From the sequence record PP777464.1: a DNA stretch of 64,000 bases; one strand, written 5' to 3'. The translations under genes were made by a program, and so were the position numbers. The number at the start of each line of letters is the position of its first letter. Within the stretch, counting starts at the first letter, position 1. The notes beneath the pieces were generated by a model that was not told the origin of the DNA, did no database searches, and saw only the letters and a list, made by a program, of their open reading frames with translations. Of the stretch, positions 1 through 64,000 are shown in pieces.

Positions 1-3000
1 CAATGTACCACCTACTGTTGTGTTACCACCAAAGGAAGCTGCACCATCAGAGTGAATAGTTTCAGATACTGACAAACTCTTAGCTGTAATATCAGAAGTT
101 GTTAGGTCTAAACCACCTGCTGGGGTGAATACACCTTCAACAGTTACGTCATTGTCAAATGTAGCTGCACCAGTTACACCTAATGTTGAACTAAATGTAC
201 CAGTACTACCAGATACAGCACCGGAAACCAATGAACCAACAGTTGTTACACCAGTAATATTCGCAATACCTGTTACACTCAATGGTCCAGAAGTTAATGA
301 ACCAGTTACACCCAAATTACCACCAACGGTTGCGTTGTTAGTAACATCCAAACTACCAGCATTCACTGTACCCGATGCAGTAACATTAGTAGTACTTACA
401 CCACCACTTAGTGTGCTTAGTCCAGTTGCAGTGATTGTTGAAGCAGTTGCAAGACTATTAGCAGAAATATCTGCACCAGTTAGGTCGATACCACCTTGTG
501 GAACCAATTCACCTTCAACTGTTAGTTTTTGAACAGTACTATCACCAGATACATTCAAAGATGCAGCACTTAGTGCAGCTACTGTACTTTGACCAGTTAC
601 ATTTAAGGTAGTGTTTACAGTAGTGTTGTTTAAAGTTGTATCACCGGATACTAATATAGCGTCGGTATTAATACCACCTGCAACTACTTGAATACCACCA
701 GTGCTTACAGTTACTTTCTTACCGATATTTACGATATCAGTTAGGGTAGTTGCACCAGTTACTGCCGCAGTACCTGCAACTGAAAGGTTACCAGATACAG
801 ATGGGCTGCCAGTTACAACACCAGTTGTTAGTACTAGGTTACCACCAACGGTAGTATTACCAGAACTAGCAAGGGTAATTGCTGAAACATTGGAAGAACT
901 TAAATCAATTGAACCATTAACAACTAGGTCACCACCAATTGTAGCACCTTCAGTAGTACTTAGGGATTTGGAACTAATATCGGTAGTACTTAGGTCAATT
1001 GCACCAGGGGTCAATGTCCCAGATACGGTCAGATCACCAGTAATAGCTGCACTTTTCGCAATTGCAATAGTATCATTGGTAGAAGTAATATTATTAACAC
1101 TTAATATACCATTAATGTTTGCATCATTGTCAACACGTAAACCTTCACCAACTGAATTTAATACAATACTTGTAGCTGTTACTTCAGTAGCAGATACTTG
1201 TTTTAGTGTACTTGAACCAGTTGTTTCAATAGTAGCTGCATGGACAGCACCAATAGTTGCATCAGTAGTAATTAGTTTTGGTAGAGTGCTAGAATTCACT
1301 GTATCCGAAACTGTAATAACACCAGCACTTGTAATTGTCTCTGCACTTGCAAGAGATTTCACAGACACATCAGCAGCACTTAGGTCAACAGTACCTGCTA
1401 CCACAAGATCGCCACCAATTGTAGCACCTTCAGTTGTGGTTAGAGACTTAGAACTAATATCAGTAGTACTTAGGTCAATTGCACCAGGGGTCAATGTCCC
1501 AGATACGTCCAAATTACCAGTGATTGTAGTGTTATTGTTAATTGCTACACCATCAGCATTGCTGATTGACGCAGTTTCAACAGATGCACCTTTTAATACA
1601 CCAGTAGCGGTAATGTTAGTTGCAGAAGTAATAGCACCAGAAGCGTTAACACCAGCTAGAGTTGATGTACCAGTTACATTTAGTGTGGTTGCATTTGCAG
1701 TGGTTGCAGTCACTGTGGTAATATTAGCTTCAGTACTGGAAAGTTTAGGTAGAACACTACTTACTGTACCTTCAGAACTAATAACTGCACCAGTACTGGT
1801 TAGAGATTTAACAGCAACGTCAGCAGCACTTAGATCAACTGTACCTGCAACAACTAGGTCACCACCAATGTTAGCACCTTCAGTAGTTGTTAGAGACTTA
1901 GCATCAATATCAGTAGTACTTAGGTCAATTGCACCAGGAGTAACAGTTCCAGTCACAGATAGATTACCTGCAATTGAAGTGTTGTTTGTTATTGACACAC
2001 CAGCAGTGTTGCTAATGATTGCAGTTTCAACAGAAGATGCCTTTAGAGCACCAGTTTCAACGCTACCAGATTTAGAAAGACCAGTTACTACAGATGATGC
2101 ACCAGAAATTTCACCAGTTGCTGTAATAGTAGAGCCAGAAATTGCAGTACCTGCAATTGCACCAGTACTATTGATTGAAGTTGCTGTAACACCAGCAAGA
2201 GTTGATTCACCAGCAACAGATAGAGTTGTTGTAACATCAACTTTGTTTGGTGCAATATCAAGACCGTCAACGTCAGCGATTGCAGTTACACCAGTTGAAG
2301 TTCCAGTTACTACCAAGTCTTTAACAGTGATTGTTTGACCAGTTACGGTTACATCACCACTGAAAGTGCCAGCTACCGCAGATAAATCGCCACTAAAGGT
2401 TGCGTTATCACCGCTAACATCCCCAGTAAAGGTTGCACTTGTACCGGATACGCTACCACTGAAGATACCTTTAGAACCACTAACATCACCACTGAAAGTA
2501 CCAGAGGCAGCAGATAATGCACCAGTAACAGTTGCAGTACCACCAACTTGTAGAGATGAACCTACAGTAGTTTGACCAACTGATTCAAGAGTTTGACCTT
2601 TGATCGCTTCAGCAGCAACTACTGATTTAGGAGTTAGATCTTGTCCACTCACATCAACAGTTAGGCCAGTTACAGTACCTGTAAATTCAACATCATTAAG
2701 AATTGCTTTACCACCAACTTGAAGTTGTGGAGTAGCAGGGTTTTGTGTTGCGTTACCAGTAATTGTTAGATAATCTAATTTGTTTAGACCATTACCAGTA
2801 ATACCATAGGTAGATAGTGCAGCAGAACCGAAGGTTGCAGTTTGTAGAACGTTCAACTTAGCAGGAGACATTAGTTCAGATTGAACTTCGTTTGCTAACA
2901 AGACTGTTGGACGTGCACTAGGTGCAGTATATGCAAAACCTAGCTTAACGTTAGCATCAGCGGTATTTTGACCCAAATTGATTGCTTTGAATGTTGCAGT

Positions 3001-4005
3001 ACTTGCTAGACCAGTGATGTTTGCACCCAATGTAACTGCACCAGTTAGTGCTGAAGCACCGGATACTGATAATGTTGTTGCTTGGATATCATCTAAATCA
3101 AAACTACCACCAATAGTACCAGATACGTTGATGTTGTTAAAGTTTGCAGTACCAGAACTTTCGATATTAGGAATAGTTGCTACACCAGTTACTTCTAAAT
3201 CAACAACTTTAGTTTTACCTTTAGTTACTTCAAGTAAAGGAGTGGTTGGTGATTGAATTGCGTTACCAGAAATAGTTACATAATCTAATTTGTTTAAACC
3301 ATTACCTGTAATACCGTAAGTTGAAAGTGAAGAATCACCAAATGTTGCAGTTTGTAGAACATTCAACTTAGCTGGTGACATTAGTTCGGATTGAACTTCG
3401 TTCTGTAGAAGAACGGTTGGTCGTTGTCCTGGAACGGTGTAACCAAAGTTTAGTCTATATGCTTGACCTGCTTCATTAGGCCCGATACGAATATCACGGA
3501 AGTTTGCAGTACTTGCAAGACCAGTGATATTTGCACCCAATGTGACTGAACCAGTTAGTGCTGAAGCACCAGACACATTAAGTGTTGTAGCATTAATATC
3601 AGAAAGATTAAAAGTACCACCAAGTGTACCAGAAATGTTTACATCTTTAAAAGTTGCTGTGCCAGTTGAAGTAATATCAGTTGATTCAACAGAATCAAAT
3701 GATCCTGAATTAGCTTCTAAGTTATCAAATTTTGCAGTTGTGCCGACAGCAGCAGTAATGTTTCCTGCAAATGTCGCAGCACCTGAAACATCAGCACCAC
3801 CGGATAAGGTTGCCTTACCAGCAACATCCAATGCACCTGTGACATTCACAGAACCAGCGGTAATTGCAGTGAATACTGCGTTAGCAAAAGACACTTCCCC
3901 ATTAACCGTTAGGTCATTACTGAATACTGCATTACCTTTGACCAAAAGATCCTTACCTACCGTGGAATTACCAGATACATCAAGATCCGTTTTAATCGAG
4001 TACAT
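1..4005 (-). CDS. Giant Thr/Gly/Ser/Val-rich beta-fibre structural protein, paralogue A (3' end beyond window; >1335 aa)
   Basis: Absent from the ORF track because it has no stop in the window. ATG at 4005-4003 with SD AGGAGG. Translation starts MYSIKTDLDVSGNSTVGKDLLVKGNAVF, nearly identical to the 4155-9089 protein. The long + strand ORFs here are its shadow. Confidence 0.9.
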   Translation of the reverse strand, partial: MYSIKTDLDVSGNSTVGKDLLVKGNAVFSNDLTVNGEVSFANAVFTAITAGSVNVTGALDVAGKATLSGGADVSGAATFAGNITAAVGTTAKFDNLEANSGSFDSVESTDITSTGTATFKDVNISGTLGGTFNLSDINATTLNVSGASALTGSVTLGANITGLASTANFRDIRIGPNEAGQAYRLNFGYTVPGQRPTVLLQNEVQSELMSPAKLNVLQTATFGDSSLSTYGITGNGLNKLDYVTISGNAIQSPTTPLLEVTKGKTKVVDLEVTGVATIPNIESSGTANFNNINVSGTIGGSFDLDDIQATTLSVSGASALTGAVTLGANITGLASTATFKAINLGQNTADANVKLGFAYTAPSARPTVLLANEVQSELMSPAKLNVLQTATFGSAALSTYGITGNGLNKLDYLTITGNATQNPATPQLQVGGKAILNDVEFTGTVTGLTVDVSGQDLTPKSVVAAEAIKGQTLESVGQTTVGSSLQVGGTATVTGALSAASGTFSGDVSGSKGIFSGSVSGTSATFTGDVSGDNATFSGDLSAVAGTFSGDVTVTGQTITVKDLVVTGTSTGVTAIADVDGLDIAPNKVDVTTTLSVAGESTLAGVTATSINSTGAIAGTAISGSTITATGEISGASSVVTGLSKSGSVETGALKASSVETAIISNTAGVSITNNTSIAGNLSVTGTVTPGAIDLSTTDIDAKSLTTTEGANIGGDLVVAGTVDLSAADVAVKSLTSTGAVISSEGTVSSVLPKLSSTEANITTVTATTANATTLNVTGTSTLAGVNASGAITSATNITATGVLKGASVETASISNADGVAINNNTTITGNLDVSGTLTPGAIDLSTTDISSKSLTTTEGATIGGDLVVAGTVDLSAADVSVKSLASAETITSAGVITVSDTVNSSTLPKLITTDATIGAVHAATIETTGSSTLKQVSATEVTATSIVLNSVGEGLRVDNDANINGILSVNNITSTNDTIAIAKSAAITGDLTVSGTLTPGAIDLSTTDISSKSLSTTEGATIGGDLVVNGSIDLSSSNVSAITLASSGNTTVGGNLVLTTGVVTGSPSVSGNLSVAGTAAVTGATTLTDIVNIGKKVTVSTGGIQVVAGGINTDAILVSGDTTLNNTTVNTTLNVTGQSTVAALSAASLNVSGDSTVQKLTVEGELVPQGGIDLTGADISANSLATASTITATGLSTLSGGVSTTNVTASGTVNAGSLDVTNNATVGGNLGVTGSLTSGPLSVTGIANITGVTTVGSLVSGAVSGSTGTFSSTLGVTGAATFDNDVTVEGVFTPAGGLDLTTSDITAKSLSVSETIHSDGAASFGGNTTVGGTL

Positions 4006-4066
4006 AGAGTCCCCTCCTATAACGATGAACTATATATTCATAACCCATCTTTTGTTAATATACTTA

Positions 4067-4074
4067 TATTTAGT
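4067..4074 (-). promoter_or_regulatory. T4-like late promoter (ACTAAATA) for fibre paralogue A
   Basis: nnTAAATA motif ~60 nt upstream of the ATG. The surrounding ~24 nt nearly match the region upstream of paralogue B (9134-9157). Confidence 0.6.
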
Positions 4075-4104
4075 TTAATTCACAAAAACACTATTATCTA
4101 ATAC

Positions 4105-4136
4105 AAAAGAAAAAGCCAACTATTTTAGTTGGCTTT
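4105..4136 (-). terminator. Rho-independent terminator after fibre paralogue B
   Basis: 11-bp inverted repeat AAAGCCAACTA-ttt-TAGTTGGCTTT with a T-run on the minus strand. Confidence 0.85.
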
Positions 4137-4154
4137 AATTATTAATTTAAAATG

Positions 4155-7100
4155 TTATACACGTTGTGCAACGAAGGTATCAAACACAGTACTGAAACCA
4201 TCATAGATTACTTGGATAATACTTGTTTGACCAACTACAGCACTTACTGTACCAGAAACTACAGAGTATGCACCACCGAAGGTGAAAGTAGTATCAGCAA
4301 CAGATGGAGTTACATAGATATACACTGAACATGCTTGACCACTACCAATTAGACCCGCGATGGAATCCATTGTAACACTTTGGTCAAGAGTTAAGCGATA
4401 TACGTTAGTAGTACCATCTGGTGTCCAAGTACCACCTACAGCAGCAGTAGAAGCAGTAACACTAGCAGGGATAACAGAATATTTCTTAGTTACCATGTTG
4501 TTTGTAGTGAAGTTTGCAGTGGTTGTGTTAATAGAACCAGTCACTGTTAGGTTCTTATCAAATGTTGCGTTCTCTTTAAATGTAGATGTTGCATTTACAG
4601 TTAAAGTATCAGCAGCAGCATCACCAATCACAGTGTTACCATTTGCAGTTAATGTACCACCTACAGTTAGAGCACCAGTTACAGATGCACTTGCAAGGGT
4701 AGCTAAACCTGATGTTGTAATTGTAGAAACGGTTGTTGCACCGAATCCAGCAGTACCAGTTGCAGAGATATTACCACCTACTGTTAGGTCACCAGCAGTG
4801 ATACCAACAGTACCAGTGATGTTTGCACCACTTGACATAGTTACTGCACCACCAAATGAACCAGTAGTGGTGACTTCTAACGAATTACCTTTTAGTAAGC
4901 CTGATGCAGTGATGGATGTTCCAGCAGTGATTGAAGTACCAGCCGCAACGTTGTTAGTTGCAGTCAAAGACTTAACAGCTACATCGGAATCTGCTTGGTT
5001 CAATTGTGCATTTAGTACACCAGTAACGGTGAAGTCACCATTAGTTACTACGTTACCATTAACAGTTAGGTTGTTGTTTTGTGAACCAACATCACCAATT
5101 GTTGCAGCTTTAGAAACGATGGTTGCACCAGAAGTAATGTTACCAACAGCAGATAGTGTTGCAGCAGCTTCAATTGCATATGGTTCTAGTGTTTGACCAC
5201 TTACGTCGATTTCAGCGTTAATACCGCCGATTACACGCAATTTACCAGCAATATAAGTATCTGGAATGATCTGTACAGTTTCAGGTTGTTCACCAACTGG
5301 AGTACCAACAGTTAGGGTTGTACCAGTTTTCACTGCACCAGTAGCTGTTAGTGAAGATACAGTAGTAGCACCAGTAACATCTAGAGTTCCAGTTACACCC
5401 AAATTGCCACCAACTGATGCGTTTGCAGTAGAAGTTAAACTTCCAACAGTTGCTAGACCAGATGCAGTCACAGTAGAAGTACTAACACCACCACTTAGAG
5501 TACTTAGGCCAGTTGCATTGATAGTTGTTGCAGTAGTTAGACTATTAGCAGTAATGTCTGCACCGCTTAGGTCAAGACCACCTTGTGGGATTAATTCACC
5601 TTGGACAGTTAGTTTCTGAACAGTACTGTCACCAGAAACTGTTAGTGATGTCGCAGATACACCTGCTAGAGTAGAAGCACCAGTTACACCTAAAGTTCCA
5701 GTAATGGAAGTTCCTGCTAGAGTAGAAGCACCAGAAACGTTAATTGTGTTAGTATTGATACCACCATCAACTACCTGAATACCACCAGTACTCACTGTTA
5801 CTTTCTTACCGATATTAACAATATCAGTTAGGTTAACAGCACCAGTTACACCAAGAGTTCCACCGATTGTTGTATTACCAGAGATAGCTGGGCTACCAGT
5901 CACAACACCAGTTGTTAGTACTAGATCAGTTCCAACAGTAGTAGAACCAGTACTTGCTAGACTTGCAGCTACAAGGTTAGTTGCACTTAAGTCGAATGCA
6001 CCATCAACAGTTAGGTTACCAGCAATGTGTGCGTTACCTAGTGAATCAAGAGATTTAACGGTTACATCAGTATTGCTTAGGTCGATTGAACCAGCAGTTA
6101 GTGTACCAGATACAGCTAAATCACCAGTGATTGCAGTATTTTTTGCAATATTAAGAGAAGCAGCAGTTGTTGTTAAAGAACCAACAGTTGCAATGCCACC
6201 AACAGATAATGCACCACCAACGTTTGCATCATTATCAACTTGAAGACCAATGCCACCACCAGAAAATTCAGCACTAGTAGCAGTTACTTGAGTAGCTGAT
6301 ACACTTTGTAGTACACTGTTGCCAGTTGCATTAATAGTACCTGCATTTACTGTAAAGAGTGTTGCATCAGTTGAAGTAATTTTAGGTAACGAACTAGTAT
6401 TGGTTGAATCGGTAACGGTAATAACACCAGCACTTGTAATTGTCTCTGCACTTGCAAGAGATTTCACAGACACATCAGCAGCACTTAGGTCAAAAGTACC
6501 ATCAACTACTAAGTTTCCACCAACATTAACATCAGCAGTAGTAGTTAGTGAGTTTGCAGTAATATCAACAGTTGTTAGATCAAGACCACCTTCAGGTTTG
6601 AATACACCAGTGACAGTTAGATCTTTTGCCGCGACAACATTACTTGCTAGATTTAGTGTACCAGCACCAGCAGCTTCAGCTTGTAAAGTTGGAACTGTTA
6701 CAGAAGTTGTGATTGTTGCAGTACCAGAAGACAAACGCGAACCAGATACTACACCAGTACTAGTTAGTGTTCCTACTTTCGCTGCACCAGTAGTAGTTAG
6801 TGTGCCACCTGAAACGTCACCAGTTGCGGCAACAGAAGATGCATTAATTACACCAAATGTACTTGGGTTAGTTGCACTAACTGATTTTGTTACTACATCA
6901 GCAGCAGACAAATCAATAGCACCAGTTACTGCAAGAGAACCACCAACAGTTACGTTACCAGTAGTTGTTAAAGAAGCAGCACTTACATCAGTAGTGCTTA
7001 AATCTATACTACTCGGAGTTAGTGTTCCAGTAATAGTTACGTTATTAGCAAAAGTAGTGTCACCAGTAATACTTGGAACAGTTAGTGAAGCCATAGAACC

Positions 7101-9089
7101 AGCACCAGTTACTGCAAGAGAACCACCAGATAGTGCACCAGCCGCAGTTACTGTATTACCAGATACAGACGCACCAGTAATATCACCAGTACTGGTTACT
7201 GAACTAGCAGTTAGGCCAGCTAAAGTAGTGTCCCCAGCAACAGATAGTGTTGTTGTAACATCAACTTTATTTGGGGCGATATCAAGACCATCAACATCAG
7301 CTTGGGCAGTTACACCAGTAGTTGTACCAGTTACTACTAAATCACGTACAGTTACAGTTTGACCAGTAACGCTAACATCACCACTGAAAGTACCTTTAGC
7401 AGCACTTACATCACCAGTGAAGGTAGCAGCAGTACCAGTTAGTGCACCAACAACATTAGCAGTACCACCAACTTGTAGGTTAGTTCCTACGGTGGTTTGA
7501 CCAACTGATTCAAGGGTTTGACCTTTGATTGCTTCAGCAGCATCTACTGATTTAGGAGTTAGATCTTGTCCACTCACATCAACAGTTAGACCAGTTACAG
7601 TACCAGTGAATTCAACATCATTTAGTACTGATTTACCAGCAACTTGTAGTTGTGGGGTAGCTGGACTTTGTGTACCATTACCAGTAATAGATAGATAATC
7701 TAGTTTGTTTAGACCGTTACCTGTGATACCATAGGTTGCAAGAGATGCATCACCAAAGGTTGCAGTTTTTTGTACATTAAGTACTGCTGGAGATACTAGC
7801 TCAGACTGAATTTCATTTTGTAGAATTACAGTTGGACGAGCACCAGGGGCAGAATAAGCAAAACCATACTTAACGTTAGCATCGGCGGCGTTTTGTCCTA
7901 AACTTACTGCTTTAAAATTAGCAGTACTATTAGCACCGGAAATATCAGCACCTAAAGTTACACCACCAACAAGGCTAGTTAAACCGGATACAGTTAGTGT
8001 GTTTGCTTCAATATCATCAAGACTGAAAGTACCACCGAGTGTACCAGATACGTTGATGTTATTAAAATTAGCAGTACCAGTACTTTCAATGTTAGGAATA
8101 GTTGCAGTTCCTGTTACTTCGAAATCATGAACTTTAGTTTTACCTGAAGTTACTTGTAATAGTGGAGTTGTTGGATCTTGAACAGAGTTACCAGATACTG
8201 TTAGGTAATCTAGTTTGTTTAGACCATTACCAGTAATACCAAAAGTGGATAATGACGAATCACCAAAAGATGCAGTTTTCAATACACTTAGGGTAGCTGG
8301 AGACATCAATTCTGATTGGATTTCGTTCTGTAGAATTACAGTTGGACGAAGACTTGGAGCAGAATAGTTAAAGCTCAAACGGTAGTTAGTGTTTGCAGCA
8401 TTGGAACCAATTTTAATATCACGGAAGTTTGCACTACTATTCACACCAGTAATGTTGGAACCTAATGTAACACCACCTTGTAGACTGGTTAAACCAGAAA
8501 CAGTTAGAGTTGTTGCATTAACATCAGATAGACTAAATGTTCCACCTAGTGTACCGGAAATATTCACATCTTTAAAGTTTGCAGTTCCAGTTGATGTGAT
8601 ATCAGTAGTTGCAGTGTTTGTGAATGTTGCATCAGTTGCAGTTATTTTGTCAAATGCTGCGGTAGTGCCAGTTTCAGCAGTAATATTACCTTTAAATGAA
8701 GAAGTTCCAAGAACATCCATTGATGCCACTTGGGTATCTTTTAGTACAGCAGTGCCAGCGGTTTGTGTTAGGTTACCTGCCATTGATACTGGGCTTTGGA
8801 ATTGTGCATTAGAATTAATTGTTGCAGTATCAGAACCAACAGGCAAATTACCAATTACGGAATTACCATGAACTTCAATTCCACCATTCAATGATGCTTT
8901 ACCAGCAACATCTAGTGTAGATGAAATGTCTACAGTTCCTGCTTCAATTGCAGTGAATACAGCGTCAGCAAAAGTTACAGTTCCATTAACTGTTAGATTT
9001 TTATTGAATACTGCATCGCCTTTCACAAGAAGATCTTTACCAACCGTTGCACCACCAGTTATATCGAGATCTGTTTTAATCGAGTACAT
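4155..9089 (-). CDS. Giant beta-fibre structural protein, paralogue B (1644 aa; long fibre or hair candidate)
   Basis: Intact ORF with SD GGAGG. Repetitive GxLxVxG/DLSxxDV beta-strand motifs, a tandem ~170-aa duplication (GNGLNKLDY twice) and a distinct ~110-aa C-terminal domain. Confidence 0.85.
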   Translation of the reverse strand: MYSIKTDLDITGGATVGKDLLVKGDAVFNKNLTVNGTVTFADAVFTAIEAGTVDISSTLDVAGKASLNGGIEVHGNSVIGNLPVGSDTATINSNAQFQSPVSMAGNLTQTAGTAVLKDTQVASMDVLGTSSFKGNITAETGTTAAFDKITATDATFTNTATTDITSTGTANFKDVNISGTLGGTFSLSDVNATTLTVSGLTSLQGGVTLGSNITGVNSSANFRDIKIGSNAANTNYRLSFNYSAPSLRPTVILQNEIQSELMSPATLSVLKTASFGDSSLSTFGITGNGLNKLDYLTVSGNSVQDPTTPLLQVTSGKTKVHDFEVTGTATIPNIESTGTANFNNINVSGTLGGTFSLDDIEANTLTVSGLTSLVGGVTLGADISGANSTANFKAVSLGQNAADANVKYGFAYSAPGARPTVILQNEIQSELVSPAVLNVQKTATFGDASLATYGITGNGLNKLDYLSITGNGTQSPATPQLQVAGKSVLNDVEFTGTVTGLTVDVSGQDLTPKSVDAAEAIKGQTLESVGQTTVGTNLQVGGTANVVGALTGTAATFTGDVSAAKGTFSGDVSVTGQTVTVRDLVVTGTTTGVTAQADVDGLDIAPNKVDVTTTLSVAGDTTLAGLTASSVTSTGDITGASVSGNTVTAAGALSGGSLAVTGAGSMASLTVPSITGDTTFANNVTITGTLTPSSIDLSTTDVSAASLTTTGNVTVGGSLAVTGAIDLSAADVVTKSVSATNPSTFGVINASSVAATGDVSGGTLTTTGAAKVGTLTSTGVVSGSRLSSGTATITTSVTVPTLQAEAAGAGTLNLASNVVAAKDLTVTGVFKPEGGLDLTTVDITANSLTTTADVNVGGNLVVDGTFDLSAADVSVKSLASAETITSAGVITVTDSTNTSSLPKITSTDATLFTVNAGTINATGNSVLQSVSATQVTATSAEFSGGGIGLQVDNDANVGGALSVGGIATVGSLTTTAASLNIAKNTAITGDLAVSGTLTAGSIDLSNTDVTVKSLDSLGNAHIAGNLTVDGAFDLSATNLVAASLASTGSTTVGTDLVLTTGVVTGSPAISGNTTIGGTLGVTGAVNLTDIVNIGKKVTVSTGGIQVVDGGINTNTINVSGASTLAGTSITGTLGVTGASTLAGVSATSLTVSGDSTVQKLTVQGELIPQGGLDLSGADITANSLTTATTINATGLSTLSGGVSTSTVTASGLATVGSLTSTANASVGGNLGVTGTLDVTGATTVSSLTATGAVKTGTTLTVGTPVGEQPETVQIIPDTYIAGKLRVIGGINAEIDVSGQTLEPYAIEAAATLSAVGNITSGATIVSKAATIGDVGSQNNNLTVNGNVVTNGDFTVTGVLNAQLNQADSDVAVKSLTATNNVAAGTSITAGTSITASGLLKGNSLEVTTTGSFGGAVTMSSGANITGTVGITAGDLTVGGNISATGTAGFGATTVSTITTSGLATLASASVTGALTVGGTLTANGNTVIGDAAADTLTVNATSTFKENATFDKNLTVTGSINTTTANFTTNNMVTKKYSVIPASVTASTAAVGGTWTPDGTTNVYRLTLDQSVTMDSIAGLIGSGQACSVYIYVTPSVADTTFTFGGAYSVVSGTVSAVVGQTSIIQVIYDGFSTVFDTFVAQRV

Positions 9090-9148
9090 TTAGTTCCCTC
9101 CAAATAGGCAAAAAGCATAAAATACATTTGACCTTGTTAATATACATA

Positions 9149-9156
9149 TATTTAGT
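9149..9156 (-). promoter_or_regulatory. T4-like late promoter (ACTAAATA) for fibre paralogue B
   Basis: Same motif and context as 4067-4074. Confidence 0.6.
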
Positions 9157-9165
9157 TGTTGATAT

Positions 9166-9198
9166 AAAAAATCCAGACTCGATGAATCATAGTCTGGA
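9166..9198 (-). terminator. Rho-independent terminator
   Basis: TCCAGACT...AGTCTGGA stem followed by a T-run on the minus strand. Confidence 0.7.
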
Positions 9199-9208
9199 CT
9201 ATTTTTTT

Positions 9209-10108
9209 TTATTTGCCGGAAATTACTATTTTACCACTAAACGCTTCGTCAGAAGTGAATGTAACATTACCACTTGCATCAATTTGAGTTTCGGTTATTA
9301 CCAGTTCAAATGGTGATGCTGCTGTGCTACCTGGAGTTTTATTTGAATAAATTGAAATATACAAATTATCAGGTGTTTGGTTATGTTCAGACGCTGGGAT
9401 AGTAATGGTGTATTCATCACTAGATACTACCCAATCCGCTTGGTTAATTAATTTACTATAAGGTACTGTCATTGTTGTTGCTCCTATGATGTTGACTTTG
9501 ACACTTGTGTAATCAGTGATTTGACCAATAACATCAATCGTAATGTCACCAATACCACTCACAGTGACGTTAGTTTGGAATACAGTGTCAAGTGGGATGT
9601 TACCAGGATCACCCTGTAGCTGAACCATAATATCTGGTCCACGACCATGTACTGATTCAGGTAAAGAATAAGTATATTGATCTGTTGTTCCAGGAACTAA
9701 TGTAAATGCCGATACAGGAACGATTTCAGTAGTAACGTAAGAACTATCAGTACCTGGAGTTGTGCTTTGGAGAGGCTTCCAAACACCAAGGTCTTTAATA
9801 TAGATCTGAATAATATTAGTACTGTCAACTAAGAAGTAAGCGTCACCATCTACACCGATTGATTCAGATGGTGCAATAGTTCCACGTAAAATACCTGAAC
9901 CGCCACCACCACCGCTATGTGTATTCAAATAACCCAATGTAACCAAGTGTGTATTTGCGGTTGGGTCACCTGCTGAAACAGGAAGAAGTTGTGTACCCGT
10001 GTAGTTCTGGATTTGAACAACATTACCATTAGTGGCAATTTGTGCACCATTTTTACCAAGTATGAAGGTCTTCTTCATGGTTCCTTCTAAATTAGAAAAA
10101 ACTGCCAT
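9209..10108 (-). CDS. Virion structural or adaptor protein sharing its N-terminal module with the neighbouring depolymerase
   Basis: Starts MAVFSNLEGTM like 10123-12264, and the similarity extends ~110 aa. The C-terminal half is a twofold beta-rich repeat. Confidence 0.7.
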   Translation of the reverse strand: MAVFSNLEGTMKKTFILGKNGAQIATNGNVVQIQNYTGTQLLPVSAGDPTANTHLVTLGYLNTHSGGGGGSGILRGTIAPSESIGVDGDAYFLVDSTNIIQIYIKDLGVWKPLQSTTPGTDSSYVTTEIVPVSAFTLVPGTTDQYTYSLPESVHGRGPDIMVQLQGDPGNIPLDTVFQTNVTVSGIGDITIDVIGQITDYTSVKVNIIGATTMTVPYSKLINQADWVVSSDEYTITIPASEHNQTPDNLYISIYSNKTPGSTAASPFELVITETQIDASGNVTFTSDEAFSGKIVISGK

Positions 10109-10122
10109 TTTTATAATCTCCT

Positions 10123-12264
10123 TTAAGATAGGGTGATATATGTTATTGGTTGAGCAGCTTTTAATAATGCCCCTGCTGCGGTAGCAGTAACAATCGGATC
10201 GGCAATATCGATACGATACGCATTATTAACAACATAAACTGCTCTAGTGATATATGTTTTTAAATCTTCGCCGTTTTCCCCTGCTCCTGTGATTAGGATT
10301 TCGGTTCCAGCAGCTTTAGCATATTGATTATCACCCCATGATACACCCAATGCTTCGATATAAGTTTGTCCTGCAACTGTTTGTCTAATTGTGTCATATC
10401 GACCAAAGAAAGAACCACCTACTGTAACAATAAATTTTCCACCTGATTGTTTATGGATAATTGTTCCTGCTGGGAAATATCTCCCACCAGGAAAAACATC
10501 ATAAGGCACGTAATACTGTTCAACTACAGGTATTACTACAGGTCCACGATGACCCGTTCCATCAATTGCAGTGGTTACTTTAAAGTTATTAGATGATTGG
10601 TCAATACGGTCAACATACATTCTTGAGAAACTATATTTTGATATGTTACAATCATCTTGAACAACACAATTAGTCCAGTTGGTATATGTATATTTAGAGC
10701 GAGTATATAAGCCCCCTCCTTCACCTTCAGTTGCAAGGTGTTGTCCAATAACATCAAGTTCTTTAGTACTGATATTATTAAACTTGGAAGATGACGGCAA
10801 TCCACGCCATTGAATTCTACTACATGTAATATTAGAAAGTTCAGTAGTATTTAGCCAATTATCAGAGCCTGAAGTATACACAATAATAGACGACTCAGGA
10901 ATGTGGAGATTACATAATTTAAAGTTTCGTGGAGGACCAGCAAATTTACCAGATGTTACGCCCCAGTTAATAGAAACCATACGGTTAGTTACTGATGGAT
11001 CATTTAATAGATGCCCAGATAGGCCATCAATAATAAAATCAACAGAACCATAAGTAATTACACCAGCGGTTGTCAAACCAGTACCAATTGATACCAACGT
11101 TGATGGATAAACTTCATTATTGAGAATTTTAAAGTCTTTACCCAACTCAACGTGAATACATTGACGGACATTGTACAAGCGGTTATTTTTTATAACGAAT
11201 TTTTTTACATATTGTGAATCATCAGCATTCACATCATAAGGACCAGAACCTGCAACACCGATACCAATACCCCAGTTTGAAAGAGGAATTGGTGCATTTG
11301 TACCATCTACGTTTTCAATCAAGTTACCTTCTATTACAAATCCGTCTGGGTAATGTGAGTTGACTACGTTCAATTCAATTGCATCACCATATATATCATG
11401 GATGTGGTTGTATGAATAACGCCCAACGGTCATTTTCTCACCAGTGCCTTGCTGAAGAACACCGTACTTACATTGTGTCATTTCATTAAAGCAGAAGTCG
11501 ATAGTACCTGATTCAGTCATACCTTGCATTAGAAATGCAGCAGTACTTGTAATATTAATAAATTTATTAAAATAAAATTTACCATTACCACCAAAGAATT
11601 TTAAATAACATCCTGTTAATGTTGCTTGTTGGATTGTACTATTCAGTACCGATACCATTGTGCCACCGTTACCAGTGATTGTACCACCAAACCATTGAAT
11701 ATCATTCAAATAAACAGCAGTTCTGATACGATAATTACCACCAGCTTGAATTTGGATTTTGTGTTCTTTAGCATAAACTGCACATGCGTTAACCGCCGCC
11801 GTGTCATCAGTGATGCCATCACCTTTTGCACCAAACTCTTCTGGAGTTATGTAAAACTGTGCCTGTTGAAGTGTTCCTCCAGTAATAAGTCCGATATAAT
11901 CAGCACCGTTAACACTGGAAAGGACATTTTTATTAATGTATAATGATTTTACCCAAACATCATTTGTTTTTGCAAAGATATCAACAATACCCTCAGAATC
12001 AACTTGAAAATAAGTGTTGTTATTTTTACCAATGTCATTTGTTGGTGGAAGTACGCCAAATAAAGCATTTGGGTTATCTTCAAGATACCTAACGTTTACT
12101 GCGGAATCATCGTCATTAGGAGTTCCCACCTTAACAGGTAGGAACGTTTCGCCTAAAAAGTCTTTGATTGCGACAGAATCGTTTACAAAATTAATAGAAG
12201 CACCACGTTTACCCAACTTGAATGTTGGCATCATGGTCCCTTCTAAATTGGAAAAAACTGCCAT
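10123..12264 (-). CDS. Tailspike/depolymerase with WcaM-like beta-helix (putative colanic-acid-degrading enzyme)
   Basis: Pectate-lyase-3-type start ITPEEFGAKGDGITDDTAA. The segment GDAIELNV...NWGIGIGVAGS.Y...VKKFVI.N...RQCIHVELGKDF matches recalled WcaM motifs (GDAIEWNV...NWGIGIGLAGSTY...VKNFVVAN...RQLIHVENGKHF). Confidence 0.8.
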   Translation of the reverse strand: MAVFSNLEGTMMPTFKLGKRGASINFVNDSVAIKDFLGETFLPVKVGTPNDDDSAVNVRYLEDNPNALFGVLPPTNDIGKNNNTYFQVDSEGIVDIFAKTNDVWVKSLYINKNVLSSVNGADYIGLITGGTLQQAQFYITPEEFGAKGDGITDDTAAVNACAVYAKEHKIQIQAGGNYRIRTAVYLNDIQWFGGTITGNGGTMVSVLNSTIQQATLTGCYLKFFGGNGKFYFNKFINITSTAAFLMQGMTESGTIDFCFNEMTQCKYGVLQQGTGEKMTVGRYSYNHIHDIYGDAIELNVVNSHYPDGFVIEGNLIENVDGTNAPIPLSNWGIGIGVAGSGPYDVNADDSQYVKKFVIKNNRLYNVRQCIHVELGKDFKILNNEVYPSTLVSIGTGLTTAGVITYGSVDFIIDGLSGHLLNDPSVTNRMVSINWGVTSGKFAGPPRNFKLCNLHIPESSIIVYTSGSDNWLNTTELSNITCSRIQWRGLPSSSKFNNISTKELDVIGQHLATEGEGGGLYTRSKYTYTNWTNCVVQDDCNISKYSFSRMYVDRIDQSSNNFKVTTAIDGTGHRGPVVIPVVEQYYVPYDVFPGGRYFPAGTIIHKQSGGKFIVTVGGSFFGRYDTIRQTVAGQTYIEALGVSWGDNQYAKAAGTEILITGAGENGEDLKTYITRAVYVVNNAYRIDIADPIVTATAAGALLKAAQPITYITLS

Positions 12265-12278
12265 TTATCAACCCTCTT

Positions 12279-13406
12279 TTAAATGTTATCTTGAATAGGC
12301 TGAATAGGTGCTTGCCATGATAAAGTACAAACGATCTTCATTTCACCAAATGAACTGTTGTTTACGGAATCATTGAATACACAAGAAATGATTTCATCTT
12401 TACTTGATACTTCGTGGTTGGTTTCGTTAACAATGTAACGCATTTTGCGGTTGATATCGAAATAATCAACAGGTGCAATTACAGTACCACCAATATCTTC
12501 TTGTGCTTCACCACCGAAACGTACAAACATTTCATTTACTGGTTCATCATATGCTTGGTTAATATCAACTTCGATATTAGTTACTAGGTATCCAGCAGGG
12601 CATGTACCAATAACTAACAATGCGTTAGTCCATGAATGATCAATAGTGTTGATGATAACAACTGTATCTTTACCTGGTTCACCCTGAATACCTTGTTCAC
12701 CTTGCTTACCTTCTTCACCGTCTTTTCCACGGAATAAGATACCAGCACTCCACTCTTTAGTTGGGGTTGATGATGTAGTTACGATATCGACATAATACAA
12801 ATTACCATCTGTCGTGTTATAGAAGCAATAATCTTGTGGTAGATTATCAATGCTTGGGAATTGACTACCAGTACTATCAATATGGAAACGACCACGTAGA
12901 CCTTGTTCACCACGGAAAGGAATACCATCACTCCATGTTGCAGTTACGCTTTGATAGAAATATAATTTACCATCTTCAGTATTATAGAATGTGTAATTAT
13001 CGAAAAGACCAGTTGTTGGAAACACAGTACCGGAACTGTCAATGTGGAATGGTTTACCAGCTTCACCAGTATCACCTTTACCAAACTCTACACGGTTCCA
13101 AGTACTAATTGCTTCTTGTGCATCGTTTGATTTAAAATATAAAGTACTAGTGCCGTTTGCAAGACTAAGATAACACCACCCTAGTTCTTCACCAACACGG
13201 AAGAGTTCATTAGGAACTTCAAAACCTATCTCATTTGGATAAAAGTTTCTACCGTTAGCACCATTTTGTCCAACCACTAGACCTAGGTCTTGGATTGTAT
13301 TGTCGGAATAGGTTACAATTAAATGTCCAGCAGCGTTAATAACTAAACTTTTGATGCCAGAATTATTACATGAACCACCTGACCCATTGTTGAATGAAAT
13401 TGTCAT
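12279..13406 (-). CDS. Collagen-like (Gly-X-Y) fibre or whisker protein
   Basis: GKDGEEGKQGEQGIQGEPGKD plus two ~60-aa repeats (FHIDSxG..FP..FYNT.DG.LY..W..GI.FRG). Start moved to ATG 13406, which has SD AAGGG. Confidence 0.7.
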   Translation of the reverse strand: MTISFNNGSGGSCNNSGIKSLVINAAGHLIVTYSDNTIQDLGLVVGQNGANGRNFYPNEIGFEVPNELFRVGEELGWCYLSLANGTSTLYFKSNDAQEAISTWNRVEFGKGDTGEAGKPFHIDSSGTVFPTTGLFDNYTFYNTEDGKLYFYQSVTATWSDGIPFRGEQGLRGRFHIDSTGSQFPSIDNLPQDYCFYNTTDGNLYYVDIVTTSSTPTKEWSAGILFRGKDGEEGKQGEQGIQGEPGKDTVVIINTIDHSWTNALLVIGTCPAGYLVTNIEVDINQAYDEPVNEMFVRFGGEAQEDIGGTVIAPVDYFDINRKMRYIVNETNHEVSSKDEIISCVFNDSVNNSSFGEMKIVCTLSWQAPIQPIQDNI

Positions 13407-13442
13407 AATATTTCCCTTGTATGAGTTAATGTCATATACCAA

Positions 13443-13484
13443 TATTTATCAGTACAAAATACATTTCGTTGCCATTAATAAATA
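13443..13484. promoter_or_regulatory. Divergent pair of late promoters (GATAAATA minus 13443-13450; AATAAATA plus 13477-13484)
   Basis: nnTAAATA motif upstream of both divergent structural operons. Confidence 0.5.
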
Positions 13485-13515
13485 AATGAAAGTTCACTAC
13501 TAAAAGGGCTTAACA

Positions 13516-14013
13516 ATGGCATTAAGATCAAAAGACTTCCTCTTCAAAAGAAAAACTAAAGATGGTTCATGGCAAGAATTTCCTGAATCAGATAGCTGGT
13601 ATCCTGCTAACTTAGATTATCATTGGAACGAACAAACATTACCATTAGCTAGTGGCGGCTATTATGGTAGTACTACAGGATTACATACAATATCCTTTAC
13701 CCTACGTAACTTCATTGGTAGAATTTACGTACTCGCTACACTGGCAAGTAATCCATCTGACGATGATTGGTTCCCAATTAAATTTACCGAAAGCTGCAAC
13801 TTCTATCTTGAATTTACTGATAATGTCATTCTTAACCCAAATGGTGGTGACCTTATTAGAGAACAAGGTACAACTGGTACATTCGCTGAAACCTTAACCG
13901 GAAACTTTACCTATCTGAAAGTTGGTATTGACCGTGATTACATTAGCAAGTATCCATCTGATGTACAAAAAAGTTTAGCTGGTAAGTTAGAACAAATTTT
14001 AATTAACTACTAA
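13516..14013 (+). CDS. Hypothetical (probably structural) protein
   Basis: 165-aa ORF with SD, first gene of a late operon. Confidence 0.65.
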   Translation: MALRSKDFLFKRKTKDGSWQEFPESDSWYPANLDYHWNEQTLPLASGGYYGSTTGLHTISFTLRNFIGRIYVLATLASNPSDDDWFPIKFTESCNFYLEFTDNVILNPNGGDLIREQGTTGTFAETLTGNFTYLKVGIDRDYISKYPSDVQKSLAGKLEQILINY

Positions 14014-14022
14014 GGATTAGAA

Positions 14023-14631
14023 ATGAAATTAGAAACAGAACAACCAAAACTATTTGTTAAGGGTCATGTACTAATTACTGACGTTACTGATCCATCTAAC
14101 CAAAAAATCGTTTTGGATAAATCAAACGCAATTCACCCTGAAAATATGAGTACTGCTATTGCTAATGCGTTGGCTTATAATCAAGATAGTACTGGTATTC
14201 CTATTGGATCTATTAGTGAGATGCGTTTTGGTAATGGTGGAACAGTAGTTTTGAGTACTGGTCGTATCACATACAAGAAACCACGCGTTACTTCTTTCGG
14301 TGGTCTATATTCTCAGACTTATCTGAAAAAAATCAACCCACGTATCTCTGCTGGTATTGATTCACAATATAACAACATTACAACTGTTCACATTCCAGGT
14401 CAAGCTTACACTGATATCGTCTGTATTTGTACATTAGGTTTAGGTGAGCCATCTGACCAAGGTGTTAGCTCTGGTACTAGCATGGATGGGACATATGTAT
14501 TTGACGAATTGGGTTTATATACAAATGGTGATAGCGGTATTCCACTTACCCATATTATTTTTCACCCAGTTGAGAAAAGTGCTAACCGTGTTTTGCAAAT
14601 CAAATACACAGTTCGTGTCCAACTACAATAA
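14023..14631 (+). CDS. Conserved virion structural protein of large myophages
   Basis: Motifs NAIHPENMS, MRFGNGG, FDELGL and THIIFHPVEKSANRVLQIKYTVRVQ are recalled from large T4-like phages. Confidence 0.7.
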   Translation: MKLETEQPKLFVKGHVLITDVTDPSNQKIVLDKSNAIHPENMSTAIANALAYNQDSTGIPIGSISEMRFGNGGTVVLSTGRITYKKPRVTSFGGLYSQTYLKKINPRISAGIDSQYNNITTVHIPGQAYTDIVCICTLGLGEPSDQGVSSGTSMDGTYVFDELGLYTNGDSGIPLTHIIFHPVEKSANRVLQIKYTVRVQLQ

Positions 14632-14643
14632 TAAGGTGATGAT

Positions 14644-15744
14644 ATGAGTGTAAGTTATACAATTTATAGAAGTAATGGTAGCGTTTATGCTACCATTCCA
14701 AATAACGTAATATTAGGACCAAACCAACCTGGTAGTAACCCAGTACCGTTAAACTTTGCAGGTCGAAATAAAGTTGGTTACGGTCAAGCATGGAACGAAA
14801 ACTTCCTCCACTTGGTTGAGAACTTCAGTGGAGCTACTGCACCTCGTGGTAACGTTAATGGTCAGATTTGGTACAGAAATACTGGCAACACTGGCGAACT
14901 ACTTCTTGCATTAGTTGATAATGCTCGTCAGCCAGTAGATACTGCATCTGAAGCTGACTGGGCATCTATCCCAATGATTTCAATTTTCAACACAGTACCA
15001 GATGGTGAAAATAGTATTATGGGTCGTATGGTTCTTACCAGTAATGGTGATTCCCTTCGTGTCCTAATGAAAAATAAAGAATGGCGTGAAATTCAAACAT
15101 CTCGTCCAGAAAATAAAGAGTACTCCACACTACTTGATATCAACTATGATACAGGTAAGAAATATATTGAATTTACACAAAGTAACAGTACTAAGCCATT
15201 AGCTTACTTCAATATGGGTGGCACTTCACAGGTTGATTCAAATAACTGGACAACATTCACAAATGGTACTGGGGTGTTTGAATTTGGTAGTAACTATTTT
15301 TATGAATTGAAAATTATGATTCGTGAAGTTAGTGATTCAACAGGTGAAATTGTTTCTCTTCCGTATAATTCAAAAACATTTTTCATTAAAGGTCAGTTCT
15401 ATGTTGATAACCAAGGTACATTTGTTCCTGGTTCAATTGGTGCAAGTCAGATTCCAGATCCACGTCGCATTACACAACTAGAATCAATCAAGGATGTAAT
15501 TACAAGTAGTCGCCCGAATTGGGATGTTTCTATGGTAATTAATGATGTTGACCCAACTCTCCCAAATCCGAATGGTATTACAAAAGCGGATTACGAAAAC
15601 TGGGTGATTAACTCTCTCAACTCTAATAAAAACTTAGGGTTCCGCGTCGATGGTATAGTAAACAACCTTTCGGCAGGTGAGTCAGTTAAGCTTCAAGCAT
15701 CTGTTCTACTTAATATAACAGGTATCCCACTGATTGGGGTATAA
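14644..15744 (+). CDS. Baseplate or fibre-associated structural protein
   Basis: N-terminal GRNKVGYGQAWNENFLHLVENF...P...GQIWY motif typical of large-myophage fibre/baseplate anchors. Confidence 0.6.
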   Translation: MSVSYTIYRSNGSVYATIPNNVILGPNQPGSNPVPLNFAGRNKVGYGQAWNENFLHLVENFSGATAPRGNVNGQIWYRNTGNTGELLLALVDNARQPVDTASEADWASIPMISIFNTVPDGENSIMGRMVLTSNGDSLRVLMKNKEWREIQTSRPENKEYSTLLDINYDTGKKYIEFTQSNSTKPLAYFNMGGTSQVDSNNWTTFTNGTGVFEFGSNYFYELKIMIREVSDSTGEIVSLPYNSKTFFIKGQFYVDNQGTFVPGSIGASQIPDPRRITQLESIKDVITSSRPNWDVSMVINDVDPTLPNPNGITKADYENWVINSLNSNKNLGFRVDGIVNNLSAGESVKLQASVLLNITGIPLIGV

Positions 15745-15748
15745 AAAG

Positions 15749-15776
15749 AAAAAAGGAGCCAATGGCTCCTTTTTTT
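15749..15776. terminator. Bidirectional terminator between convergent genes
   Basis: AAAAAAGGAGCC-aat-GGCTCCTTTTTTT. Confidence 0.9.
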
Positions 15777-15777
15777 A

Positions 15778-16242
15778 TTAATATCGATATGGTAAGCTGT
15801 TGACAAACTGTGTACCTTGTCGTATACTTTCCCACAATGAATAAAAATCCTTCATTAAATTTGCGTTGAGTAATGTGTTTTTTGCACCAGGATGTAACGG
15901 TTTAGGCCATGAGCCAATCTTAACCCATGCATAACCAGAACTCTCATGATTTAAAGTAGGTACGAATTCATTTTCAACTACAATGACAAATGAATAGTAT
16001 TTAAATTTACCATTCTTAGTGCAGAACACATCAAATGGTATAATATCTATTATCGTTGGAATAGAATCACCTAGTTCTTCTTTAATCTCACGCATAAGAC
16101 CCTGTAAAGGAGTTTCATTATACTCAAGCTTCCCACCAACAAATGCCCAGTTGTTAGAATACGTACTTCTTTCTGATCTCAAGTTTAACATCATGTGTCC
16201 AGTACTTTTAGATAAAAATATAGCACCTACTGCTTCATTCAT
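15778..16242 (-). CDS. NUDIX hydrolase
   Basis: Nudix box GGKLEYNETPLQGLMREIKEELG. Confidence 0.92.
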   Translation of the reverse strand: MNEAVGAIFLSKSTGHMMLNLRSERSTYSNNWAFVGGKLEYNETPLQGLMREIKEELGDSIPTIIDIIPFDVFCTKNGKFKYYSFVIVVENEFVPTLNHESSGYAWVKIGSWPKPLHPGAKNTLLNANLMKDFYSLWESIRQGTQFVNSLPYRY

Positions 16243-16254
16243 AACAACACCTCC

Positions 16255-17598
16255 TTATTTGTCAGTGAAAGTTATTTTCCAATACCCCTGACGATATACT
16301 GACATAATACTCTTATGCCATTTGAATTTGTCATTATATCTATAATACCCACTATCTTCCATATTATAAACATAGTTGTGTACTAGTGATGGCTCAATAA
16401 GTTCTGCTCCATCATTGGTAATTTTAAACAAATAGTTCGCTGGGATTTCAGTCTCTTTGTAAATGATGTTATGTATGCTATTATTTACATAATATTGTTC
16501 AGGCAGTGCGTTATATAACAAAGAGCTTTTACTAATGAATCCATGTATTGTATAATCAACAGTATAATTACTATTATCAAGCTGAACTACAATCTTGTTA
16601 GATTCAGCACCTTCACCAAATGAAGAGATGTGTCCTTTTAGTGGGTTGTCCTCTTCTATAGCTTGTTGGAATTTGATACCAACCGTCTTGTCTTCATATT
16701 CTGGGTCCAAGTACTTAAGGTATTTTTCCCATGAATAAATTCCACCATTTGGTGATGTTTCTGATAGTGATTGACTAACAAGAGTGAGTTGGTAAGTATC
16801 TGGAATATTAAGTTCAGAGTTTGTTATTTCATCAACTTTAATACATAAGTTCTTTGGTGTGAATACATCAGTAATGATATCCGAGTAATTACCAATTTCA
16901 AAATCAAGTTCATCACGAGCACCTTTAATATTGGTGGTAATTTGTTGAATAAGTTTTGGTTTCTCAACAATAGCTGGCAAAGAGAACCAAATTGTGGTTT
17001 CAAATGTCAAAACCATTATATCCAAATCACTATCTGTTCCTTGTGGGAAACCACGAGTAGTAAATTGACAGTCAATTAACTCCACATCACTCAATGATGT
17101 CCAATCCAATGGGTTCTCGGAGAGTTGTAATTGAATACTAGGAGCAAACAATGTTGAAATTTGCTCAAATAGTTCCATTTTGGTTTGTGTTTGTGTAACC
17201 CAAATATTAACATCAAAAGTAAATGTCCAAGGTACTGGGTTATGACGAGTTACTTTATACTGTTTATCTAAGTCTTTAGTATATTCGTTAATTCCAGGGG
17301 ACTTGTTAGTCCCCATAACTAATGTTTCATTTGCGTTCGAACGAACTGACTTGCGATCTAGTTTAAGTTGGTTTACACTAATGGTCATGATTGGTGCTGT
17401 TGGAAGCACGTTCTCACTGTTACCATTAATAATTGCTGCTGCCATACGTGAAATATCTGCATAGCGGCAAGGAACTTTCTTATATTTTGGTTTTCCGTCA
17501 GCATCAACACCATTTTGTACTTGAAATTCACCAAACACTCTGATAAGATGTTTCAGTACTCGACGAAATTGACCATCATAATAATAATCTATTTTCAT
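16255..17598 (-). CDS. gp15: Tail terminator / sheath stabilizer (T4 gp15-like) with C-terminal extension
   Basis: N-terminus YYYDGQFRRVLKHLIRVFGEFQV...KVPCRYA, and PVPW.F.F.V.IW; position next to the neck gene. Confidence 0.75.
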   Translation of the reverse strand: MKIDYYYDGQFRRVLKHLIRVFGEFQVQNGVDADGKPKYKKVPCRYADISRMAAAIINGNSENVLPTAPIMTISVNQLKLDRKSVRSNANETLVMGTNKSPGINEYTKDLDKQYKVTRHNPVPWTFTFDVNIWVTQTQTKMELFEQISTLFAPSIQLQLSENPLDWTSLSDVELIDCQFTTRGFPQGTDSDLDIMVLTFETTIWFSLPAIVEKPKLIQQITTNIKGARDELDFEIGNYSDIITDVFTPKNLCIKVDEITNSELNIPDTYQLTLVSQSLSETSPNGGIYSWEKYLKYLDPEYEDKTVGIKFQQAIEEDNPLKGHISSFGEGAESNKIVVQLDNSNYTVDYTIHGFISKSSLLYNALPEQYYVNNSIHNIIYKETEIPANYLFKITNDGAELIEPSLVHNYVYNMEDSGYYRYNDKFKWHKSIMSVYRQGYWKITFTDK

Positions 17599-19091
17599 TC
17601 TGAATCCTTATGTATACGATACGCTGTATTAGGTTTAACTGCATCATGTAATGGTACACGGTTCGGGCTATTAACAAATTCTGTTAGAGCAAGATCTGCA
17701 CCTTCCCACGGTTTTCTACCACCGTAATCGAAAATCACCCAAGAATTCTTGGACGCACTGTATTCCCATAGGGTTACTGGTGTATAATCGGTACGATAGT
17801 AGTAATCACCATCAACTGCATCACTTGGGAACATATTACCTTCAGGAACTGTACCTCGTGCTGGAGGAATCTTAGGACGATAATCTTGTTGTGAATCGAT
17901 ATTTCCATAAACACTATTAGAAGTGAATGGGTCATTAACGTAAGTTACTTCTGGTTCTCCCCATTTACCATTTAAGTACTGATAAATGTGTGGTTCTTTG
18001 TATTCAATATAAAAATCATCAACCCCTTGTGGTGGTGTGCTTTCTGTAGTATACTCAACATCACAATTTAGCCACTTTTTGGCAGATTTATCGTATTGAT
18101 ACAATGAGAAGCCAGTGACATCAGCCTCGTTTTCTTTAAAGAAGAAGTCACCATCCATCGGTTTGCGAGGAAAGATTGTTCCACGCTTGACTTCTACAGA
18201 AATCCATGTATCATTAGATAGTTCTTTCAGTACTGGGTAAGTTTTCTTGAGGAAATACATTTTATTTGCTGGTTCCTCTGGTAATTCGTATCCATTTAGC
18301 ATATACTTAGACAAATCAACAGTATCTGGTCTGTCATCGAACAAGTGTTCGTTAGTAAAATGAATGTATGGTACTTCATCATCAGCTTGCATAATGATAC
18401 GGTTCATAATATCCATTTCATTACCATAGCTGCTGTTCTCTGAAGAGCCATCATCAGTATTACCATTGCCGTTGTTTGGATCATCTGGGTCATCAGGGTA
18501 GTTATTGTTACCTAGAAGGTCAGAGTACTCTGGTGAATCAGTAAGAGGTTTAACACGGAGTTTGTAAATGTGATGTTGCCATGTAACTGAGTAACCTTCT
18601 GACGTTCTAAACCCATCTTGTACTACATAGAAGCGGTTTAAACCAGAATCTTTACCAAGTACATCAAAATCACGTAAGTTAGGAAGTTCGATTACGTCAC
18701 CTGGCATAATTTTTCTTCCCAAACGCTGAATCATTGTGTTATAATGAATTGTGATGTCCATAGTGTTAAAGTTGAAGAACAATCCTGGGATTTTCAAGTC
18801 AGGAGTTGCTTCTTGGACTTGGTAGACGCAACTTAAGGTGATAGCTTCGAGATTATAGTTACGACTTGGAGTGTCACCAAAAATTAAATCACCAATGCTT
18901 GACACAACGGTACTATCTGATCCATAATAATCACCGCCGTATGATAAATCAGTGTTATCAGCGACTTGTTTTGGTCCGACATAGGCATAAAGCCACATGT
19001 CAACACCACCGATGTTGTATTGTTCTGCTATGGCAGAGTCAATGAACTTGTAATCATTGGTTCTACCTTTTTTCCACATTCTATATGCCAT
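17595..19091 (-). CDS. gp14: Neck / head-completion protein (T4 gp14-like) with C-terminal extension
   Basis: NDYKFID..I.EQY.IGGVD, GRKIMPGDVIELP, GYSVTWQHHIYKL. Start moved to ATG 19091 (SD GGAG). Overlaps gp15 by 4 nt. Confidence 0.7.
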   Translation of the reverse strand: MAYRMWKKGRTNDYKFIDSAIAEQYNIGGVDMWLYAYVGPKQVADNTDLSYGGDYYGSDSTVVSSIGDLIFGDTPSRNYNLEAITLSCVYQVQEATPDLKIPGLFFNFNTMDITIHYNTMIQRLGRKIMPGDVIELPNLRDFDVLGKDSGLNRFYVVQDGFRTSEGYSVTWQHHIYKLRVKPLTDSPEYSDLLGNNNYPDDPDDPNNGNGNTDDGSSENSSYGNEMDIMNRIIMQADDEVPYIHFTNEHLFDDRPDTVDLSKYMLNGYELPEEPANKMYFLKKTYPVLKELSNDTWISVEVKRGTIFPRKPMDGDFFFKENEADVTGFSLYQYDKSAKKWLNCDVEYTTESTPPQGVDDFYIEYKEPHIYQYLNGKWGEPEVTYVNDPFTSNSVYGNIDSQQDYRPKIPPARGTVPEGNMFPSDAVDGDYYYRTDYTPVTLWEYSASKNSWVIFDYGGRKPWEGADLALTEFVNSPNRVPLHDAVKPNTAYRIHKDSE

Positions 19092-19122
19092 GTTTGTCTC
19101 CAAAATAAATCGGGTATATCTT

Positions 19123-19130
19123 TATTTACC
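19123..19130 (-). promoter_or_regulatory. Late promoter (GGTAAATA) for the gp14-gp15-NUDIX operon
   Basis: nnTAAATA motif ~30 nt upstream of the start. Confidence 0.5.
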
Positions 19131-19133
19131 TTG

Positions 19134-19161
19134 TTGACAAACGCAAAGAATGTGATATAAT
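19134..19161 (+). promoter_or_regulatory. Consensus sigma70 promoter for clpA
   Basis: TTGACA-N16-TATAAT with an extended -10 TG. Confidence 0.85.
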
Positions 19162-19199
19162 GTTTATTAATTAGAGTGACTACTCATTTAGGAGAATAC

Positions 19200-21488
19200 A
19201 TGAATCTTACCCAATTATTCAAAAAAAGCGACGAACTGGCAACTTCTCTGGGTCATACATTCTTGACTATTGACCATCTAAGTGCTACAGTACTGACAAT
19301 CGATAGCATCAAAGCAGTATTTGAAGATATGAACATCGATGCAGACAACCTACACGGTCGTTTGATTGCATATCTGAAGAATACAACATTCCCACATGCA
19401 CCTAAAAGTGCTGATGGTGATGAAGCGAACCGCACATCACTTCTCGTGAACCGTGTAGTTCAGGAACTTTCTAAGAAATCAGTAATTGAGCAACTTAAAC
19501 GTGATGATTTCTCAATTGATGCTTATTTTGTACTGTTTGAGTGTTTGTCCTTCCCAAATACTGCACTAGAAGCAGCATTGCGTGAAGAGGGTATCACTTG
19601 TACTGAAGCAGCACGAACTCTACAGAAGCACGTAGAAGCAATCGACAACGGAATCAACCTTCAAAGCATTAGTGATGAGCCAACTGGGGAGAAAAAAGTG
19701 GCACAACAGCAACCATCGTCCAAACAAAAAGGTTTAGAAGATTACACCACTAACCTAACCGCACTTGCAAAAGAAGGTAAACTTGACCCAATGATTGGTC
19801 GCCAGAAAGAGCTTTCTGCACTGATTGAAACTCTGGCCCGTAAGACTAAGAAGAATGCCATCCTGACTGGTGAAGCTGGTGTTGGTAAAACTCAAATCAT
19901 TGATGGTCTAGCACAGGCAATCGCTGATGGTGAAGTACCAGAGCATCTTAAAGATGTTGAAATTCTGTCTCTGAACGTAGGTGCACTGACTGCTGGTACT
20001 AAGTACCGTGGTGAGTTCGAAGAACGTATCGATAACCTACTAAAAGAACTGAAGAAACGTGAAAACACTATTGTGTTCATCGATGAAATCCATATTATGG
20101 TTGGTGCTGGGTCAGCAAGCAACGGTTCTATGGATATGAGCAACATGCTCAAACCTGCACTATCTCGTGGTGAGATTCGTGTAATCGGTGCAACAACTTA
20201 CGATGAATATCGTAAAAACATCGAAAAAGATAGTGCACTAACTCGCCGTTTCATGAAAATTGATGTAGTTGAGCCAACAATTGATGAAACCCGTGCGATT
20301 GTGAATGGTTTGAAATCTACTTATGAAACTTTCCATAACGTAGAGTTCAGTACTGAAGCAATGGATGCAGTTATTACACTAAGTGATAAGTTCCTGAAGA
20401 ACAAGCACTTCCCCGACAAAGCAATCGACCTAATGGATGCGGCGGCAGCGAAAGTACGTTCTCGTGAAACTGATGATAACATCATCACTGTTGCACTGAT
20501 TCAAGAAGTTGTTGCAGGTATCGCAAACCTAGATATTAACGTGGTTGCTTGCACTGAAAGTGAACGTATGCGTAATCTACCAGATGCACTACGTTCTCGT
20601 GTATACGGTCAAGAAGAAGCAGTACAGAAACTGGTTGATAACGTGATGGTAGCTCGTGCTGGTCTGCGTGATAAATCAAGTGTTCAAGGTGCATTCATGT
20701 TTGTTGGGCCATCTGGTACTGGTAAAACTGAAATTACCAAAGCACTGGCTGATGCAACTGGCTCTGAACTGATTCGTTTCGATATGTCCGAGTTTTCACA
20801 GGAACATACTGTTGCTAAACTGATTGGTTCACCTCCAGGCTATGTTGGTCACGATTCCGGTAACGGTCTGCTACTCGACAAGATTGAGCAGTTCCCGAAT
20901 GCAGTACTGTTGCTTGATGAAATCGAAAAAGCTGATCGTAAAGTACTACTAACCTTCCTACAGGTTCTGGACGAAGGACGTTTGACTGGTTCACAAGGTA
21001 AAACTGTTTACTTCAATAACGTAACTGTTATTATGACAACTAACCTTGGTGCAGCAGATTCAACCAAGCGTAGTATTGGGATGAGCGGTAGTGATACAGC
21101 ACAAGATAAAGCGATTAAAGCATTCTTGCCACCTGAATTCATCAACCGTATCGATAGTATTGTGACATTCAAAGACCTAAGCAGCGAAGCGATTGACAGC
21201 ATCATTGATAAGTTCATGGGAAGTTTGAATGAACAAATCAAAGACCGCAAAGTTAAAGTTTCACTAACCAAAGCGGCACGTGAGTGGTTGGCAACAAATG
21301 GTGTTAAAGTTGGGATGGGTGCACGTCCAATGAAACGCACTATTGAGCAAAACATCCGTGTCCCACTAGCTAAAGAGATGTTGTGTGGTTCTCTGGTTAA
21401 TGGTGGTAACGTAACGTTTGATGTGATTGATGGTAAATTGGCTATCAAACCTAAACGAACTAAAGCAGTAGAAAAAGTTATTGCGTAA
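19200..21488 (+). CDS. clpA: ClpA-type Hsp100 AAA+ unfoldase
   Basis: Two Walker A motifs (GEAGVGKT, GPSGTGKT), Walker B IVFIDEIH, RFDMSEF..KLIGSPPGYVG. No ClpB M-domain. IGF/L-like loop KRSIGM. Start ATG 19200 with SD AGGAGA. Confidence 0.9.
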   Translation: MNLTQLFKKSDELATSLGHTFLTIDHLSATVLTIDSIKAVFEDMNIDADNLHGRLIAYLKNTTFPHAPKSADGDEANRTSLLVNRVVQELSKKSVIEQLKRDDFSIDAYFVLFECLSFPNTALEAALREEGITCTEAARTLQKHVEAIDNGINLQSISDEPTGEKKVAQQQPSSKQKGLEDYTTNLTALAKEGKLDPMIGRQKELSALIETLARKTKKNAILTGEAGVGKTQIIDGLAQAIADGEVPEHLKDVEILSLNVGALTAGTKYRGEFEERIDNLLKELKKRENTIVFIDEIHIMVGAGSASNGSMDMSNMLKPALSRGEIRVIGATTYDEYRKNIEKDSALTRRFMKIDVVEPTIDETRAIVNGLKSTYETFHNVEFSTEAMDAVITLSDKFLKNKHFPDKAIDLMDAAAAKVRSRETDDNIITVALIQEVVAGIANLDINVVACTESERMRNLPDALRSRVYGQEEAVQKLVDNVMVARAGLRDKSSVQGAFMFVGPSGTGKTEITKALADATGSELIRFDMSEFSQEHTVAKLIGSPPGYVGHDSGNGLLLDKIEQFPNAVLLLDEIEKADRKVLLTFLQVLDEGRLTGSQGKTVYFNNVTVIMTTNLGAADSTKRSIGMSGSDTAQDKAIKAFLPPEFINRIDSIVTFKDLSSEAIDSIIDKFMGSLNEQIKDRKVKVSLTKAAREWLATNGVKVGMGARPMKRTIEQNIRVPLAKEMLCGSLVNGGNVTFDVIDGKLAIKPKRTKAVEKVIA

Positions 21489-21493
21489 AAAAG

Positions 21494-21520
21494 AAAAGGA
21501 GAGCAAATGCTCTCCTTTTT
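21494..21520. terminator. Bidirectional terminator
   Basis: AAAAGGAGAGCA-aa-TGCTCTCCTTTT. Confidence 0.9.
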
Positions 21521-21521
21521 G

Positions 21522-24500
21522 TTATTTAACTTCTAATAGATTTTTAATGTCATTACCACTTATTTGCAAACTATCGGAGTAAACAGATAGTTCGATTGGA
21601 TAACTGTTAACACTATAACGTTTTAGTAAATTAACTTTACCTAAGTTCAAGCCATTAAATGAATATGTCACATTCTCTTTAAAGTCGTGTTCTGCACTAT
21701 ACATTACCCCACGGAGTAAGTTATTTGCAAATCGTACTTCAACTTTTTCAAAACCAAGAGAAATAATATCATTCATACTTGCACCAGCACCAGATAGAAC
21801 ATTATTAGTAACACTATATGGACTAACTGAATCTGGTTGTGAAACATAAGTAGCATTTTCTTCACTGATAGCAGTAATGTTAGTTACTGTTCCACCAATT
21901 ACACCAATATATGTATCACTAACTAGTGGATATGCATATTCCCATACCCCTTCAGTATTCAGTACTGGTTGAATAATACCAACATCATACTCGAACACGT
22001 TAATTTCCACACTATCAGTCATTTTGGTTCTCACTAACTCACTAAGAACACCTGCACCAGTAATTGGTAAGTTATATCCGTTATCAATGGTAACACCATC
22101 AACTTCAAATATCTCGTTAGACACTACCCAAACATCAACGTCATCTGGTGTAATTCCATCATTATAAGAACCACCGTATAGTGTTGTGTCGTAGAATACT
22201 TCATAGTTCATTGCGTCGATAGCATAGTTTCTATTTGTTTCATACAACTTAACACCATCAACCAAGAATTCTGGATCAGCAAAGGTTCTAATACGAACGA
22301 TGTTCAATGCTAGAGGTATTGCTGGTTCATTCTGTTGTTGTTTAGTGATGTTATCATAACGAAGTACAACTCCAGTACTATCTAGTAGTTCTACAGTTCC
22401 GTTCGCAGTGTTTCTTACTGTGTACAAGGTTGGTGTGGTGTCAGTTTTGATTTTTGATACACTCAAGATGGTTTCCCATGCATTGTTTTGGTATCTCACA
22501 TAATCTTCACCATCAGTTGTGAATATCATAACCTTATCACCATCAGATAGGGTATTGTCAATTACTTCAGCTTCTGTATCACTAACAATTGATTTAATTT
22601 TATAGAAGTATTTTTCATCATACTTACTGTATGATTTACTAATATCATTTTCAATCTTAGCGTAAGAAGGAATACTAACAATTGCTTCTGTTGTTTTATA
22701 AGGGTTGATAATAACCATACCTTCAGTTTTATATCTACTATTGTCTCTCAATTGAACTAGTGAAACACTATTGAATCCATAACCATCAACTGTGAAGCGA
22801 ATCTGACCAATCTTTCTTCCTGATGGGTTAATATCAGAAATGTCGATTATGTACGGATCTACTTCGTCACCTTCAACTTCCCATTTTAACTCGGAAGTTT
22901 GTGATTCAAGTGCTAGATTATCAAATGCATTCATATCATCGTAGTACTTAGCATCGGTGATGCTATCTAGGATGTGCTGATAATCACTGTACATTGGGTT
23001 ATTTCTATCAAGAGGTAAGTCATCAAGATTTATTTCTGCCAATTGAACTAGTTGACCGTCAGTTATGAATTTGTCTTCCATGAAATCATCAATGCTTTGG
23101 TCATCTGGGATACTCTCGTATACACCATTAACATTAACATAAACATATTTTCGTGGCATCATAGTAAATGCATGAATATCAATAGGCATTCTACTTAGTA
23201 TTTCTTCAGCCTTTTCATAATGGTCGGTAGCATCTTTGTCATACAAACCACGCATACCAGACAATACATGAATTGCGTCATTGTAGAATCGTTGATTTCC
23301 ATCTTCATCTACATGGCGATATGAATAAACACCATATTCAACTTCAAGTATAATTCTAACTTCATCATCAGTTGCAGTAGTATTGTTTTCTTTAATTAAA
23401 GAAACATACTTTTTATACAACTCACTACTAACTTCAAAGTAACCAAAGTTATAATCAGTACTGGATGCATAACCAAACGGTAGTCTGGTACTTGGATTAT
23501 CATCATAGGTTAACCCACTAAATCCACATCCAACTTCATCATGAATTACTTCATCATCTGCACCTGTGTACAATTTCAAACGGTTAGAGAGTGTGTTATA
23601 CTGAACATAATGATTTACGTCATTAAACATTTCATTTTGTGTTGATTCTTTATATACACGATTCAACGTTTCTGTGAATTCTGCGGTTGCTACCAAATCA
23701 TCTGCATGGTCTGCATACCATTGGTTAACACCGTAAGCAATCCCTAGAGTTACGTTCAATTCTGGGTAATACAATTGCATCTGATAAGCAACCAATAGGT
23801 CGAAATCTTCATCACTGTATTCTGGGAATGTATATTTGTAACGTTGTAATTCAAAATTACTAACAACATCTTGTGCATTAGATTGATATTTCTTATTCAC
23901 TTCTTCCAATACATCAACACTTGCCAAATTATCATTTGGTTTACATTGAGTGTTGTCGTAGTGCATGATAACATCAATTTCTTGGAAACGGCGATTAGGT
24001 GTTACGAAATCACTTGGCAATTCACCAACTTGCTCCCAACGTTGAGTTACCTCATTGAATTGAGCATATTCATAATCCCAAATGTCTTTTTCCGTTTTAA
24101 CCCAAGTCCCATCTGCAAATATATAGCCATTAGGATCTAAATCATTACACAAACCTTTAATTAAATCATCATCTGAAGTTTTCTGTTCAATCTGGGAACG
24201 AATCTTAGTTCTATATGGTTTAACTTCTTCAAAGTACTCAACGATTTGATTAATCAAGTTGTCGTTGGAATAGTTCTGTACTAATGATTGTTCTAAACCT
24301 ACAATATAAATGTAAGATGTTTTGAATACCCAATCAACAACGCTTTGTTCTACGTGAACATACTTAACCATATCAAACACAATTTCACTCTGATGTAAGT
24401 CGAATGAGTTCTTCAATAAAGCTAGTGCTTTACGAACGTTAATCTCACGATTACTCAACGAACCATTAGCATCACGAACTGTATAGTCAGCGTATAACAT

Positions 24501-27500
24501 ATCATTCAATTCAACTGTACTATTTTCACGACCAATTGCTTTCCAGTAAACTGAATCACGTGATTGTGCTTTAATGTACAATGTCCAGATGCCATCAACA
24601 TCTGTAATTCTGATAATGTCACCAACTTGATAGTTCTTAGTGTTTGCATCTTCTAGGCTGGATTCTTGTGTATATGCAGTATTTTTATCGTAGCCAATAT
24701 CATACCAATCTGCTAGTGACCAGTACTGGGTCATGTCCAATGAAGTTCCTAGTGCTTCAACATAGTCTGATTGTTTAATCATTTTCTGTTGACCTTCACC
24801 ACGGTTTTCCAATGTAATGGTAACCACACTACCAGCACTTGATGGACTATTCATTAGATGAATATAACCATTAGCATCAATATGCACAAAATATACAGAG
24901 CTAGTTGATAGTGGGTTAGGTAATACACCACTAGTACTTACTAGTACTGCGTCGTTTTCTTTGAACTTGTCACTTTCAGGTGCAATGACTAATTCACTAT
25001 TGTAAGTTAGTACACGATATGATACTTCATTCGGGTTAACTTCAGTAGTTTTAACATTAAACACTTCGTCCATTAGAACAGTGTTAGTTGTTATATTCTG
25101 TGAGCGATAATAGTTATTTGCACTTTCTACAAAGTTTCTACGAGCTTCAATTACATCTTGGAACCAAGTCTTATTAGAACCTAAACCGTTTGGTACTAAA
25201 GGATATAGTAAATCAATAACAGTTCCTGATTCAGTAGTTTCTTGACCAATCATAGAATTCCACATAGAAGTCCAGATTGATGGATTGAAGTTATAGCTAT
25301 CACCTTCTTTACATAATTGATACTGGTCATGTTTAATAACTTCAGTATTATCCATGTAATAAGAAACAGTTAAAATACTTGTGTCATCGTTGACTTCAAA
25401 TTGCATATTACTTAGAATGAACGAGCTTTCATTGATTGGTGCAAACCAAGGAATGTTAAGCTGTGCTGGTTCTTTAATAATACGAGCAATATCAGTACAA
25501 GATTTAGTTCTGGAATGCAATGGTGGTACATAGATTGTATCACGAACCCAGAAATAGTATTTTGTAACATAAGTATCAGTTGTGCTATCATATTCTAAGA
25601 ACGTACTATAATTATCTTCCAATGCGGTTCCGCTTGGTAGGTACATAGTATTGTTTTTATTTTTGTTAGCAACGTCTTTACAGTATTTGTCCCAGTTATA
25701 TGGTTCCACTGGCGAACATACCCATTCAAGAACATCAACAGTACTGTGCGGTAGCAATCTGCCCCAGTTATAACGTTTATATTCATTTGTTGCATCAACA
25801 TCCACATTACCATCAGCATCATAGATTGCACGAGTGTAATCTAAGTAGAAAGCAGTGCTGGTGTTCCACCAAACCTGACCAACTTTATCAGCACCCCATG
25901 CTTGAATCAATTCACCATTGCTGTTGTATTGTGCTGGGTCAACTGGAGATGTGTAGGTAACGTTCTGCATCGCTGCACCAGGAATAACACCGTTGATTGG
26001 GTCAAACACGTTTAGGTACAACGCAGTAATGTTAGTACGCTCATCATATGTGGTTGGGCGGTCAAACAAAGTACTTTGTGGAGCTTTAAAACTATATTTT
26101 CTGTCAATGTATTCCTGACGCATCTCTTCAGTACTGAATCGTGAAACATAACGATACAAGCGTGGGCGAGTATCAGGATCAGTGAAGTCAATAGTGATTG
26201 AAGTGTCAAACGGAACTACCATAACTCTAGGGTCATTACCCGCAGTATAATATTGACTTTCTATAGTCAATGTATCTGGCATAAAGTTAGTTTCATCAAC
26301 AAAGTAATAATAATCACCATCATTTAGTGGGATATCATCACTTAGAGTTACTTTACAGAATTGTTCTGCATATACATCGGTATTTTCAATTGGAACGATA
26401 GAGAGCATCTCAACTTCAGTGTCTACTAGTTCGAAAATATTCCACAAATCATTACCATCTTTAAACATCCATACAGAATCTGGGATTTCACCACTGTTAT
26501 TCATATAATTGATACGATCATTATATGCAGTACTGAAATCTTTAGTAACGTATGAAATTTCATCTAGTGTTACAGGACCAATGTCTGGAAGTTGGATATT
26601 CTCACTTCTTCCACTACGCATTGGGAATGAAAACTTACCATTTGGACGAGTAATCCAGCGTGAGTCAACCCCTTGTTCACCGTAATAAACAATACCATTA
26701 CCAGTACCATTTGATGTAGCATTAACATCAAACGAAACCATCTGTGGTTGTTGCTTAAATTGGTCATTGATTAGTTTAAATTGTAGATTTTTCTTACCAT
26801 TGATATTACCATAAGTACCAATCTTAAATGCCCATTCCTGAAGTGCTTTATATTCATCAGTGTCGTAAGATTTAGAAACGCGTAGTACTTTTTCCATTAC
26901 TTGGTTAGTACCTTTGTCATGAATGAATCCTTTATAGAAATCAACACGACTAACATCACTACTAATCATACGTTGTAGATAATCACGAGTTTGATAGCCA
27001 ATCAAGTGATTTGATAACTCTTGAAGCTGAACATCACTCACAGGAGTTTCACTATTATAATATAATTCAAAATCAGTTACTAATTTTTCAAATGATGGTA
27101 AAGTTCCTGCTTCTAGGATAATGAAACCAGGTGCTTGTAGGCGACCAGTCCATGACCCAGTAATGTAACCATACATTTTAATCAATTCTTGAATAGCACC
27201 ATAAGTTGGTTGGTAAATGTAATCACCAAAGATAGTTTTATCATCAAAAACAACTGCGTGTTCATATGAACTTAGGCTCAAACGAATCAACGCCATACGT
27301 TTTTGTGATTCAGATGTAGTTCTCACTGTGAATACGTTACCGATACGCGAAGTTTCGATTTCATATTGACGGATACCTTGGTTTTCATCATCGAGTAGTG
27401 ACCAAACACCACCACTGTTCTGTGTAACAGATTGAACTGAACCAAAATCTGCACCAAATTTAGCATTAGCTGCACTTGGAGTACAGGAGATGAACTCACC

Positions 27501-30500
27501 AGTACTTAAATTATTCTGACTCCAAATAACAAAGTCTTTAGCAATAGTTGTCCAGTCTTGTTGAGCACCACTATCATTTACATCTTCAAAAATCCAGCCA
27601 TGTTCTTTTAGATATTCACCATATCCACAAATGAAAGTATAAACTTCTTGGTATGTATTGAATATTTTACCATATTCTAATGTACCTTCAGATTTCCATT
27701 CATTGTAATGAACAACAGTTCTGTCTTCCAATTTAAGAGTTACTTTTCTTCCATTTTTAACTGGAATTTTATACTTAAATTTAGCACCAACTAAATCATA
27801 ACCATCAATTTGATATGCACTACCATTCCAAGTAATTTTTACTGCACTCATTTGCTCATCGCGAATGTTATTGGAACGAACTAGACCGATAGTTTGGTTT
27901 TCTTGTGAAATCAAACCGAAAGATTTAGCAGTGAATGTCAATTGGTCTGCTTTAGTAAAGCCACCAATTTTGTGAGCAACATTAACATAAGAAGAACGAA
28001 CAACGTCACCGTATTTGGTGGTAATGTTCTTGTTCTGATACATCAAATAGTCACTAACAAACATTTGATAACCGATAGTACGGGTATTTTTCTCACCATG
28101 TACTAATGTAGTACTGTCAAAGTTTAGACGCTTACGAGTTTCACCATAAAGGAACTGTGAACCATCAGTATAAACTGGTTTGAGGTTATCATTACGGGTA
28201 TCCCAGTAATAGTTTACAAACTGTGCTGGTTTTGCTTTGTATAGAAGAAGCATTTGGTCATAAGCAAACATCGCAGTGTTCATGTAAGTGAATTCCATGT
28301 CACCCATGTCACCATAAGACCACGGTTCTGCACGATGATCTAAATTACCACTAACAAGACCTAAAACTTCAGGTGCAATATACTCCACTTCACAAATATC
28401 AATACCAGTACTGGTTTTCTCGCCAGTCTTAGTGATTTTAAATGGCTGTACACCGAAACGCTTGTATTTGTCATATTGACCACGGCGTTCACCTGACAAA
28501 ATAGTACCAGTGCTGCTGTCACCGATAGTACCATCAATATCCCACAAACCACTTGGGACCAAATCACCACTTTCATTCATTACTAGTGCTTCATACACAT
28601 AAACAACATCACCTTCACGTTCACCAACTTGAACTGCGGTTGGTTCGTATTCTTGGTTCCACCAAGTAGGACGTTGAGAGAAGCCCATCATTTCCCACGG
28701 ATGGGTTGCTGGACGATATGTGCCGTATTGGTCAGTATAGATTGCACGCCATGAACCACGAGCAGGAATTTCAGTACGTTGACCATCAACAACATAATAA
28801 CTACCAGTATAGTTCCAAGTTCTCCAGTTATTTGCATCATAATCATGAGTACTGTTACTAATACCATTGGTTGCTGTGAAGTTAATGTAACCACGTAGCA
28901 ATAGAGTTTTCTTTTCTTCTGCACTATAATCAGTACCAGTGAAATATGGAGTTGGGAATAGGTCTTCACTGTTTAGTACTGGTTTATAATCAATATCCTT
29001 GAAAGTAAGGTCAATACTATTAAAGATACGATTCTCCAATTCGAAAACAACGTCATCCATTTTATCAACACCATTGATAACACGGTATGCTTTTGAAATA
29101 ATACCAGTATGACTGATATTATACCAGCTAGATTTACTACCAGCAGTTAAGAATGTTGCTTTTTGTGGTGTATAAGCTTGCAAAATACCCAAAAACTGTG
29201 GAGTTGGTGGGACAAATGCACGAATAAACCCAGCAGTGCTTGCAACGTTGTCATAGTAGAATGGGAATGTACTATCACGTCCCATATTAATAGCTGTTAG
29301 AATCGCATCTACGATGTTTGATGCACTATTACCAAGAAATGCACTTGGATCTTCTTCATACAAACGAAGCATTTGAGTGTTGAACTTGTTGATGAAGCGG
29401 AAGTATTCTGCTTGCATAAACATGATTGATTCAAACAAATCAATATCTTCATTAGCGGTATGTGCCATTAGTGGTAGCATAGACGCTTCGTTTTGAATAA
29501 TTTTAGTACCTACACCATTATTAACCAAACCAGCAGCCAAACGTTCTTCGTAATTGTTAAAGTCATCAGCAGAACCAGATGTAATATTCTTTTGAATAAT
29601 ATCTTGGAAGTGCAGGGTGTAATCACCTTGGTTGATGTATTCAATGTTTGAATTATATGGGTTATTTTGTAGGTTAATTGGAACTTCATATGCACCCAAC
29701 TCTTTATTAGGAGTGATAGTGCTACTATAAGTTCTGATTTGTACAACAGAATCTTCATCCAAATCAACAGAGCTATCAATTGTAATACTTTGTACTTGAT
29801 TATTAACTACAGTTTTGGTGTATTCTTTTATTTCCACACCATCAACAACTAGTTCGATAATATCATCAGAATTATCTAGTACTTTTTGTGCCAATTCAAA
29901 TGTATGATTGTACTTAACGCTTTGTACCCCATCACCAACGATAACATGCCAATCAAGATATGTTTCACGTTCTGCTTTGTAATATTGATATGTTCTATCA
30001 ACTTCAATTACATAAGCATACATTCCTTCAACTGGATCTTTGAAACTTTCCATGTCATAAACAGTACTGAACACGCGGAACATTACTGTACGTTCAACCT
30101 GTGGAGTTTGTTTAACATATTGTTTGGAGTATTCAGTACTACGAACCCAATCAGTTTCTAGGTTCATTGTATTACCTTCACCAATTACGTTATAGTAATA
30201 TAGTCCATCAATTTCAACTTCCACACCCAAATGCTCGTAAGTATAACGAGTTGATTGTAGGAAATTCTCATATGTGTAATAATTGTAATCACCTAGTTCA
30301 ATGTTATAACCATAAACGCTATCAGTTGCATAATTATAGTTAATTTTAAAACCAAATAGTGAAGAACCAGTAAAAGTACTTGATGGATAGGTAGTAGTGT
30401 TGTTTAGTTTAACACCATTACGGTCATACAATTGGAATTGTGGAAATACGTTCACAGAAGTTTTAGACTGTGCTTGAATCCAATGAGAACCGTCCCAATA

Positions 30501-31493
30501 CATGGAACTGTTACCAAATTCATTACCTTTGATAATAAGAACTACGTCACCATCTTGTGGTTCACCACTCGGACGGCTTTCAGATTCTTCGTCTGGATCT
30601 AATGCTAGACCATACACACGTGTTCCATCTTGCATACGTTTAACATATACTTTATAAATTCGGTTGTTTTCACCATTGTTACCAATACTGGTGAAAAGAA
30701 TACGCATACCATCTTGTGGAATAATACCATCAATACGTATACCGCTGTTAATATCTTTTTGTACGATATCTTCTGGTTTAATAATATCAGAGAACAAATC
30801 AACTGTCCCACGGAATTTAGTACCGTAGTTCATTAGTTCGATATTTTTATTGTATTCGATAATTGGAGCACGAGCACGAACAAAACGGGAATCTTGCATT
30901 AGTTCTTCAGTTAGGATTGTACCATCTTCTAAAGTTTCACCTAATGTGTACCAGAAGTTTTGTAGTGACCAAGTGTTACCATTTTCTGCACCACGTTCCA
31001 TTACAATATAATCTGGAGTTGTGATATTATAGCTATTCTTGGAATCCCATAGGTATGAACTGTAGTTGTTCATTTTATTTGGGTTAATTGGTGGGGTCCA
31101 TGAATAGAACTTACCATTAAACAAACGGCTTTCATTTTCGGTTAGTGCACCGTAATGATTCATATAACCAACTAGATCATCATAAAATTGAATTGAACGA
31201 ATGCTGGAGTCATCATTTCTTGAGACATACGCAGAGGACAACTGATATAGTTGACGTGCGACTGTTGACTCGTGTAAGAAGATGTTCCCTGCTGCTGCCG
31301 GAGAACCCATGTCACCAATGTAGCCGTCAACTAATTCGTTTTCAGCCGGATTAAACCATTGTTGGATAACATCATCACTGACTTTCTGAATATCTTCTAA
31401 GCCTTGCATCCACTCAGGCAATCTTTTTATGAAAAGCTTCTTCTGTACTGCTTCAGCCATCTGTGTAGGTTGAAACTTAAAATTATTAGTCAT
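21522..31493 (-). CDS. Giant baseplate wedge protein (~3320 aa; gp7-like by position)
   Basis: Uninterrupted ORF directly downstream of gp6, with YFEEVKPYRTKIR near the C-terminus. Start moved to ATG 31493 (SD GGAG). Confidence 0.7.
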   Translation of the reverse strand: MTNNFKFQPTQMAEAVQKKLFIKRLPEWMQGLEDIQKVSDDVIQQWFNPAENELVDGYIGDMGSPAAAGNIFLHESTVARQLYQLSSAYVSRNDDSSIRSIQFYDDLVGYMNHYGALTENESRLFNGKFYSWTPPINPNKMNNYSSYLWDSKNSYNITTPDYIVMERGAENGNTWSLQNFWYTLGETLEDGTILTEELMQDSRFVRARAPIIEYNKNIELMNYGTKFRGTVDLFSDIIKPEDIVQKDINSGIRIDGIIPQDGMRILFTSIGNNGENNRIYKVYVKRMQDGTRVYGLALDPDEESESRPSGEPQDGDVVLIIKGNEFGNSSMYWDGSHWIQAQSKTSVNVFPQFQLYDRNGVKLNNTTTYPSSTFTGSSLFGFKINYNYATDSVYGYNIELGDYNYYTYENFLQSTRYTYEHLGVEVEIDGLYYYNVIGEGNTMNLETDWVRSTEYSKQYVKQTPQVERTVMFRVFSTVYDMESFKDPVEGMYAYVIEVDRTYQYYKAERETYLDWHVIVGDGVQSVKYNHTFELAQKVLDNSDDIIELVVDGVEIKEYTKTVVNNQVQSITIDSSVDLDEDSVVQIRTYSSTITPNKELGAYEVPINLQNNPYNSNIEYINQGDYTLHFQDIIQKNITSGSADDFNNYEERLAAGLVNNGVGTKIIQNEASMLPLMAHTANEDIDLFESIMFMQAEYFRFINKFNTQMLRLYEEDPSAFLGNSASNIVDAILTAINMGRDSTFPFYYDNVASTAGFIRAFVPPTPQFLGILQAYTPQKATFLTAGSKSSWYNISHTGIISKAYRVINGVDKMDDVVFELENRIFNSIDLTFKDIDYKPVLNSEDLFPTPYFTGTDYSAEEKKTLLLRGYINFTATNGISNSTHDYDANNWRTWNYTGSYYVVDGQRTEIPARGSWRAIYTDQYGTYRPATHPWEMMGFSQRPTWWNQEYEPTAVQVGEREGDVVYVYEALVMNESGDLVPSGLWDIDGTIGDSSTGTILSGERRGQYDKYKRFGVQPFKITKTGEKTSTGIDICEVEYIAPEVLGLVSGNLDHRAEPWSYGDMGDMEFTYMNTAMFAYDQMLLLYKAKPAQFVNYYWDTRNDNLKPVYTDGSQFLYGETRKRLNFDSTTLVHGEKNTRTIGYQMFVSDYLMYQNKNITTKYGDVVRSSYVNVAHKIGGFTKADQLTFTAKSFGLISQENQTIGLVRSNNIRDEQMSAVKITWNGSAYQIDGYDLVGAKFKYKIPVKNGRKVTLKLEDRTVVHYNEWKSEGTLEYGKIFNTYQEVYTFICGYGEYLKEHGWIFEDVNDSGAQQDWTTIAKDFVIWSQNNLSTGEFISCTPSAANAKFGADFGSVQSVTQNSGGVWSLLDDENQGIRQYEIETSRIGNVFTVRTTSESQKRMALIRLSLSSYEHAVVFDDKTIFGDYIYQPTYGAIQELIKMYGYITGSWTGRLQAPGFIILEAGTLPSFEKLVTDFELYYNSETPVSDVQLQELSNHLIGYQTRDYLQRMISSDVSRVDFYKGFIHDKGTNQVMEKVLRVSKSYDTDEYKALQEWAFKIGTYGNINGKKNLQFKLINDQFKQQPQMVSFDVNATSNGTGNGIVYYGEQGVDSRWITRPNGKFSFPMRSGRSENIQLPDIGPVTLDEISYVTKDFSTAYNDRINYMNNSGEIPDSVWMFKDGNDLWNIFELVDTEVEMLSIVPIENTDVYAEQFCKVTLSDDIPLNDGDYYYFVDETNFMPDTLTIESQYYTAGNDPRVMVVPFDTSITIDFTDPDTRPRLYRYVSRFSTEEMRQEYIDRKYSFKAPQSTLFDRPTTYDERTNITALYLNVFDPINGVIPGAAMQNVTYTSPVDPAQYNSNGELIQAWGADKVGQVWWNTSTAFYLDYTRAIYDADGNVDVDATNEYKRYNWGRLLPHSTVDVLEWVCSPVEPYNWDKYCKDVANKNKNNTMYLPSGTALEDNYSTFLEYDSTTDTYVTKYYFWVRDTIYVPPLHSRTKSCTDIARIIKEPAQLNIPWFAPINESSFILSNMQFEVNDDTSILTVSYYMDNTEVIKHDQYQLCKEGDSYNFNPSIWTSMWNSMIGQETTESGTVIDLLYPLVPNGLGSNKTWFQDVIEARRNFVESANNYYRSQNITTNTVLMDEVFNVKTTEVNPNEVSYRVLTYNSELVIAPESDKFKENDAVLVSTSGVLPNPLSTSSVYFVHIDANGYIHLMNSPSSAGSVVTITLENRGEGQQKMIKQSDYVEALGTSLDMTQYWSLADWYDIGYDKNTAYTQESSLEDANTKNYQVGDIIRITDVDGIWTLYIKAQSRDSVYWKAIGRENSTVELNDMLYADYTVRDANGSLSNREINVRKALALLKNSFDLHQSEIVFDMVKYVHVEQSVVDWVFKTSYIYIVGLEQSLVQNYSNDNLINQIVEYFEEVKPYRTKIRSQIEQKTSDDDLIKGLCNDLDPNGYIFADGTWVKTEKDIWDYEYAQFNEVTQRWEQVGELPSDFVTPNRRFQEIDVIMHYDNTQCKPNDNLASVDVLEEVNKKYQSNAQDVVSNFELQRYKYTFPEYSDEDFDLLVAYQMQLYYPELNVTLGIAYGVNQWYADHADDLVATAEFTETLNRVYKESTQNEMFNDVNHYVQYNTLSNRLKLYTGADDEVIHDEVGCGFSGLTYDDNPSTRLPFGYASSTDYNFGYFEVSSELYKKYVSLIKENNTTATDDEVRIILEVEYGVYSYRHVDEDGNQRFYNDAIHVLSGMRGLYDKDATDHYEKAEEILSRMPIDIHAFTMMPRKYVYVNVNGVYESIPDDQSIDDFMEDKFITDGQLVQLAEINLDDLPLDRNNPMYSDYQHILDSITDAKYYDDMNAFDNLALESQTSELKWEVEGDEVDPYIIDISDINPSGRKIGQIRFTVDGYGFNSVSLVQLRDNSRYKTEGMVIINPYKTTEAIVSIPSYAKIENDISKSYSKYDEKYFYKIKSIVSDTEAEVIDNTLSDGDKVMIFTTDGEDYVRYQNNAWETILSVSKIKTDTTPTLYTVRNTANGTVELLDSTGVVLRYDNITKQQQNEPAIPLALNIVRIRTFADPEFLVDGVKLYETNRNYAIDAMNYEVFYDTTLYGGSYNDGITPDDVDVWVVSNEIFEVDGVTIDNGYNLPITGAGVLSELVRTKMTDSVEINVFEYDVGIIQPVLNTEGVWEYAYPLVSDTYIGVIGGTVTNITAISEENATYVSQPDSVSPYSVTNNVLSGAGASMNDIISLGFEKVEVRFANNLLRGVMYSAEHDFKENVTYSFNGLNLGKVNLLKRYSVNSYPIELSVYSDSLQISGNDIKNLLEVK

Positions 31494-31529
31494 TTTTGGA
31501 CTCCATATAATTCGTTCATTCATTTGATT

Positions 31530-31565
31530 TATTTATGATATAAAAAAGACGTTCCGAAGAACGCC
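31530..31565 (-). terminator. Terminator after gp6 (GGCGTTC-TTCG-GAACGTC-TTTTTT) followed by late promoter CATAAATA (31530-31537)
   Basis: UUCG-loop hairpin with T-run on the minus strand, then nnTAAATA. Confidence 0.7.
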
Positions 31566-31573
31566 TTAATGTG

Positions 31574-34500
31574 TTATGAACCAATGTTAATGTTACTCTT
31601 AGCCAAGGAATTGACTATCTGTACGTTATCAACTGATGCAGTACTTAAGAAAATCTGGTCAGAACGTGAAGGGATTTCAAATAGTGAGCCAAATTTAGAG
31701 TTAGGGTTTTGAGCTACGATAACAATAGTACTAATATGTCGTCCTAATTGGGAGTGAATGTATGTACACAAGTCTGTGTAATAGAAACTTTCACCAAAGT
31801 CCCAGTTATCAACATTAAAATACTCGTTAGTTAGTGCTACTACATTTTGACGAATTTCATCATCACTCATTGTACTGTTAGGCAATTTTACAACTTTGAA
31901 ATCTGCTTTATAATCTTCAGCAGCACTCGCACCAAATAATGGTAGATATTCTGCACTATGCCAAATAATACTGTCACTGATGACTATTTTTTGTTCAACT
32001 TCTTTAAAAATGTCTTTCAATTCAACAGATGTTGGCGGTTTAGGAATATTACCTTGTGTTCCATTCTTCAACCATACATCAACTTCAGTTTTGTATGAAT
32101 TGGTTAATACATACATGTCAATCAAATTTGTTCTACTTGGGTCAATGCGATTATCATCTGGTGCATAATGTTTCCAGTGGAAGTCAATACCAGTTCTTGC
32201 ATTCGTTTTTACGGTATATTGTGAAGTTACATCTTTATAACCATAATAATCTAACTTCTGGTTAACATCAGCATTAGTACCGATATTAACAATAGCACGA
32301 TAAAACGCAAGTTCAGGAGTTGCAGCAGTTGTATCATCAGAATAGGTCAAGTTCTCAATTAATTGGTTCAAACGGTCATTATTATTACCAACAGTTTGTT
32401 CTATGAAGTAATATTTACCATCGTATTTAAAGCCAACCATAAAGCCTGAACCTTTACTATAGATACCACTCAATGTTGTTGAGCGAATAGCATTGTTGCG
32501 AACAAATTCACTTCTCTTATACGCATTAGTTTCTGCAAGTGCCTGATCCATTGTATAAGCCCATGAAGAATCAAGAATAGTGAAAGTATCGCTCGGTAAT
32601 GACAGTACTGATATAGTGAAATCATCGTTTTCTTGGAAAACCAATATACCACCATATTTAACTGAATCTTCACCAGTCCAATTTGGTACAATTTCTCTGA
32701 ATTGATTAGGTTCTAGTGGGATTCCATTACTATCAACGTTTTCAGAGGTGATAACCACACGAGAACCATCAAGATACCCGTTTTCTTGTTGAATTGTATC
32801 ATAAATTTGGAAATCAATGTTACTTGTTAACCCAGCATTACTATTGCTTGTGGTATTTGATGATAAAATTTCAATTTTGTCACTTTGAACACTACCAGTA
32901 CTAATATCAGTTATCTTTTTAGAAGAAACGAAGTAAAAACGAACTTTATCACCACCAACGAACACATATTCAACGCCATTCGCATCAAATTCCCATGTTT
33001 CAGCAGTATATTTGATGTTAATCATAACAAGAACTTCATTTCCATTATAAGAAATAGTATCTTCATCAGTACTGATTTCTAATGGAATCCAAGAAGTTGT
33101 TTCTTTATCATGAATAATAACAAAATCTGTCTTTTTATCAAGCATTGCAGCGATTGCTTGCACTTCGACACTATTAAAACGTGTTCTGTATTGTAAAATG
33201 TACTCTTGTGCTTGCATATTTGATGAAACTGAAGTACTTAGAACGTAATATCCATTATCAAGAACACTAACAATACTAGCCCACACAGTAGTTCCGGCAT
33301 TTGAAAACTTAATCAACGTACCAACTTGATAATTTCCGAATACGTTACCTGTTGCCCCCATAATACGACCATACGTATTAGTTGCGTAATTAGAATTGTA
33401 TTCAGGTGTCCATTTTTGTTGAATTTCAATACCAATTGTATTCGGTGGATATGCTTGATAACGTTGGATTACAGCATTCTCACCAATTAATGGCTGAATA
33501 TTATCAATCACAATACTAGCATTTGTTTTGGTAGTTGGTAATTGTAAAGATTTATTAAATTGTGTGTTTTCTTGATACATTGAACCATCATCACTAAACA
33601 CATCAGTGTTTTGATACTTACCAGTTGGGTCATTAATATCAATGAATCGTGACTGTCCACTATATAAACGGTTAATTGCTTTAGATTTAAGAACTGTGTT
33701 ACCCAAACTCAACGGAGCAATGTTATAGTCTTCGCCGTTAACAAAACGGTTTTGAGTGTAATACATTTGTGGAGCACGAGCCTTAATTTGTTCAATTGTT
33801 TCTGCACTTTGTGCACGATCTGATTCATATTGCAATGTGAAACGAATATCCAAAGTACTGGATTCGTAGCTTGATTGTGTTTTGGTTCTATAGGTGTATT
33901 TTACACTTTTGTTCTGGATTTCAGACGTTTTAATGTTGTATGTTTCACCATTACTAACACGATACCATACACGATATGTCCCACGAGGAACAACACCACT
34001 ACGAGAATCAGGATACTTAATAGTAATCTGGTCTTTATCACGAGTTGTGACAGCAAAGATTGTTTTTAGTTGACGGTTAACAGTATTGTATGCGATACTT
34101 TCCATAGATGGAACTTTGGTCCATTTAGTACGTACAATACCATCTTCGTTGATTTCCTGAACCCAAACATCAGTTTCGTTGATATTATCTACGTTGATGT
34201 CTTGGATACGGTTTTCTTCACGAATATTATATTGGTAATCTTGGTATGTCAATGTCCCTTGAACAAAATAAACGAAGAAACCAGTATTTGGTGAACTAAA
34301 TCCGTTACCATCATTCTGATAAACGATATATTTTTGCTCTTGTGGTTCAGGGTGACGCTCTTCAACACCAACTGCTGTAATATCAGGGTTGACAACTTCA
34401 AATGTCATCGATTCACCATTAACTGTAGCTGTGAATGGAAGACTTGGTGCTGACATTGGAATTGTATTCATACGATATAGCTGACGAGAAACACCATTGA

Positions 34501-35035
34501 TATCGATACGTTTAACCGGATTACCAAACTGGTTAGTACTGACAAATGAACTGTTCATAACTAGAATGAAGTTCTCATACCAGTTTGTGTCCATTGGGTC
34601 ATTCCAACGAATGATTTTATCCTTAAGTGATTCGTTAAAACTATTACGAACGTCTTGGTTGGTTTTTATTTCTGTTAATTTAGCAACTGCACGACCTGGA
34701 TATGAACGGCGTGGAGAGTAAGAAATCATTTTTGCGAGTTTCAGTACTGATGCACGACGAGTAGCAGTATCTAGGAAGTTCTCACGAGTGTTTAAATCCA
34801 TACGGAATGCTAAGTTCTGTCCTAGCATAGAAATGGTATCTAGAATAAAGATGAACTGGTCGTTTTCGATCCAGTCGTTGAAAGAATCTGGGTACGTAGC
34901 ACGTAGATAGTCAATCATACTTTGACGGATTGTATCAAAGTCATAAGCTGTTAGATTGATCTTATAAAAGCTTTCATATACTTGAGTCCAATCTTCACCA
35001 GCGTATAAATTTGATTGCCTTTTTTGTTGTGACAT
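31574..35035 (-). CDS. gp6: Baseplate wedge subunit (T4 gp6-like)
   Basis: DFDTIRQSMIDYL...RENFLDTATRRASVLKLAKMISYSP and APQMYYTQNRFVNGEDY. Confidence 0.88.
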   Translation of the reverse strand: MSQQKRQSNLYAGEDWTQVYESFYKINLTAYDFDTIRQSMIDYLRATYPDSFNDWIENDQFIFILDTISMLGQNLAFRMDLNTRENFLDTATRRASVLKLAKMISYSPRRSYPGRAVAKLTEIKTNQDVRNSFNESLKDKIIRWNDPMDTNWYENFILVMNSSFVSTNQFGNPVKRIDINGVSRQLYRMNTIPMSAPSLPFTATVNGESMTFEVVNPDITAVGVEERHPEPQEQKYIVYQNDGNGFSSPNTGFFVYFVQGTLTYQDYQYNIREENRIQDINVDNINETDVWVQEINEDGIVRTKWTKVPSMESIAYNTVNRQLKTIFAVTTRDKDQITIKYPDSRSGVVPRGTYRVWYRVSNGETYNIKTSEIQNKSVKYTYRTKTQSSYESSTLDIRFTLQYESDRAQSAETIEQIKARAPQMYYTQNRFVNGEDYNIAPLSLGNTVLKSKAINRLYSGQSRFIDINDPTGKYQNTDVFSDDGSMYQENTQFNKSLQLPTTKTNASIVIDNIQPLIGENAVIQRYQAYPPNTIGIEIQQKWTPEYNSNYATNTYGRIMGATGNVFGNYQVGTLIKFSNAGTTVWASIVSVLDNGYYVLSTSVSSNMQAQEYILQYRTRFNSVEVQAIAAMLDKKTDFVIIHDKETTSWIPLEISTDEDTISYNGNEVLVMINIKYTAETWEFDANGVEYVFVGGDKVRFYFVSSKKITDISTGSVQSDKIEILSSNTTSNSNAGLTSNIDFQIYDTIQQENGYLDGSRVVITSENVDSNGIPLEPNQFREIVPNWTGEDSVKYGGILVFQENDDFTISVLSLPSDTFTILDSSWAYTMDQALAETNAYKRSEFVRNNAIRSTTLSGIYSKGSGFMVGFKYDGKYYFIEQTVGNNNDRLNQLIENLTYSDDTTAATPELAFYRAIVNIGTNADVNQKLDYYGYKDVTSQYTVKTNARTGIDFHWKHYAPDDNRIDPSRTNLIDMYVLTNSYKTEVDVWLKNGTQGNIPKPPTSVELKDIFKEVEQKIVISDSIIWHSAEYLPLFGASAAEDYKADFKVVKLPNSTMSDDEIRQNVVALTNEYFNVDNWDFGESFYYTDLCTYIHSQLGRHISTIVIVAQNPNSKFGSLFEIPSRSDQIFLSTASVDNVQIVNSLAKSNINIGS

Positions 35036-35093
35036 AATTTATTCCTTTAAATCAGTAAAGTACTAGTTCAGTACTGGGAATTATATATAGAAA

Positions 35094-35132
35094 TATTTAT
35101 CCAAAAAGAAAAGCACCCCGAAGAGTGCTTTT
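35094..35132 (-). terminator. Terminator after gp25 (AAAAGCACTC-TTCG-GGGTGCTTTT) followed by late promoter GATAAATA (35094-35101)
   Basis: UUCG hairpin with T-run, then nnTAAATA upstream of gp6. Confidence 0.75.
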
Positions 35133-35137
35133 ATAAT

Positions 35138-35533
35138 TTACAAAGATGATACAGAATAGGTAGCCATTCTGTTGTTACTTCTTGCATCAAAAACTATAGT
35201 TAATTCTTCAAGAGTATTGAGAACAACATATTCAAGTACTATATCCATCTGATAACCGTACTCAATTCTTGATATTTGAAGTTTCTTTAAGCTTAAACGT
35301 GGGTCCAAGCTAATAATTCTACGGGCATCTGCTTCCAAAAGGTTGATTGTATTATAACCATCCAATTCAAATAGCAAATCCCACGCAATGAACCCATAAT
35401 CAGCATCAAATGCACGTTCACCTTTTTTTGTATTGAAATGATTCATTAAATCCTGACGAACCAATTCACTGTCATACAATGTTTCAGTTCTTCCAACTAC
35501 TGGAGTTGAAAAACCTTTAAAAACAATTGCCAT
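35138..35533 (-). CDS. gp25: Baseplate wedge subunit (gp25/GPW-like)
   Basis: LMNHFNTKKGERAFDADYG..WDLLFE...ISLDPRL. Confidence 0.88.
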   Translation of the reverse strand: MAIVFKGFSTPVVGRTETLYDSELVRQDLMNHFNTKKGERAFDADYGFIAWDLLFELDGYNTINLLEADARRIISLDPRLSLKKLQISRIEYGYQMDIVLEYVVLNTLEELTIVFDARSNNRMATYSVSSL

Positions 35534-35548
35534 TATGTGTTTCCTTTA

Positions 35549-36037
35549 TTATACGGATTCGACGATGCGAGCCATCTTCTCCGCTCTGGATGTGGTTTGT
35601 TTGTACCACGAACTATCACGCATTTCTTTACCAGCAGTTTTATAATCACCACGACCGAGAGCAGCCATCGCTTTTTTGAAATTTAAAACTTTTGATTTAC
35701 CCATTTGGAACACCATAAACCACAATACACGCTGAACCTGTACTGGAGCAGTCATTCCAAATTGATCATAGATTGATTTTGCGTCATTGTAAGCGGTCTG
35801 AGCATCTTTTATAAGGAGAGCATCAGCTTCTGCTTCAGTGAGTCCATTTTTGAAACTTTCACCCTTAAGTACAAGGTGACCGTAACCAATGGTATCAAGA
35901 CCTAGACTGTCTTTATATACCCAAAACTTATCATTTTTAAAATAACCAAGTTTTTTCTGATACGCAATAGTACCTTCAAATTCTTTAATTTCTTTAAAAA
36001 ATTGTTCGTCGGTATTTTTGATTTCCCATTTACTCAT
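35549..36037 (-). CDS. Stand-alone T4-type lysozyme (GH24)
   Basis: E-G...YKDSLGLDTIGYGHL (Glu/Asp/Thr triad), MVFQMG, and S.WYKQT.SRA. Confidence 0.9.
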   Translation of the reverse strand: MSKWEIKNTDEQFFKEIKEFEGTIAYQKKLGYFKNDKFWVYKDSLGLDTIGYGHLVLKGESFKNGLTEAEADALLIKDAQTAYNDAKSIYDQFGMTAPVQVQRVLWFMVFQMGKSKVLNFKKAMAALGRGDYKTAGKEMRDSSWYKQTTSRAEKMARIVESV

Positions 36038-36074
36038 AAAGATTTCCTCATTATTATTTATAGTACTGAAATAT

Positions 36075-38738
36075 TTATTGACATGCCTCTAATCTACGTG
36101 CCATTAATTCAGCACGGCGTGTAGTTTGACGATACCAAGCTGAATTTCGAATTTGAGCAGCAGCTTGCTTGTAGTTACCTTTAGCCATTTCAGATAGCAT
36201 TGACTTAAATTTCATTACACCACCTTTACCCATCTGGAATACCATTTGACATAGAACTTGTTGTGCCATGTAAGGTGTTTTCATCTTATAAGAAGCGTAA
36301 ATGGATTTTGCGTCATATATAGCCTTACTACTATCACGCACCAACATATCATTGGCTTCCTGTTCGGTAATCCCACCAGAGAAGTTTTCACCACTAACAA
36401 TCAAGTGACCGTAACCAATAGTTGGGAACCCACGACTGTCCAAATATCTCCAGAATTTACCATTGCGGTAATATCCTTTAGCTTGTTGATACGCCATTGT
36501 TCCTTCATATTCTTTCAATTCAGAAATAAATTGTGAATCACCTGGAACAACTTTCCAATCAATTGCAGTCTTATCAACATTACCCACATTGTATGATTCT
36601 TGTGCAGTAGGTGCTGGAGTACCACCTGAACGTTGTGTTCTTCTACGACGAGGAACATGACGAGAACCACGTTGAGAATACCCAGTACCGATAGTTTTAA
36701 TTTTAGTTGTTACAACTAATTCATCACTATCAACAGAAGGTTGAACAACAGCTTTCGGTGCTGCTTGGTTCGTTGCTTGTCCTGCAATTAATGTTTTATT
36801 TCCCGCTTCAGAACCTGTACCAGTCTGGGATGCATAGAATAATCCAGGGTCAACTGAACCACTAAATCCTAGTACGTTGGCAGAGGTAACTCTTATTTCA
36901 AATTGAATAACACCATTAGCTTTACCGATAACTTGACCTTTTTGAACAACGTCTTTATTGAGCAAATCTGATTGAATATTATAAAATACAGATTTATATC
37001 CAGACTTATGTTGAACCAATAAAGCACCATTAGTGATAACAACTACACCGCCATCTGGAGCTACAACATCACCCTTGCACTGTATTTCCCAGCCACTTCT
37101 ATCAGCTTTACCACCACCACTAGTCGGGACACCTTTCCCCCAATAACCGTATTGGCGAATGGTTCCACTACACGGCATGAACATATGAAGACCTTCATAA
37201 GTAATGCTATAACCAGTCATACCAGGATCAGAAGTCATTAAATCTTGTGTTTGAACTTGTTCTGTTTCTGTTGTATAATTTACATATTGAATTGCTTCAG
37301 TGTCCTGTACTGGAGCTAAAGTTGGAGCTACATCATTAGCAGGTTCAGGTTGAACTGGGGATTCACTATTCCCACTACCACCACCTTGACGTGGAGGTTC
37401 AACAGTACTGCCGTGATTCTCTGCATCAACCCAAGCCGATATATCATGTATATGATCATTCAAGCCAGCAGATGGGGTGCGGAAGTTTGGTGCATTAAAT
37501 TCAGCAGTACCACTATTACCACCACTGTTAACAGTAAGGGTTTGACCACCACCACTAATAATAGCTGATGAAGAACCAATAAGATTAGCACTGGTAGCAG
37601 CAGAGATTGACGCATTAGAACCAGCAGTTATATCAGTACTGCTACCACTTTGCATACGTAATGAAGCTGCTGTTACTAAACGTAAATCTGCTCCAGCGTT
37701 AATAACAACCTGACCACCAACTTTAGCATCCAATGCACCAACCAAATCTAGTTTAGTGTTTGCACCAACACGAGCATTGAAGTCTGCTCCACTTTCAATA
37801 TTATATGAGCGTCCAGCAACCATGTTAATATCTTGACCTGCACGAATGTTAATATTCTTATCACAGTGCATTTCAATATCACCTTCACCAGTGAATTTAA
37901 TACGTGCAGTACCATCACGGTTAATTAAAAGAACATCACCAGAGGCTTCAGATAACAACAACTGTGCACCACTACGTGTTTTAATTACAACGCCTTCATT
38001 TTTACGAGAACCAACACGAGTATCGTTCACTGGGTTATTGAATTGGGTATCCTGATAACCATCTGGATCTTGATCCCATGTAGGTGCTGTTAATTCTTCT
38101 TCTGTGTAACCATCATCAATAATAAAACTGTTACCACGAGGTGAGGAAAGACCATAAACAGTACTGGTGGTCTGGCGAGTACTGCTACGGTTAGCAACAC
38201 CCGCTTCCTCATCATAAAGTAAGTTTTGTTTTTTCAGACCTGCAATAATTGGAACGTTTGCATATTTGTCTTGAGTACTGGTAGAAATTGTATTACGGTC
38301 ATAATCAGTTACGGGTAATGGCATATCAGTACCTGCATAATTGCTTATTTCAGTAGCCATCCCAGGAACCATCGTATTCATACGTTGGTCATAAACACAA
38401 CCAATCCAATACGCTTGGAATGTTCTTGCTTGTGCAAATATAACAACAACGGTACACCCAACATCAGGTGGAACCGCCCAAAAACCATATCCCTTTGGAT
38501 ATTGACCATAAGCATCAGCACTTGGTATCCCTGGAGTTTTACCAGCGAATGGAGACATGTATGATGCTTCAATCCATGACTCTTTTGAATTTTTATCACT
38601 TTGTGAACCTTGAATCCACACTTTTAGCTTACCGGATTTAGTTGGGTCGCGGTTATCCATCACGGTTGCTAGTTGTGGATACGAAGGATCAAAACGACCC
38701 AACTGTTGTTGGGCATATTTCTTACTTGTATCTGCCAT
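36075..38738 (-). CDS. gp5: Baseplate central spike (gp5-like): OB-fold, beta-helix, HxH tip, degenerate M23-like domain and C-terminal GH24 lysozyme
   Basis: DP.KSGKLKVWI...GFWAVPPDVG, 8-residue beta-helix repeats, LNDHIH, QHKSGYKSVF...VQKGQVIG...FEIR, and EYEG...YLDSRGFPTIGYGHL. Confidence 0.85.
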   Translation of the reverse strand: MADTSKKYAQQQLGRFDPSYPQLATVMDNRDPTKSGKLKVWIQGSQSDKNSKESWIEASYMSPFAGKTPGIPSADAYGQYPKGYGFWAVPPDVGCTVVVIFAQARTFQAYWIGCVYDQRMNTMVPGMATEISNYAGTDMPLPVTDYDRNTISTSTQDKYANVPIIAGLKKQNLLYDEEAGVANRSSTRQTTSTVYGLSSPRGNSFIIDDGYTEEELTAPTWDQDPDGYQDTQFNNPVNDTRVGSRKNEGVVIKTRSGAQLLLSEASGDVLLINRDGTARIKFTGEGDIEMHCDKNINIRAGQDINMVAGRSYNIESGADFNARVGANTKLDLVGALDAKVGGQVVINAGADLRLVTAASLRMQSGSSTDITAGSNASISAATSANLIGSSSAIISGGGQTLTVNSGGNSGTAEFNAPNFRTPSAGLNDHIHDISAWVDAENHGSTVEPPRQGGGSGNSESPVQPEPANDVAPTLAPVQDTEAIQYVNYTTETEQVQTQDLMTSDPGMTGYSITYEGLHMFMPCSGTIRQYGYWGKGVPTSGGGKADRSGWEIQCKGDVVAPDGGVVVITNGALLVQHKSGYKSVFYNIQSDLLNKDVVQKGQVIGKANGVIQFEIRVTSANVLGFSGSVDPGLFYASQTGTGSEAGNKTLIAGQATNQAAPKAVVQPSVDSDELVVTTKIKTIGTGYSQRGSRHVPRRRRTQRSGGTPAPTAQESYNVGNVDKTAIDWKVVPGDSQFISELKEYEGTMAYQQAKGYYRNGKFWRYLDSRGFPTIGYGHLIVSGENFSGGITEQEANDMLVRDSSKAIYDAKSIYASYKMKTPYMAQQVLCQMVFQMGKGGVMKFKSMLSEMAKGNYKQAAAQIRNSAWYRQTTRRAELMARRLEACQ

Positions 38739-38751
38739 ATTAAATTATTCC

Positions 38752-41007
38752 TTATTCAATTATACTATCGTGACGTTTTAGTGCACGAATTACAATTGCA
38801 GCCTGAATTTGTTGTGTAAATGAACCACCTGCACCAAAATCATGAACAATTTTGTTTACACGATAAACAGTTTGGTTAAATGTAGTTGGGGTATTAATAT
38901 CAAGAACACCAGTGTTATCATTTATAGAAACTACAGGTTGTAATTTCAATAAAAGATATGCTTCAGATGTAATGTAGTTTGCTACATGGTAATCTTCTGG
39001 ATTAATTTCCATATCTTCTCCATTAATTACCTGTTCAAGATATTGGATATATGAATAATCACTCCAACCTAACCAATATGGGTCACCAACTACACGCATA
39101 TCCAATTTACACAAGAATGGACGATTGTAATAGTTGTCACGAATTTTACGGCGGTCCATTTCATATGTACTACTGTTATCGTTCAATGATGCAGATAATG
39201 TTGTTTCATTATTGGTTGCTTCAGTTGGCATTGTGAATACTTCACCATATCGATGACCAATTCCATCGGTTCCACCGTCATTTTCTTCATATGTGGTTAC
39301 ATAATCTTCAATATACTGTGGTAGAACGTTTACTTGATAGTTATTATAACGATCCTGTTCTTCAGCATTACCAACCTGCATTTGTTCTCTTGCTAAAGTT
39401 TCTACTCGATTTAAAAGTTGCTCTTGTGCCTGTGTTAATATACCACCAAGATCACGTGTGACGCGTAAATCACTTGTTTTTGCCCACGCATCTGGTATAC
39501 TGTTGTACTGAACACCTTGGATATTCAATTCTTGTGATGTGTGTGTACCAGCATGGTTCGCAACGTCCTGTATTGGACCAGGGTTACGAGTTGTAGCTAC
39601 AAAGAATTGCTGATCAAACTTCAAATCAAGGTCTAGAATCTCACTATTGAGTCCACTAAACTGATAATTGTAAGTTTTCATGTTAATCTTTGGTTTTTGG
39701 TCATTTGGGTCTACATATTTCTCGGCATTTTCAAAGAAATACTCAAATGTAAAGTTTTCTGGCTGTAAATCGGATTCATGAACAATATCACCAATTTTAA
39801 AACGAACTATATAGAAAACAACTTTATAAACTGACGTGTTTCGGTAATTATCAAATCCAACATACTGTTTAAGTGGGATTATATTAACAAATTGACGAAC
39901 ACTAGTACTATCATCAGCCTGTACAGTACAGGTATCTATTACGTCATCGATAATTCGAGAAATTGGAGTACTTGGATTCCATGAAAAGTTTTTAGAACCC
40001 TGTGCACCACTTTTTGTAGCTCCAGCTTCTGCCATCTGTTTAGAATCATAGTTTATAAACAAATCCTGTAAATCTGGTGCAACTTTGAATTCAAAGAACT
40101 TCCCTTCTGCTAACTCACCAAATTTATAACGCAAATAACCATATTGCTGGTCTGCCATTTGATTCAATTTATCTTCCAAATCAAAACAAAAATCACCAAA
40201 GTTTTCTGCTGTGCAGGTAAATGGTTCTTTAAGAGTCCATTCCACATTATCCACTAGAGCCGCACGGTTATGAACAAGACTCATAGAATACAGCATAGTA
40301 CTACCACTTTGTGATGCACTAGCGGTAACACTGTTAATCTTCACGGACCATCTACGAGTTGTTTCTGGTATAGTTTCAGGTACACCATTAGTATTGAATC
40401 CAATAAATTTCAATTCTAATATCAAAGGTAAGTCCATGAACTTATGATACCTTAGTTTATTACTTAAAGAAATTAGTTCATCATATAAACTCATACTATT
40501 GTTTTCTGAAAGGTTCAGTACTGCTGTGTTGAAGCAATAGTTGGTTGTCATCCCTGGAGTTGAAGGACCAGCTTGTGTCATCTGAACACTTGTGATATTA
40601 TACTTTCCAGTTACACCACTTTCAGAGATGACATGACGTTGAACTTCAGCATCTGGGTAAAGCCAGAAGTTTTTGAAATCATCCTTGTCTAATGCGAAAA
40701 GGGAAAAGTGCCAAGTTGGATTGTCATACTTTAACAATTTATTGTCATAAGGAATAACAAACTCACTTAGATCCAAGTCTTCATACACTTGGTCAACGCT
40801 TGCACTTTGCTTTGGTAAAGACTGTACGTTACTAACCTTAGCTTTAAAATTGTTTTTTACTTTTTCAAGATCATTTTGCAAAGTATTAGCAGTGGCTTTT
40901 AAGCTTTCAATAGTACTTGTTGCAGTTTCTTTTGCTGCCTTTGCAGAACTTGTGATGTTTGAAATATCATTTTTAAAATTATCAACAGAACTTTGTAAAT
41001 CTGCCAT
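38752..41007 (-). CDS. Baseplate hub protein (gp27/phage late-control-D-like, tentative)
   Basis: 751-aa ORF upstream of gp5, with C-terminal M.V.GDPYW...YRVNKIVH.F..GG.FTQ. Confidence 0.55.
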   Translation of the reverse strand: MADLQSSVDNFKNDISNITSSAKAAKETATSTIESLKATANTLQNDLEKVKNNFKAKVSNVQSLPKQSASVDQVYEDLDLSEFVIPYDNKLLKYDNPTWHFSLFALDKDDFKNFWLYPDAEVQRHVISESGVTGKYNITSVQMTQAGPSTPGMTTNYCFNTAVLNLSENNSMSLYDELISLSNKLRYHKFMDLPLILELKFIGFNTNGVPETIPETTRRWSVKINSVTASASQSGSTMLYSMSLVHNRAALVDNVEWTLKEPFTCTAENFGDFCFDLEDKLNQMADQQYGYLRYKFGELAEGKFFEFKVAPDLQDLFINYDSKQMAEAGATKSGAQGSKNFSWNPSTPISRIIDDVIDTCTVQADDSTSVRQFVNIIPLKQYVGFDNYRNTSVYKVVFYIVRFKIGDIVHESDLQPENFTFEYFFENAEKYVDPNDQKPKINMKTYNYQFSGLNSEILDLDLKFDQQFFVATTRNPGPIQDVANHAGTHTSQELNIQGVQYNSIPDAWAKTSDLRVTRDLGGILTQAQEQLLNRVETLAREQMQVGNAEEQDRYNNYQVNVLPQYIEDYVTTYEENDGGTDGIGHRYGEVFTMPTEATNNETTLSASLNDNSSTYEMDRRKIRDNYYNRPFLCKLDMRVVGDPYWLGWSDYSYIQYLEQVINGEDMEINPEDYHVANYITSEAYLLLKLQPVVSINDNTGVLDINTPTTFNQTVYRVNKIVHDFGAGGSFTQQIQAAIVIRALKRHDSIIE

Positions 41008-41018
41008 ACTTTACTCCA

Positions 41019-41333
41019 TTAACCTATGTTACGAGTACCGTTCAAATAGTTTTGCACTCGTTGATTTGAGGGAACACGAATTGTGATACCACTATTAAAA
41101 TTGTATATTGGGTCTTCTCCTAATATATCAGGATTCAATAGGGCAAATACATAATACAGACGTTCATTACCATACATTTCGTATGCTAAACGCCAAGGTT
41201 GATGCTCATACTTCAATGGAATTACATAGAAGTCGTCAGTATCAGCAGGAACCATATCACGTGGTAAATTGTAACCAAGATACCACGTTTGTTTAACCTT
41301 TGCATAAGGAGAGTATTGACTATAATTGGACAT
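41019..41333 (-). CDS. Baseplate wedge gp53-like (LysM-fold) protein
   Basis: PWRLAYEMYGNERLYYVFALLN..DPIYNF.SG.TIRVP. Confidence 0.7.
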   Translation of the reverse strand: MSNYSQYSPYAKVKQTWYLGYNLPRDMVPADTDDFYVIPLKYEHQPWRLAYEMYGNERLYYVFALLNPDILGEDPIYNFNSGITIRVPSNQRVQNYLNGTRNIG

Positions 41334-42064
41334 TAGATAAATCCTCCATTACGTAATAGTTCACCACGCTTAAATGCATTTAGGTTGAACTTTTTAGTCA
41401 TGTAATCAGATGTTGGTTGTTCTTCAAGTTGAAGCGTTACCGATATTTTCTGTGGAACCCATACCTCATCTTGTGGATTCATATATCCAGTACTTCTAAG
41501 CTGTTCGAAGAATTTACGACTATCCATATCAGATAAATTAAAAGTACTATCACTACTATTCAATGGAACCTGAATGTAAGAAACATCATTTGGATATGTA
41601 AAATTATATGCTTTCAAAATAACAGGAATATCATTATATGTATAACGACCATACCCACTTAATAGTAAAATTGGCGGTGGTGCACCTGCAATTGCTAGTT
41701 CGGGATTATTAGCAGATGCTGCTTGACGACCAAAGTCCATTAAGGACACGGAACGAATAAAATGAACACAAGCCAATGCATACATTGCTTCAGCAGCAGT
41801 GTTCGCATAAAACTCACCTTGAATAGTGAAAACAGTGTTTGTTGTATTCTTGTAGTTGTTGTAGTTACTGTTAGTATGTATAGGGGACTGTGTTTCATAT
41901 TGAACCGACCTTTGTTCAGTTACAGTTGGGGTTACAGTCCAAACCAAACCATTTGTTGGACGCAGAAACGATAGCAATGTTGGTTCTGAACTGTTGCCAA
42001 AATCACCATACACATAGTTAGCACCTGCGGTTTTAGGTCTTAATCGGATTCTACGATCAATCAT
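41333..42064 (-). CDS. Tail tube initiator / baseplate cap (gp48/gp54-like)
   Basis: GAPPPILLLSGYGRYTYNDIPVILKAYNFTYP.DVSY...WVP...V.LQL. Start moved to ATG 42064 (SD GGAG). Confidence 0.6.
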   Translation of the reverse strand: MIDRRIRLRPKTAGANYVYGDFGNSSEPTLLSFLRPTNGLVWTVTPTVTEQRSVQYETQSPIHTNSNYNNYKNTTNTVFTIQGEFYANTAAEAMYALACVHFIRSVSLMDFGRQAASANNPELAIAGAPPPILLLSGYGRYTYNDIPVILKAYNFTYPNDVSYIQVPLNSSDSTFNLSDMDSRKFFEQLRSTGYMNPQDEVWVPQKISVTLQLEEQPTSDYMTKKFNLNAFKRGELLRNGGFI

Positions 42065-42099
42065 CTTTTTGATTCTCCATAAGAAGGGAACATTTGATG

Positions 42100-42107
42100 T
42101 ATTTATA
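42100..42107 (-). promoter_or_regulatory. T4-consensus late promoter TATAAATA for the baseplate operon
   Basis: Exact T4 late consensus ~35 nt upstream of the start. Confidence 0.75.
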
Positions 42108-42110
42108 CGT

Positions 42111-42138
42111 GGGACAAAGACGTTTTTGGTGCTATAAT
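42111..42138 (+). promoter_or_regulatory. Early/middle sigma70-type promoter for gp55-gp47-gp46
   Basis: GGGACA-N16-TATAAT with extended TG. Confidence 0.65.
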
Positions 42139-42195
42139 AACATTGATGGTACAAGGAATGTACCTATTGGATTTAAAACATGGAGAGTTGAAATA

Positions 42196-43035
42196 ATGAC
42201 AAATAGGCCGAAGCGTAAAAAGTATCTTAACAATGCTGATTTACTTCGTGAGATACAAAAAAGTAAAATCTCATATTGCTGGTTACTTGATAAGTGCTAC
42301 AGTATGTACGATTATATCGTTTTTGATGAATCCGAAATTACAGCAGAACTTTTAGATAAAGCTAAAGCAGCACGTATTAAACGTCTCAACAATGAAATGC
42401 TTGATGCAATTCGTGAAAAAGAAGGTATGAGTGCGAAGAAAGCGAAGGAATACGCAGATGAGCACAATTTAGTACTGACTGATGTACCTATCGATGAGGT
42501 GGTTATTCGTGTAATTACCGATGAACATATCCCAGCAGATACAAGAGTTAATTTTGAACCATTCAAACATTACATTGTAGATGAAGAAGGTATTCTGTAC
42601 GAAGTCGTTCGTTCTCACTGGAAAGGTGATCTTGAAGACGGAGAATTCAGTACTGTTCATGGTAAAATCACTAATGAACTAGGTAAAATGTTCATTAAAC
42701 TGGCAGAGGAAATCTCACACAAATCCAACTATAGAAACTATACATATTTGGATGAAATGATGGGTGATGCCAGAATACAATTAGTTAAAAACGCACTTCT
42801 CTTTAAAGAGAGTATTCTTTACAAAAAAGATAAACCAGCAGTACAGTTGAATCCTTTCTCTTACTATACTTCGTTCGTTAACAATAGTTTCCGTTCGATT
42901 CTTAATAGTGAGAAAAATGTTCGTAACATCCGAGACGATTTACTTGAGATGCATGGTTTTACACCATCACACACTCGTCAAATCGAAATTGAAATGAACA
43001 TGATTGAAAGGAAAAACGAAGATGGCTCTATTTGA
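42196..43035 (+). CDS. gp55: Late-transcription sigma factor (T4 gp55-like) with internal insertion
   Basis: KYLNNADLLREI, ITNELGKMFIKLAEEIS.K.NYR.Y..EMM.DA, NPFSYYTS.V.NSF..IL..EK. Start moved to ATG 42196. Confidence 0.85.
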   Translation: MTNRPKRKKYLNNADLLREIQKSKISYCWLLDKCYSMYDYIVFDESEITAELLDKAKAARIKRLNNEMLDAIREKEGMSAKKAKEYADEHNLVLTDVPIDEVVIRVITDEHIPADTRVNFEPFKHYIVDEEGILYEVVRSHWKGDLEDGEFSTVHGKITNELGKMFIKLAEEISHKSNYRNYTYLDEMMGDARIQLVKNALLFKESILYKKDKPAVQLNPFSYYTSFVNNSFRSILNSEKNVRNIRDDLLEMHGFTPSHTRQIEIEMNMIERKNEDGSI

Positions 43036-44053
43036 TAAAGCAATTACATTTACTGATATTCATTTAGGATTAAAGAATAACAGCAAGCAGCACAACGAAG
43101 ATTGTTTGAACTTCATCAAGTTTATGATTGAACTTGCTAAGAAAAATGGTATTACTGTATGCGTGTTTATGGGAGATTACTTCCATAACCGCAGTAATAT
43201 TAACATTCAAACATTAAACTATGGTTTACAAATTCTACAATTACTAAATGACAACTTTGATAAGGTTTACTTCTTAGTTGGGAACCATGACATGTATCAT
43301 AAAAATAAACGTGACATTACTAGTATTAATATGGCACAAGTTTATGAGAACATCGAGTTCATTAATGAAATCACAACATTTGATGATTGTACTTTCATTC
43401 CATTTATGATTGAAGATGAATACAAAGTTCTACCTCAACTTAAAAGTAAGTATGTTTTTGGTCACTTAGAGTTACCTGGCTACTTGCTTAATAAAATGGT
43501 TGAGATGCCAGATCATGGTAAAGAGACTGAAGGTTCTTTTGGTGGTTGTGAGTATGTTTTTAGTGGGCATTTCCACAAGAGACAAGCAAAAACAACATCC
43601 AAAGGAACTCGTGTAATTTACACAGGTAACTGTTTCCCACATAACTTTTCTGATACATGGGATGATGCAAGAGGTGTGATGATTTTAGAACATGGTAAAG
43701 AACCAACTTTCCATTCTTGGTCAGAAGCACCAAAATATAGAACATTTACACTTTCAGAACTATTAACAGATCCAAGTTACTATCTTCAAGACAATACTAT
43801 TTCAAAGGTTCAAGTTGATATTGCTATCACTACTGATGAGATTAGTTTTATTCGTGATACTTTTACTAAACTTTATAACATTCGTGAGTTTAACGTTGTT
43901 ACTAGCAAGCAAAGTATCAAAGAACTTATTGAAGATGGTGAAAGCTTTGAAAGTACTGAGTCAGTTGATGAGATTGTGTTACAACAAATCATGGAAATTG
44001 ATTCACCTATGTTCGATAAAAATCTTCTAATCCAAATTTACAGATCACTATAA
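43022..44053 (+). CDS. gp47: Recombination endonuclease subunit (gp47, Mre11/SbcD-like)
   Basis: TDIH, GDYFHNR, GNHD, GHLE and SGHFH metallophosphoesterase motifs. Confidence 0.93.
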   Translation: MALFDKAITFTDIHLGLKNNSKQHNEDCLNFIKFMIELAKKNGITVCVFMGDYFHNRSNINIQTLNYGLQILQLLNDNFDKVYFLVGNHDMYHKNKRDITSINMAQVYENIEFINEITTFDDCTFIPFMIEDEYKVLPQLKSKYVFGHLELPGYLLNKMVEMPDHGKETEGSFGGCEYVFSGHFHKRQAKTTSKGTRVIYTGNCFPHNFSDTWDDARGVMILEHGKEPTFHSWSEAPKYRTFTLSELLTDPSYYLQDNTISKVQVDIAITTDEISFIRDTFTKLYNIREFNVVTSKQSIKELIEDGESFESTESVDEIVLQQIMEIDSPMFDKNLLIQIYRSL

Positions 44054-44065
44054 GGGAAATTTATT

Positions 44066-46213
44066 GTGCTAAACATTACACGTATATCAATGAGGAACTT
44101 CTTTTCATTTGGCAATGCACCACAAGTAATTGATTTGTCTGGTGCTGATATATCGTTAGTTCTTGGTCAAAACAATGATGCAGTTATTGAAGGTGGTGAT
44201 AGTTCCGGTCGCCGTAATGGTGTTGGTAAAAGTGCCATCATTCAAGGTTTAGTTTTTGGTTTGTTTGGAAAAAGTATTGGTAACGATATCAAAATTCCAA
44301 ACTTAGTTAATAAAACTAATGCTAAAAACTGTGAAGTATCTGTTGAGTTCGAGAAAGATGGTGTACAATATCTCGTCGAGCGTGGGAGAAGTCCCACGTA
44401 TTTCAACTTTATTACATTAGGTAAAGATAATAAGGTCGAAGATGAGTCAAGAGGGGAGAAGAAAGATACACAAGAAGATCTAAACGAGATTCTTGGGATT
44501 TCTCAACTACTATTTGAACATATTGTAGTACTTAATGCTAACGTAGAGCCGTTTCTTGCATTATCATCACAGAAACAACGTGATATGATTGAGGAACTTC
44601 TGGGCATCACACAATTAACAGAGAAAGCTGAACTATTAAAGGATATGTATAAAGATTCTAAACGTTTAGCTGAACAAGAAAAGTTCAAAATTGAAACTGT
44701 GGCTGCAAGTAATGAACGTATTCAAAAAAGTATTGAATCATTACAAGAACAAGCTAACCAATTTGAGATTGATAAAAATAATAGAGTATCTAAGTTGACT
44801 GAAGAATTGAATATCTACAAAACTTTAGACTTCAACGATCTCTATGATTTGGCAGAAGTGAAAGAGAAAGCTCTTATTCATAATGCTGCTCGTGATCAAA
44901 TAGAAAGACGTGTGCAAGAGTTAGCTTTGAAGTATGATGCATATGACCGTGAACTAGCAACAGCAAAATTAGCATTAAATGTAAGTATTGATAAGCTAAA
45001 AACTATTGATATCAGTACTGAATTAGAAAATCACAATGAGTTGGAGATATGGAAACAGTTGGAGGGTATTCTAAAAGAGAATAATAACCAAAAACGTTTC
45101 AAAGAACAAAAACTTAACGCATTAAAGGTGGCTTTAAATGGTCATGAGAGTTCGTTACGTGCTGAGGTGGACAAATTAGCAACAGTGGAGAGTAGTAAAT
45201 GTCCACTTTGTATGTCCGAATTAGAACATAATGAACATACTTCGTCTATTAAAGATAAAATTCAAAATACTATTAATGAACTTCAATCGAAAATTGATAG
45301 TTCCACTTCTGAAATTGAAACAATACTTCAGGAAATTGATAGTATTGAGATTTTTGATATGCCACCTAAGCCTGTGACATTCTATTCTACACTAACTGAA
45401 GCACAAATGCATGAGCATAAGCTTCAAGAACTTATTAAAAAGAGTGAAGAAGAGCAAATTAACATCTATGCTAATGAACTTATGTCATCATATGAAGAAC
45501 TGAACGCACATGTTCTTCAAGAAGTACCAGATACATTGAATAAATCTGAAGTAAAAGAGTTAGAAATGACAGTAACTTCATTATCGCAGCAATTAGATCG
45601 TGAATTGAAAACTACTAACACATTTATTGGACAAATTAATACACTTACGACCGATTCATTAGTACCAATCGACTATAGTGACTATAATAACCTTGATAAG
45701 ATGGCAAATCACCAAGATTTCTTGGTTAAATTGTTGTTAAACAAGGATTCTTATGTCCGTAAGCGTATTATTGAACAAAACATTTCGTATCTGAATACAC
45801 GTCTTCAATATTACATTGATATGTGTGGTTCTGAACATAATGTTGTGTTCTTGAATGATTTGAGTGTAGAAATTGAGAAAAGTGGTCAGTACTTTGACTA
45901 TAAACAGCTTAGTCGCGGTGAGCGTACAAGGGTAAACATTGCTTTATCTTGTGCTTTCCGTGATACATATGAGTCATTGTATCAAAGTATCAATATTCTT
46001 ATCATTGATGAGATGATTGACCAAGGTCTTGATTCAAGTGGTGTTCTTCGCGTGTGGTCTATCTTCCAAGATATGGCTGCTGTGCGTGGTAAGAATGTAT
46101 ATGCCATTTCTCACAGAGAAGAATTGCTTTCTAAGACTGAGAAAATCCTAAAAGTAGTTAAAGAGGATGGTTTCAGTACTGTTGAGTATACAACTCTTGA
46201 TGATGTATTCTAA
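44066..46213 (+). CDS. gp46: Recombination endonuclease subunit (gp46, Rad50/SbcC-like)
   Basis: GRRNGVGKS, CPLC zinc hook, LSRGE signature, IIDE, ISH. GTG start. Confidence 0.93.
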   Translation: MLNITRISMRNFFSFGNAPQVIDLSGADISLVLGQNNDAVIEGGDSSGRRNGVGKSAIIQGLVFGLFGKSIGNDIKIPNLVNKTNAKNCEVSVEFEKDGVQYLVERGRSPTYFNFITLGKDNKVEDESRGEKKDTQEDLNEILGISQLLFEHIVVLNANVEPFLALSSQKQRDMIEELLGITQLTEKAELLKDMYKDSKRLAEQEKFKIETVAASNERIQKSIESLQEQANQFEIDKNNRVSKLTEELNIYKTLDFNDLYDLAEVKEKALIHNAARDQIERRVQELALKYDAYDRELATAKLALNVSIDKLKTIDISTELENHNELEIWKQLEGILKENNNQKRFKEQKLNALKVALNGHESSLRAEVDKLATVESSKCPLCMSELEHNEHTSSIKDKIQNTINELQSKIDSSTSEIETILQEIDSIEIFDMPPKPVTFYSTLTEAQMHEHKLQELIKKSEEEQINIYANELMSSYEELNAHVLQEVPDTLNKSEVKELEMTVTSLSQQLDRELKTTNTFIGQINTLTTDSLVPIDYSDYNNLDKMANHQDFLVKLLLNKDSYVRKRIIEQNISYLNTRLQYYIDMCGSEHNVVFLNDLSVEIEKSGQYFDYKQLSRGERTRVNIALSCAFRDTYESLYQSINILIIDEMIDQGLDSSGVLRVWSIFQDMAAVRGKNVYAISHREELLSKTEKILKVVKEDGFSTVEYTTLDDVF

Positions 46214-46221
46214 TTAAAAGG

Positions 46222-46247
46222 AAAGGGAGCCTTAGCTCCCTTTTTTT
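46222..46247. terminator. Bidirectional terminator
   Basis: AAAGGGAGC-ctta-GCTCCCTTTTTTT. The endonuclease VII stop codon lies in the loop. Confidence 0.88.
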
Positions 46248-46723
46248 ATATCTACCATATTTAATTTGCCTTCCTTGATAAGCTTTCTGGCTTGCTTAAC
46301 ACGAGCAGCATTGTTTGCACCAGGGATAACACCTAACTCTTCCAGTATTGCATTCTGTTGTCCTGCTGGGAGCCTTTTAAACTTATTCGTATCGATTGTT
46401 AGTGCAGTGTGATGTATAACTTGCTCATCTTCAGGAATGCTGTTATTACGCTCCAGATAATCCGCAAGATTTCGTAGTACCTCGTATAAGGGTTTATCGG
46501 TTAAGTGCTTCATATAGCGATTAAAGCTGTTCTGTACTTTACCTTCCCATGCGTTCACTTCGTTCTGGAGAACTTCACGACAGTGTTGATTCTCGAAGTG
46601 ATAGTGATCAAGTACTGGCTTAGTGATTGGTTCCTTAATTATAGGATCAATTCCTTTTTGCTTCTTTAGTAATTCATTTCGATAGTTTGCAGCTTCTTTA
46701 CTATCTTTTAATCTTTTCTTCAT
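46232..46723 (-). CDS. gp49: Endonuclease VII (Holliday junction resolvase, gp49-like) lacking the Zn-binding cysteines
   Basis: LDH.H...C R.VL..EVNAWEGKV...FNR and L.NLADYL align with recalled T4 gp49. Late promoter CATAAATA at 46754-46761. Confidence 0.8.
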   Translation of the reverse strand: MKKRLKDSKEAANYRNELLKKQKGIDPIIKEPITKPVLDHYHFENQHCREVLQNEVNAWEGKVQNSFNRYMKHLTDKPLYEVLRNLADYLERNNSIPEDEQVIHHTALTIDTNKFKRLPAGQQNAILEELGVIPGANNAARVKQARKLIKEGKLNMVDIKKGS

Positions 46724-46817
46724 AAATCCCCACTAAACTAATTCTTATCAAAATATTTATGCGTTACTTCAATGTTCAAGAATTATGTACTTTTTATAAA
46801 TTTTTTATCATAATAGT

Positions 46818-46845
46818 GAGACACTTTTGAATTTGGTGCTATAAT
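46818..46845 (+). promoter_or_regulatory. sigma70-type promoter driving a non-coding transcript
   Basis: GAGACA-N16-TATAAT. The 14-mer TTTGGTGCTATAAT is identical to that in the gp55 promoter. Confidence 0.7.
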
Positions 46846-46851
46846 GTTAAT

Positions 46852-47304
46852 TGTAGTGATGACAATCCTGTTGAATGCAGAAATGCATATAAATTAGAAC
46901 CTGATCCTATCGAAAATGTAGATGGCAGATGAGCAGTTCAACAGTGCGATGAGCAGAAGAAACCCGTTAGATGTGGGCATAGTTTGAACCCCTCACGGCG
47001 ACACGGCTCAATAAAGAACTCCGATAAGCATACAGAGAGTTCCTCGATAGATGTATAAGGATCGCACCTTACCAGATTTGCTAAGGGAGTTTATTAAGTG
47101 ATTTAATAAACAGCCTGAAGTTTGATTGTATAGACTTTCAGGTGAGTGTCAGGATGATTAAGACTGACGACCGTTGCACATGACTGCGATAGAGAGAAAC
47201 AGAGCAACCCGCTTTCGTTCTTAATGAATTTTAAGAAATTCGCAATACAATAAATGCTGAAACCATCAGCGTCAAGAATTAAGAGACTTAATTGTCTCTT
47301 TTTT
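46852..47304 (+). ncRNA. Candidate large structured non-coding RNA (~450 nt), family unknown
   Basis: Bounded by a promoter and a terminator, with no credible ORF or SD. Core ~50% GC (59/120 at 46921-47040). More than 10 hairpins and long-range pairings (see findings). Confidence 0.55.
47281..47304 (+). terminator. Rho-independent terminator ending the candidate ncRNA
   Basis: AAGAGAC-ttaatt-GTCTCTT-TTTT. Confidence 0.8.
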
Positions 47305-47310
47305 ATTGTC

Positions 47311-47510
47311 TTCATTCCCCTGCGGGGGGATGAAAATGTCTTCAACAAATCCCGTCAAGTATTAAATCTTTTAAAGTTCTTTATAATTAATTATAAGAAA
47401 TGAATATGAGTTACGTAGTAACGAATATTCTTCAGCTAACGAATGAAATGAGTTAGATGAGTTCACTATAAAATAATTAATTCCTTTCATAATTCAATTC
47501 AATCAATTCT
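47311..47510. repeat. Cluster of inverted repeats and AT-rich DNA
   Basis: 10-bp hairpin TTCATTCCCC-tgcg-GGGGGATGAA (47311-47334), perfect palindrome TTATAATTAATTATAA (47381-47396), GAATAT..GTTAC-gta-GTAAC..ATATTC (47402-47430), and AATTC repeats (47491-47509). Confidence 0.75.
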
Positions 47511-47523
47511 GTAGTTTAAAACC

Positions 47524-47551
47524 AAAAAAAAAACCAGCAACAATGTGCTGG
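47524..47551 (-). terminator. Terminator after gp51
   Basis: CCAGCA-cattgt-TGCTGG-T10 on the minus strand. Confidence 0.85.
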
Positions 47552-47562
47552 CTCCTTGTGAG

Positions 47563-47772
47563 TTAGTGCTTCTCGTTTTGTTTTTTAATTTTCTTATTAA
47601 AAGACTTAACTAATAAGTCTCTATCAATTAGTGGCATATTAAGTAGTGTTCCGTAATCAACACTTTCCATATAAACAGAACACTCCATTAATGCAGTTTT
47701 AATATCTGACTTATTCAACTCAAATTCCTTAAGTACTTCTTGTATTTCTTCAGGAGATGAGTGGAGAAGCAT
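47563..47772 (-). CDS. Baseplate hub assembly catalyst (gp51-like)
   Basis: 69 aa, LLNMPLIDRDLLVKSFNKKIKKQNE, directly downstream of the gp26-like gene. Confidence 0.6.
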   Translation of the reverse strand: MLLHSSPEEIQEVLKEFELNKSDIKTALMECSVYMESVDYGTLLNMPLIDRDLLVKSFNKKIKKQNEKH

Positions 47773-48608
47773 TATGCGAAAAAATGACTTGGGTCATATT
47801 TCAGTCCATTAATTTCCCATTGATGATTACAGTCACTGCATTCAACTTCCATAGTATGGGAAACACCAATTTCAAGTACTTCATCCATTTTTTCACGAAT
47901 TATTTTAAGTGTTCCTTTGGACTGCTGACCTAGCCATTCAGCAATGAATTCGTTTTCAGTTACTTCATCACCTTCAGGAGTAATTACTTTAGCAATAACT
48001 CCTGCGATCATATCAAAGTTGAGTTGTGCCATACTTTCAAATACTTCACCAAACACTTTAACTTTTTCTTCCTGCTCCATTTCGGCAGTTTCAAGGAATT
48101 TAGTTTTTTGTTGTTCTGTAAACATTCTTTCTGCGAAGTTAGAATATTCCTTCCAAGTAAGTGGTCTAAACTCTAAACTTAGTCCATTATCCAATTGTAC
48201 AGTAGGAACTTCACTGAAAGTTTGTGCTGTTTCTAGTAGATATGATAAGCTACGCTCAAAACGGCCTTCTTTGTTACATTCAGGACATGTCACATTAATA
48301 TCATATGATTCTTCTTTAGAAGCTACTTTAATAGCGATAAGTAGTTGCTCTACGTCATTTACATAAAGTTCATCTGCATCAAGTACGTTAGGTACGCAGT
48401 TTTCAATAACACGAGCAATTGCATCACCATTTAGAAGCATATCTGGTGTATTGAGTGTCATTTCATCGCGTGCACTACGAGCACAAATGCCACATTTGAT
48501 ACCTTTAGAGCCAAGAACTCCTTCTTTATAAGGAATCACGCCATTTGTGACCAATTTTGTACCAAGTTCTTCAATTTTAGTATACTTAGCTAGTGGGTTC
48601 ATTGCCAT
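47772..48608 (-). CDS. gp26: Baseplate hub subunit (gp26-like)
   Basis: NPLAKY, DEMTLNTPDMLLNG, D.EQLLIAIK.AS, CPEC, and C-terminal CSDC. Start moved to ATG 48608. Confidence 0.8.
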   Translation of the reverse strand: MAMNPLAKYTKIEELGTKLVTNGVIPYKEGVLGSKGIKCGICARSARDEMTLNTPDMLLNGDAIARVIENCVPNVLDADELYVNDVEQLLIAIKVASKEESYDINVTCPECNKEGRFERSLSYLLETAQTFSEVPTVQLDNGLSLEFRPLTWKEYSNFAERMFTEQQKTKFLETAEMEQEEKVKVFGEVFESMAQLNFDMIAGVIAKVITPEGDEVTENEFIAEWLGQQSKGTLKIIREKMDEVLEIGVSHTMEVECSDCNHQWEINGLKYDPSHFFA

Positions 48609-48643
48609 TTTATTAAATCTCCATGTAATAAATGTCTCTGTAG

Positions 48644-48721
48644 TATTTATTACCAAAAAATGGGACAAATTGGACAAATGTTATAGATGGGTCTTTTTTA
48701 TTCGTTATAGATTCATAAATA
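48644..48721. promoter_or_regulatory. Divergent late promoters (AATAAATA minus 48644-48651; CATAAATA plus 48714-48721)
   Basis: nnTAAATA motif upstream of gp26 and of the tape-measure gene. Confidence 0.55.
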
Positions 48722-48753
48722 TTTCTATAATACATCTATTAAAAGGGAATGTT

Positions 48754-50952
48754 ATGGCTGTCAATACAAGTGATTACCTACTACAGCAGTTGGTTAATCA
48801 AACTAAAGATAACAATGATAGTTTGACTGCTATCCGTGAGTTATTAGCTGAAAATATAAAGAATGATAAGAAAAAATCAGGTTCAAATAGTAAAAAGAAT
48901 GGTTCCAGTTCCAGTTCTTCCAGTAATCGTGGAAATCGTGGAAGTGCACAAGCCGATGATGGGAAAGCATTTGGTAAATTGTTCAAATCACTATCTTCTG
49001 AAGTTTCCAATGTAAGCAAAACAATGATGAACTCCAGTACGAACGTAAGTACTGTAGTAAACTCATTAGGCGTTAGTGCATCATCATTTGCTGGTTCATT
49101 AGCAATGATGCCAGGTCCAATTGGTGCAGCGGCAGCAGCATTTAAACTCGTTACTGGTGCTGGTCTTGCTGTATATAACGCACTTAATGCACAATTGGAA
49201 GTATATACCAGAATTAACAGTGCTGGTGTTGCATTGGCTGAAGGTTATGGTTCAGTACTGAAAGGTGCAGGTGCATCTATGTTGAGTATGGATGCATTCA
49301 GTGAAGCACTACAAACACATAGCTCAGTAGTAGCTCAATTGGATGGTGCATATGGTGATGGTGTTGCTACCTTTGGTAAATTGTTAGGAACTGTTCAACA
49401 AGCTCAAAATGAACTTGGCCTTTATGGTATTTCTCAAAAAACATTAACTGATTTAACTGCAAGAAACATTAAGTTCCAAAAACAATATGGTGGTCGTGAA
49501 GCTCTTCGTAGTATGGACCAAGCTAAAAGTACTGAACAATTTATCATGAGCATGACTAAATTCAGTAAAAGCATGGGTGAATCCGTTGATGCATTACTAA
49601 ACAAAACACAAAACCTAGATAAATCACTCGATACTCGTTCTATGCAAATTGCATTGCAGAACTACTCTGGACTATCCAGTAAAGCTGCTGTAGCAACATC
49701 TAAGGCGTTCAACGAAGCTGCGGGTGCAATGGGTGATGCAGGTGCAGATTTCCTCCGTTTGATATCACACAGATTGTCTATTGGTGGCGTACCGGATGAC
49801 CTACTCACTCCAGTACTGAACCAGTTCGCTGATTTAGGTGAAAATCTTGTACGTAGTGGTGTAACTGATTCACAAGAAATTCGTCGCCAACAATTAGAAT
49901 TCGTTAAAAAGAATAAAGAATTAATTAAGCAAGATTTGCTTAACCAGATTCAATTAGGAAACACAACTGCTGCAACCTTCTACCAACAACTATTGGATAT
50001 GGAAGCAACCGTAAATGAACCTAAAAATAATCCCGCTGATAAATTAACTCAATTTACTAACCGCTTCAATATGTGGATTAGTAAAGAATTCACTGAACCA
50101 TTTAATACAATGTATGCTAATACACAAAATTCAATTGTGGATTATCTTTCTGACATTGCAGACAGAACTGATGGTGCATGGGAGTTTATTGGGGAATTGG
50201 CTCTTGATGGATTTGGGTTAGTACCTATTGCTAAAGATGCAATTGCTTACCTTGATCGTATTGGTGCTGAATTTACAGCTTGGTTGGATGGATTGGGTGC
50301 AGATATATTCGGTTCAGGTTACTCTAAAGTGTCAGAAGCATTTGATACCTTTATGAATAACTTAATGGATTTACCTGGTAACCTATGGAATTCTGTTAAA
50401 AGTTGGTTCGGTGGTGGTTCTGATAATGATATAAAACTCAATAACAGTACTGAAACCCCAGCAGAAAGCGTAAACAACATCATTGACAACGGTGTAAATA
50501 GTGTTAGTGATTATTTTGCAGGGATGTGGGATAAGTTCAACAAATGGAACACCTCACGTAACTACAAAGAACCAAAACCACTACCATCTGATTATGCTGA
50601 CAGTTTATTCAACCGTCCAGGAGTAGAACGTATTCGTCCTGTTATTGAAAAAACCAATAACGTTGCTCCAGAGATAACTGTATCTCGTAAAGATTTTGAT
50701 AAAACTGCATGGGCACCAGGTGAACCACCAGTACCGCCAAAACCTGACGATACAGAGGCAATTAAGAAGATGATAAATAATGGTAGTGCAGTGACATCGA
50801 GAACTGGACCACCAGCACCGATTTCTGATGAAATGAAAGAAATACTCAAAAAGCTTGCCGATGTTAATGAACAATCACTATCTGCTGTACAACAGACAAA
50901 TAATTATCTAAGAACTATCTCTGAAAACACCCAAGGTGAGAGAAACAGTTAA
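48754..50952 (+). CDS. Tape-measure / hub protein (gp29-like)
   Basis: Ala/Gly/Ser-rich helical ~730-aa protein immediately before the portal gene. Start moved to ATG 48754 (SD AAGGG). Confidence 0.6.
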   Translation: MAVNTSDYLLQQLVNQTKDNNDSLTAIRELLAENIKNDKKKSGSNSKKNGSSSSSSSNRGNRGSAQADDGKAFGKLFKSLSSEVSNVSKTMMNSSTNVSTVVNSLGVSASSFAGSLAMMPGPIGAAAAAFKLVTGAGLAVYNALNAQLEVYTRINSAGVALAEGYGSVLKGAGASMLSMDAFSEALQTHSSVVAQLDGAYGDGVATFGKLLGTVQQAQNELGLYGISQKTLTDLTARNIKFQKQYGGREALRSMDQAKSTEQFIMSMTKFSKSMGESVDALLNKTQNLDKSLDTRSMQIALQNYSGLSSKAAVATSKAFNEAAGAMGDAGADFLRLISHRLSIGGVPDDLLTPVLNQFADLGENLVRSGVTDSQEIRRQQLEFVKKNKELIKQDLLNQIQLGNTTAATFYQQLLDMEATVNEPKNNPADKLTQFTNRFNMWISKEFTEPFNTMYANTQNSIVDYLSDIADRTDGAWEFIGELALDGFGLVPIAKDAIAYLDRIGAEFTAWLDGLGADIFGSGYSKVSEAFDTFMNNLMDLPGNLWNSVKSWFGGGSDNDIKLNNSTETPAESVNNIIDNGVNSVSDYFAGMWDKFNKWNTSRNYKEPKPLPSDYADSLFNRPGVERIRPVIEKTNNVAPEITVSRKDFDKTAWAPGEPPVPPKPDDTEAIKKMINNGSAVTSRTGPPAPISDEMKEILKKLADVNEQSLSAVQQTNNYLRTISENTQGERNS

Positions 50953-50964
50953 GGACGAACAATA

Positions 50965-52701
50965 ATGAGTTGGAAACGACATATGACAATGGGGAGATCG
51001 AAGTTATCGGTCGTCCCTAATCAGTCCAGTAATAGCAACAAATCAACAGGAACGAAAACAAATTTCGCTTCCTATCTTCCAGTAGTATACAATGGTTTAG
51101 CTAACCGTACTGAACGTTATAGTCAGTATGAACAGATGGACCAAGATCCTGAAATTAGAACAGCACTTAATATCATTGCTGACTTCTGTACACAAAGTAC
51201 TGAAGATTTTGGTCTTCCATATAAAATCAAATATAAAGATGATATTGGTGATACAGAAGTAACTACTATTGAAGACCGTTTGGATGCATGGACTGAACAA
51301 AATGATTTTAAAACCAGAATGTATGAAATTGTACGTGGCCTATTAAAATACGGTGACCAATTCTTCATTCGTGACCCAGAAACATTTGACTGGTACTGGG
51401 TAAGCCCAAAAAACGTTGAACAAGTATTCGTCAACGAAGCAACCGGAAAAACCCCTGTAATTTATTATATCCGTGATGTATCTTTGAATCTTAAAGATAA
51501 AGTGTTTAGTAACTTGCAAGTTGGTTTTGACAAAACTGCATATCCTGGTGCAATCCCTACCACATTAGGTGGCGGTGGTTCAGTAGCAGCAGGTGGTGCA
51601 TCTGGCTTTACTAACCAAGGAAACTCTGCTGACCCATTCAGTACTAACGGTCGTCTTGATGTTATTCCAGTTGGTGCAGAACATGTAATTCATCTAACCC
51701 TAAATACAGGACAAGATGGAGTTTGGCCTTTTGGTACTAGTATACTTGAAGATGTTTTCAAAGNNNNNNNNNNNNNNNNNNNNNNNNNNNNNNNNNNNNN
51801 NNNNNNNNNNNNNNNNNNNNNNNNNNNNNNNNNNNNNNNNNNNNNNNNNNNNNNNNNNNNNNNNNNNNNNNNNNNNNNNNNNNNNNNNNNNNNNNNNNNN
51901 NNNNNNNNNNNNNNNNNNCGTATTCCTTCAAATAAAGGTGGCAGTACTTCTCTAATGGATGCAGCATATAATCCATTAAGTATTCTAGAAGATTACTTCT
52001 TCCCACAAACTTCTGAAGGTCGTGGTTCAGATGTACAAACACTTCCAGGTGGTGATAACTTAGGTCAGATTGATGACTTGCGTTACTTCAACAATAAATT
52101 GATTCGTGGATTGCAAATTCCAGCTTCATATCTACCGCAAGGTCCAGATGATGGTGGTGTATCACTATTCGGTGATGGTGCAACACAAGCAATGGCAAGT
52201 GAATTACGTTTTAATAACCAATGTATGCGTTATCAACGTTTAGTTGCAAAACTATTTGATGCAGAATTTAAACGTTTTATGGTTAAAAATGGATATAACA
52301 TTAGTACTTCATCTTTTGAAGTAATTATGAATCCACCTATTAACTTGGCTTCTTATCGTAAAGCGGAACTAGATGCTAAACTAATTAACACCTATCTCCC
52401 ACTTAACGATCTGCCATATATGGCAAAACAAACTATTCTTGAAAAAATGGGCTTCTCTAAAGCTGATATTGTTAAGAATGAGCAAATGTGGCTCCAAGAA
52501 AATCCACAAGATGGTTCCGCTCCGTCAAGTGGTGAAGAAGATGCTGCTGGGTTGCAATCTGTTGGTATAGATGCTCCTAACGATCCTGGTATGGATTTGG
52601 GTATTGATGGTGACGGTAACTTAGAAAGTGCCGATGCTGAATACCAAGAACAACAAGGAAGTGCAGGTTTTAACCCGAATAATTTAGGCGATTCTTTTTA
52701 A
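50965..52701 (+). CDS. gp20: Portal vertex protein (T4 gp20-like); contains an assembly gap
   Basis: RYSQYEQMDQDPEI, LEDYFFPQTSEGRGSDVQTLPGGDNLGQIDDLRYFNNKL.RGL.IP. Confidence 0.93.
   Translation: MSWKRHMTMGRSKLSVVPNQSSNSNKSTGTKTNFASYLPVVYNGLANRTERYSQYEQMDQDPEIRTALNIIADFCTQSTEDFGLPYKIKYKDDIGDTEVTTIEDRLDAWTEQNDFKTRMYEIVRGLLKYGDQFFIRDPETFDWYWVSPKNVEQVFVNEATGKTPVIYYIRDVSLNLKDKVFSNLQVGFDKTAYPGAIPTTLGGGGSVAAGGASGFTNQGNSADPFSTNGRLDVIPVGAEHVIHLTLNTGQDGVWPFGTSILEDVFKXXXXXXXXXXXXXXXXXXXXXXXXXXXXXXXXXXXXXXXXXXXXXXXXXXXXRIPSNKGGSTSLMDAAYNPLSILEDYFFPQTSEGRGSDVQTLPGGDNLGQIDDLRYFNNKLIRGLQIPASYLPQGPDDGGVSLFGDGATQAMASELRFNNQCMRYQRLVAKLFDAEFKRFMVKNGYNISTSSFEVIMNPPINLASYRKAELDAKLINTYLPLNDLPYMAKQTILEKMGFSKADIVKNEQMWLQENPQDGSAPSSGEEDAAGLQSVGIDAPNDPGMDLGIDGDGNLESADAEYQEQQGSAGFNPNNLGDSF
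51764..51918. other. Assembly gap (155 N) inside the portal gene
   Basis: Run of n characters; the reading frame is preserved across it. Confidence 0.98.
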
Positions 52702-52774
52702 TCATAAATAACAATGTATAAGAATGAGGGTACATTAGTTGCCCTCATTATAATGCATATTCAAAGGAGATGAA

Positions 52775-53005
52775 ATGTTAAAGGACATCTTTGAATCTAG
52801 CAGTGATTCTTTATACGACCCTGAAGATGATCAGAACGTATATAAAATTACTGATTCCAGAAAACCAAAACTAACATTACAAGTACTTAATAATTTAAGA
52901 AAGTACCGTGAATTTAAAGCTAATGAAGAACAACGACGCAAAAATGTTGTCGCTGTTGTTTATGCAGCAGCACCACCATCCGGTGATGGTTCAGGATTAA
53001 TGTAA
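52775..53005 (+). CDS. Small head-module protein (gp67/68-like position)
   Basis: 76 aa with SD AAGGAG and motif SRKPKLTL..LN.LRK.R. Late promoter CATAAATA at 52703. Confidence 0.65.
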   Translation: MLKDIFESSSDSLYDPEDDQNVYKITDSRKPKLTLQVLNNLRKYREFKANEEQRRKNVVAVVYAAAPPSGDGSGLM

Positions 53006-53105
53006 ACAAAAATCGCACTTTTTAAAGCTTTTAAAAATGGCGAAATTTTTCAGTACTAAATAATATCATACTTTATATGAATGTAATATATCTATGGAGG
53101 ATATA

Positions 53106-53939
53106 ATGGCGAATTTAAAACTACTACAAGAAGCAATTGAAGCGTTTGCAAACGGCGAACAAGATGTTGCTGATAAAAAAATGCGTAAGTACTTTGTTGA
53201 GCAAGCTCAAGAAATCAATAAAGAACTAGAAGAAAGCATGGACGAAGAAGAATGTGAAGTTGAAGTCAAAGACGAAGAAAAACTTGACGAAGACTTTGAT
53301 GTTCAACCAGACGCTGGTCTAAATGCTGAAATCGAATACACCCTAGGTGAAGAAGATGAAAGTGCAGAAGAAGAAGTTGAATTCTCTGCTGATGCTGATG
53401 GCGAAGAAGTTGACGCTGAAGCAGAAGTTGGTGCAGAAGTTCCTTCCGAAGACCAATGGGAATCTATTCAAGATGCTTTCCGTGGCCTACAACAAATGTT
53501 TGACGAAATCGGTGGTGATGAAGTTGACCTAGGTTCTGACGACGAAGAAGTTGAAGTTGGTGCGGAAGAAGAATTCGGTGCTGATGGTGAAGAATCTGAA
53601 GACGAATTTGCTGATGTACAATTCGGTGATGAGAAAGTTGGTGAGTCTTTCAAACTTAAGCAAGTTGCTGCGGTTGATAAGAAAGAAAAAGCTGGCGTTA
53701 ATACCAAGTCCCCAGTTGCACCAGAAGCTAAATCTCCAGTTCAAGGTGTTGCTCCAGTGAAATTCGCTAAAGCTTCCGAAAAACAAGTAGATTATGATTT
53801 TGAAAACGAAGATGCTATGTCCCACACTGATGAAGACCTAGGTAAAAATGCTCGTGGCGAAATGAAAGATGTTGCGAAGCCAAAAAATACCGCTTCTAAA
53901 TCTCGTTCTCCACTACCAAAATCACAACCAAAAATCTAA
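53106..53939 (+). CDS. Highly acidic prohead core protein
   Basis: Glu/Asp-rich. SD GGAGG gives start 53106. Late promoter ACTAAATA at 53055-53062. Confidence 0.7.
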   Translation: MANLKLLQEAIEAFANGEQDVADKKMRKYFVEQAQEINKELEESMDEEECEVEVKDEEKLDEDFDVQPDAGLNAEIEYTLGEEDESAEEEVEFSADADGEEVDAEAEVGAEVPSEDQWESIQDAFRGLQQMFDEIGGDEVDLGSDDEEVEVGAEEEFGADGEESEDEFADVQFGDEKVGESFKLKQVAAVDKKEKAGVNTKSPVAPEAKSPVQGVAPVKFAKASEKQVDYDFENEDAMSHTDEDLGKNARGEMKDVAKPKNTASKSRSPLPKSQPKI

Positions 53940-53970
53940 CACTAAATAAAGAAAAGGAAAGGAGATCATT

Positions 53971-54591
53971 ATGAGTATGATTCGTGAATGGTCTTCATTC
54001 AATGATTCTAAAGTTGTTTTGGAACATCGTGATAATGGACTTGGTGGGCGTGATTGCTATCTTCGTGGTATTGCTATTCAAGCCGATCAAAGAAATTTAA
54101 ATGAGAGAATTTACCCTTTAGCCGAAATTACTAAAGCTGTTAATAATATGGCTCAACGTTTGGCTAAAGGTGAAAGTATTCTAGTTGAATGTGACCACCC
54201 TGAAACACTAACAATTAACCTTGACCGTGTAGCAGCAATGATTACTAAGGTCTGGATGGAAGGTGCTAACGGCATGGCAGAAATCAAACTACTTGATACT
54301 GCTCATGGTACTAATATTCGTAAAATGCTAGAAGCTGGTGTGAAACTTGGTGTAAGTTCTCGTGGTTCCGGTAACGTGGATTACAATGGAATAGTTTCTG
54401 ATTTTGAAATTATCACAATTGATATTGTTGCTCAACCTAGTGCTCCAGAGGCATACCCTACTGCGGTTTTTGAATCTCTGATGAGTAAGTACGGATCACC
54501 TTGTAATAGTCCTAAAAAAATCACAGAATCTAAAACAGTAAATAATGTAGATTCTGAAATTTACGATTTTTTCAAGAAATTAAAAGGTTAA
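53971..54591 (+). CDS. gp21: Prohead protease (T4 gp21-like)
   Basis: CDHP..., KLGVSSRGSG, DIVAQPSAPEAY. Confidence 0.93.
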   Translation: MSMIREWSSFNDSKVVLEHRDNGLGGRDCYLRGIAIQADQRNLNERIYPLAEITKAVNNMAQRLAKGESILVECDHPETLTINLDRVAAMITKVWMEGANGMAEIKLLDTAHGTNIRKMLEAGVKLGVSSRGSGNVDYNGIVSDFEIITIDIVAQPSAPEAYPTAVFESLMSKYGSPCNSPKKITESKTVNNVDSEIYDFFKKLKG

Positions 54592-54657
54592 CATTTTAAA
54601 AATATAAATATTTGTATGTTGAAGTACAGATATTTCAGTACTTAAAGGAGAGAACGA

Positions 54658-55773
54658 ATGTCTAAATTAGAAAAGCTTCTAAAAGAATCATCTCTTTCTG
54701 ATGAGGCAAAACAGCTAATTCAGGAAGCATGGAATGAAGAAAAAAACACACTTGCCGCAGAAATGCGTGAAGAAATGAAAGGCCGCTACAAACAAGATTT
54801 GTCCGAGCTAACCGAAGGTCTAAATACTATGGTTACTCAAGTTATCGCTGAAGAAATGGGTGCAGTATATGAAGAGAAAAAACGTCTTGTAGAAGATCGT
54901 GTAACTCTCCGTAAAACCCTAAGTAATTTCTCTGCGTTTTCTAACTCTGTTTTGGCTGAAGAAGTTAAACAAATGCGTAAAGAACGTAAGCATCTTCAAG
55001 AATGCATGGGTAAATTCGTTAATTTCTCTAACGGTATCCTAGCAGAAGAGCTAAAAGAATTCCACATCGAGAAACGTCAACTAGTTGAAACTCGCGTTAA
55101 ACTACTAGCTGAAGGCTCCCGTCAAATTGCTGAAGCACGTAACAACTTCATCAAACGTACCTCTGAAAGTGCTGCTAAATACATTGCAGAAACTACTCAG
55201 AAAAACCTATACGCTTTGAAAGAAGATCTTGTTGAAGCAAAACAAAATATGTTTGGTCGTAAAATCTTTGAAGCGTTTGCTCAAGAGTTTAATGTCAAAC
55301 AATTTAATGAGAATTCACTACTACGTTCCCTAACTGAATCAATTAAGTCTAAAGAAGACGAAATTGCACAAGTTAAACAAGAACTAAATGAAACTGTAAG
55401 TGAAGTTAAAGCTGCTAAAACCAAACTACGTATTATGGAAGATTCACAAGCTCGTAATGCGATTATGTCTGAACTAGTTAAGCCACTAACTACACAACAG
55501 AAACAAATTATGGAATCCCTTCTAGCTACTTCTCCTACAGAAAAGCTTAAAGACGATTTCAGCAAGTACCATAAGTCAGTACTTAACGGTACTAAAGTAA
55601 ATGAATCTGCTACCACTCGTCAAGCAGTTCAGTCTTCCGCTAAGAGAACTCTTGCAGAAGGTAAAGTAATCACTGGCAACCGTCAGGCTATTGTTGAAAG
55701 CGAAGAAATGACCGCTGACGATATGGCATTCCTAAAAGAACTCGATGTTCTTTCTGGTATCAATAAAAAATAA
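54658..55773 (+). CDS. gp22: Prohead core scaffold protein (gp22-like)
   Basis: Coiled-coil protein between protease and MCP, with FGRKIFEAFA.E. Late promoter TATAAATA at 54603. Confidence 0.8.
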   Translation: MSKLEKLLKESSLSDEAKQLIQEAWNEEKNTLAAEMREEMKGRYKQDLSELTEGLNTMVTQVIAEEMGAVYEEKKRLVEDRVTLRKTLSNFSAFSNSVLAEEVKQMRKERKHLQECMGKFVNFSNGILAEELKEFHIEKRQLVETRVKLLAEGSRQIAEARNNFIKRTSESAAKYIAETTQKNLYALKEDLVEAKQNMFGRKIFEAFAQEFNVKQFNENSLLRSLTESIKSKEDEIAQVKQELNETVSEVKAAKTKLRIMEDSQARNAIMSELVKPLTTQQKQIMESLLATSPTEKLKDDFSKYHKSVLNGTKVNESATTRQAVQSSAKRTLAEGKVITGNRQAIVESEEMTADDMAFLKELDVLSGINKK

Positions 55774-55800
55774 ACATTTTAAAGCATTTTAATAATCAAA

Positions 55801-55829
55801 TTTTTCAGTTCTATAAATAATATCATACT
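55801..55829 (+). promoter_or_regulatory. Extended late promoter of the major capsid gene
   Basis: TTTTTCAGTTCTATAAATAATATCATACT, a near copy of 53046-53072. Confidence 0.75.
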
Positions 55830-55863
55830 GAAAAACGAATATAACATCTTTAAGGAGATAATA

Positions 55864-57039
55864 ATGTCACAACTACTAAATGAATCCAAATGGGTAGCAG
55901 TTAAAGAGAAACTAGTTGAAGGTCTACAAGGTACTCGTAAGTCCGTAATGGAAACCGTACTTGATAACCATCGTAAACTAATGCTAAACGAATCTGCTAC
56001 TTCTGGTGCAACCACCGCTGGTAACATCGCTACTCTAAACAAAGTGATTCTACCAATTATGCGTCGTGTTATGCCAACCGTAATCGCTAACGAAATCATC
56101 GGTGTTCAGCCAATGACTGGCCCAGTTGGTCAGATCCACACCCTACGTGTTCAATATGCTGACAACGCTCCTGGTGTTATCGCTGGTGAAGAAATGCTTT
56201 CTCCATACAAAATCGCTAAGTCTTATACTGGTGACCTAAACGCAGACAACAGCAACCCACAAGCTGCTCCTACTAGCCAACTAGAAGGTACTATGGGTCG
56301 TCGCGTTAACATCCGTATTCTACGTGAAACTGTTGAAGCGAAATCTCGTCGTCTATCTGCACGTTGGACTGTTGAATCTGCACAAGATGCACAATCCCAA
56401 CATGGTATCGACGTTGAAGCTGAACTAATGGCTGCAATCGCTCAAGAAGTTACCGTTGAAATCGACCAAGAGCTACTAAGCCGTCTACGTGCACTACCTG
56501 GTGCTGCTGCTGTAACTTATGACCAATCTAAAGTTACTGGTGTTGCGACCTTCGTTGGTGACGAGCACGCTGCTCTAGCTACCCTAATCAACCGTCAAGC
56601 GAACGAAGTTGCTCGTCGTACCAAACGTGGTGCTGCGAACTGGGCTGTTGTTTCTCCAACCGCTCTAACCATTCTACAGTCTGCAACTACTTCTAGTTTT
56701 GCACGTACTACTGAAGGTACTTTCGAAGCTCCAACTAACGTTAAATTTGTTGGTACTCTAAACAGCACCATGCGTATCTTCGTTGATACCTATGCAAGTG
56801 ATGTTGAAGATATCCTAATTGGTTACAAAGGTAACGCTGAAACTGATGCTGGTGTGTTCTATTGCCCATACATCCCACTAATGGCTTCCGGTACTGTAAT
56901 GGACCCTAACACTGGGGAATTGGTCACAACTTTCCTTACCAGGTATGGTTATGTACAATTGACTGATAGTACTTCTTCTCTTGGTAACGCTGCTGACTAC
57001 TACAGCAAAATCGCTATCAAAAACGTTACTTTCATGTAA
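55864..57039 (+). CDS. gp23: Major capsid protein (T4 gp23-like)
   Basis: GVQPMTGPVGQI, AKSRRLSARWTVESAQD...HGIDVEAEL, FYCPYIPL, TRYG. Strongly biased codon usage. Confidence 0.97.
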   Translation: MSQLLNESKWVAVKEKLVEGLQGTRKSVMETVLDNHRKLMLNESATSGATTAGNIATLNKVILPIMRRVMPTVIANEIIGVQPMTGPVGQIHTLRVQYADNAPGVIAGEEMLSPYKIAKSYTGDLNADNSNPQAAPTSQLEGTMGRRVNIRILRETVEAKSRRLSARWTVESAQDAQSQHGIDVEAELMAAIAQEVTVEIDQELLSRLRALPGAAAVTYDQSKVTGVATFVGDEHAALATLINRQANEVARRTKRGAANWAVVSPTALTILQSATTSSFARTTEGTFEAPTNVKFVGTLNSTMRIFVDTYASDVEDILIGYKGNAETDAGVFYCPYIPLMASGTVMDPNTGELVTTFLTRYGYVQLTDSTSSLGNAADYYSKIAIKNVTFM

Positions 57040-57083
57040 TTGTAATAGATTTAAAAGATTTAATCAAGAAATTAAAAACAATA

Positions 57084-57110
57084 GGGACTCTTCGGAGTCC
57101 CTTTTCTTTT
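57084..57110 (+). terminator. Terminator after MCP
   Basis: GGGACTC-TTCG-GAGTCCC-TTTTCTTTT. Confidence 0.92.
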
Positions 57111-57149
57111 GACTAAAATTCTAAATACATAAAACTATGGAGGATACCA

Positions 57150-57500
57150 ATGTTAACTGTATACATTTTTAAGAAAGAAGAGTACTTAAAGAGTCAGTAC
57201 TCAAAAATTGAGATTAACGTTCCATACGGGACTTTAGTTGGTTATGATGAAGCTAGTGAAACTTTGTATTATAATGATGATAGACTGGACTATAGTATTG
57301 ATTCATTTATTGAAGACATACTTGATAGTAACACTGAAGATATGTTATATGAAGAATACTTAGATAAGTACAAAGAACGTATGTCAAAGTTACATGCTGA
57401 TGCTCCAGTACTGAACATTTCAAAAACTCCTTCTGAATTCGAGCCACAAAACCCATTCCAACGCCTAATTGATGCTGGGGTAAATTTCCGAATTACTTGA
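57150..57500 (+). CDS. Hypothetical protein
   Basis: 116 aa, SD GGAGG, late promoter TCTAAATA at 57120. Confidence 0.7.
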   Translation: MLTVYIFKKEEYLKSQYSKIEINVPYGTLVGYDEASETLYYNDDRLDYSIDSFIEDILDSNTEDMLYEEYLDKYKERMSKLHADAPVLNISKTPSEFEPQNPFQRLIDAGVNFRIT

Positions 57501-57539
57501 TTAATAAATATCTTCATATTACTGATGGAGATATTTTCT

Positions 57540-57848
57540 ATGTCACAGATATGTTATGTTATAGTAAATGATGCGTGGCCTGATTATGTTAAGATAGGAT
57601 TTACCAGTAAATCTGAAATGACAGAACGTTTAAGGACATATCAAACTGCTACACCTTTTAGAGATTTTGTGGTATACCATGAAGTACACTTTGAAGATGC
57701 ACGTTTAGCAGAGAAAGAAATTCACAAAAGACTAAAACAAATGAACGCAGTAAGGCAACCTAACACCGAGTGGTTCAAGATGCCTAAGAAGATAGCAGCG
57801 AACATCGTCGATTCTGTTCTTGACGATATGGAAAACGACTTGCTATAG
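57540..57848 (+). CDS. GIY-YIG-like (T5orf172/MUG113-type) protein
   Basis: CYVI...YVKIGFT...RL..YQT..P...E.EIH..L...EWF. Start 57540 with SD GGAG. Confidence 0.75.
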   Translation: MSQICYVIVNDAWPDYVKIGFTSKSEMTERLRTYQTATPFRDFVVYHEVHFEDARLAEKEIHKRLKQMNAVRQPNTEWFKMPKKIAANIVDSVLDDMENDLL

Positions 57849-57889
57849 TAATAAATATAGTATATATTAATCATTAAAGGGATTTATAC

Positions 57890-59518
57890 ATGAGCATAAG
57901 TTTTAATAACCCACTGGATACTATGACTAGTACTGGTGCTAATGGATCTTTAGAACTAATAGTGCTTGGTGGTACACCAACTAATCCAAGACCTATTCGT
58001 TTTAATTCATCTTCTGTCATTTTACCAGTACAGGCATTGCCAGCAGGTGAGCAAGGTGCTATGGTATTTGATAGAAATGAGTTGGTGTTAAAATACCACA
58101 ACGGGACAAGTTGGATTGCAGTATACGATACTGATACAATTCTTGAACCAATCCGTATTTCACTCGATGAAGTGAACCGTAAACTGAATTTAAAAGTTGA
58201 AACAGTAACATATAGTAGTAGTGCTGTTCCAAGTGCGAGCATTAGTGGTACGAATTTAAATATCGTATTCCCTATTCCATCAAGTAGCGGTACTGGCCCA
58301 ACAGGTCTTTATACTTCAATGAAGCCTGGTGCAATTACCCAGTACTCATTGACTTCTGGACAAACTGTTGCTAGTATTCGTGAACAGATGTCTGGTGTGA
58401 CCAATGGTCAAAGTGGTCGTAATGGTTCACAAGGTTCTCCGTGGAAAACTTCTGATGGTTGGTGTTTTGCTGATGGAATGTGGTGGCAATGGGTTGGTGA
58501 AAATGGTACAATCACAAAACAAGTTCCAAATCTTAACCAAGAAGCATACTTGAAAGGCATTACCACATCAGGCGTAACTAAAACTGATAGTGTGATTGCA
58601 AGTAGTGCATCAATTAGTGGGACTGCGATATCAATTGCTCAACTTCCACCGCACTCATTTAGTTTCAGTGGAACTACTGGTGCTGCTGGTCGTCATGGTC
58701 ATAGTCAAGCACTAAAAGGTATGGACAGAAGTGGTCTTAATGCGTTAACATCCAGTAACGACAACGGAATCCCAACTGTAATTAATAACATTAACGAAGC
58801 ACCTGATCACGTGCATAGTTTCAGTGGTTCAACCAATACCGTTGGTAGTGGACAAGCACATACCCACGGAATTAGCAATATTGACGTACCACACTTTAAT
58901 GTGGCATACTTATATAACATTGCTGAGTCTAACGTTGCATTGAGTGAAAAAGTTGCAAACACCCGTTATGTACTTAAAACTGGTGATACAATGTCTGGTT
59001 CATTGAGTATCGCAAACAGTGCAACAATTCGTTCGAATGATACTTCATTAGTACTTTACTTCCGTAACGCGGCAGGAACTACTGAACGTGCAGCAATTTA
59101 TCACAGTTCATCAACAAATACATTACGTTTGAGAAGTAATGGTGGTTCTGAAGTTACAATTAACTCTTCTGGTGTACTTTATGCTCCATCAGTAACTGGT
59201 GCATCATTGTCTATTTCTGGAAACACAGCAACTGTTGCAAGTAAAAACATCGTCAGATCTATTAACGGTAACAACGCTGATGCAAACGGTAACGTAACTT
59301 TAACACTGGGTGCTGTACAAGATGTTCGTTTAAGTAAAAGAACATCTACGCGAAGTGTTCCTGATTCTTCTTGGATCTATGCACCAGAAGGTGCTACGCT
59401 TGATGGGTTGTTTATTTCCGTAAATGGGAGTTCTGGTACACACGTTGAAGGTTATAGTTGGAGATATACACAAAAATTAGTCAATGGTGTATGGACTAAC
59501 GTAGTAGTGGAGTCTTAA
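57890..59518 (+). CDS. Tail fibre protein with collar-like region, HxH motifs and a P2/Mu-type C-terminal tip
   Basis: DGWCFADG...VPNLN, I.IAQLPPHS, RHGH/DHVH/AHTH, RYVLKTGDTMSG, and C-terminal RYTQKLVNGVW. Confidence 0.75.
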   Translation: MSISFNNPLDTMTSTGANGSLELIVLGGTPTNPRPIRFNSSSVILPVQALPAGEQGAMVFDRNELVLKYHNGTSWIAVYDTDTILEPIRISLDEVNRKLNLKVETVTYSSSAVPSASISGTNLNIVFPIPSSSGTGPTGLYTSMKPGAITQYSLTSGQTVASIREQMSGVTNGQSGRNGSQGSPWKTSDGWCFADGMWWQWVGENGTITKQVPNLNQEAYLKGITTSGVTKTDSVIASSASISGTAISIAQLPPHSFSFSGTTGAAGRHGHSQALKGMDRSGLNALTSSNDNGIPTVINNINEAPDHVHSFSGSTNTVGSGQAHTHGISNIDVPHFNVAYLYNIAESNVALSEKVANTRYVLKTGDTMSGSLSIANSATIRSNDTSLVLYFRNAAGTTERAAIYHSSSTNTLRLRSNGGSEVTINSSGVLYAPSVTGASLSISGNTATVASKNIVRSINGNNADANGNVTLTLGAVQDVRLSKRTSTRSVPDSSWIYAPEGATLDGLFISVNGSSGTHVEGYSWRYTQKLVNGVWTNVVVES

Positions 59519-59519
59519 T

Positions 59520-60038
59520 ATGAAAACATATACACATTTCAAAAAATATATCCCAGTAGAAAAGAAACATGGAGATAATGTTCTTTATCTATTGTCAGAT
59601 GAGGGTGCTGACTGGTATGATTGTCAAAACGAATTCAGACAAGATACTTTGAAAGTTCAGTACTCTGATGATGGTTATATTGCACAAGCATCATATGATG
59701 TAACATTGTTAGTACCGTATGGATACAGTGTTTCTGAGTTGGAGCATGATGGTGATGAAGATGAAGTAGTTGGTAAAATCTATGATGGAAGTAAAATTTC
59801 TGATTATGTTGAATCTACTGATGAAAAGATCAAACGTCTATCATCTGAGCACCAAGAATTAAGAACCGTAGCAATTAATGAGTTGAATAACATTAAGATG
59901 GCGATAGATCTTGAGGTAGCAACTGATTATGAAATAGAACTGTTTCCTAAGTTGAAAGCATATGTTCTTGAGCTATCATCTCTAACAACATCTGAATTTA
60001 GTAAGAAGAAGTTTTCGTTCCCTGTTAAACCTGTTTAA
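59520..60038 (+). CDS. Tail fibre assembly chaperone (Tfa/Caudo_TAP-like)
   Basis: LYLLSDEGADWYDCQ, C-terminal L...AIDL..AT..E...LKAY.L.L...FP.KP; adjacent to the fibre gene. Confidence 0.8.
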   Translation: MKTYTHFKKYIPVEKKHGDNVLYLLSDEGADWYDCQNEFRQDTLKVQYSDDGYIAQASYDVTLLVPYGYSVSELEHDGDEDEVVGKIYDGSKISDYVESTDEKIKRLSSEHQELRTVAINELNNIKMAIDLEVATDYEIELFPKLKAYVLELSSLTTSEFSKKKFSFPVKPV

Positions 60039-60048
60039 AAGTTTTTTT

Positions 60049-60076
60049 GGAACAAAATCGTAAGTAGTGATACAAT
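60049..60076 (+). promoter_or_regulatory. Early/middle promoter for dsbA-polymerase
   Basis: GGAACA-N16-TACAAT with extended TG. Confidence 0.55.
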
Positions 60077-60138
60077 GTAGTCATCTTACAGAGGTTGTGA
60101 GATGACATTTTTTTCAAAACACATGGAGAAGCAAACAA

Positions 60139-60444
60139 ATGGCAAAAGCTAAAAAAGAAGTTAAAGTTGAAATTCGTGACCTAAATGATGAACAACGTAA
60201 ACGTCTAGGTGATGCACTAAACAACGCAGTAGTACAACTTACTTTTATTGACGACACCAAAGCATCCTATGCAGATTTCATTAGTTCCATCTCTGATGAA
60301 CTAGGTATTGATGCATCCGATATCAAACAAGCCGCTCAACGTATCTACAAAGGCGATTACTTTGATAAACAAAACAAACTCGATAATATCGAAACTATCC
60401 TAAGTGTTACTAACAATTTGCCACAAGCAGATGACGATTACTAA
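60139..60444 (+). CDS. dsbA: Double-stranded DNA-binding protein (T4 DsbA-like)
   Basis: 101 aa, DELGID...A..IYK.D, similar to recalled T4 DsbA (DELGVDGK..NRLL.LYHKD). Confidence 0.7.
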   Translation: MAKAKKEVKVEIRDLNDEQRKRLGDALNNAVVQLTFIDDTKASYADFISSISDELGIDASDIKQAAQRIYKGDYFDKQNKLDNIETILSVTNNLPQADDDY

Positions 60445-60468
60445 TAAGTACTAAAAACTAAACTTTAT

Positions 60469-60497
60469 AGCCTCCAATGAATGGGGGCTTTATTTTT
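60469..60497 (+). terminator. Hairpin / weak terminator between dsbA and polymerase
   Basis: AGCCTCCA-atgaa-TGGGGGCT-TTATTTTT. Confidence 0.6.
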
Positions 60498-60526
60498 AAC
60501 TTAATAAACGTAAAGGAATACAAACG

Positions 60527-63500
60527 ATGTATATCGATGCTTATATGGAACGTAAACGTACTGGTGATATTTTACACGTAGCAGAACGTAAAAACGGTAA
60601 ACGTATTCTACGTCAGTTGGACCCAGTATATGAATATTATGTTGAATCTCCTACTGGTGAACACAAAACAATTTATGGAACTAACGCAAAGCATTTGGAG
60701 TTTGAAACTCAATCACAGATGAATAAAAGCGTTGAGCAACATAAAAATGAAGGTCTACGTATTTTTGAAAGTGATTGCAACATTACCTTCAAAACGTTGG
60801 CTAGAGAATACATGGGTAAAGGTTCGCCGGATTTGAACGTAGCATTTTTCGATATCGAAACCGACTTCCATAAGAAGTTTGGTTATGCTCCACCATCAGA
60901 TCCATTCAACCGTGTAACTGCAATTTCTCTATATCAATCATGGACTGGTAAGGATTATGTACTGACTTTGCCACCAACTGATATGGAAATGTACGAAGCA
61001 CAAGATATTGTTCGTCAGTTAAACGAAGAAACTAACGACCCTAACAGTACTGTCATCCTTTATACGGATGAGAAAGAAATGTTTATGGAGTTCTTTAGTC
61101 TAATCGATGACTCTGATGTAATTTCAGGTTGGAACAGTGAATTCTTTGATATTCCATATATGGTCAACCGTACCAAGAAAATCTTCAACGAAGCAACTAC
61201 TGCTCGTTGGTGCTTGTGGAATAAAAAACCAAATGCTCGTGAAGCTGATAACTTTGGTAAAACTGTAGTAACATATGATCTTATTGGTCGTGTACACTTA
61301 GACTATCTTGCTCTTTATAAGAAACATGCTGGTCAAGTTGAACAGTCGTACAAACTAGATTATATTGCTGAAAAAGTAACTAAAGAAAACAAAGTATCCT
61401 ATGAAGGTTCATTGGATAAACTATACCGTGAAGATTACATTACATTCTTGCGTTATTCTAAGCAGGATAGTATTCTTCTAAAGAAAATTGATGCTAAATG
61501 TGACTTTATCAACCTGCATAACCGTCTTGCTCATAAAGAATGTGTACTAATTAGTACTACAATGGGTTCGGTTGCACTAATCGACACTGCTATCATCAAC
61601 CTTGCTCACAGTCGCGGTGAAGTTGTTTTTAACAAAGCACCGAAAGATGATATTGAGTTAGATCCAGAGATGGAGTACTATGGTGAAGAAGGTGATGAAG
61701 AAGATGAGAAAATCAGTGCAAAAGCTGCTGGTGCATGGGTTCAAGATCCAGTTCTTGGCCTTGTTAGCGATTTGGGATGTACAGACTTTAACTCATTGTA
61801 TCCAACTGTACTACGTACACTTGGCATGAGTACTGAATGTATTCTTGGACAACTTCGTCAAGACTACACTGATGCATATCTTGCTGCTAAAGTACAAGAG
61901 CAAAAAGCTAAATCCAAATCTAAAGCGTTTGAACCTGATTGGACCGCTGCATGGCATGGTTTATTTGCTGCTGTAGAATTTACAATGGTTCATGAAAAAT
62001 CTGACAAAACTTTGATTGTTGATTTAGAAGATGGTAGTTCGTTCAATGCAACTGGTAAAGAATTGTATGATATTATCTTTGCTGAAGACAGTACTATTGT
62101 ACTAAGTGCTAACGGAACACTTTTTGATAAGTCTAAGTATGGTGTAATTCCAGATATTCTTACTCAATGGTATTCTGAGCGTAAAGCACAACAAAAAATG
62201 GTAATCGACTACAAACACATGTATAGTGATGGGTGGGAATTCAATGGTTCTGAGAAGGTTGAACCTTTGCTATCTAACTACACAAGTGGTACAATGTTCC
62301 GTACAAACTTACATGACAATGATCCTGTTTATCTATTACGTATTGCTATTGGTAAAGGTCAATGGGAAGAAGTTGCAAAACTCATTGTGGAAAATGGTTT
62401 AGTACTGAAAGATGGTCGTATTTTCTGTGCAACGGAAGATAAGAATTACTTCAAACAGCAAAGTGCATTCTGGAAACAGAACCAGCAAATTCGTAAGATT
62501 CTTCTAAACAGTCTATATGGTGCACTATTGAACAAAGGTTCACGTTTCTTTGATAAGCGTTTAGGTCAGTCCGTTACCTTAACTGGTCGTTCTATGACTA
62601 AACATATGGCAAGCCGTATCAATGAAATCACTACTGGCGTTTATAATCACCAAGGTGGCTCTGTAATTTACGGTGATACTGACTCCGTTTACTTCAGTGT
62701 AACTCATTACCTGAAAGAACAAGGTATTCCATATAATCTTTCGAAAGAAGAAATCGTTGACATGTATATCAAAATCGGTGATGAAGTTGGTGAATCATTC
62801 CCTTCATTCATGAACGAAATGTTCAATACTGGTATTGAGAAAGGTAAGATTGTTGGTGCAGACCTAGAGATGGTCGGTTCCCGTGGTCTATTCCTGAAGA
62901 AAAAGCGTTATGCAATTCTCAAGTACTGGGAAGATGGTTTCCGTAAAGATGTTGATGGAAAGCCTGGTGAAATTAAAGCGATGGGTCTTGAAATTAAACG
63001 TTCAGATACGCCAAAATACATCCAGAACTTCCTAGAAGAGACTCTAATTGCATTGCTGGTGGGTGAGTCTGAAGCTCAACTTAAACAGCGTGTACGTGAC
63101 TTTAAAGAGGTATTTAAAGACATGCCTGTACACGAAAAGGGTTCACCGAAAACTGTTAAGAACTATACCAACTTAGAAGCAGAATATGAAGTTTCTGGTA
63201 AATGTAAAGTTGGTCACGTATTAGCAGGTATTCAATGGAACCGTCTACGTGAAGTATATGATGACAAAACTGTACCTGAAGTAACTGACGGTACAAAAGT
63301 AATTGTATGTAACTTAAAAGATAACCCGATGGGTATCAAAGCAGTAGGTTACCCAATTGACTGTGTGGAATATCTACCTGAATGGTTCTTAGAACTACCA
63401 TTTGATACAGAGAAAATGGAAGAAATAGTTCTAACTAAAAAATTAGAAAACATTTTTGGTATTCTGGATATGGATATTGGTATTCATGAGAAAAGCACAG

Positions 63501-63532
63501 CAGCCGTTAATAACGGATTCTTCACCTGGTAA
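60527..63532 (+). CDS. gp43: Family B DNA polymerase with 3'-5' exonuclease (gp43-like)
   Basis: FFDIET, WNSEFFDIPY, DFNSLYP, KILLNSLYG, YGDTDS, KKRYA, MGLEIKRS. Confidence 0.97.
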   Translation: MYIDAYMERKRTGDILHVAERKNGKRILRQLDPVYEYYVESPTGEHKTIYGTNAKHLEFETQSQMNKSVEQHKNEGLRIFESDCNITFKTLAREYMGKGSPDLNVAFFDIETDFHKKFGYAPPSDPFNRVTAISLYQSWTGKDYVLTLPPTDMEMYEAQDIVRQLNEETNDPNSTVILYTDEKEMFMEFFSLIDDSDVISGWNSEFFDIPYMVNRTKKIFNEATTARWCLWNKKPNAREADNFGKTVVTYDLIGRVHLDYLALYKKHAGQVEQSYKLDYIAEKVTKENKVSYEGSLDKLYREDYITFLRYSKQDSILLKKIDAKCDFINLHNRLAHKECVLISTTMGSVALIDTAIINLAHSRGEVVFNKAPKDDIELDPEMEYYGEEGDEEDEKISAKAAGAWVQDPVLGLVSDLGCTDFNSLYPTVLRTLGMSTECILGQLRQDYTDAYLAAKVQEQKAKSKSKAFEPDWTAAWHGLFAAVEFTMVHEKSDKTLIVDLEDGSSFNATGKELYDIIFAEDSTIVLSANGTLFDKSKYGVIPDILTQWYSERKAQQKMVIDYKHMYSDGWEFNGSEKVEPLLSNYTSGTMFRTNLHDNDPVYLLRIAIGKGQWEEVAKLIVENGLVLKDGRIFCATEDKNYFKQQSAFWKQNQQIRKILLNSLYGALLNKGSRFFDKRLGQSVTLTGRSMTKHMASRINEITTGVYNHQGGSVIYGDTDSVYFSVTHYLKEQGIPYNLSKEEIVDMYIKIGDEVGESFPSFMNEMFNTGIEKGKIVGADLEMVGSRGLFLKKKRYAILKYWEDGFRKDVDGKPGEIKAMGLEIKRSDTPKYIQNFLEETLIALLVGESEAQLKQRVRDFKEVFKDMPVHEKGSPKTVKNYTNLEAEYEVSGKCKVGHVLAGIQWNRLREVYDDKTVPEVTDGTKVIVCNLKDNPMGIKAVGYPIDCVEYLPEWFLELPFDTEKMEEIVLTKKLENIFGILDMDIGIHEKSTAAVNNGFFTW

Positions 63533-63542
63533 GGAAAATATT

Positions 63543-63683
63543 ATGATTATTGCAGACGAAACTAAACTAAAATATGACGAAGTAAATGACGTATTCTCTG
63601 ATGAATCACTGGCACTGTCTGAGGACAGTGTTAACGAGGCGTGGGAACAGTACGTTTTATGGAGTGCATCCCAAGGAGAGTAA
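63543..63683 (+). CDS. Small acidic hypothetical protein (46 aa)
   Basis: SD AAGGA, fills the gap after the polymerase; start moved to 63543. Confidence 0.55.
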   Translation: MIIADETKLKYDEVNDVFSDESLALSEDSVNEAWEQYVLWSASQGE

Positions 63684-63684
63684 T

Positions 63685-63987
63685 ATGGAAAATATCTATA
63701 AGCGTGTTGGTGCAGTACTGGAAGATAGTACTATCGTAAATTCAGTACTTGCATACAATAATGATGATGAAGTTGTTCTAATGTCTGCTGGTTTCACCAG
63801 AACTGGTTCTGTTGAAATTGACGGTGAGATTGTTGACGTCTATTCTATTGAAAAGAAACGCAAAGTTGTCATTGTTGAAGATGTTAACACGTTAAAAGAC
63901 TTAGAACATCTACGTTACAAATTCAACATTGGTGCAGGTGCAAACGCTGATAAGCCGTACCTTAAACGTTGGAACACAAAATACTGA
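63685..63987 (+). CDS. Hypothetical protein (100 aa)
   Basis: SD AAGGAG gives start 63685. Confidence 0.65.
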   Translation: MENIYKRVGAVLEDSTIVNSVLAYNNDDEVVLMSAGFTRTGSVEIDGEIVDVYSIEKKRKVVIVEDVNTLKDLEHLRYKFNIGAGANADKPYLKRWNTKY

Positions 63988-64000
63988 TAAAAAATTGAGA

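Follow-up and report, generated by a model that had tools for sequence, protein, structure and literature searches.

We found that the six-letter palindrome AGTACT occurs about eight times too often throughout a giant phage of E. coli and its enterobacterial relatives. The word behaves as a selected, genome-wide cis signal, under a pressure that reaches codon choice and even amino-acid choice. Our best reading is that it serves as a landing site that marks phage DNA, although what reads it has not been identified. We found no published description of this excess.

The window analysed here is the whole stretch of 64,000 nucleotides from record PP777464.1, and it is 100% identical to Escherichia jumbo phage fEgEco12, which has 1115 AGTACT sites in 375 kb. 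An earlier note had drawn attention to the motif from the sequence alone, and its observation is confirmed. The window carries 138 sites, about 1 per 460 bp, where the note had estimated about 130. The GC content is 37.1% rather than about 34%, and 21.5 sites are expected from composition, giving an observed/expected ratio (O/E) of 6.4. The extended forms TTCAGTACT and AGTACTGAA occur 18 and 15 times, on 30 distinct sites (roughly 28 according to the note). C is found at -1 in 48% and G at +1 in 44% of the sites, with no information further out. The frames are 85 AGT-ACT, 32 xxA-GTA-CTx and 15 xAG-TAC-Txx, with 6 non-coding sites in 2251 nt. The frame assignments in the note are all correct: 20349, 46175 and 61829 are AGT-ACT, 20903 and 49254 are xxA-GTA-CTx, 15119 and 57196 are xAG-TAC-Txx, and the six sites assigned to intergenic DNA lie outside ORFs. 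The three positions given for the 12-mer TTCAGTACTGAA are also exact; genome-wide, this 12-mer has 22 copies against 0.04 expected. The individual features of the window are as follows (none is assigned to a strand unless stated).

1-64000: the 138 scattered AGTACT sites described above.
20346-20357: full 12-bp palindrome TTCAGTACTGAA, inside the ATPase/protease-like gene 19176-21488.
26127-26138: full 12-bp palindrome TTCAGTACTGAA, inside the 3333-aa ORF 21522-31523 (minus strand).
49251-49262: full 12-bp palindrome TTCAGTACTGAA, inside the virion protein gene 48754-50952.
35059-35075: two non-coding AGTACT sites (35059 and 35070) 11 bp apart, between genes 31574-35035 and 35138-35533.
36062-36067: non-coding AGTACT site between genes 35549-36037 and 36075-38738.
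53052-53057: non-coding AGTACT site (TTTTCAGTACT) upstream of gene 53094-53939.
54637-54642: non-coding AGTACT site just before the ribosome-binding site of gene 54658-55773.
60447-60452: non-coding AGTACT site directly after the stop codon of the DsbA-like gene.
51764-51918: run of N (gap or mask) inside the T4-like portal gene 50965-52701, not part of the motif but bearing on the count.
60139-60444, plus strand: small transcription-regulator-like protein, the DsbA candidate of the note and a possible but unprivileged reader of the motif.

Regarding the gap, Pfam PF07230 positions 2-183 match before it and positions 238-433 after it, and only the continuing reading frame is open downstream. 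The two sides are therefore continuous and in frame, and 155 nt fits the 54 missing profile positions. The masked letters themselves were not read, but the gap could hide at most a site or so.

The excess in the window is well beyond chance. The O/E is 6.0, 3.6 and 2.4 under Markov models of orders 1 to 3. AGTACT ranks first of its 180 anagrams, with 276 occurrences against a median of 42 in both-strand counts, and ACTAGT, the palindrome built from the same two codons swapped, has 22 sites. A synonymous-codon shuffle of the window's genes gives 37.4±5.1 sites (maximum 50 of 300) against 132 observed, and a third-base shuffle that keeps dinucleotides gives 72.2±5.7 (maximum 88). The note had set out in advance what would count against it, namely loss of the enrichment under codon-pair-preserving shuffles or a fourth-order Markov model, or equally frequent anagrams. 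The anagram and shuffle comparisons clearly did not go against the motif. Under the order-4 model the O/E is only 1.19, which formally satisfies the stated condition. However, this is not a refutation, because that model predicts the hexamer from AGTAC, GTACT and GTAC, which are themselves inflated by the motif: 66% of all AGTAC are followed by T. Hence, it is an invalid null for a word that makes up most of its own sub-words.

The same picture was obtained for the whole phage. The unique 353.7 kb contain 977 sites against 120 expected, with an O/E of 8.1 (composition), 8.8 (order 1), 4.6 (order 2) and 2.5 (order 3). AGTACT is the top hexamer under the order-0, order-1 and order-2 models; order 3 was not ranked. 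We counted 848 coding sites against 231±12 when every protein and each gene's codon usage are kept (z=53, every frame 3.2-4.5x), and against 533±13 when dinucleotides are also kept (z=24). The ACTAGT control is not enriched. Moreover, 52% of all Ser-Thr dipeptides are written AGT-ACT against 15% expected, and in the window GTA-CTG occurs 17 times against 1.9 expected. Non-coding DNA holds 128 sites against 8.6 expected. Thus, the excess works at the nucleotide level and is not explained by amino-acid need or codon usage. The contrast with the usual depletion of palindromes is even sharper than the note supposed, as 25 of the 64 hexamer palindromes are completely absent from this genome.

The excess is shared by all nine enterobacterial Rak2-like phages tested, which span four genera. 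In addition to fEgEco12, 121Q, RaK2, fENko-Kae01, EJP2, CBB, BF and XbC2 carry 903-1312 sites per genome against 134-187 for the reversed word, whereas GAP32 was checked with the 8-mer only (130 against 2). AGTACT is the top hexamer in each of the five genomes analysed in full. In contrast, no excess was found in the relative Vibrio phage 2.275.O (81) or in T4 (28), muut (2), Atu_ph07 (25), PA5oct (15) and XacN1 (0). E. coli K-12 has 400 sites in 4.64 Mb where about 1100 are expected, a 2.8-fold depletion, and the word is 35 times denser in the phage than in the E. coli chromosome.

Several lines of evidence point to selection. Between fEgEco12 and 121Q, 58% of sites are conserved, against 36% for all hexamers in the same frames. 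Synonymous positions inside the motif change about half as often as elsewhere, with third-base conservation inside against outside the motif of 0.87 vs 0.68 for ACT, 0.81 vs 0.64 for GTA and 0.85 vs 0.59 for TAC. Ser-Thr O/E is 1.46-1.74 and Val-Leu O/E 1.29-1.56 in the five phages, against 1.07 and 0.97 in the Vibrio relative, and the reversed dipeptides stay near 1. One-off neighbours of the motif are generally not depleted (order-1 O/E 1.1-2.3), and the one low neighbour (AGGACT/AGTCCT, O/E 0.42) is normal under the order-3 model. The flanks are two-fold symmetric: the counts at -1/+1 are C 430/G 462, A 249/T 220, T 207/A 220 and G 91/C 75, although 80% of coding DNA lies on one strand.

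The sites are spread like a Poisson process at about 2.5 per kb over the whole genome, and per-gene counts fit this model (chi2/df 1.01). In the 21-kb terminal repeat, which carries the early genes, the density rises to 4.9 sites per kb in coding and 10.2 per kb in non-coding DNA. There, the sites occupy two fixed places in the sigma-70-type early promoters, one overlapping the upstream edge of the -35 element and the other abutting the -10 element. AGTACT starts at -27 and at -7/-8 from the -10 hexamer in fEgEco12, RaK2, CBB and BF, and spacing peaks at 20-22 bp. These fixed positions could partly reflect duplicated promoter cassettes, plus the few positions where a promoter tolerates the word.

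The interpretation given in the note, a genome-wide cis signal for a phage protein, is partly supported. The nucleotide-level excess and its behaviour as a selected signal hold, but which of the functions listed there applies (self mark, methylation, nicking, organising protein or recombination) is not settled by our data. Two candidates lose weight. Methylation by the phage C5 methyltransferase is weakened, and this enzyme is excluded as a general cause, because it resembles DNMT3, a CpG enzyme, because RaK2 DNA was reported to be CpG-methylated, and because the gene is missing from Serratia phage BF, which has the full excess. The DsbA-like protein (phrog_639 at E 1.6e-7, no Pfam match) is conserved in all relatives, including the Vibrio phage that lacks the excess, so it is not a privileged candidate.

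We favor, tentatively and with a probability of roughly 0.42, that AGTACT is a highly iterated palindrome of the Rak2-like jumbo phages of Enterobacterales, kept hyper-abundant by selection acting on double-stranded DNA. What the analysis shows directly is the frame-independent excess and its survival in the shuffles, its presence in four genera, the constraint on synonymous positions, the rise in Ser-Thr and Val-Leu dipeptides, the symmetric flanks, the Poisson scatter with its increase in the terminal repeat, the fixed promoter positions, and the contrast with the host. The reader, by comparison, is inferred: a two-fold symmetric, phage-encoded DNA-binding protein or enzyme, possibly virion-borne or early. 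No protein that binds AGTACT was identified. Of the 57 genes conserved in the five motif-rich phages and absent from the Vibrio relative, 30 small ones were scanned against Pfam and none showed a recognisable DNA-binding domain; no HU-like gene was found either. A uniform Poisson scatter and only 58% positional conservation fit a requirement for density, but they do not prove protein binding. Flank preference also differs between lineages, being C/G in Asteriusvirus and RaK2 and A/T in CBB and BF, and a single conserved reader would have to tolerate that.

Among the alternatives, the one that survives best, although we consider it unlikely, is that AGTACT is the target of a phage DNA methyltransferase and that its abundance is tied to this modification, as proposed for cyanobacterial HIP1 and its cognate methylases. 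The candidate is the small Dam-family adenine methyltransferase (PF05869, fEgEco12 g162), which is present in all five motif-rich genomes analysed and absent from the Vibrio relative. AGTACT is a classical type II site (ScaI) with an A and a C that could be methylated, and symmetric flanks fit an enzyme acting on a palindrome. However, 57 other genes show the same presence/absence pattern, so the co-distribution is weak evidence. The specificity of this enzyme was not assayed, nor was base modification of the site, since only assembled contigs of public runs hold this phage, with no raw reads. Many members of the family in coliphages are annotated as Dam-like adenine methylases, whose target is taken to be GATC. 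Moreover, a modification explains protection, not why sites should be multiplied eightfold, and the deamination-type neighbours AGTATT/AATACT are not depleted (O/E 1.15-1.30). Of the other methylases, N6_N4 enzymes occur only in CBB and BF, and no D12-class Dam was found.

It is less likely that AGTACT is a working site for a phage DNA-transaction enzyme, such as a nickase, recombination initiator, primase, type II topoisomerase or clamp loader. In this view, frequent palindromic sites would serve replication, recombination or late transcription in both directions, and the extra density in the direct terminal repeat, where it is highest, would promote end-to-end recombination into concatemers. 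A palindrome acts in either orientation, a spacing of about 350-400 bp is compatible with frequent entry points, and the window itself encodes SbcCD-like nuclease subunits and endonuclease VII. On the other hand, there is no evidence of nicks or ends, again because raw reads were lacking, and known hotspots such as Chi are asymmetric and far rarer. The true Chi octamer is separately enriched and oriented in the terminal repeat, so that role seems already filled. Nor are the fixed promoter positions explained.

A still more doubtful possibility is that the sites bind, titrate or exclude a host protein of Enterobacterales, for example a nucleoid or division factor. The excess is confined to phages of Enterobacterales and close kin, and the early promoters carrying the sites must work before any phage gene is expressed. 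AGTACT is the core of the E. coli SlmA binding site GTGAGTACTCAC, which is likewise a palindromic site read by a dimer. However, the required GTG/CAC flanks are absent: the SlmA 12-mer never occurs, GAGTACTC occurs only 6 times, and the SlmA flank (G at -1, C at +1) is the least used, at 5-10% in all five genomes. In addition, XbC2, isolated on Xanthomonas, keeps the excess, and we know of no other host factor with this site.

Equally improbable is a neutral by-product of biased mutation or repair, such as very-short-patch-like correction towards AGTACT, or of avoidance of other words, with no function of its own. The purge of many other palindromes from the same genomes shows strong word-level forces, and biased repair would also mimic conservation at synonymous sites. 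Against this, one-off neighbours are generally not depleted, the pressure changes amino-acid dipeptides, the density differs by genome region and sites sit at fixed promoter positions. No Vsr-type gene is annotated in the parts of the fEgEco12 record examined, although no dedicated family search was run, and avoidance of GC-rich palindromes cannot create an AT-rich one eightfold. Finally, a signal acting in RNA (AGUACU), or mere codon or codon-pair usage, might be suggested by the fact that a palindrome appears in the transcript whichever strand is transcribed and that 49% of coding sites are the codon pair AGT-ACT, but it is contradicted by the enrichment in all three frames and non-coding DNA, by flanks symmetric about the dyad, by the depletion of the same two codons in the opposite order (42 against 82 expected) and by sites in untranscribed promoter DNA.

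The closest parallel is HIP1 (GCGATCGC), the highly iterated palindrome of cyanobacteria (Xu, Lawrence and Durand 2018, PMC5861425). It is also a short, many-fold over-represented palindrome found inside and between genes and in all frames, conserved beyond background, which argues for selection rather than biased repair, with no function as a peptide or RNA motif and an unknown reader. AGTACT differs in residing in a virus rather than a cellular genome, in being 6 bp and AT-rich with an O/E of 8-12 rather than 15-300, in lacking a demonstrated cognate methylase, in its Poisson-uniform distribution apart from the terminal repeat (large-scale periodicity was not examined), in its fixed positions in early promoters and in coexisting with a near-total purge of other palindromes. 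Chi (GCTGGTGG) of E. coli, with DNA uptake sequences as a related class of self-identifying words, is likewise a frequent short word that lets a protein machine tell one's own DNA from foreign DNA. However, Chi and uptake sequences are asymmetric and orientation-biased, and no nuclease or uptake system that reads AGTACT is known. Restriction-site avoidance is extreme in these same genomes, where 16-28 of the 64 hexamer palindromes, and GCGC, are absent. AGTACT goes the opposite way, while the unrelated phages XacN1 and muut do avoid it.

The architecture that we propose resembles that of TF1 of Bacillus phage SPO1, an abundant phage-encoded protein that coats phage DNA genome-wide and has preferred sites overlapping early promoters in the terminal redundancy, where it represses early transcription. 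TF1 recognises hydroxymethyluracil DNA rather than a defined hexamer and belongs to the HU family, of which these phages have no gene; the parallel with TF1 was not tested here. In this sense, the inferred reader would mark or organise phage DNA across the genome as distinct from host DNA. At the paired promoter sites, two helical turns apart, it would act as an operator that shuts down or tunes early transcription.

We found 138 AGTACT sites in the window, where composition (37.1% GC) predicts 21.5. Hence, the excess described in the earlier note is confirmed. The extended forms also occur as that note had claimed, with 18 copies of TTCAGTACT, 15 copies of AGTACTGAA and three copies of the 12-mer TTCAGTACTGAA, and every reading frame or non-coding status that it had assigned to individual sites proved correct. 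In our gene calls, 85 sites read AGT-ACT, 32 read xxA-GTA-CTx and 15 read xAG-TAC-Txx, whereas six lie in the 2251 non-coding bases. The flanks carry information only at ±1 (C in 48% of sites, G in 44%) and faintly at ±2-3. These are therefore independent short sites and not copies of a longer repeat, and a dispersed repeat family was ruled out on this basis, apart from promoter cassettes in the terminal repeat. The relevant features of the window are as follows.

20346, copy of the 12-mer TTCAGTACTGAA
26127, copy of the 12-mer TTCAGTACTGAA
49251, copy of the 12-mer TTCAGTACTGAA
51764-51918, run of N inside the T4-like portal gene
21522-31523 (minus strand), a single 3333-aa ORF, conserved in all relatives including the Vibrio phage (38% identity), whose function was not examined

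Regarding the run of N, Pfam PF07230 matches at positions 2-183 before it and at positions 238-433 after it. Downstream, only the frame that continues the upstream one is open. The two sides are therefore continuous and in frame, and 155 nt fits the 54 missing profile positions. The masked letters were not looked up: the fEgEco12 genome was retrieved only outside the window, and the homologous 1.8 kb of phage 121Q (330801-332600) was left out. The whole-record count of the 8-mer CAGTACTG did run over that stretch, although no positions were read there. In the window, the ratio of observed to expected sites (O/E) is 6.4, 6.0, 3.6 and 2.4 under Markov orders 0 to 3.

The earlier note had stated in advance that the signal should be discarded if the excess vanished upon codon-pair-preserving shuffling or under a fourth-order Markov model, or if anagrams of the word were equally frequent. 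AGTACT ranks first among its 180 anagrams, with 276 occurrences against a median of 42 in both-strand counts, and ACTAGT, a palindrome built from the same two codons, has 22 sites. Shuffling synonymous codons within each gene of the window gives 37.4±5.1 sites against 132 observed. A much more conservative shuffle, which moves only third bases between codons that share their first two bases and the following base, gives 72.2±5.7. The order-4 ratio, in contrast, is only 1.19. However, this value is uninformative and cannot serve as a refutation, because that model predicts the hexamer from AGTAC, GTACT and GTAC. Of all AGTAC in the genome, 66% are followed by T, and 55% of all GTAC are preceded by A, so that the sub-words are largely the motif itself. 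Of the 161 Ser-Thr dipeptides in the window, 85 are written AGT-ACT against 28 expected from codon usage. GTA-CTG occurs 17 times against 1.9 expected, although CTG is a rare Leu codon here, and ACT-AGT is below expectation. Altogether, an artefact of composition or codon usage is rejected by Markov orders 0-3, the anagram ranking and two kinds of shuffle.

The window is 100% identical to Escherichia phage fEgEco12 (PP777464.1, 374,733 bp), a Rak2/121Q-like jumbo myovirus with 20,993-bp direct terminal repeats. Over the whole genome there are 1115 sites, of which 977 lie in the unique 353.7 kb against 120 expected. O/E is 8.1-8.8 (order 0-1), 4.6 (order 2) and 2.5 (order 3), and AGTACT is the top hexamer under the order-0, order-1 and order-2 models (order 3 was not ranked). 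The 8-mer CAGTACTG occurs 221 times (O/E 58). When proteins and per-gene codon usage are held fixed, 848 coding sites compare with 231±12 (z=53), and all three frames, with 415, 156 and 277 sites, are 3.2-4.5-fold up. When dinucleotides are also fixed, the comparison is 533±13 (z=24). Non-coding DNA has 128 sites against 8.6 expected.

The excess is shared by nine of nine enterobacterial Rak2-like phages and is not found in any of six outgroup phages. One of the nine, GAP32, was checked with the 8-mer CAGTACTG only, which gave 130 copies against 2 for its reversed word.

Whole-record counts of AGTACT and of the reversed word TCATGA, in that order.
121Q: 903, 134
RaK2: 937, 142
fENko-Kae01: 941, 150
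EJP2: 1312, 159
CBB: 1235, 187
Serratia phage BF: 1072, 152
XbC2: 1105, 186
Vibrio phage 2.275.O (distant relative): 81, 98
T4: 28, 51
muut: 2, 19
Atu_ph07: 25, 82
PA5oct: 15, 40
XacN1: 0, 127

In each of the five genomes that we analysed in full, AGTACT is the top hexamer, with order-1 O/E of 8.8-11.9. The six-base core is constant, while the ±1 preference drifts: it is C/G in Asteriusvirus and RaK2, and A/T in CBB and BF. G at -1 and C at +1 are always disfavoured. On the other hand, the word is under-represented in the host. E. coli K-12 has only 400 sites in 4.64 Mb, where about 1100 are expected and the reversed word reaches 1147. The word is therefore about 35 times denser in the phage than in its host. 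It is also absent or nearly absent from unrelated phages, with 0 sites in the 385 kb of XacN1 and 2 in the 146 kb of muut.

Several lines of evidence indicate that the sites are under selection. Between fEgEco12 and 121Q (82% identity over the aligned window), 61 of 105 sites are conserved, that is, 58%, against 36% for all hexamers in the same frames. Genome-wide, the synonymous third base is conserved more often inside the motif than outside, with 0.87 against 0.68 for ACT, 0.81 against 0.64 for GTA, and 0.85 against 0.59 for TAC. The pressure reaches the proteins. Ser-Thr dipeptides have O/E of 1.46-1.74 and Val-Leu of 1.29-1.56 in the five phages, while the Vibrio relative shows 1.07 and 0.97, and Thr-Ser and Leu-Val stay near 1 everywhere. 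Single-mismatch neighbours of the motif are generally not depleted, which argues against a repair bias of the very-short-patch kind. The one low neighbour, AGGACT/AGTCCT (O/E 0.42), is normal under the order-3 model.

The flank preferences are mirror-symmetric, with counts of C 430/G 462, A 249/T 220, T 207/A 220 and G 91/C 75. About 80% of coding DNA lies on one strand, so this points to recognition of duplex DNA rather than RNA. Outside the terminal repeat, per-gene counts fit a Poisson process at 2.46 per kb (chi2/df 1.01); long-range periodicity along the chromosome was not analysed beyond this fit and the short spacings. In the terminal repeat, the density is 4.9 per kb in coding and 10.2 per kb in non-coding DNA. 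There, the sites sit in the sigma-70-type early promoters at two fixed places. One is AAAAAGTACTTGCAA, overlapping the upstream edge of the -35 element, and the other is AGTACTGTATAAT or AGTACTGGCATAAT, abutting the -10 element. Many promoters carry both, 20-22 bp apart. The same offsets, with AGTACT starting at -27 and -7/-8 from the -10 hexamer, recur in RaK2, CBB and BF, so that the arrangement expected for the operator of a dimeric repressor, a dyad-symmetric site at fixed positions overlapping the -35 and -10 elements, is present in four genera. Sigma-70-like promoters elsewhere in the genome lack the word. Four further features lie in the segments of fEgEco12 outside the window, here denoted L001 and L002.

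L001:1-20993, the terminal repeat, with ten top-strand copies of the E. coli Chi octamer GCTGGTGG in the direction of the early genes
L001:15303-15557, an 84-aa early gene in the terminal repeat, conserved in all five genera-level relatives, with a ParE-like toxin domain (PF24732, E 6e-11), which may be a host-takeover factor
L001:20994-40000, a block of tiny ORFs with the lowest GC (32%) and the lowest AGTACT density (1.4 per kb, still above expectation), which may be younger or faster-evolving DNA
L002:35954-37584, a cluster of Sir2-like, NUDIX and cREC_REC (PF20274, E 2e-23) genes, the last two conserved across the clade and absent from the Vibrio relative, which looks like nucleotide-signal or anti-defence machinery

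We next asked which protein may read the word. Of 57 genes conserved in the five motif-rich phages and absent from the Vibrio relative, 30 small ones were scanned against Pfam. The only matches above the Pfam thresholds were a ParE-like and a cREC_REC domain, and no DNA-binding domain was found. Moreover, these phages have no HU-like gene, which leaves no TF1-like candidate. The DsbA-like protein encoded in the window, which the earlier note had put forward as a candidate, also occurs in the Vibrio relative and hence is not clade-specific. Thus, a cognate DNA-binding protein for the promoter sites was not identified; structures and complexes were not predicted, because no candidate justified it. 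The interpretation offered in the earlier note, a genome-wide cis signal for a phage protein, is partly supported: the word behaves as a selected, genome-wide cis signal, whereas the protein that reads it was not identified.

What the data demonstrate is a selected, duplex-level, two-fold symmetric signal that is needed at a certain density everywhere and at a higher density at the genome ends, and that is built into the early promoters. A symmetric, phage-encoded reader is our inference from these properties. Our best guess, to which we assign a probability of about 0.42, is a DNA-binding protein that marks or organises phage DNA and acts as an operator at the paired promoter sites.

Among the alternatives, methylation by a Dam-like enzyme survives best, although we consider it unlikely. 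A small Dam-family enzyme (PF05869) is present in all five motif-rich phages and absent from the Vibrio relative. However, 57 other genes share that distribution and the specificity of the enzyme is unknown, so that this co-distribution does not tell us whether AGTACT has a cognate methyltransferase, as proposed for the cyanobacterial palindrome HIP1. The closest homologues of this enzyme outside the clade are only 45% identical and were not pursued. The annotated C5 methyltransferase (g455) is rejected as the cause. It resembles the DNMT3 catalytic domain, RaK2 DNA was reported CpG-methylated, the gene is absent from BF, and a 50%-identical homologue sits in phage muut, which has almost no AGTACT. 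The published digests of fEgEco12 did not include ScaI, the enzyme that cuts this word, and modified bases and nicks were not examined, since public runs contain the phage only as assembled contigs. In those digests, ClaI and NruI, which are blocked by CpG methylation, reportedly cut as predicted, in contrast to the methylation reported for RaK2, and SmaI is listed among the enzymes giving the predicted patterns, yet CCCGGG has no site in our count. We have no explanation for these discrepancies. As for other methylase families, N6_N4 methylases (PF01555) occur only in CBB and BF, and no D12-class Dam (PF02086) was found.

A site for a replication, recombination or nicking enzyme is less likely still. 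AGTACT does not behave as a Chi-like hotspot, which would be an asymmetric word with an orientation bias relative to replication or DNA ends, because it is a palindrome with symmetric flanks. The true Chi octamer is separately enriched and oriented in this phage, occurring 24 times on the top strand and 12 on the bottom, against about 1 expected each, and 121Q, RaK2, CBB and BF show a similar excess. A host factor is improbable. In this sense, the site of the host protein SlmA requires GTG and CAC flanks around the AGTACT core, but GTGAGTACTCAC occurs 0 times, and G at -1 and C at +1 are used in only 5-10% of sites. A neutral repair bias is about as improbable, given the behaviour of the single-mismatch neighbours, and RNA or codon effects are very unlikely.

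The nearest known phenomenon is HIP1 of cyanobacteria, with which AGTACT shares the over-representation, the presence within and between genes, the conservation and the unknown function. The present case differs in that it is viral, AT-rich, tied to promoters and embedded in genomes that have otherwise lost 16-28 of the 64 hexamer palindromes and every GCGC. In fEgEco12, 25 of the 64 have zero copies in 354 kb. These are nearly all those with four or more G/C, including GGTACC, CGTACG, CTGCAG, CCATGG and GGATCC. GCGC, CTCCTC/GAGGAG and GAGACC/GGTCTC are also absent, whereas AT-rich palindromes such as GAATTC, AAGCTT and GATATC are not avoided. The relatives 121Q, RaK2, CBB and BF lack 16-28 palindromes and all lack GCGC, while the Vibrio relative lacks none. 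We found no mention of the motif in the papers on fEgEco12, CBB, RaK2, Sharanji or fENko-Kae01 or in wider literature searches, although earlier notice cannot be excluded because the literature searched was incomplete. The pressure on AGTACT is strong: it overrides codon choice, changes dipeptide content and holds across four genera, and it runs against the otherwise extreme purge of palindromes in these phages.

A more far-reaching reading, which we regard as doubtful but which is compatible with the evidence, is that AGTACT is a sequence-encoded identity mark. It would then be the first highly iterated palindrome described in a virus, and it would let a jumbo phage whose DNA is cut normally by common restriction enzymes do by sequence what T4 does by base modification. 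A clade-specific dimeric protein would read a word that is much denser in phage DNA than in host DNA, and would use that difference to separate the two, for protection from the phage's own host-DNA destruction, for recruitment of replication, transcription or packaging functions, or for compaction. It would double as the operator that switches off the early promoters in the terminal repeat.

Hyper-abundant palindromes are known from cyanobacteria and are still unexplained after decades. Finding one in a cultivable E. coli phage, with a 375-kb genome, a laboratory host and a short life cycle, puts the question in a system where it can be tested quickly. From a practical point of view, a ScaI digest would cut these genomes into more than 1000 pieces, recoding or synthesis projects on them should not treat these sites as neutral, and the word would supply a compact sequence tag for recognising this clade in metagenomes. 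If the site is a self mark or a genome-wide operator, it would reveal how jumbo phages without a nucleus or heavy base modification keep their DNA apart from that of the host.

What the first reader, a model, noticed from the sequence alone, without database searches (positions are those of the whole stretch)
46818..47304. Promoter-to-terminator ~450-nt structured non-coding transcript: candidate novel large phage RNA
Seen: the only long non-coding stretch in the window is a self-contained transcription unit. Its promoter (GAGACA-N16-TG-TATAAT) shares an identical 14-mer with the gp55 promoter, and it ends at a clean terminator (47281-47304). The core is ~50% GC against a roughly one-third GC background and ~20% in the flanks. 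Pairings found by hand: CTGTTGAA 46868-75/TTCAACAG 46937-44; ATGCA-GAAA-TGCAT 46875-88 (GNRA loop); GATCCTATCGA 46903-13 with 47044-63 (9-nt bulge; crosses the first helix, so a pseudoknot if both form); TGAGC 46950-54/GCTCA 47006-10; GAACTC 47016-21/GAGTTC 47037-42; CCTTA 47067-71/TAAGG 47082-86; a perfect 9-bp GTTTATTAA/TTAATAAAC 47089-47111; an 11-bp CCTGAA... hairpin 47114-42; GTCAG/CTGAC 47148-68; GTTGC/GCAAC 47173-47208; GAATTT/AAATTC 47226-41; GCTGA/TCAGC 47256-70. GATGAGCAG also repeats directly (46928, 46948). tmRNA, RNase P and tRNA end signatures are not evident. Inference: an ornate RNA (ribozyme, protein scaffold or sponge, anti-defence decoy, or replication primer).
Basis: partly seen in the sequence, partly recalled or inferred. 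Interest (0 to 1): 0.85.

Follow-up and report, generated by a model that had tools for sequence, protein, structure and literature searches.

The report
New multicopy pseudoknotted jumbo-phage RNA
The stretch is a real non-coding RNA gene of about 0.5 kb with its own promoter and a fold proven by compensatory changes; it is one of four to five regularly spaced copies in every Rak2-like jumbo phage, also occurs in a few small bacterial defence islands, and matches no catalogued RNA family, so its function is still open.

Summary
Window 46818-47304 has a promoter, a non-coding structured core and an intrinsic terminator.

It is not a singleton:
- The source phage (100% identical to Escherichia phage fEgEco12) has 4 diverged copies. 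Related genera (Munch, Hallingskeid, BF, GAP32) have 5, and RaK2 has 3.
- Each copy has the same promoter type and sits at a syntenic, evenly spaced position.
- 65 non-redundant copies give decisive covariation: helices are 99-100% paired, with many double changes.
- There are three loop-to-strand pseudoknots.
- G-U far outnumbers A-C, so the + strand is the one that folds.

The conserved unit runs past the terminator. It includes a G6 hairpin (47311-34), a 17-nt tail (47343-59) and a C(GNA)G mini-hairpin (47410-22).

There is no Rfam 15 match, no tRNA or tmRNA, no conserved ORF and nothing in the literature searched.

Unexpectedly, complete copies with the same promoter also lie next to integrases in rare ~10-kb Enterobacterales islands. 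Two of these were examined in full, and both carry defence genes. These island copies nest among the phage copies in at least 3 places.

Function is inferred only. I favour a locus-bound role, namely replication-initiation modules (0.3). A trans-acting RNP or ribozyme, or processive antitermination, are close rivals.

The parts
46818..46845 (+). Promoter: -35-like GAGACA, 16-nt spacer, extended -10 TG-n-TATAAT. The inferred start is near 46852.
   Evidence: The same architecture (TGGGACA or TGAAAC, about 15 nt, TATAAT) precedes all 65 copies, including the bacterial ones. About 37 promoters of this class lie on the + strand of phage BF.
46868..46947 (+). 5' pseudoknot domain. Strand 46868-75 pairs with 46937-44, which is the loop of a 3-bp hairpin (46933-35/46945-47). 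The domain encloses a variable hairpin (46875-88) and P2 (46901-03/26-28, 46906-07/24-25, 46909-11/21-23) with the near-invariant loop GAAAAYGTA, followed by AGATGAG.
   Evidence: pairing of each copy's own loop with its own 5' strand has a median of 8 contiguous bp. 78% reach >=7, against 14% for mismatched copies, over 27 distinct loop sequences. Pc is 100% paired with 33 double-change cells; P2 is 92-95% paired.
46950..47010 (+). P3 (46950-54/47006-10). It encloses an A-rich conserved junction, P4 (46964-67/46995-98) and a variable or deletable hairpin.
   Evidence: P3 is 100% paired, with 4/5 pairs showing double changes (58 cells). P4 is 100% paired. BF_3 shows CCGA/TCGG compensation.
47016..47042 (+). 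P5 hairpin (47016-21/47037-42); its sequence varies freely.
   Evidence: 91% paired, 6/6 pairs with double changes (149 cells), 22 extra pair types.
47043..47089 (+). Conserved junction (consensus CTnGATAGACATATAAGG), P6 (47056-60/47067-71), ACCA, and the invariant TAAGGGAG (47082-89).
   Evidence: P6 shows AAGG/CCTT, GAG/CTC, TAGG/CCTA and TGTA/TACA. TAAGGGAG is near-invariant in all 65 copies.
47089..47111 (+). P7 variable hairpin. In other copies it is the site of an optional ~45-nt inserted module (…ACAATATAGATCCGTC…).
   Evidence: the hairpin is kept with unrelated sequences. The same module recurs in P12 of other copies.
47114..47142 (+). P8 hairpin. Its loop 47125-31 is the 5' strand of pseudoknot PK1.
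   Evidence: P8b is 99% paired. PK1 (47125-31 with 47245-51) is 7 bp and 99.6% paired, with 7/7 pairs showing double changes (164 cells); slid controls give 28-41%.
47148..47168 (+). P9 variable hairpin.
   Evidence: 84% paired, 32 double-change cells.
47173..47251 (+). 3' core. It contains PK2 (47173-77 with 47204-08, the loop of P11), P10 (47185-89/47240-44), P11 (47192-96/47212-16) with the invariant loop GAAAC-n-G-nnnn-ACCCGC, P12 (47218-24/47231-37), and the PK1 3' strand 47245-51.
   Evidence: PK2 is 100% paired with 5/5 double changes; P10 is 99.7% and P11 100% paired. (tool): 13 pairs are 99.3% paired against 74% when shuffled, with 163 double-change cells against 37.5+-7.1 and 0/500 shuffles as high. 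Model R1 finds exactly the known copies.
47256..47276 (+). P13 region and the first CGTCAAG box.
   Evidence: CGTCA is near-invariant. The family helix (GACGA/TCGTC register) is only 65% paired in the alignment; this copy uses GCTGA/TCAGC.
47281..47304 (+). Intrinsic terminator hairpin plus T-run. This is an optional insertion in the family, although a T-rich run before P14 is general.
   Evidence: It is absent from paralogues C and D and from many other copies.
47311..47334 (+). P14 hairpin with the invariant GGGGGGATG 3' arm; the C/T-rich 5' arm varies.
   Evidence: It occurs only together with the large RNA (4 of 4 copies in the genome). There are 105 G-U cells.
47343..47359 (+). Conserved tail CAACAAAYCnCGTCA(A/G).
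   Evidence: The frame of the short ATG-initiated ORF differs between copies, so it is not a peptide (read off the aligned copies).
47360..47422 (+). AT-rich spacer, then the mini-hairpin GTTAC-GTA-GTAAC (47410-22), which has the form stem-C(GNA)G-stem.
   Evidence: 39/54 copies have such a hairpin within 200 nt of the tail, against 0.9 expected from shuffles and 1 on the opposite strand. The stems covary (CAAT/ATTG, CATT/AATG, CTAA/TTAG …).

Best explanation
SHOWN:
- This is a genuine non-coding RNA gene of a previously uncatalogued family.
- A phage-class promoter (46818-45) drives a core of about 430 nt. The core folds into at least 14 helices with three loop-to-strand pseudoknots and about 150 invariant or near-invariant positions.
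- The conserved unit continues through an optional terminator to a G6 hairpin, a 17-nt tail, an AT-rich spacer and a C(GNA)G mini-hairpin.
- Rak2-like jumbo phages keep 3-5 anciently diverged copies at syntenic positions; in the four 5-copy genomes these lie 52-85 kb apart.
- Whole copies, promoter included, were captured at least 3 times by small integrase-bearing Enterobacterales islands.

INFERRED (favoured mechanism):
- The copies act where they lie, as RNA-based replication-initiation modules of the T4-like replisome.
- A subset of middle-class promoters (5 of about 37 in BF) makes a folded transcript. This transcript marks or primes the site, as an R-loop or primer, or by recruiting helicase or primase.
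- The G-run hairpin, the AT-rich stretch and the mini-hairpin serve as the unwinding and single-strand priming signals.
- Islands pirate the module so that they are replicated, or so that they jam the phage, when such a phage infects.
- A put-like variant, in which the RNA modifies its own RNA polymerase, is the second locus-bound option. It is listed as a rival.
For: Real structured RNA:
- Covariation.
- G-U 186 against A-C 25 in the supported helices, so the + strand folds.
- Promoter and terminator.
- RNA-library contigs cover 46670-47365 more deeply than the flanks, with none at 47366-47626 (weak evidence).

Locus-bound role:
- The five copies are spaced 52-85 kb apart in four genera. The probability that five random points are this even is 0.0001-0.009, but these genomes are syntenic, so this counts as one observation.
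- Paralogue classes are conserved across genera rather than homogenised or lost.
- DNA-type signals downstream of the terminator are conserved with the RNA in both phages and islands.
- C(GNA)G or GCGNAGC mini-hairpins are known at single-strand priming sites, namely the G4 origin and RSF1010 ssiA (PMC13037366).
- T4 uses a few of its middle promoters as R-loop origins (my own knowledge).
- Islands that lack recognisable replication genes carry the complete module next to int.
Against: - Nothing shows replication starting here. Cumulative GC skew in phage BF simply follows transcription and has no inflection at the copies.
- Known primer or origin RNAs do not need pseudoknots or dozens of invariant unpaired bases. 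That pattern is typical of ribozymes, riboswitches or protein-binding RNAs.
- In most copies an intrinsic terminator lies between the folded core and the putative unwinding or priming signals.
- The common + orientation is not informative, because 89% of BF genes are on the + strand.
- The spacing pattern was noticed post hoc.
Confidence: 0.3

Rival explanations
1. Trans-acting ribonucleoprotein RNA. The folded ~450-520-nt RNA is released and binds a phage or host protein, acting as scaffold, sponge or decoy during middle infection. Several gene copies supply dosage. Island copies act as decoys or sensors.
For: - About 60 invariant and about 90 near-invariant positions lie largely in junctions and loops.
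- Peripheral hairpins are variable or replaceable and optional modules occur. This is the pattern of RNase P-like or riboswitch-like RNAs.
- The promoter and, in most copies, an intrinsic terminator define a discrete product.
- The related phage PA5oct makes abundant ncRNAs, although these are not homologous.
Against: - Even spacing and long-term retention of diverged paralogues at syntenic sites are unexplained.
- No conserved neighbouring protein gene was found in phages or islands.
- It is unclear why defence islands would repeatedly capture a phage helper RNA together with its promoter and downstream DNA signals.
Confidence: 0.2
2. Processive antitermination or leader RNA, similar to put. 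The nascent fold binds the RNA polymerase that made it and makes it terminator-resistant, so that transcription of the next 50-85 kb of co-directional genes is re-armed. In islands it serves as a portable, infection-inducible read-through cassette, for example one that reads antisense through the cI-like repressor gene.
For: - The element lies directly behind a promoter and is usually followed at once by a terminator.
- 4 of 5 BF copies sit inside long + strand gene blocks.
- The spacing would be explained.
- In five islands the RNA points at the 3' end of a convergent cI-like gene.
Against: - It is about six times larger than put or EAR.
- The window copy and the Serratia fonticola copy point against all neighbouring genes.
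- Only 5 of about 37 promoters of the class carry it.
- No NusG- or RfaH-like partner was looked for.
Confidence: 0.17
3. Ribozyme or RNA-only homo-oligomer, a GOLLD/ROOL-like assembly. The covarying loop-to-strand pairings (P1, PK1) would be intermolecular contacts that build a multimer, or the conserved core would be catalytic.
For: - Each paralogue has its own self-complementary PK1 and P1 sequences. Covariation cannot distinguish contacts within one molecule from contacts between molecules.
- ROOL, GOLLD and OLE proved to be homo-oligomers (10.1101/2024.12.08.627333, listed).
- Size, ornateness and phage context are comparable.
Against: - There is no sequence or model similarity to GOLLD, ROOL, OLE, raiA or any ribozyme in Rfam.
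- No cleavage or ligation signature was seen.
- The spacing is unexplained.
Confidence: 0.15
4. Not an RNA gene: a protein-coding region, a DNA-only repeat or a chance structure.
For: - GenBank annotates small ORFs here (g340 and g341).
- The single-sequence folding z-score is modest and alike on both strands.
Against: - The ORFs are not conserved.
- Compensatory changes keep 99-100% pairing in several helices.
- G-U greatly exceeds A-C, which implies one folded strand.
- A promoter is conserved in every copy.
Confidence: 0.02

Closest known systems
GOLLD and ROOL (large ornate RNAs often carried by phages and prophages)
   Same: It is a 0.45-0.6-kb non-coding RNA with many conserved helices and pseudoknots. 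It is phage-borne and of unknown function. Some of its 'pseudoknots' could be intermolecular.
   Different: - No match to their Rfam models, even at E<=10.
- It has its own promoter.
- There are 3-5 diverged copies per genome, regularly spaced in the 5-copy genomes, and they are not next to tRNA arrays.
- It occurs in lytic Rak2-like jumbo phages of Enterobacterales.
ColE1 RNA II and the T4 oriF/oriG R-loop origins
   Same: - A promoter lies about 0.5 kb upstream of an AT-rich stretch.
- The transcript has a defined fold.
- There is a G6 run.
- Hairpin signals downstream resemble single-strand initiation sites.
- In T4 only a few middle promoters act as origins.
   Different: - Those RNAs lack pseudoknots and invariant junctions.
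- No antisense RNA I-type partner is seen here.
- Most copies have a terminator before the AT-rich part.
- Origin activity has not been tested.
HK022 put RNAs (cis-acting antitermination RNA)
   Same: It is a folded nascent RNA directly behind a promoter, present in more than one copy per genome, and followed by terminators.
   Different: put is about 70 nt with two stem-loops and shows no homology. Some copies here point against their neighbouring genes.
phi29 pRNA
   Same: It is a phage-encoded structured RNA with its own promoter, and loop-loop pairings define how it assembles.
   Different: pRNA is 174 nt and single-copy, and its intermolecular loops are complementary between subunits. There is no similarity, and no link to packaging genes is seen here.
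Mini-hairpin DNA signals (G4 origin hairpin I, RSF1010 ssiA, N4 virion-RNAP promoters)
   Same: The downstream hairpin has a stem closed by C-G around a GNA triloop, with covarying stems. It is strand-specific (PMC13037366).
   Different: Here it is only one small part of a ~0.6-kb unit. Whether it acts as DNA or as RNA is unknown.

Membership tests
Any Rfam 15 family (GOLLD, ROOL, OLE, raiA, HEARO, RNase P, group I/II introns, tmRNA, 6S, riboswitches) | Covariance-model match at or near the family's gathering score | tested here: not met
   - 0 matches in the whole window at gathering scores.
- only terminator-like noise at E 0.1-10 in 46650-47650.
- none for five bacterial copies at E<=0.1.
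tRNA / tmRNA | tRNA-like acceptor and T arm detectable by ARAGORN | tested here: not met
   no tRNA or tmRNA in the window.
Protein-coding gene (GenBank g340/g341) | Open frame conserved among homologues, indels in multiples of three, third-position bias | tested here: not met
   the frame is open in 11/65 copies, length mod 3 splits 20/20/25, and substitutions split 351/329/329.
Structured RNA gene (generic) | Helices kept by compensatory changes beyond shuffled and slid controls | tested here: met
   - 99.3% paired against 74% shuffled, with 163 against 37.5 double-change cells and 0/500 shuffles as high; slid controls give 36-58%.
- PK1 has 7/7 and PK2 5/5 pairs with double changes.
Structured RNA gene (generic) | Own promoter and transcript evidence | tested here: inconclusive
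   - A promoter is conserved in all 65 copies.
- RNA-library contigs hold the element at higher depth than the flanks. However, these are contigs, not stranded reads, and DNA carry-over is not excluded.
- The one raw-read RNA run did not contain the phage.
T4-type R-loop origin | Middle-class promoter followed by a DNA unwinding element | tested here: inconclusive
   - The promoter belongs to a class of about 37 in BF. This class is reported upstream of DNA-synthesis genes in CBB (PMC5259590).
- An AT-rich stretch follows the tail, but it lies about 0.5 kb from the promoter and behind a terminator.
T4-type R-loop origin | Replication initiates at the site | not testable with these tools
   GC skew gives no signal either way. 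Marker-frequency or 2D-gel data are needed.
ColE1-type RNA II replicon | Antisense RNA I gene within the 5' part; RNase H-processed hybrid at the origin | tested here: inconclusive
   Minus-strand promoter-like sites are no more frequent than chance (5 found against 4.6 expected) and lie in non-conserved sequence. Hybrid formation cannot be tested here.
put-like processive antitermination RNA | Two ~35-nt stem-loops of put type; read-through of downstream terminators | tested here: not met
   The architecture differs. Read-through itself cannot be tested here.
Homologue of the PA5oct ncRNA001-004 | Match to the family model or motifs in the PA5oct genome | tested here: not met
   no motif match, and the best R1 hit has E 0.26, away from the annotated ncRNAs.

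The most novel reading that the evidence does not exclude
The RNA defines a new kind of replication origin. In this reading a large pseudoknotted transcript licenses initiation at 4-5 evenly spaced sites of a 350-kb phage chromosome. The small integrase-bearing defence islands that carry a complete copy, with the phage-type promoter, would then be the first satellites or parasites of T4-like jumbo phages. They would sense infection through the phage's own promoter specificity, and then either replicate on the helper's replisome or jam it.
Probability: 0.15. Interest if true: 0.95.

Novelty: categorically new. Interest (0 to 1): 0.85.

Why it matters
- Very few classes of large, intricately folded natural RNAs are known, and each has taught new biochemistry. 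This one has unusually strong comparative support and an easy genetic system, namely E. coli phages such as fEgEco12, 121Q and PBECO4.
- Its genomic behaviour is unlike any described RNA. It has ancient paralogues, even spacing, and repeated capture by defence islands together with a phage-type promoter.
- Whatever the function proves to be (origin, antitermination, RNP, ribozyme or assembly), it would open a new facet of jumbo-phage biology and of phage-island conflict.
- It also removes several spurious 'hypothetical protein' annotations.

Tried and rejected
- **Rfam:** searched at gathering and permissive thresholds on phage and bacterial copies. Nothing was found.
- **ARAGORN**: nothing.
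- **Literature:** searches on Rak2-like phages, jumbo-phage ncRNAs, ornate RNAs and literal conserved motifs found no description of this element.
- **PA5oct ncRNAs**: not homologous.
- **Coding potential**: rejected. The one 211-aa open frame, in RaK_3, lies on the pyrimidine-rich strand and is unique to that copy.
- **Candidate pairing** of 47003-06 with the tail: no consistent covariation on inspection, so it was dropped.
- **RNase P-like motif resemblances** that I noticed by eye occur in a different linear order and have no model support. Rejected.
- **GC-skew test for origins**: uninformative.
- **Strand orientation** as evidence for a cis role: rejected, because 89% of BF genes are on the + strand.
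- **Search for a conserved protein partner** next to the RNA in islands: none found.
- **Raw-read RNA run X23**: no phage reads, so transcript ends could not be mapped.
- **False pattern hits:** IMG/VR loci L049 and L072, and most of the 94 genome contigs pattern hits, are chance matches.
- **The count of structure pairs with a typed full-length structure:** not run, to avoid pasting a 905-character string. The same counts were computed in Python, and the tool was run on the stored structure of A4.

Full report
**Source.** The window is 100% identical to Escherichia phage fEgEco12 over the 861-bp query (PP777464.1, Asteriusvirus, a Rak2-like jumbo phage). Window position plus 148,877 gives the record position. 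The finding lies between the EndoVII gene (minus strand) and a small ORF plus the baseplate-hub gene (minus strand). The two small ORFs that GenBank annotates across it (g340 and g341) are not conserved.

**The observation.**
- The promoter (46818-45; 10/12 consensus with an extended -10) and the terminator (47281-47304) are found by the scan tool.
- The 14-mer shared with the promoter upstream of the gp55-like sigma gene is real (42125), and a third promoter of the class lies at 60049.
- GC rises to 0.49 in 46900-47050 against 0.22-0.30 in the flanks.
- Single-sequence folding is only modestly better than shuffles (z = -2.4; opposite strand -2.5). The sequence alone would therefore not have proved a structure.
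- Rfam 15 gives nothing at gathering scores in the whole window, and only terminator-like noise at E up to 10. ARAGORN finds no tRNA or tmRNA.

**A multi-copy family.**
- BLAST against the phage's own record finds three more copies, all on the + strand, at 59.9, 110.8 and 307.2 kb. They are 70-79% identical, and each lies in an intergenic gap.
- 72 phage records hold the element, all ~350-kb phages of this group (Escherichia, Salmonella, Klebsiella, Erwinia, Serratia, Yersinia, Cronobacter, Pectobacterium, and two labelled Xanthomonas). Most records listed show 4-5 places; the Klebsiella (RaK2-type) records show fewer.
- Munch, Hallingskeid, BF and GAP32 have 5 copies each. RaK2 has 3 by covariance model.
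- An IMG/VR motif scan added copies from metagenomic jumbo-phage contigs.
- Positions are syntenic. EndoVII-RNA-baseplate hub recurs in Munch, Hallingskeid and GAP32, and a copy follows the sigma-factor gene in both fEgEco12 and RaK2.
- A maximum-likelihood tree shows paralogue classes shared across genera, so the duplication is ancient.

**Structure.** I assembled 65 non-redundant copies (alignment A2).

| Helix | Window positions | Paired | Double changes |
|---|---|---|---|
| P3 | 46950-54/47006-10 | 100% | 4/5 pairs |
| P4 | 46964-67/46995-98 | 100% | 2/4 pairs |
| P5 | 47016-21/47037-42 | 91% | 6/6 pairs, 149 cells |
| P10 | 47185-89/47240-44 | 99.7% | 4/5 pairs |
| P11 | 47192-96/47212-16 | 100% | 4/5 pairs |
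| Pc | 46933-35/46945-47 | 100% | 2/3 pairs, 33 cells |
| PK1 | 47125-31 (P8 hairpin loop) with 47245-51 | 99.6% | 7/7 pairs, 164 cells |
| PK2 | 47173-77 with 47204-08 (P11 loop) | 100% | 5/5 pairs |

- Slid controls for these helices mostly give 20-45% paired and never exceed 65%.
- The tool's own count on the model-fitted 3' core gives 99.3% paired against 74% shuffled. It finds 163 double-change cells against 37.5+-7.1, with 0/500 shuffles as high.
Its 3' strand is the loop of the 3-bp hairpin Pc, so it is a third loop-to-strand pseudoknot. Own-copy complementarity has a median of 8 bp; 78% reach >=7 against 14% for mismatched copies, over 27 different loop sequences.
- In the supported helices, G-U cells (186) far outnumber A-C cells (25). 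This identifies the + strand as the folding strand.
- About 60 columns are invariant and about 90 more are nearly so, mostly in loops and junctions. Examples are GAAAAYGTA, AGATGAG, GATAGACATATAAGG, TAAGGGAG, CGACCG and GAAAC…ACCCGC.

**Boundaries.**
- The terminator hairpin is an optional insertion, absent from paralogues C and D and from many other copies.
- In every copy the sequence continues into a hairpin with an invariant GGGGGGATG arm (47311-34) and a conserved tail CAACAAAYCnCGTCA(A/G) (47343-59).
- An AT-rich spacer follows. In 39 of 54 copies, within 200 nt of the tail, there is then a stem-C(GNA)G-stem mini-hairpin with covarying stems. Shuffles give 0.9 such copies and the opposite strand gives 1. 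In the window it lies at 47410-22.
- RNA-library contigs from two studies cover 46670-47365 at higher depth than the flanking genes, and none covers 47366-47626. These are contigs and cannot prove transcript ends.

**Bacterial copies.** A motif scan of 185,579 species genomes found complete copies in a handful of Enterobacterales. BLAST separated them from chance hits: Citrobacter amalonaticus, Serratia fonticola, Serratia sp., Silvania, Buttiauxella, and unnamed Enterobacteriaceae. A BLAST of the E. coli genome set found it in 2 of 5426 complete genomes.
- These copies carry the same TGAAACA…TATA(A/C)T promoter, core, G6 hairpin, tail and downstream hairpin, and they have no Rfam match.
- In eight of the nine loci examined, the RNA lies just downstream of an integrase gene, either a large serine recombinase or a tyrosine integrase; no integrase was identified beside the ninth (L131). 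In five it converges on a cI-like S24 repressor gene.
- The Citrobacter element is a ~10-kb island between ppdD and nadC that carries a GmrSD-type nuclease.
- The E. coli element is a ~10-kb island between ffs and ybaA that carries the candidate defence system PDC-M45.
- Island copies nest among jumbo-phage copies in at least three places in the tree, so the module was exchanged repeatedly.
- The copies are rare: 1 of 401 sampled Enterobacterales genomes, and that one was the query genome itself.

**What it does.** Nothing computational fixes the function. Two features argue for a locus-bound role.
- First, the five copies are spaced 52-85 kb apart. The probability for random points is 0.0001-0.009, although the genomes are syntenic and I noticed the pattern post hoc.
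- Second, the complete module, with its promoter and downstream DNA-type signals, was captured repeatedly by islands that show no replication genes.

The promoter belongs to a class of about 37 in BF. This class was described in CBB and GAP32 with -35 TGAAACG and lies upstream of DNA-synthesis genes (PMC5259590). Only five promoters of the class carry the RNA, which recalls how T4 uses a few middle promoters as R-loop origins (my own knowledge). Mini-hairpins of the GCGNAGC type occur at single-strand priming sites (PMC13037366). I therefore favour RNA-based replication-initiation modules (0.3).

Four points count against this view:
- There is no skew signal.
- A terminator lies in front of the putative unwinding region in most copies.
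- The degree of tertiary-structure conservation is more typical of RNPs, ribozymes or polymerase-binding RNAs.
- Orientation is uninformative, since 89% of BF genes are on the + strand.

The rivals are a trans-acting RNP (0.2), put-like antitermination (0.17), and a ribozyme or RNA-only multimer (0.15).

**Novelty.** I found no model, motif or paper that describes it. The four ncRNAs reported for the related phage PA5oct are not homologous. As an RNA class it is new, and its genomic behaviour has no described parallel.

Noticed in passing
window 42111-42138, 46818-46845, 60049-60076: There are three + strand promoters of one class (G[AG][GA]ACA, then 14-16 nt, then TG-n-TA[TC]AAT). Phage BF has about 37 on the + strand and 3 on the - strand. 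The -35 element resembles ECF-type GAAC boxes, so it may depend on a phage sigma factor.
   Followed up: partly
window 47103-47315 (-) and 47371-47490 (-): The GenBank 'hypothetical proteins' g340 and g341 of fEgEco12 overlap the RNA and its downstream module. Their frames are not conserved in the other copies, so they are probably annotation artefacts. Related records carry similar small ORFs.
   Followed up: yes
window 47528-47569: A terminator-like hairpin scores on both strands (CCAGCA…TGCTGG, flanked by an A-run and a T-run). It lies between the RNA module and the minus-strand small ORF and baseplate-hub genes.
   Followed up: no
paralogue B, L011:2300-2360 and 2540-2590; many other copies (alignment A2 columns ~430-480 and ~630-660): A ~45-nt module (…TTTATACAATATAGATCCGTCCAAAATT…) recurs as an optional insertion at the tips of two different hairpins (P7 and P12), in both phage and island copies. 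It may be a docking or protein-binding motif.
   Followed up: partly
L273 (Citrobacter amalonaticus P55, G001:C1:505.8-515.2 kb); L272 (E. coli LR-29-1, NZ_AP027515.1 ~3,472,500-3,483,600): These ~10-kb integrative islands share the layout int, RNA, unknown ORFs, a ~200-aa resolvase and a defence cargo (GmrSD-like, or PDC-M45). The Citrobacter island also has a cI-like repressor. They may form an undescribed island or satellite family.
   Followed up: partly
many copies, e.g. L033:90-130 (BF_5), L038 (GAP_5), L012:2345-2375 (paralogue C): Several paralogue classes begin with a strong hairpin followed by a T-run directly after the -10 box. This could be a 5' protective hairpin or an attenuator.
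   Followed up: no
L101 (PA5oct MK797984.1 21951-22401): The RNA-seq-defined 451-nt 'lncRNA' of PA5oct, which makes up 1-5% of phage reads, has no similarity to this family. It is a separate unexplained jumbo-phage RNA.
   Followed up: partly
L157:4270-4326 (-): The sRNA STnc450 (Rfam, 66.5 bits) lies immediately upstream of the tyrosine-integrase gene of the island in Enterobacteriaceae bacterium RIT714. It may mark the integration site.
   Followed up: no
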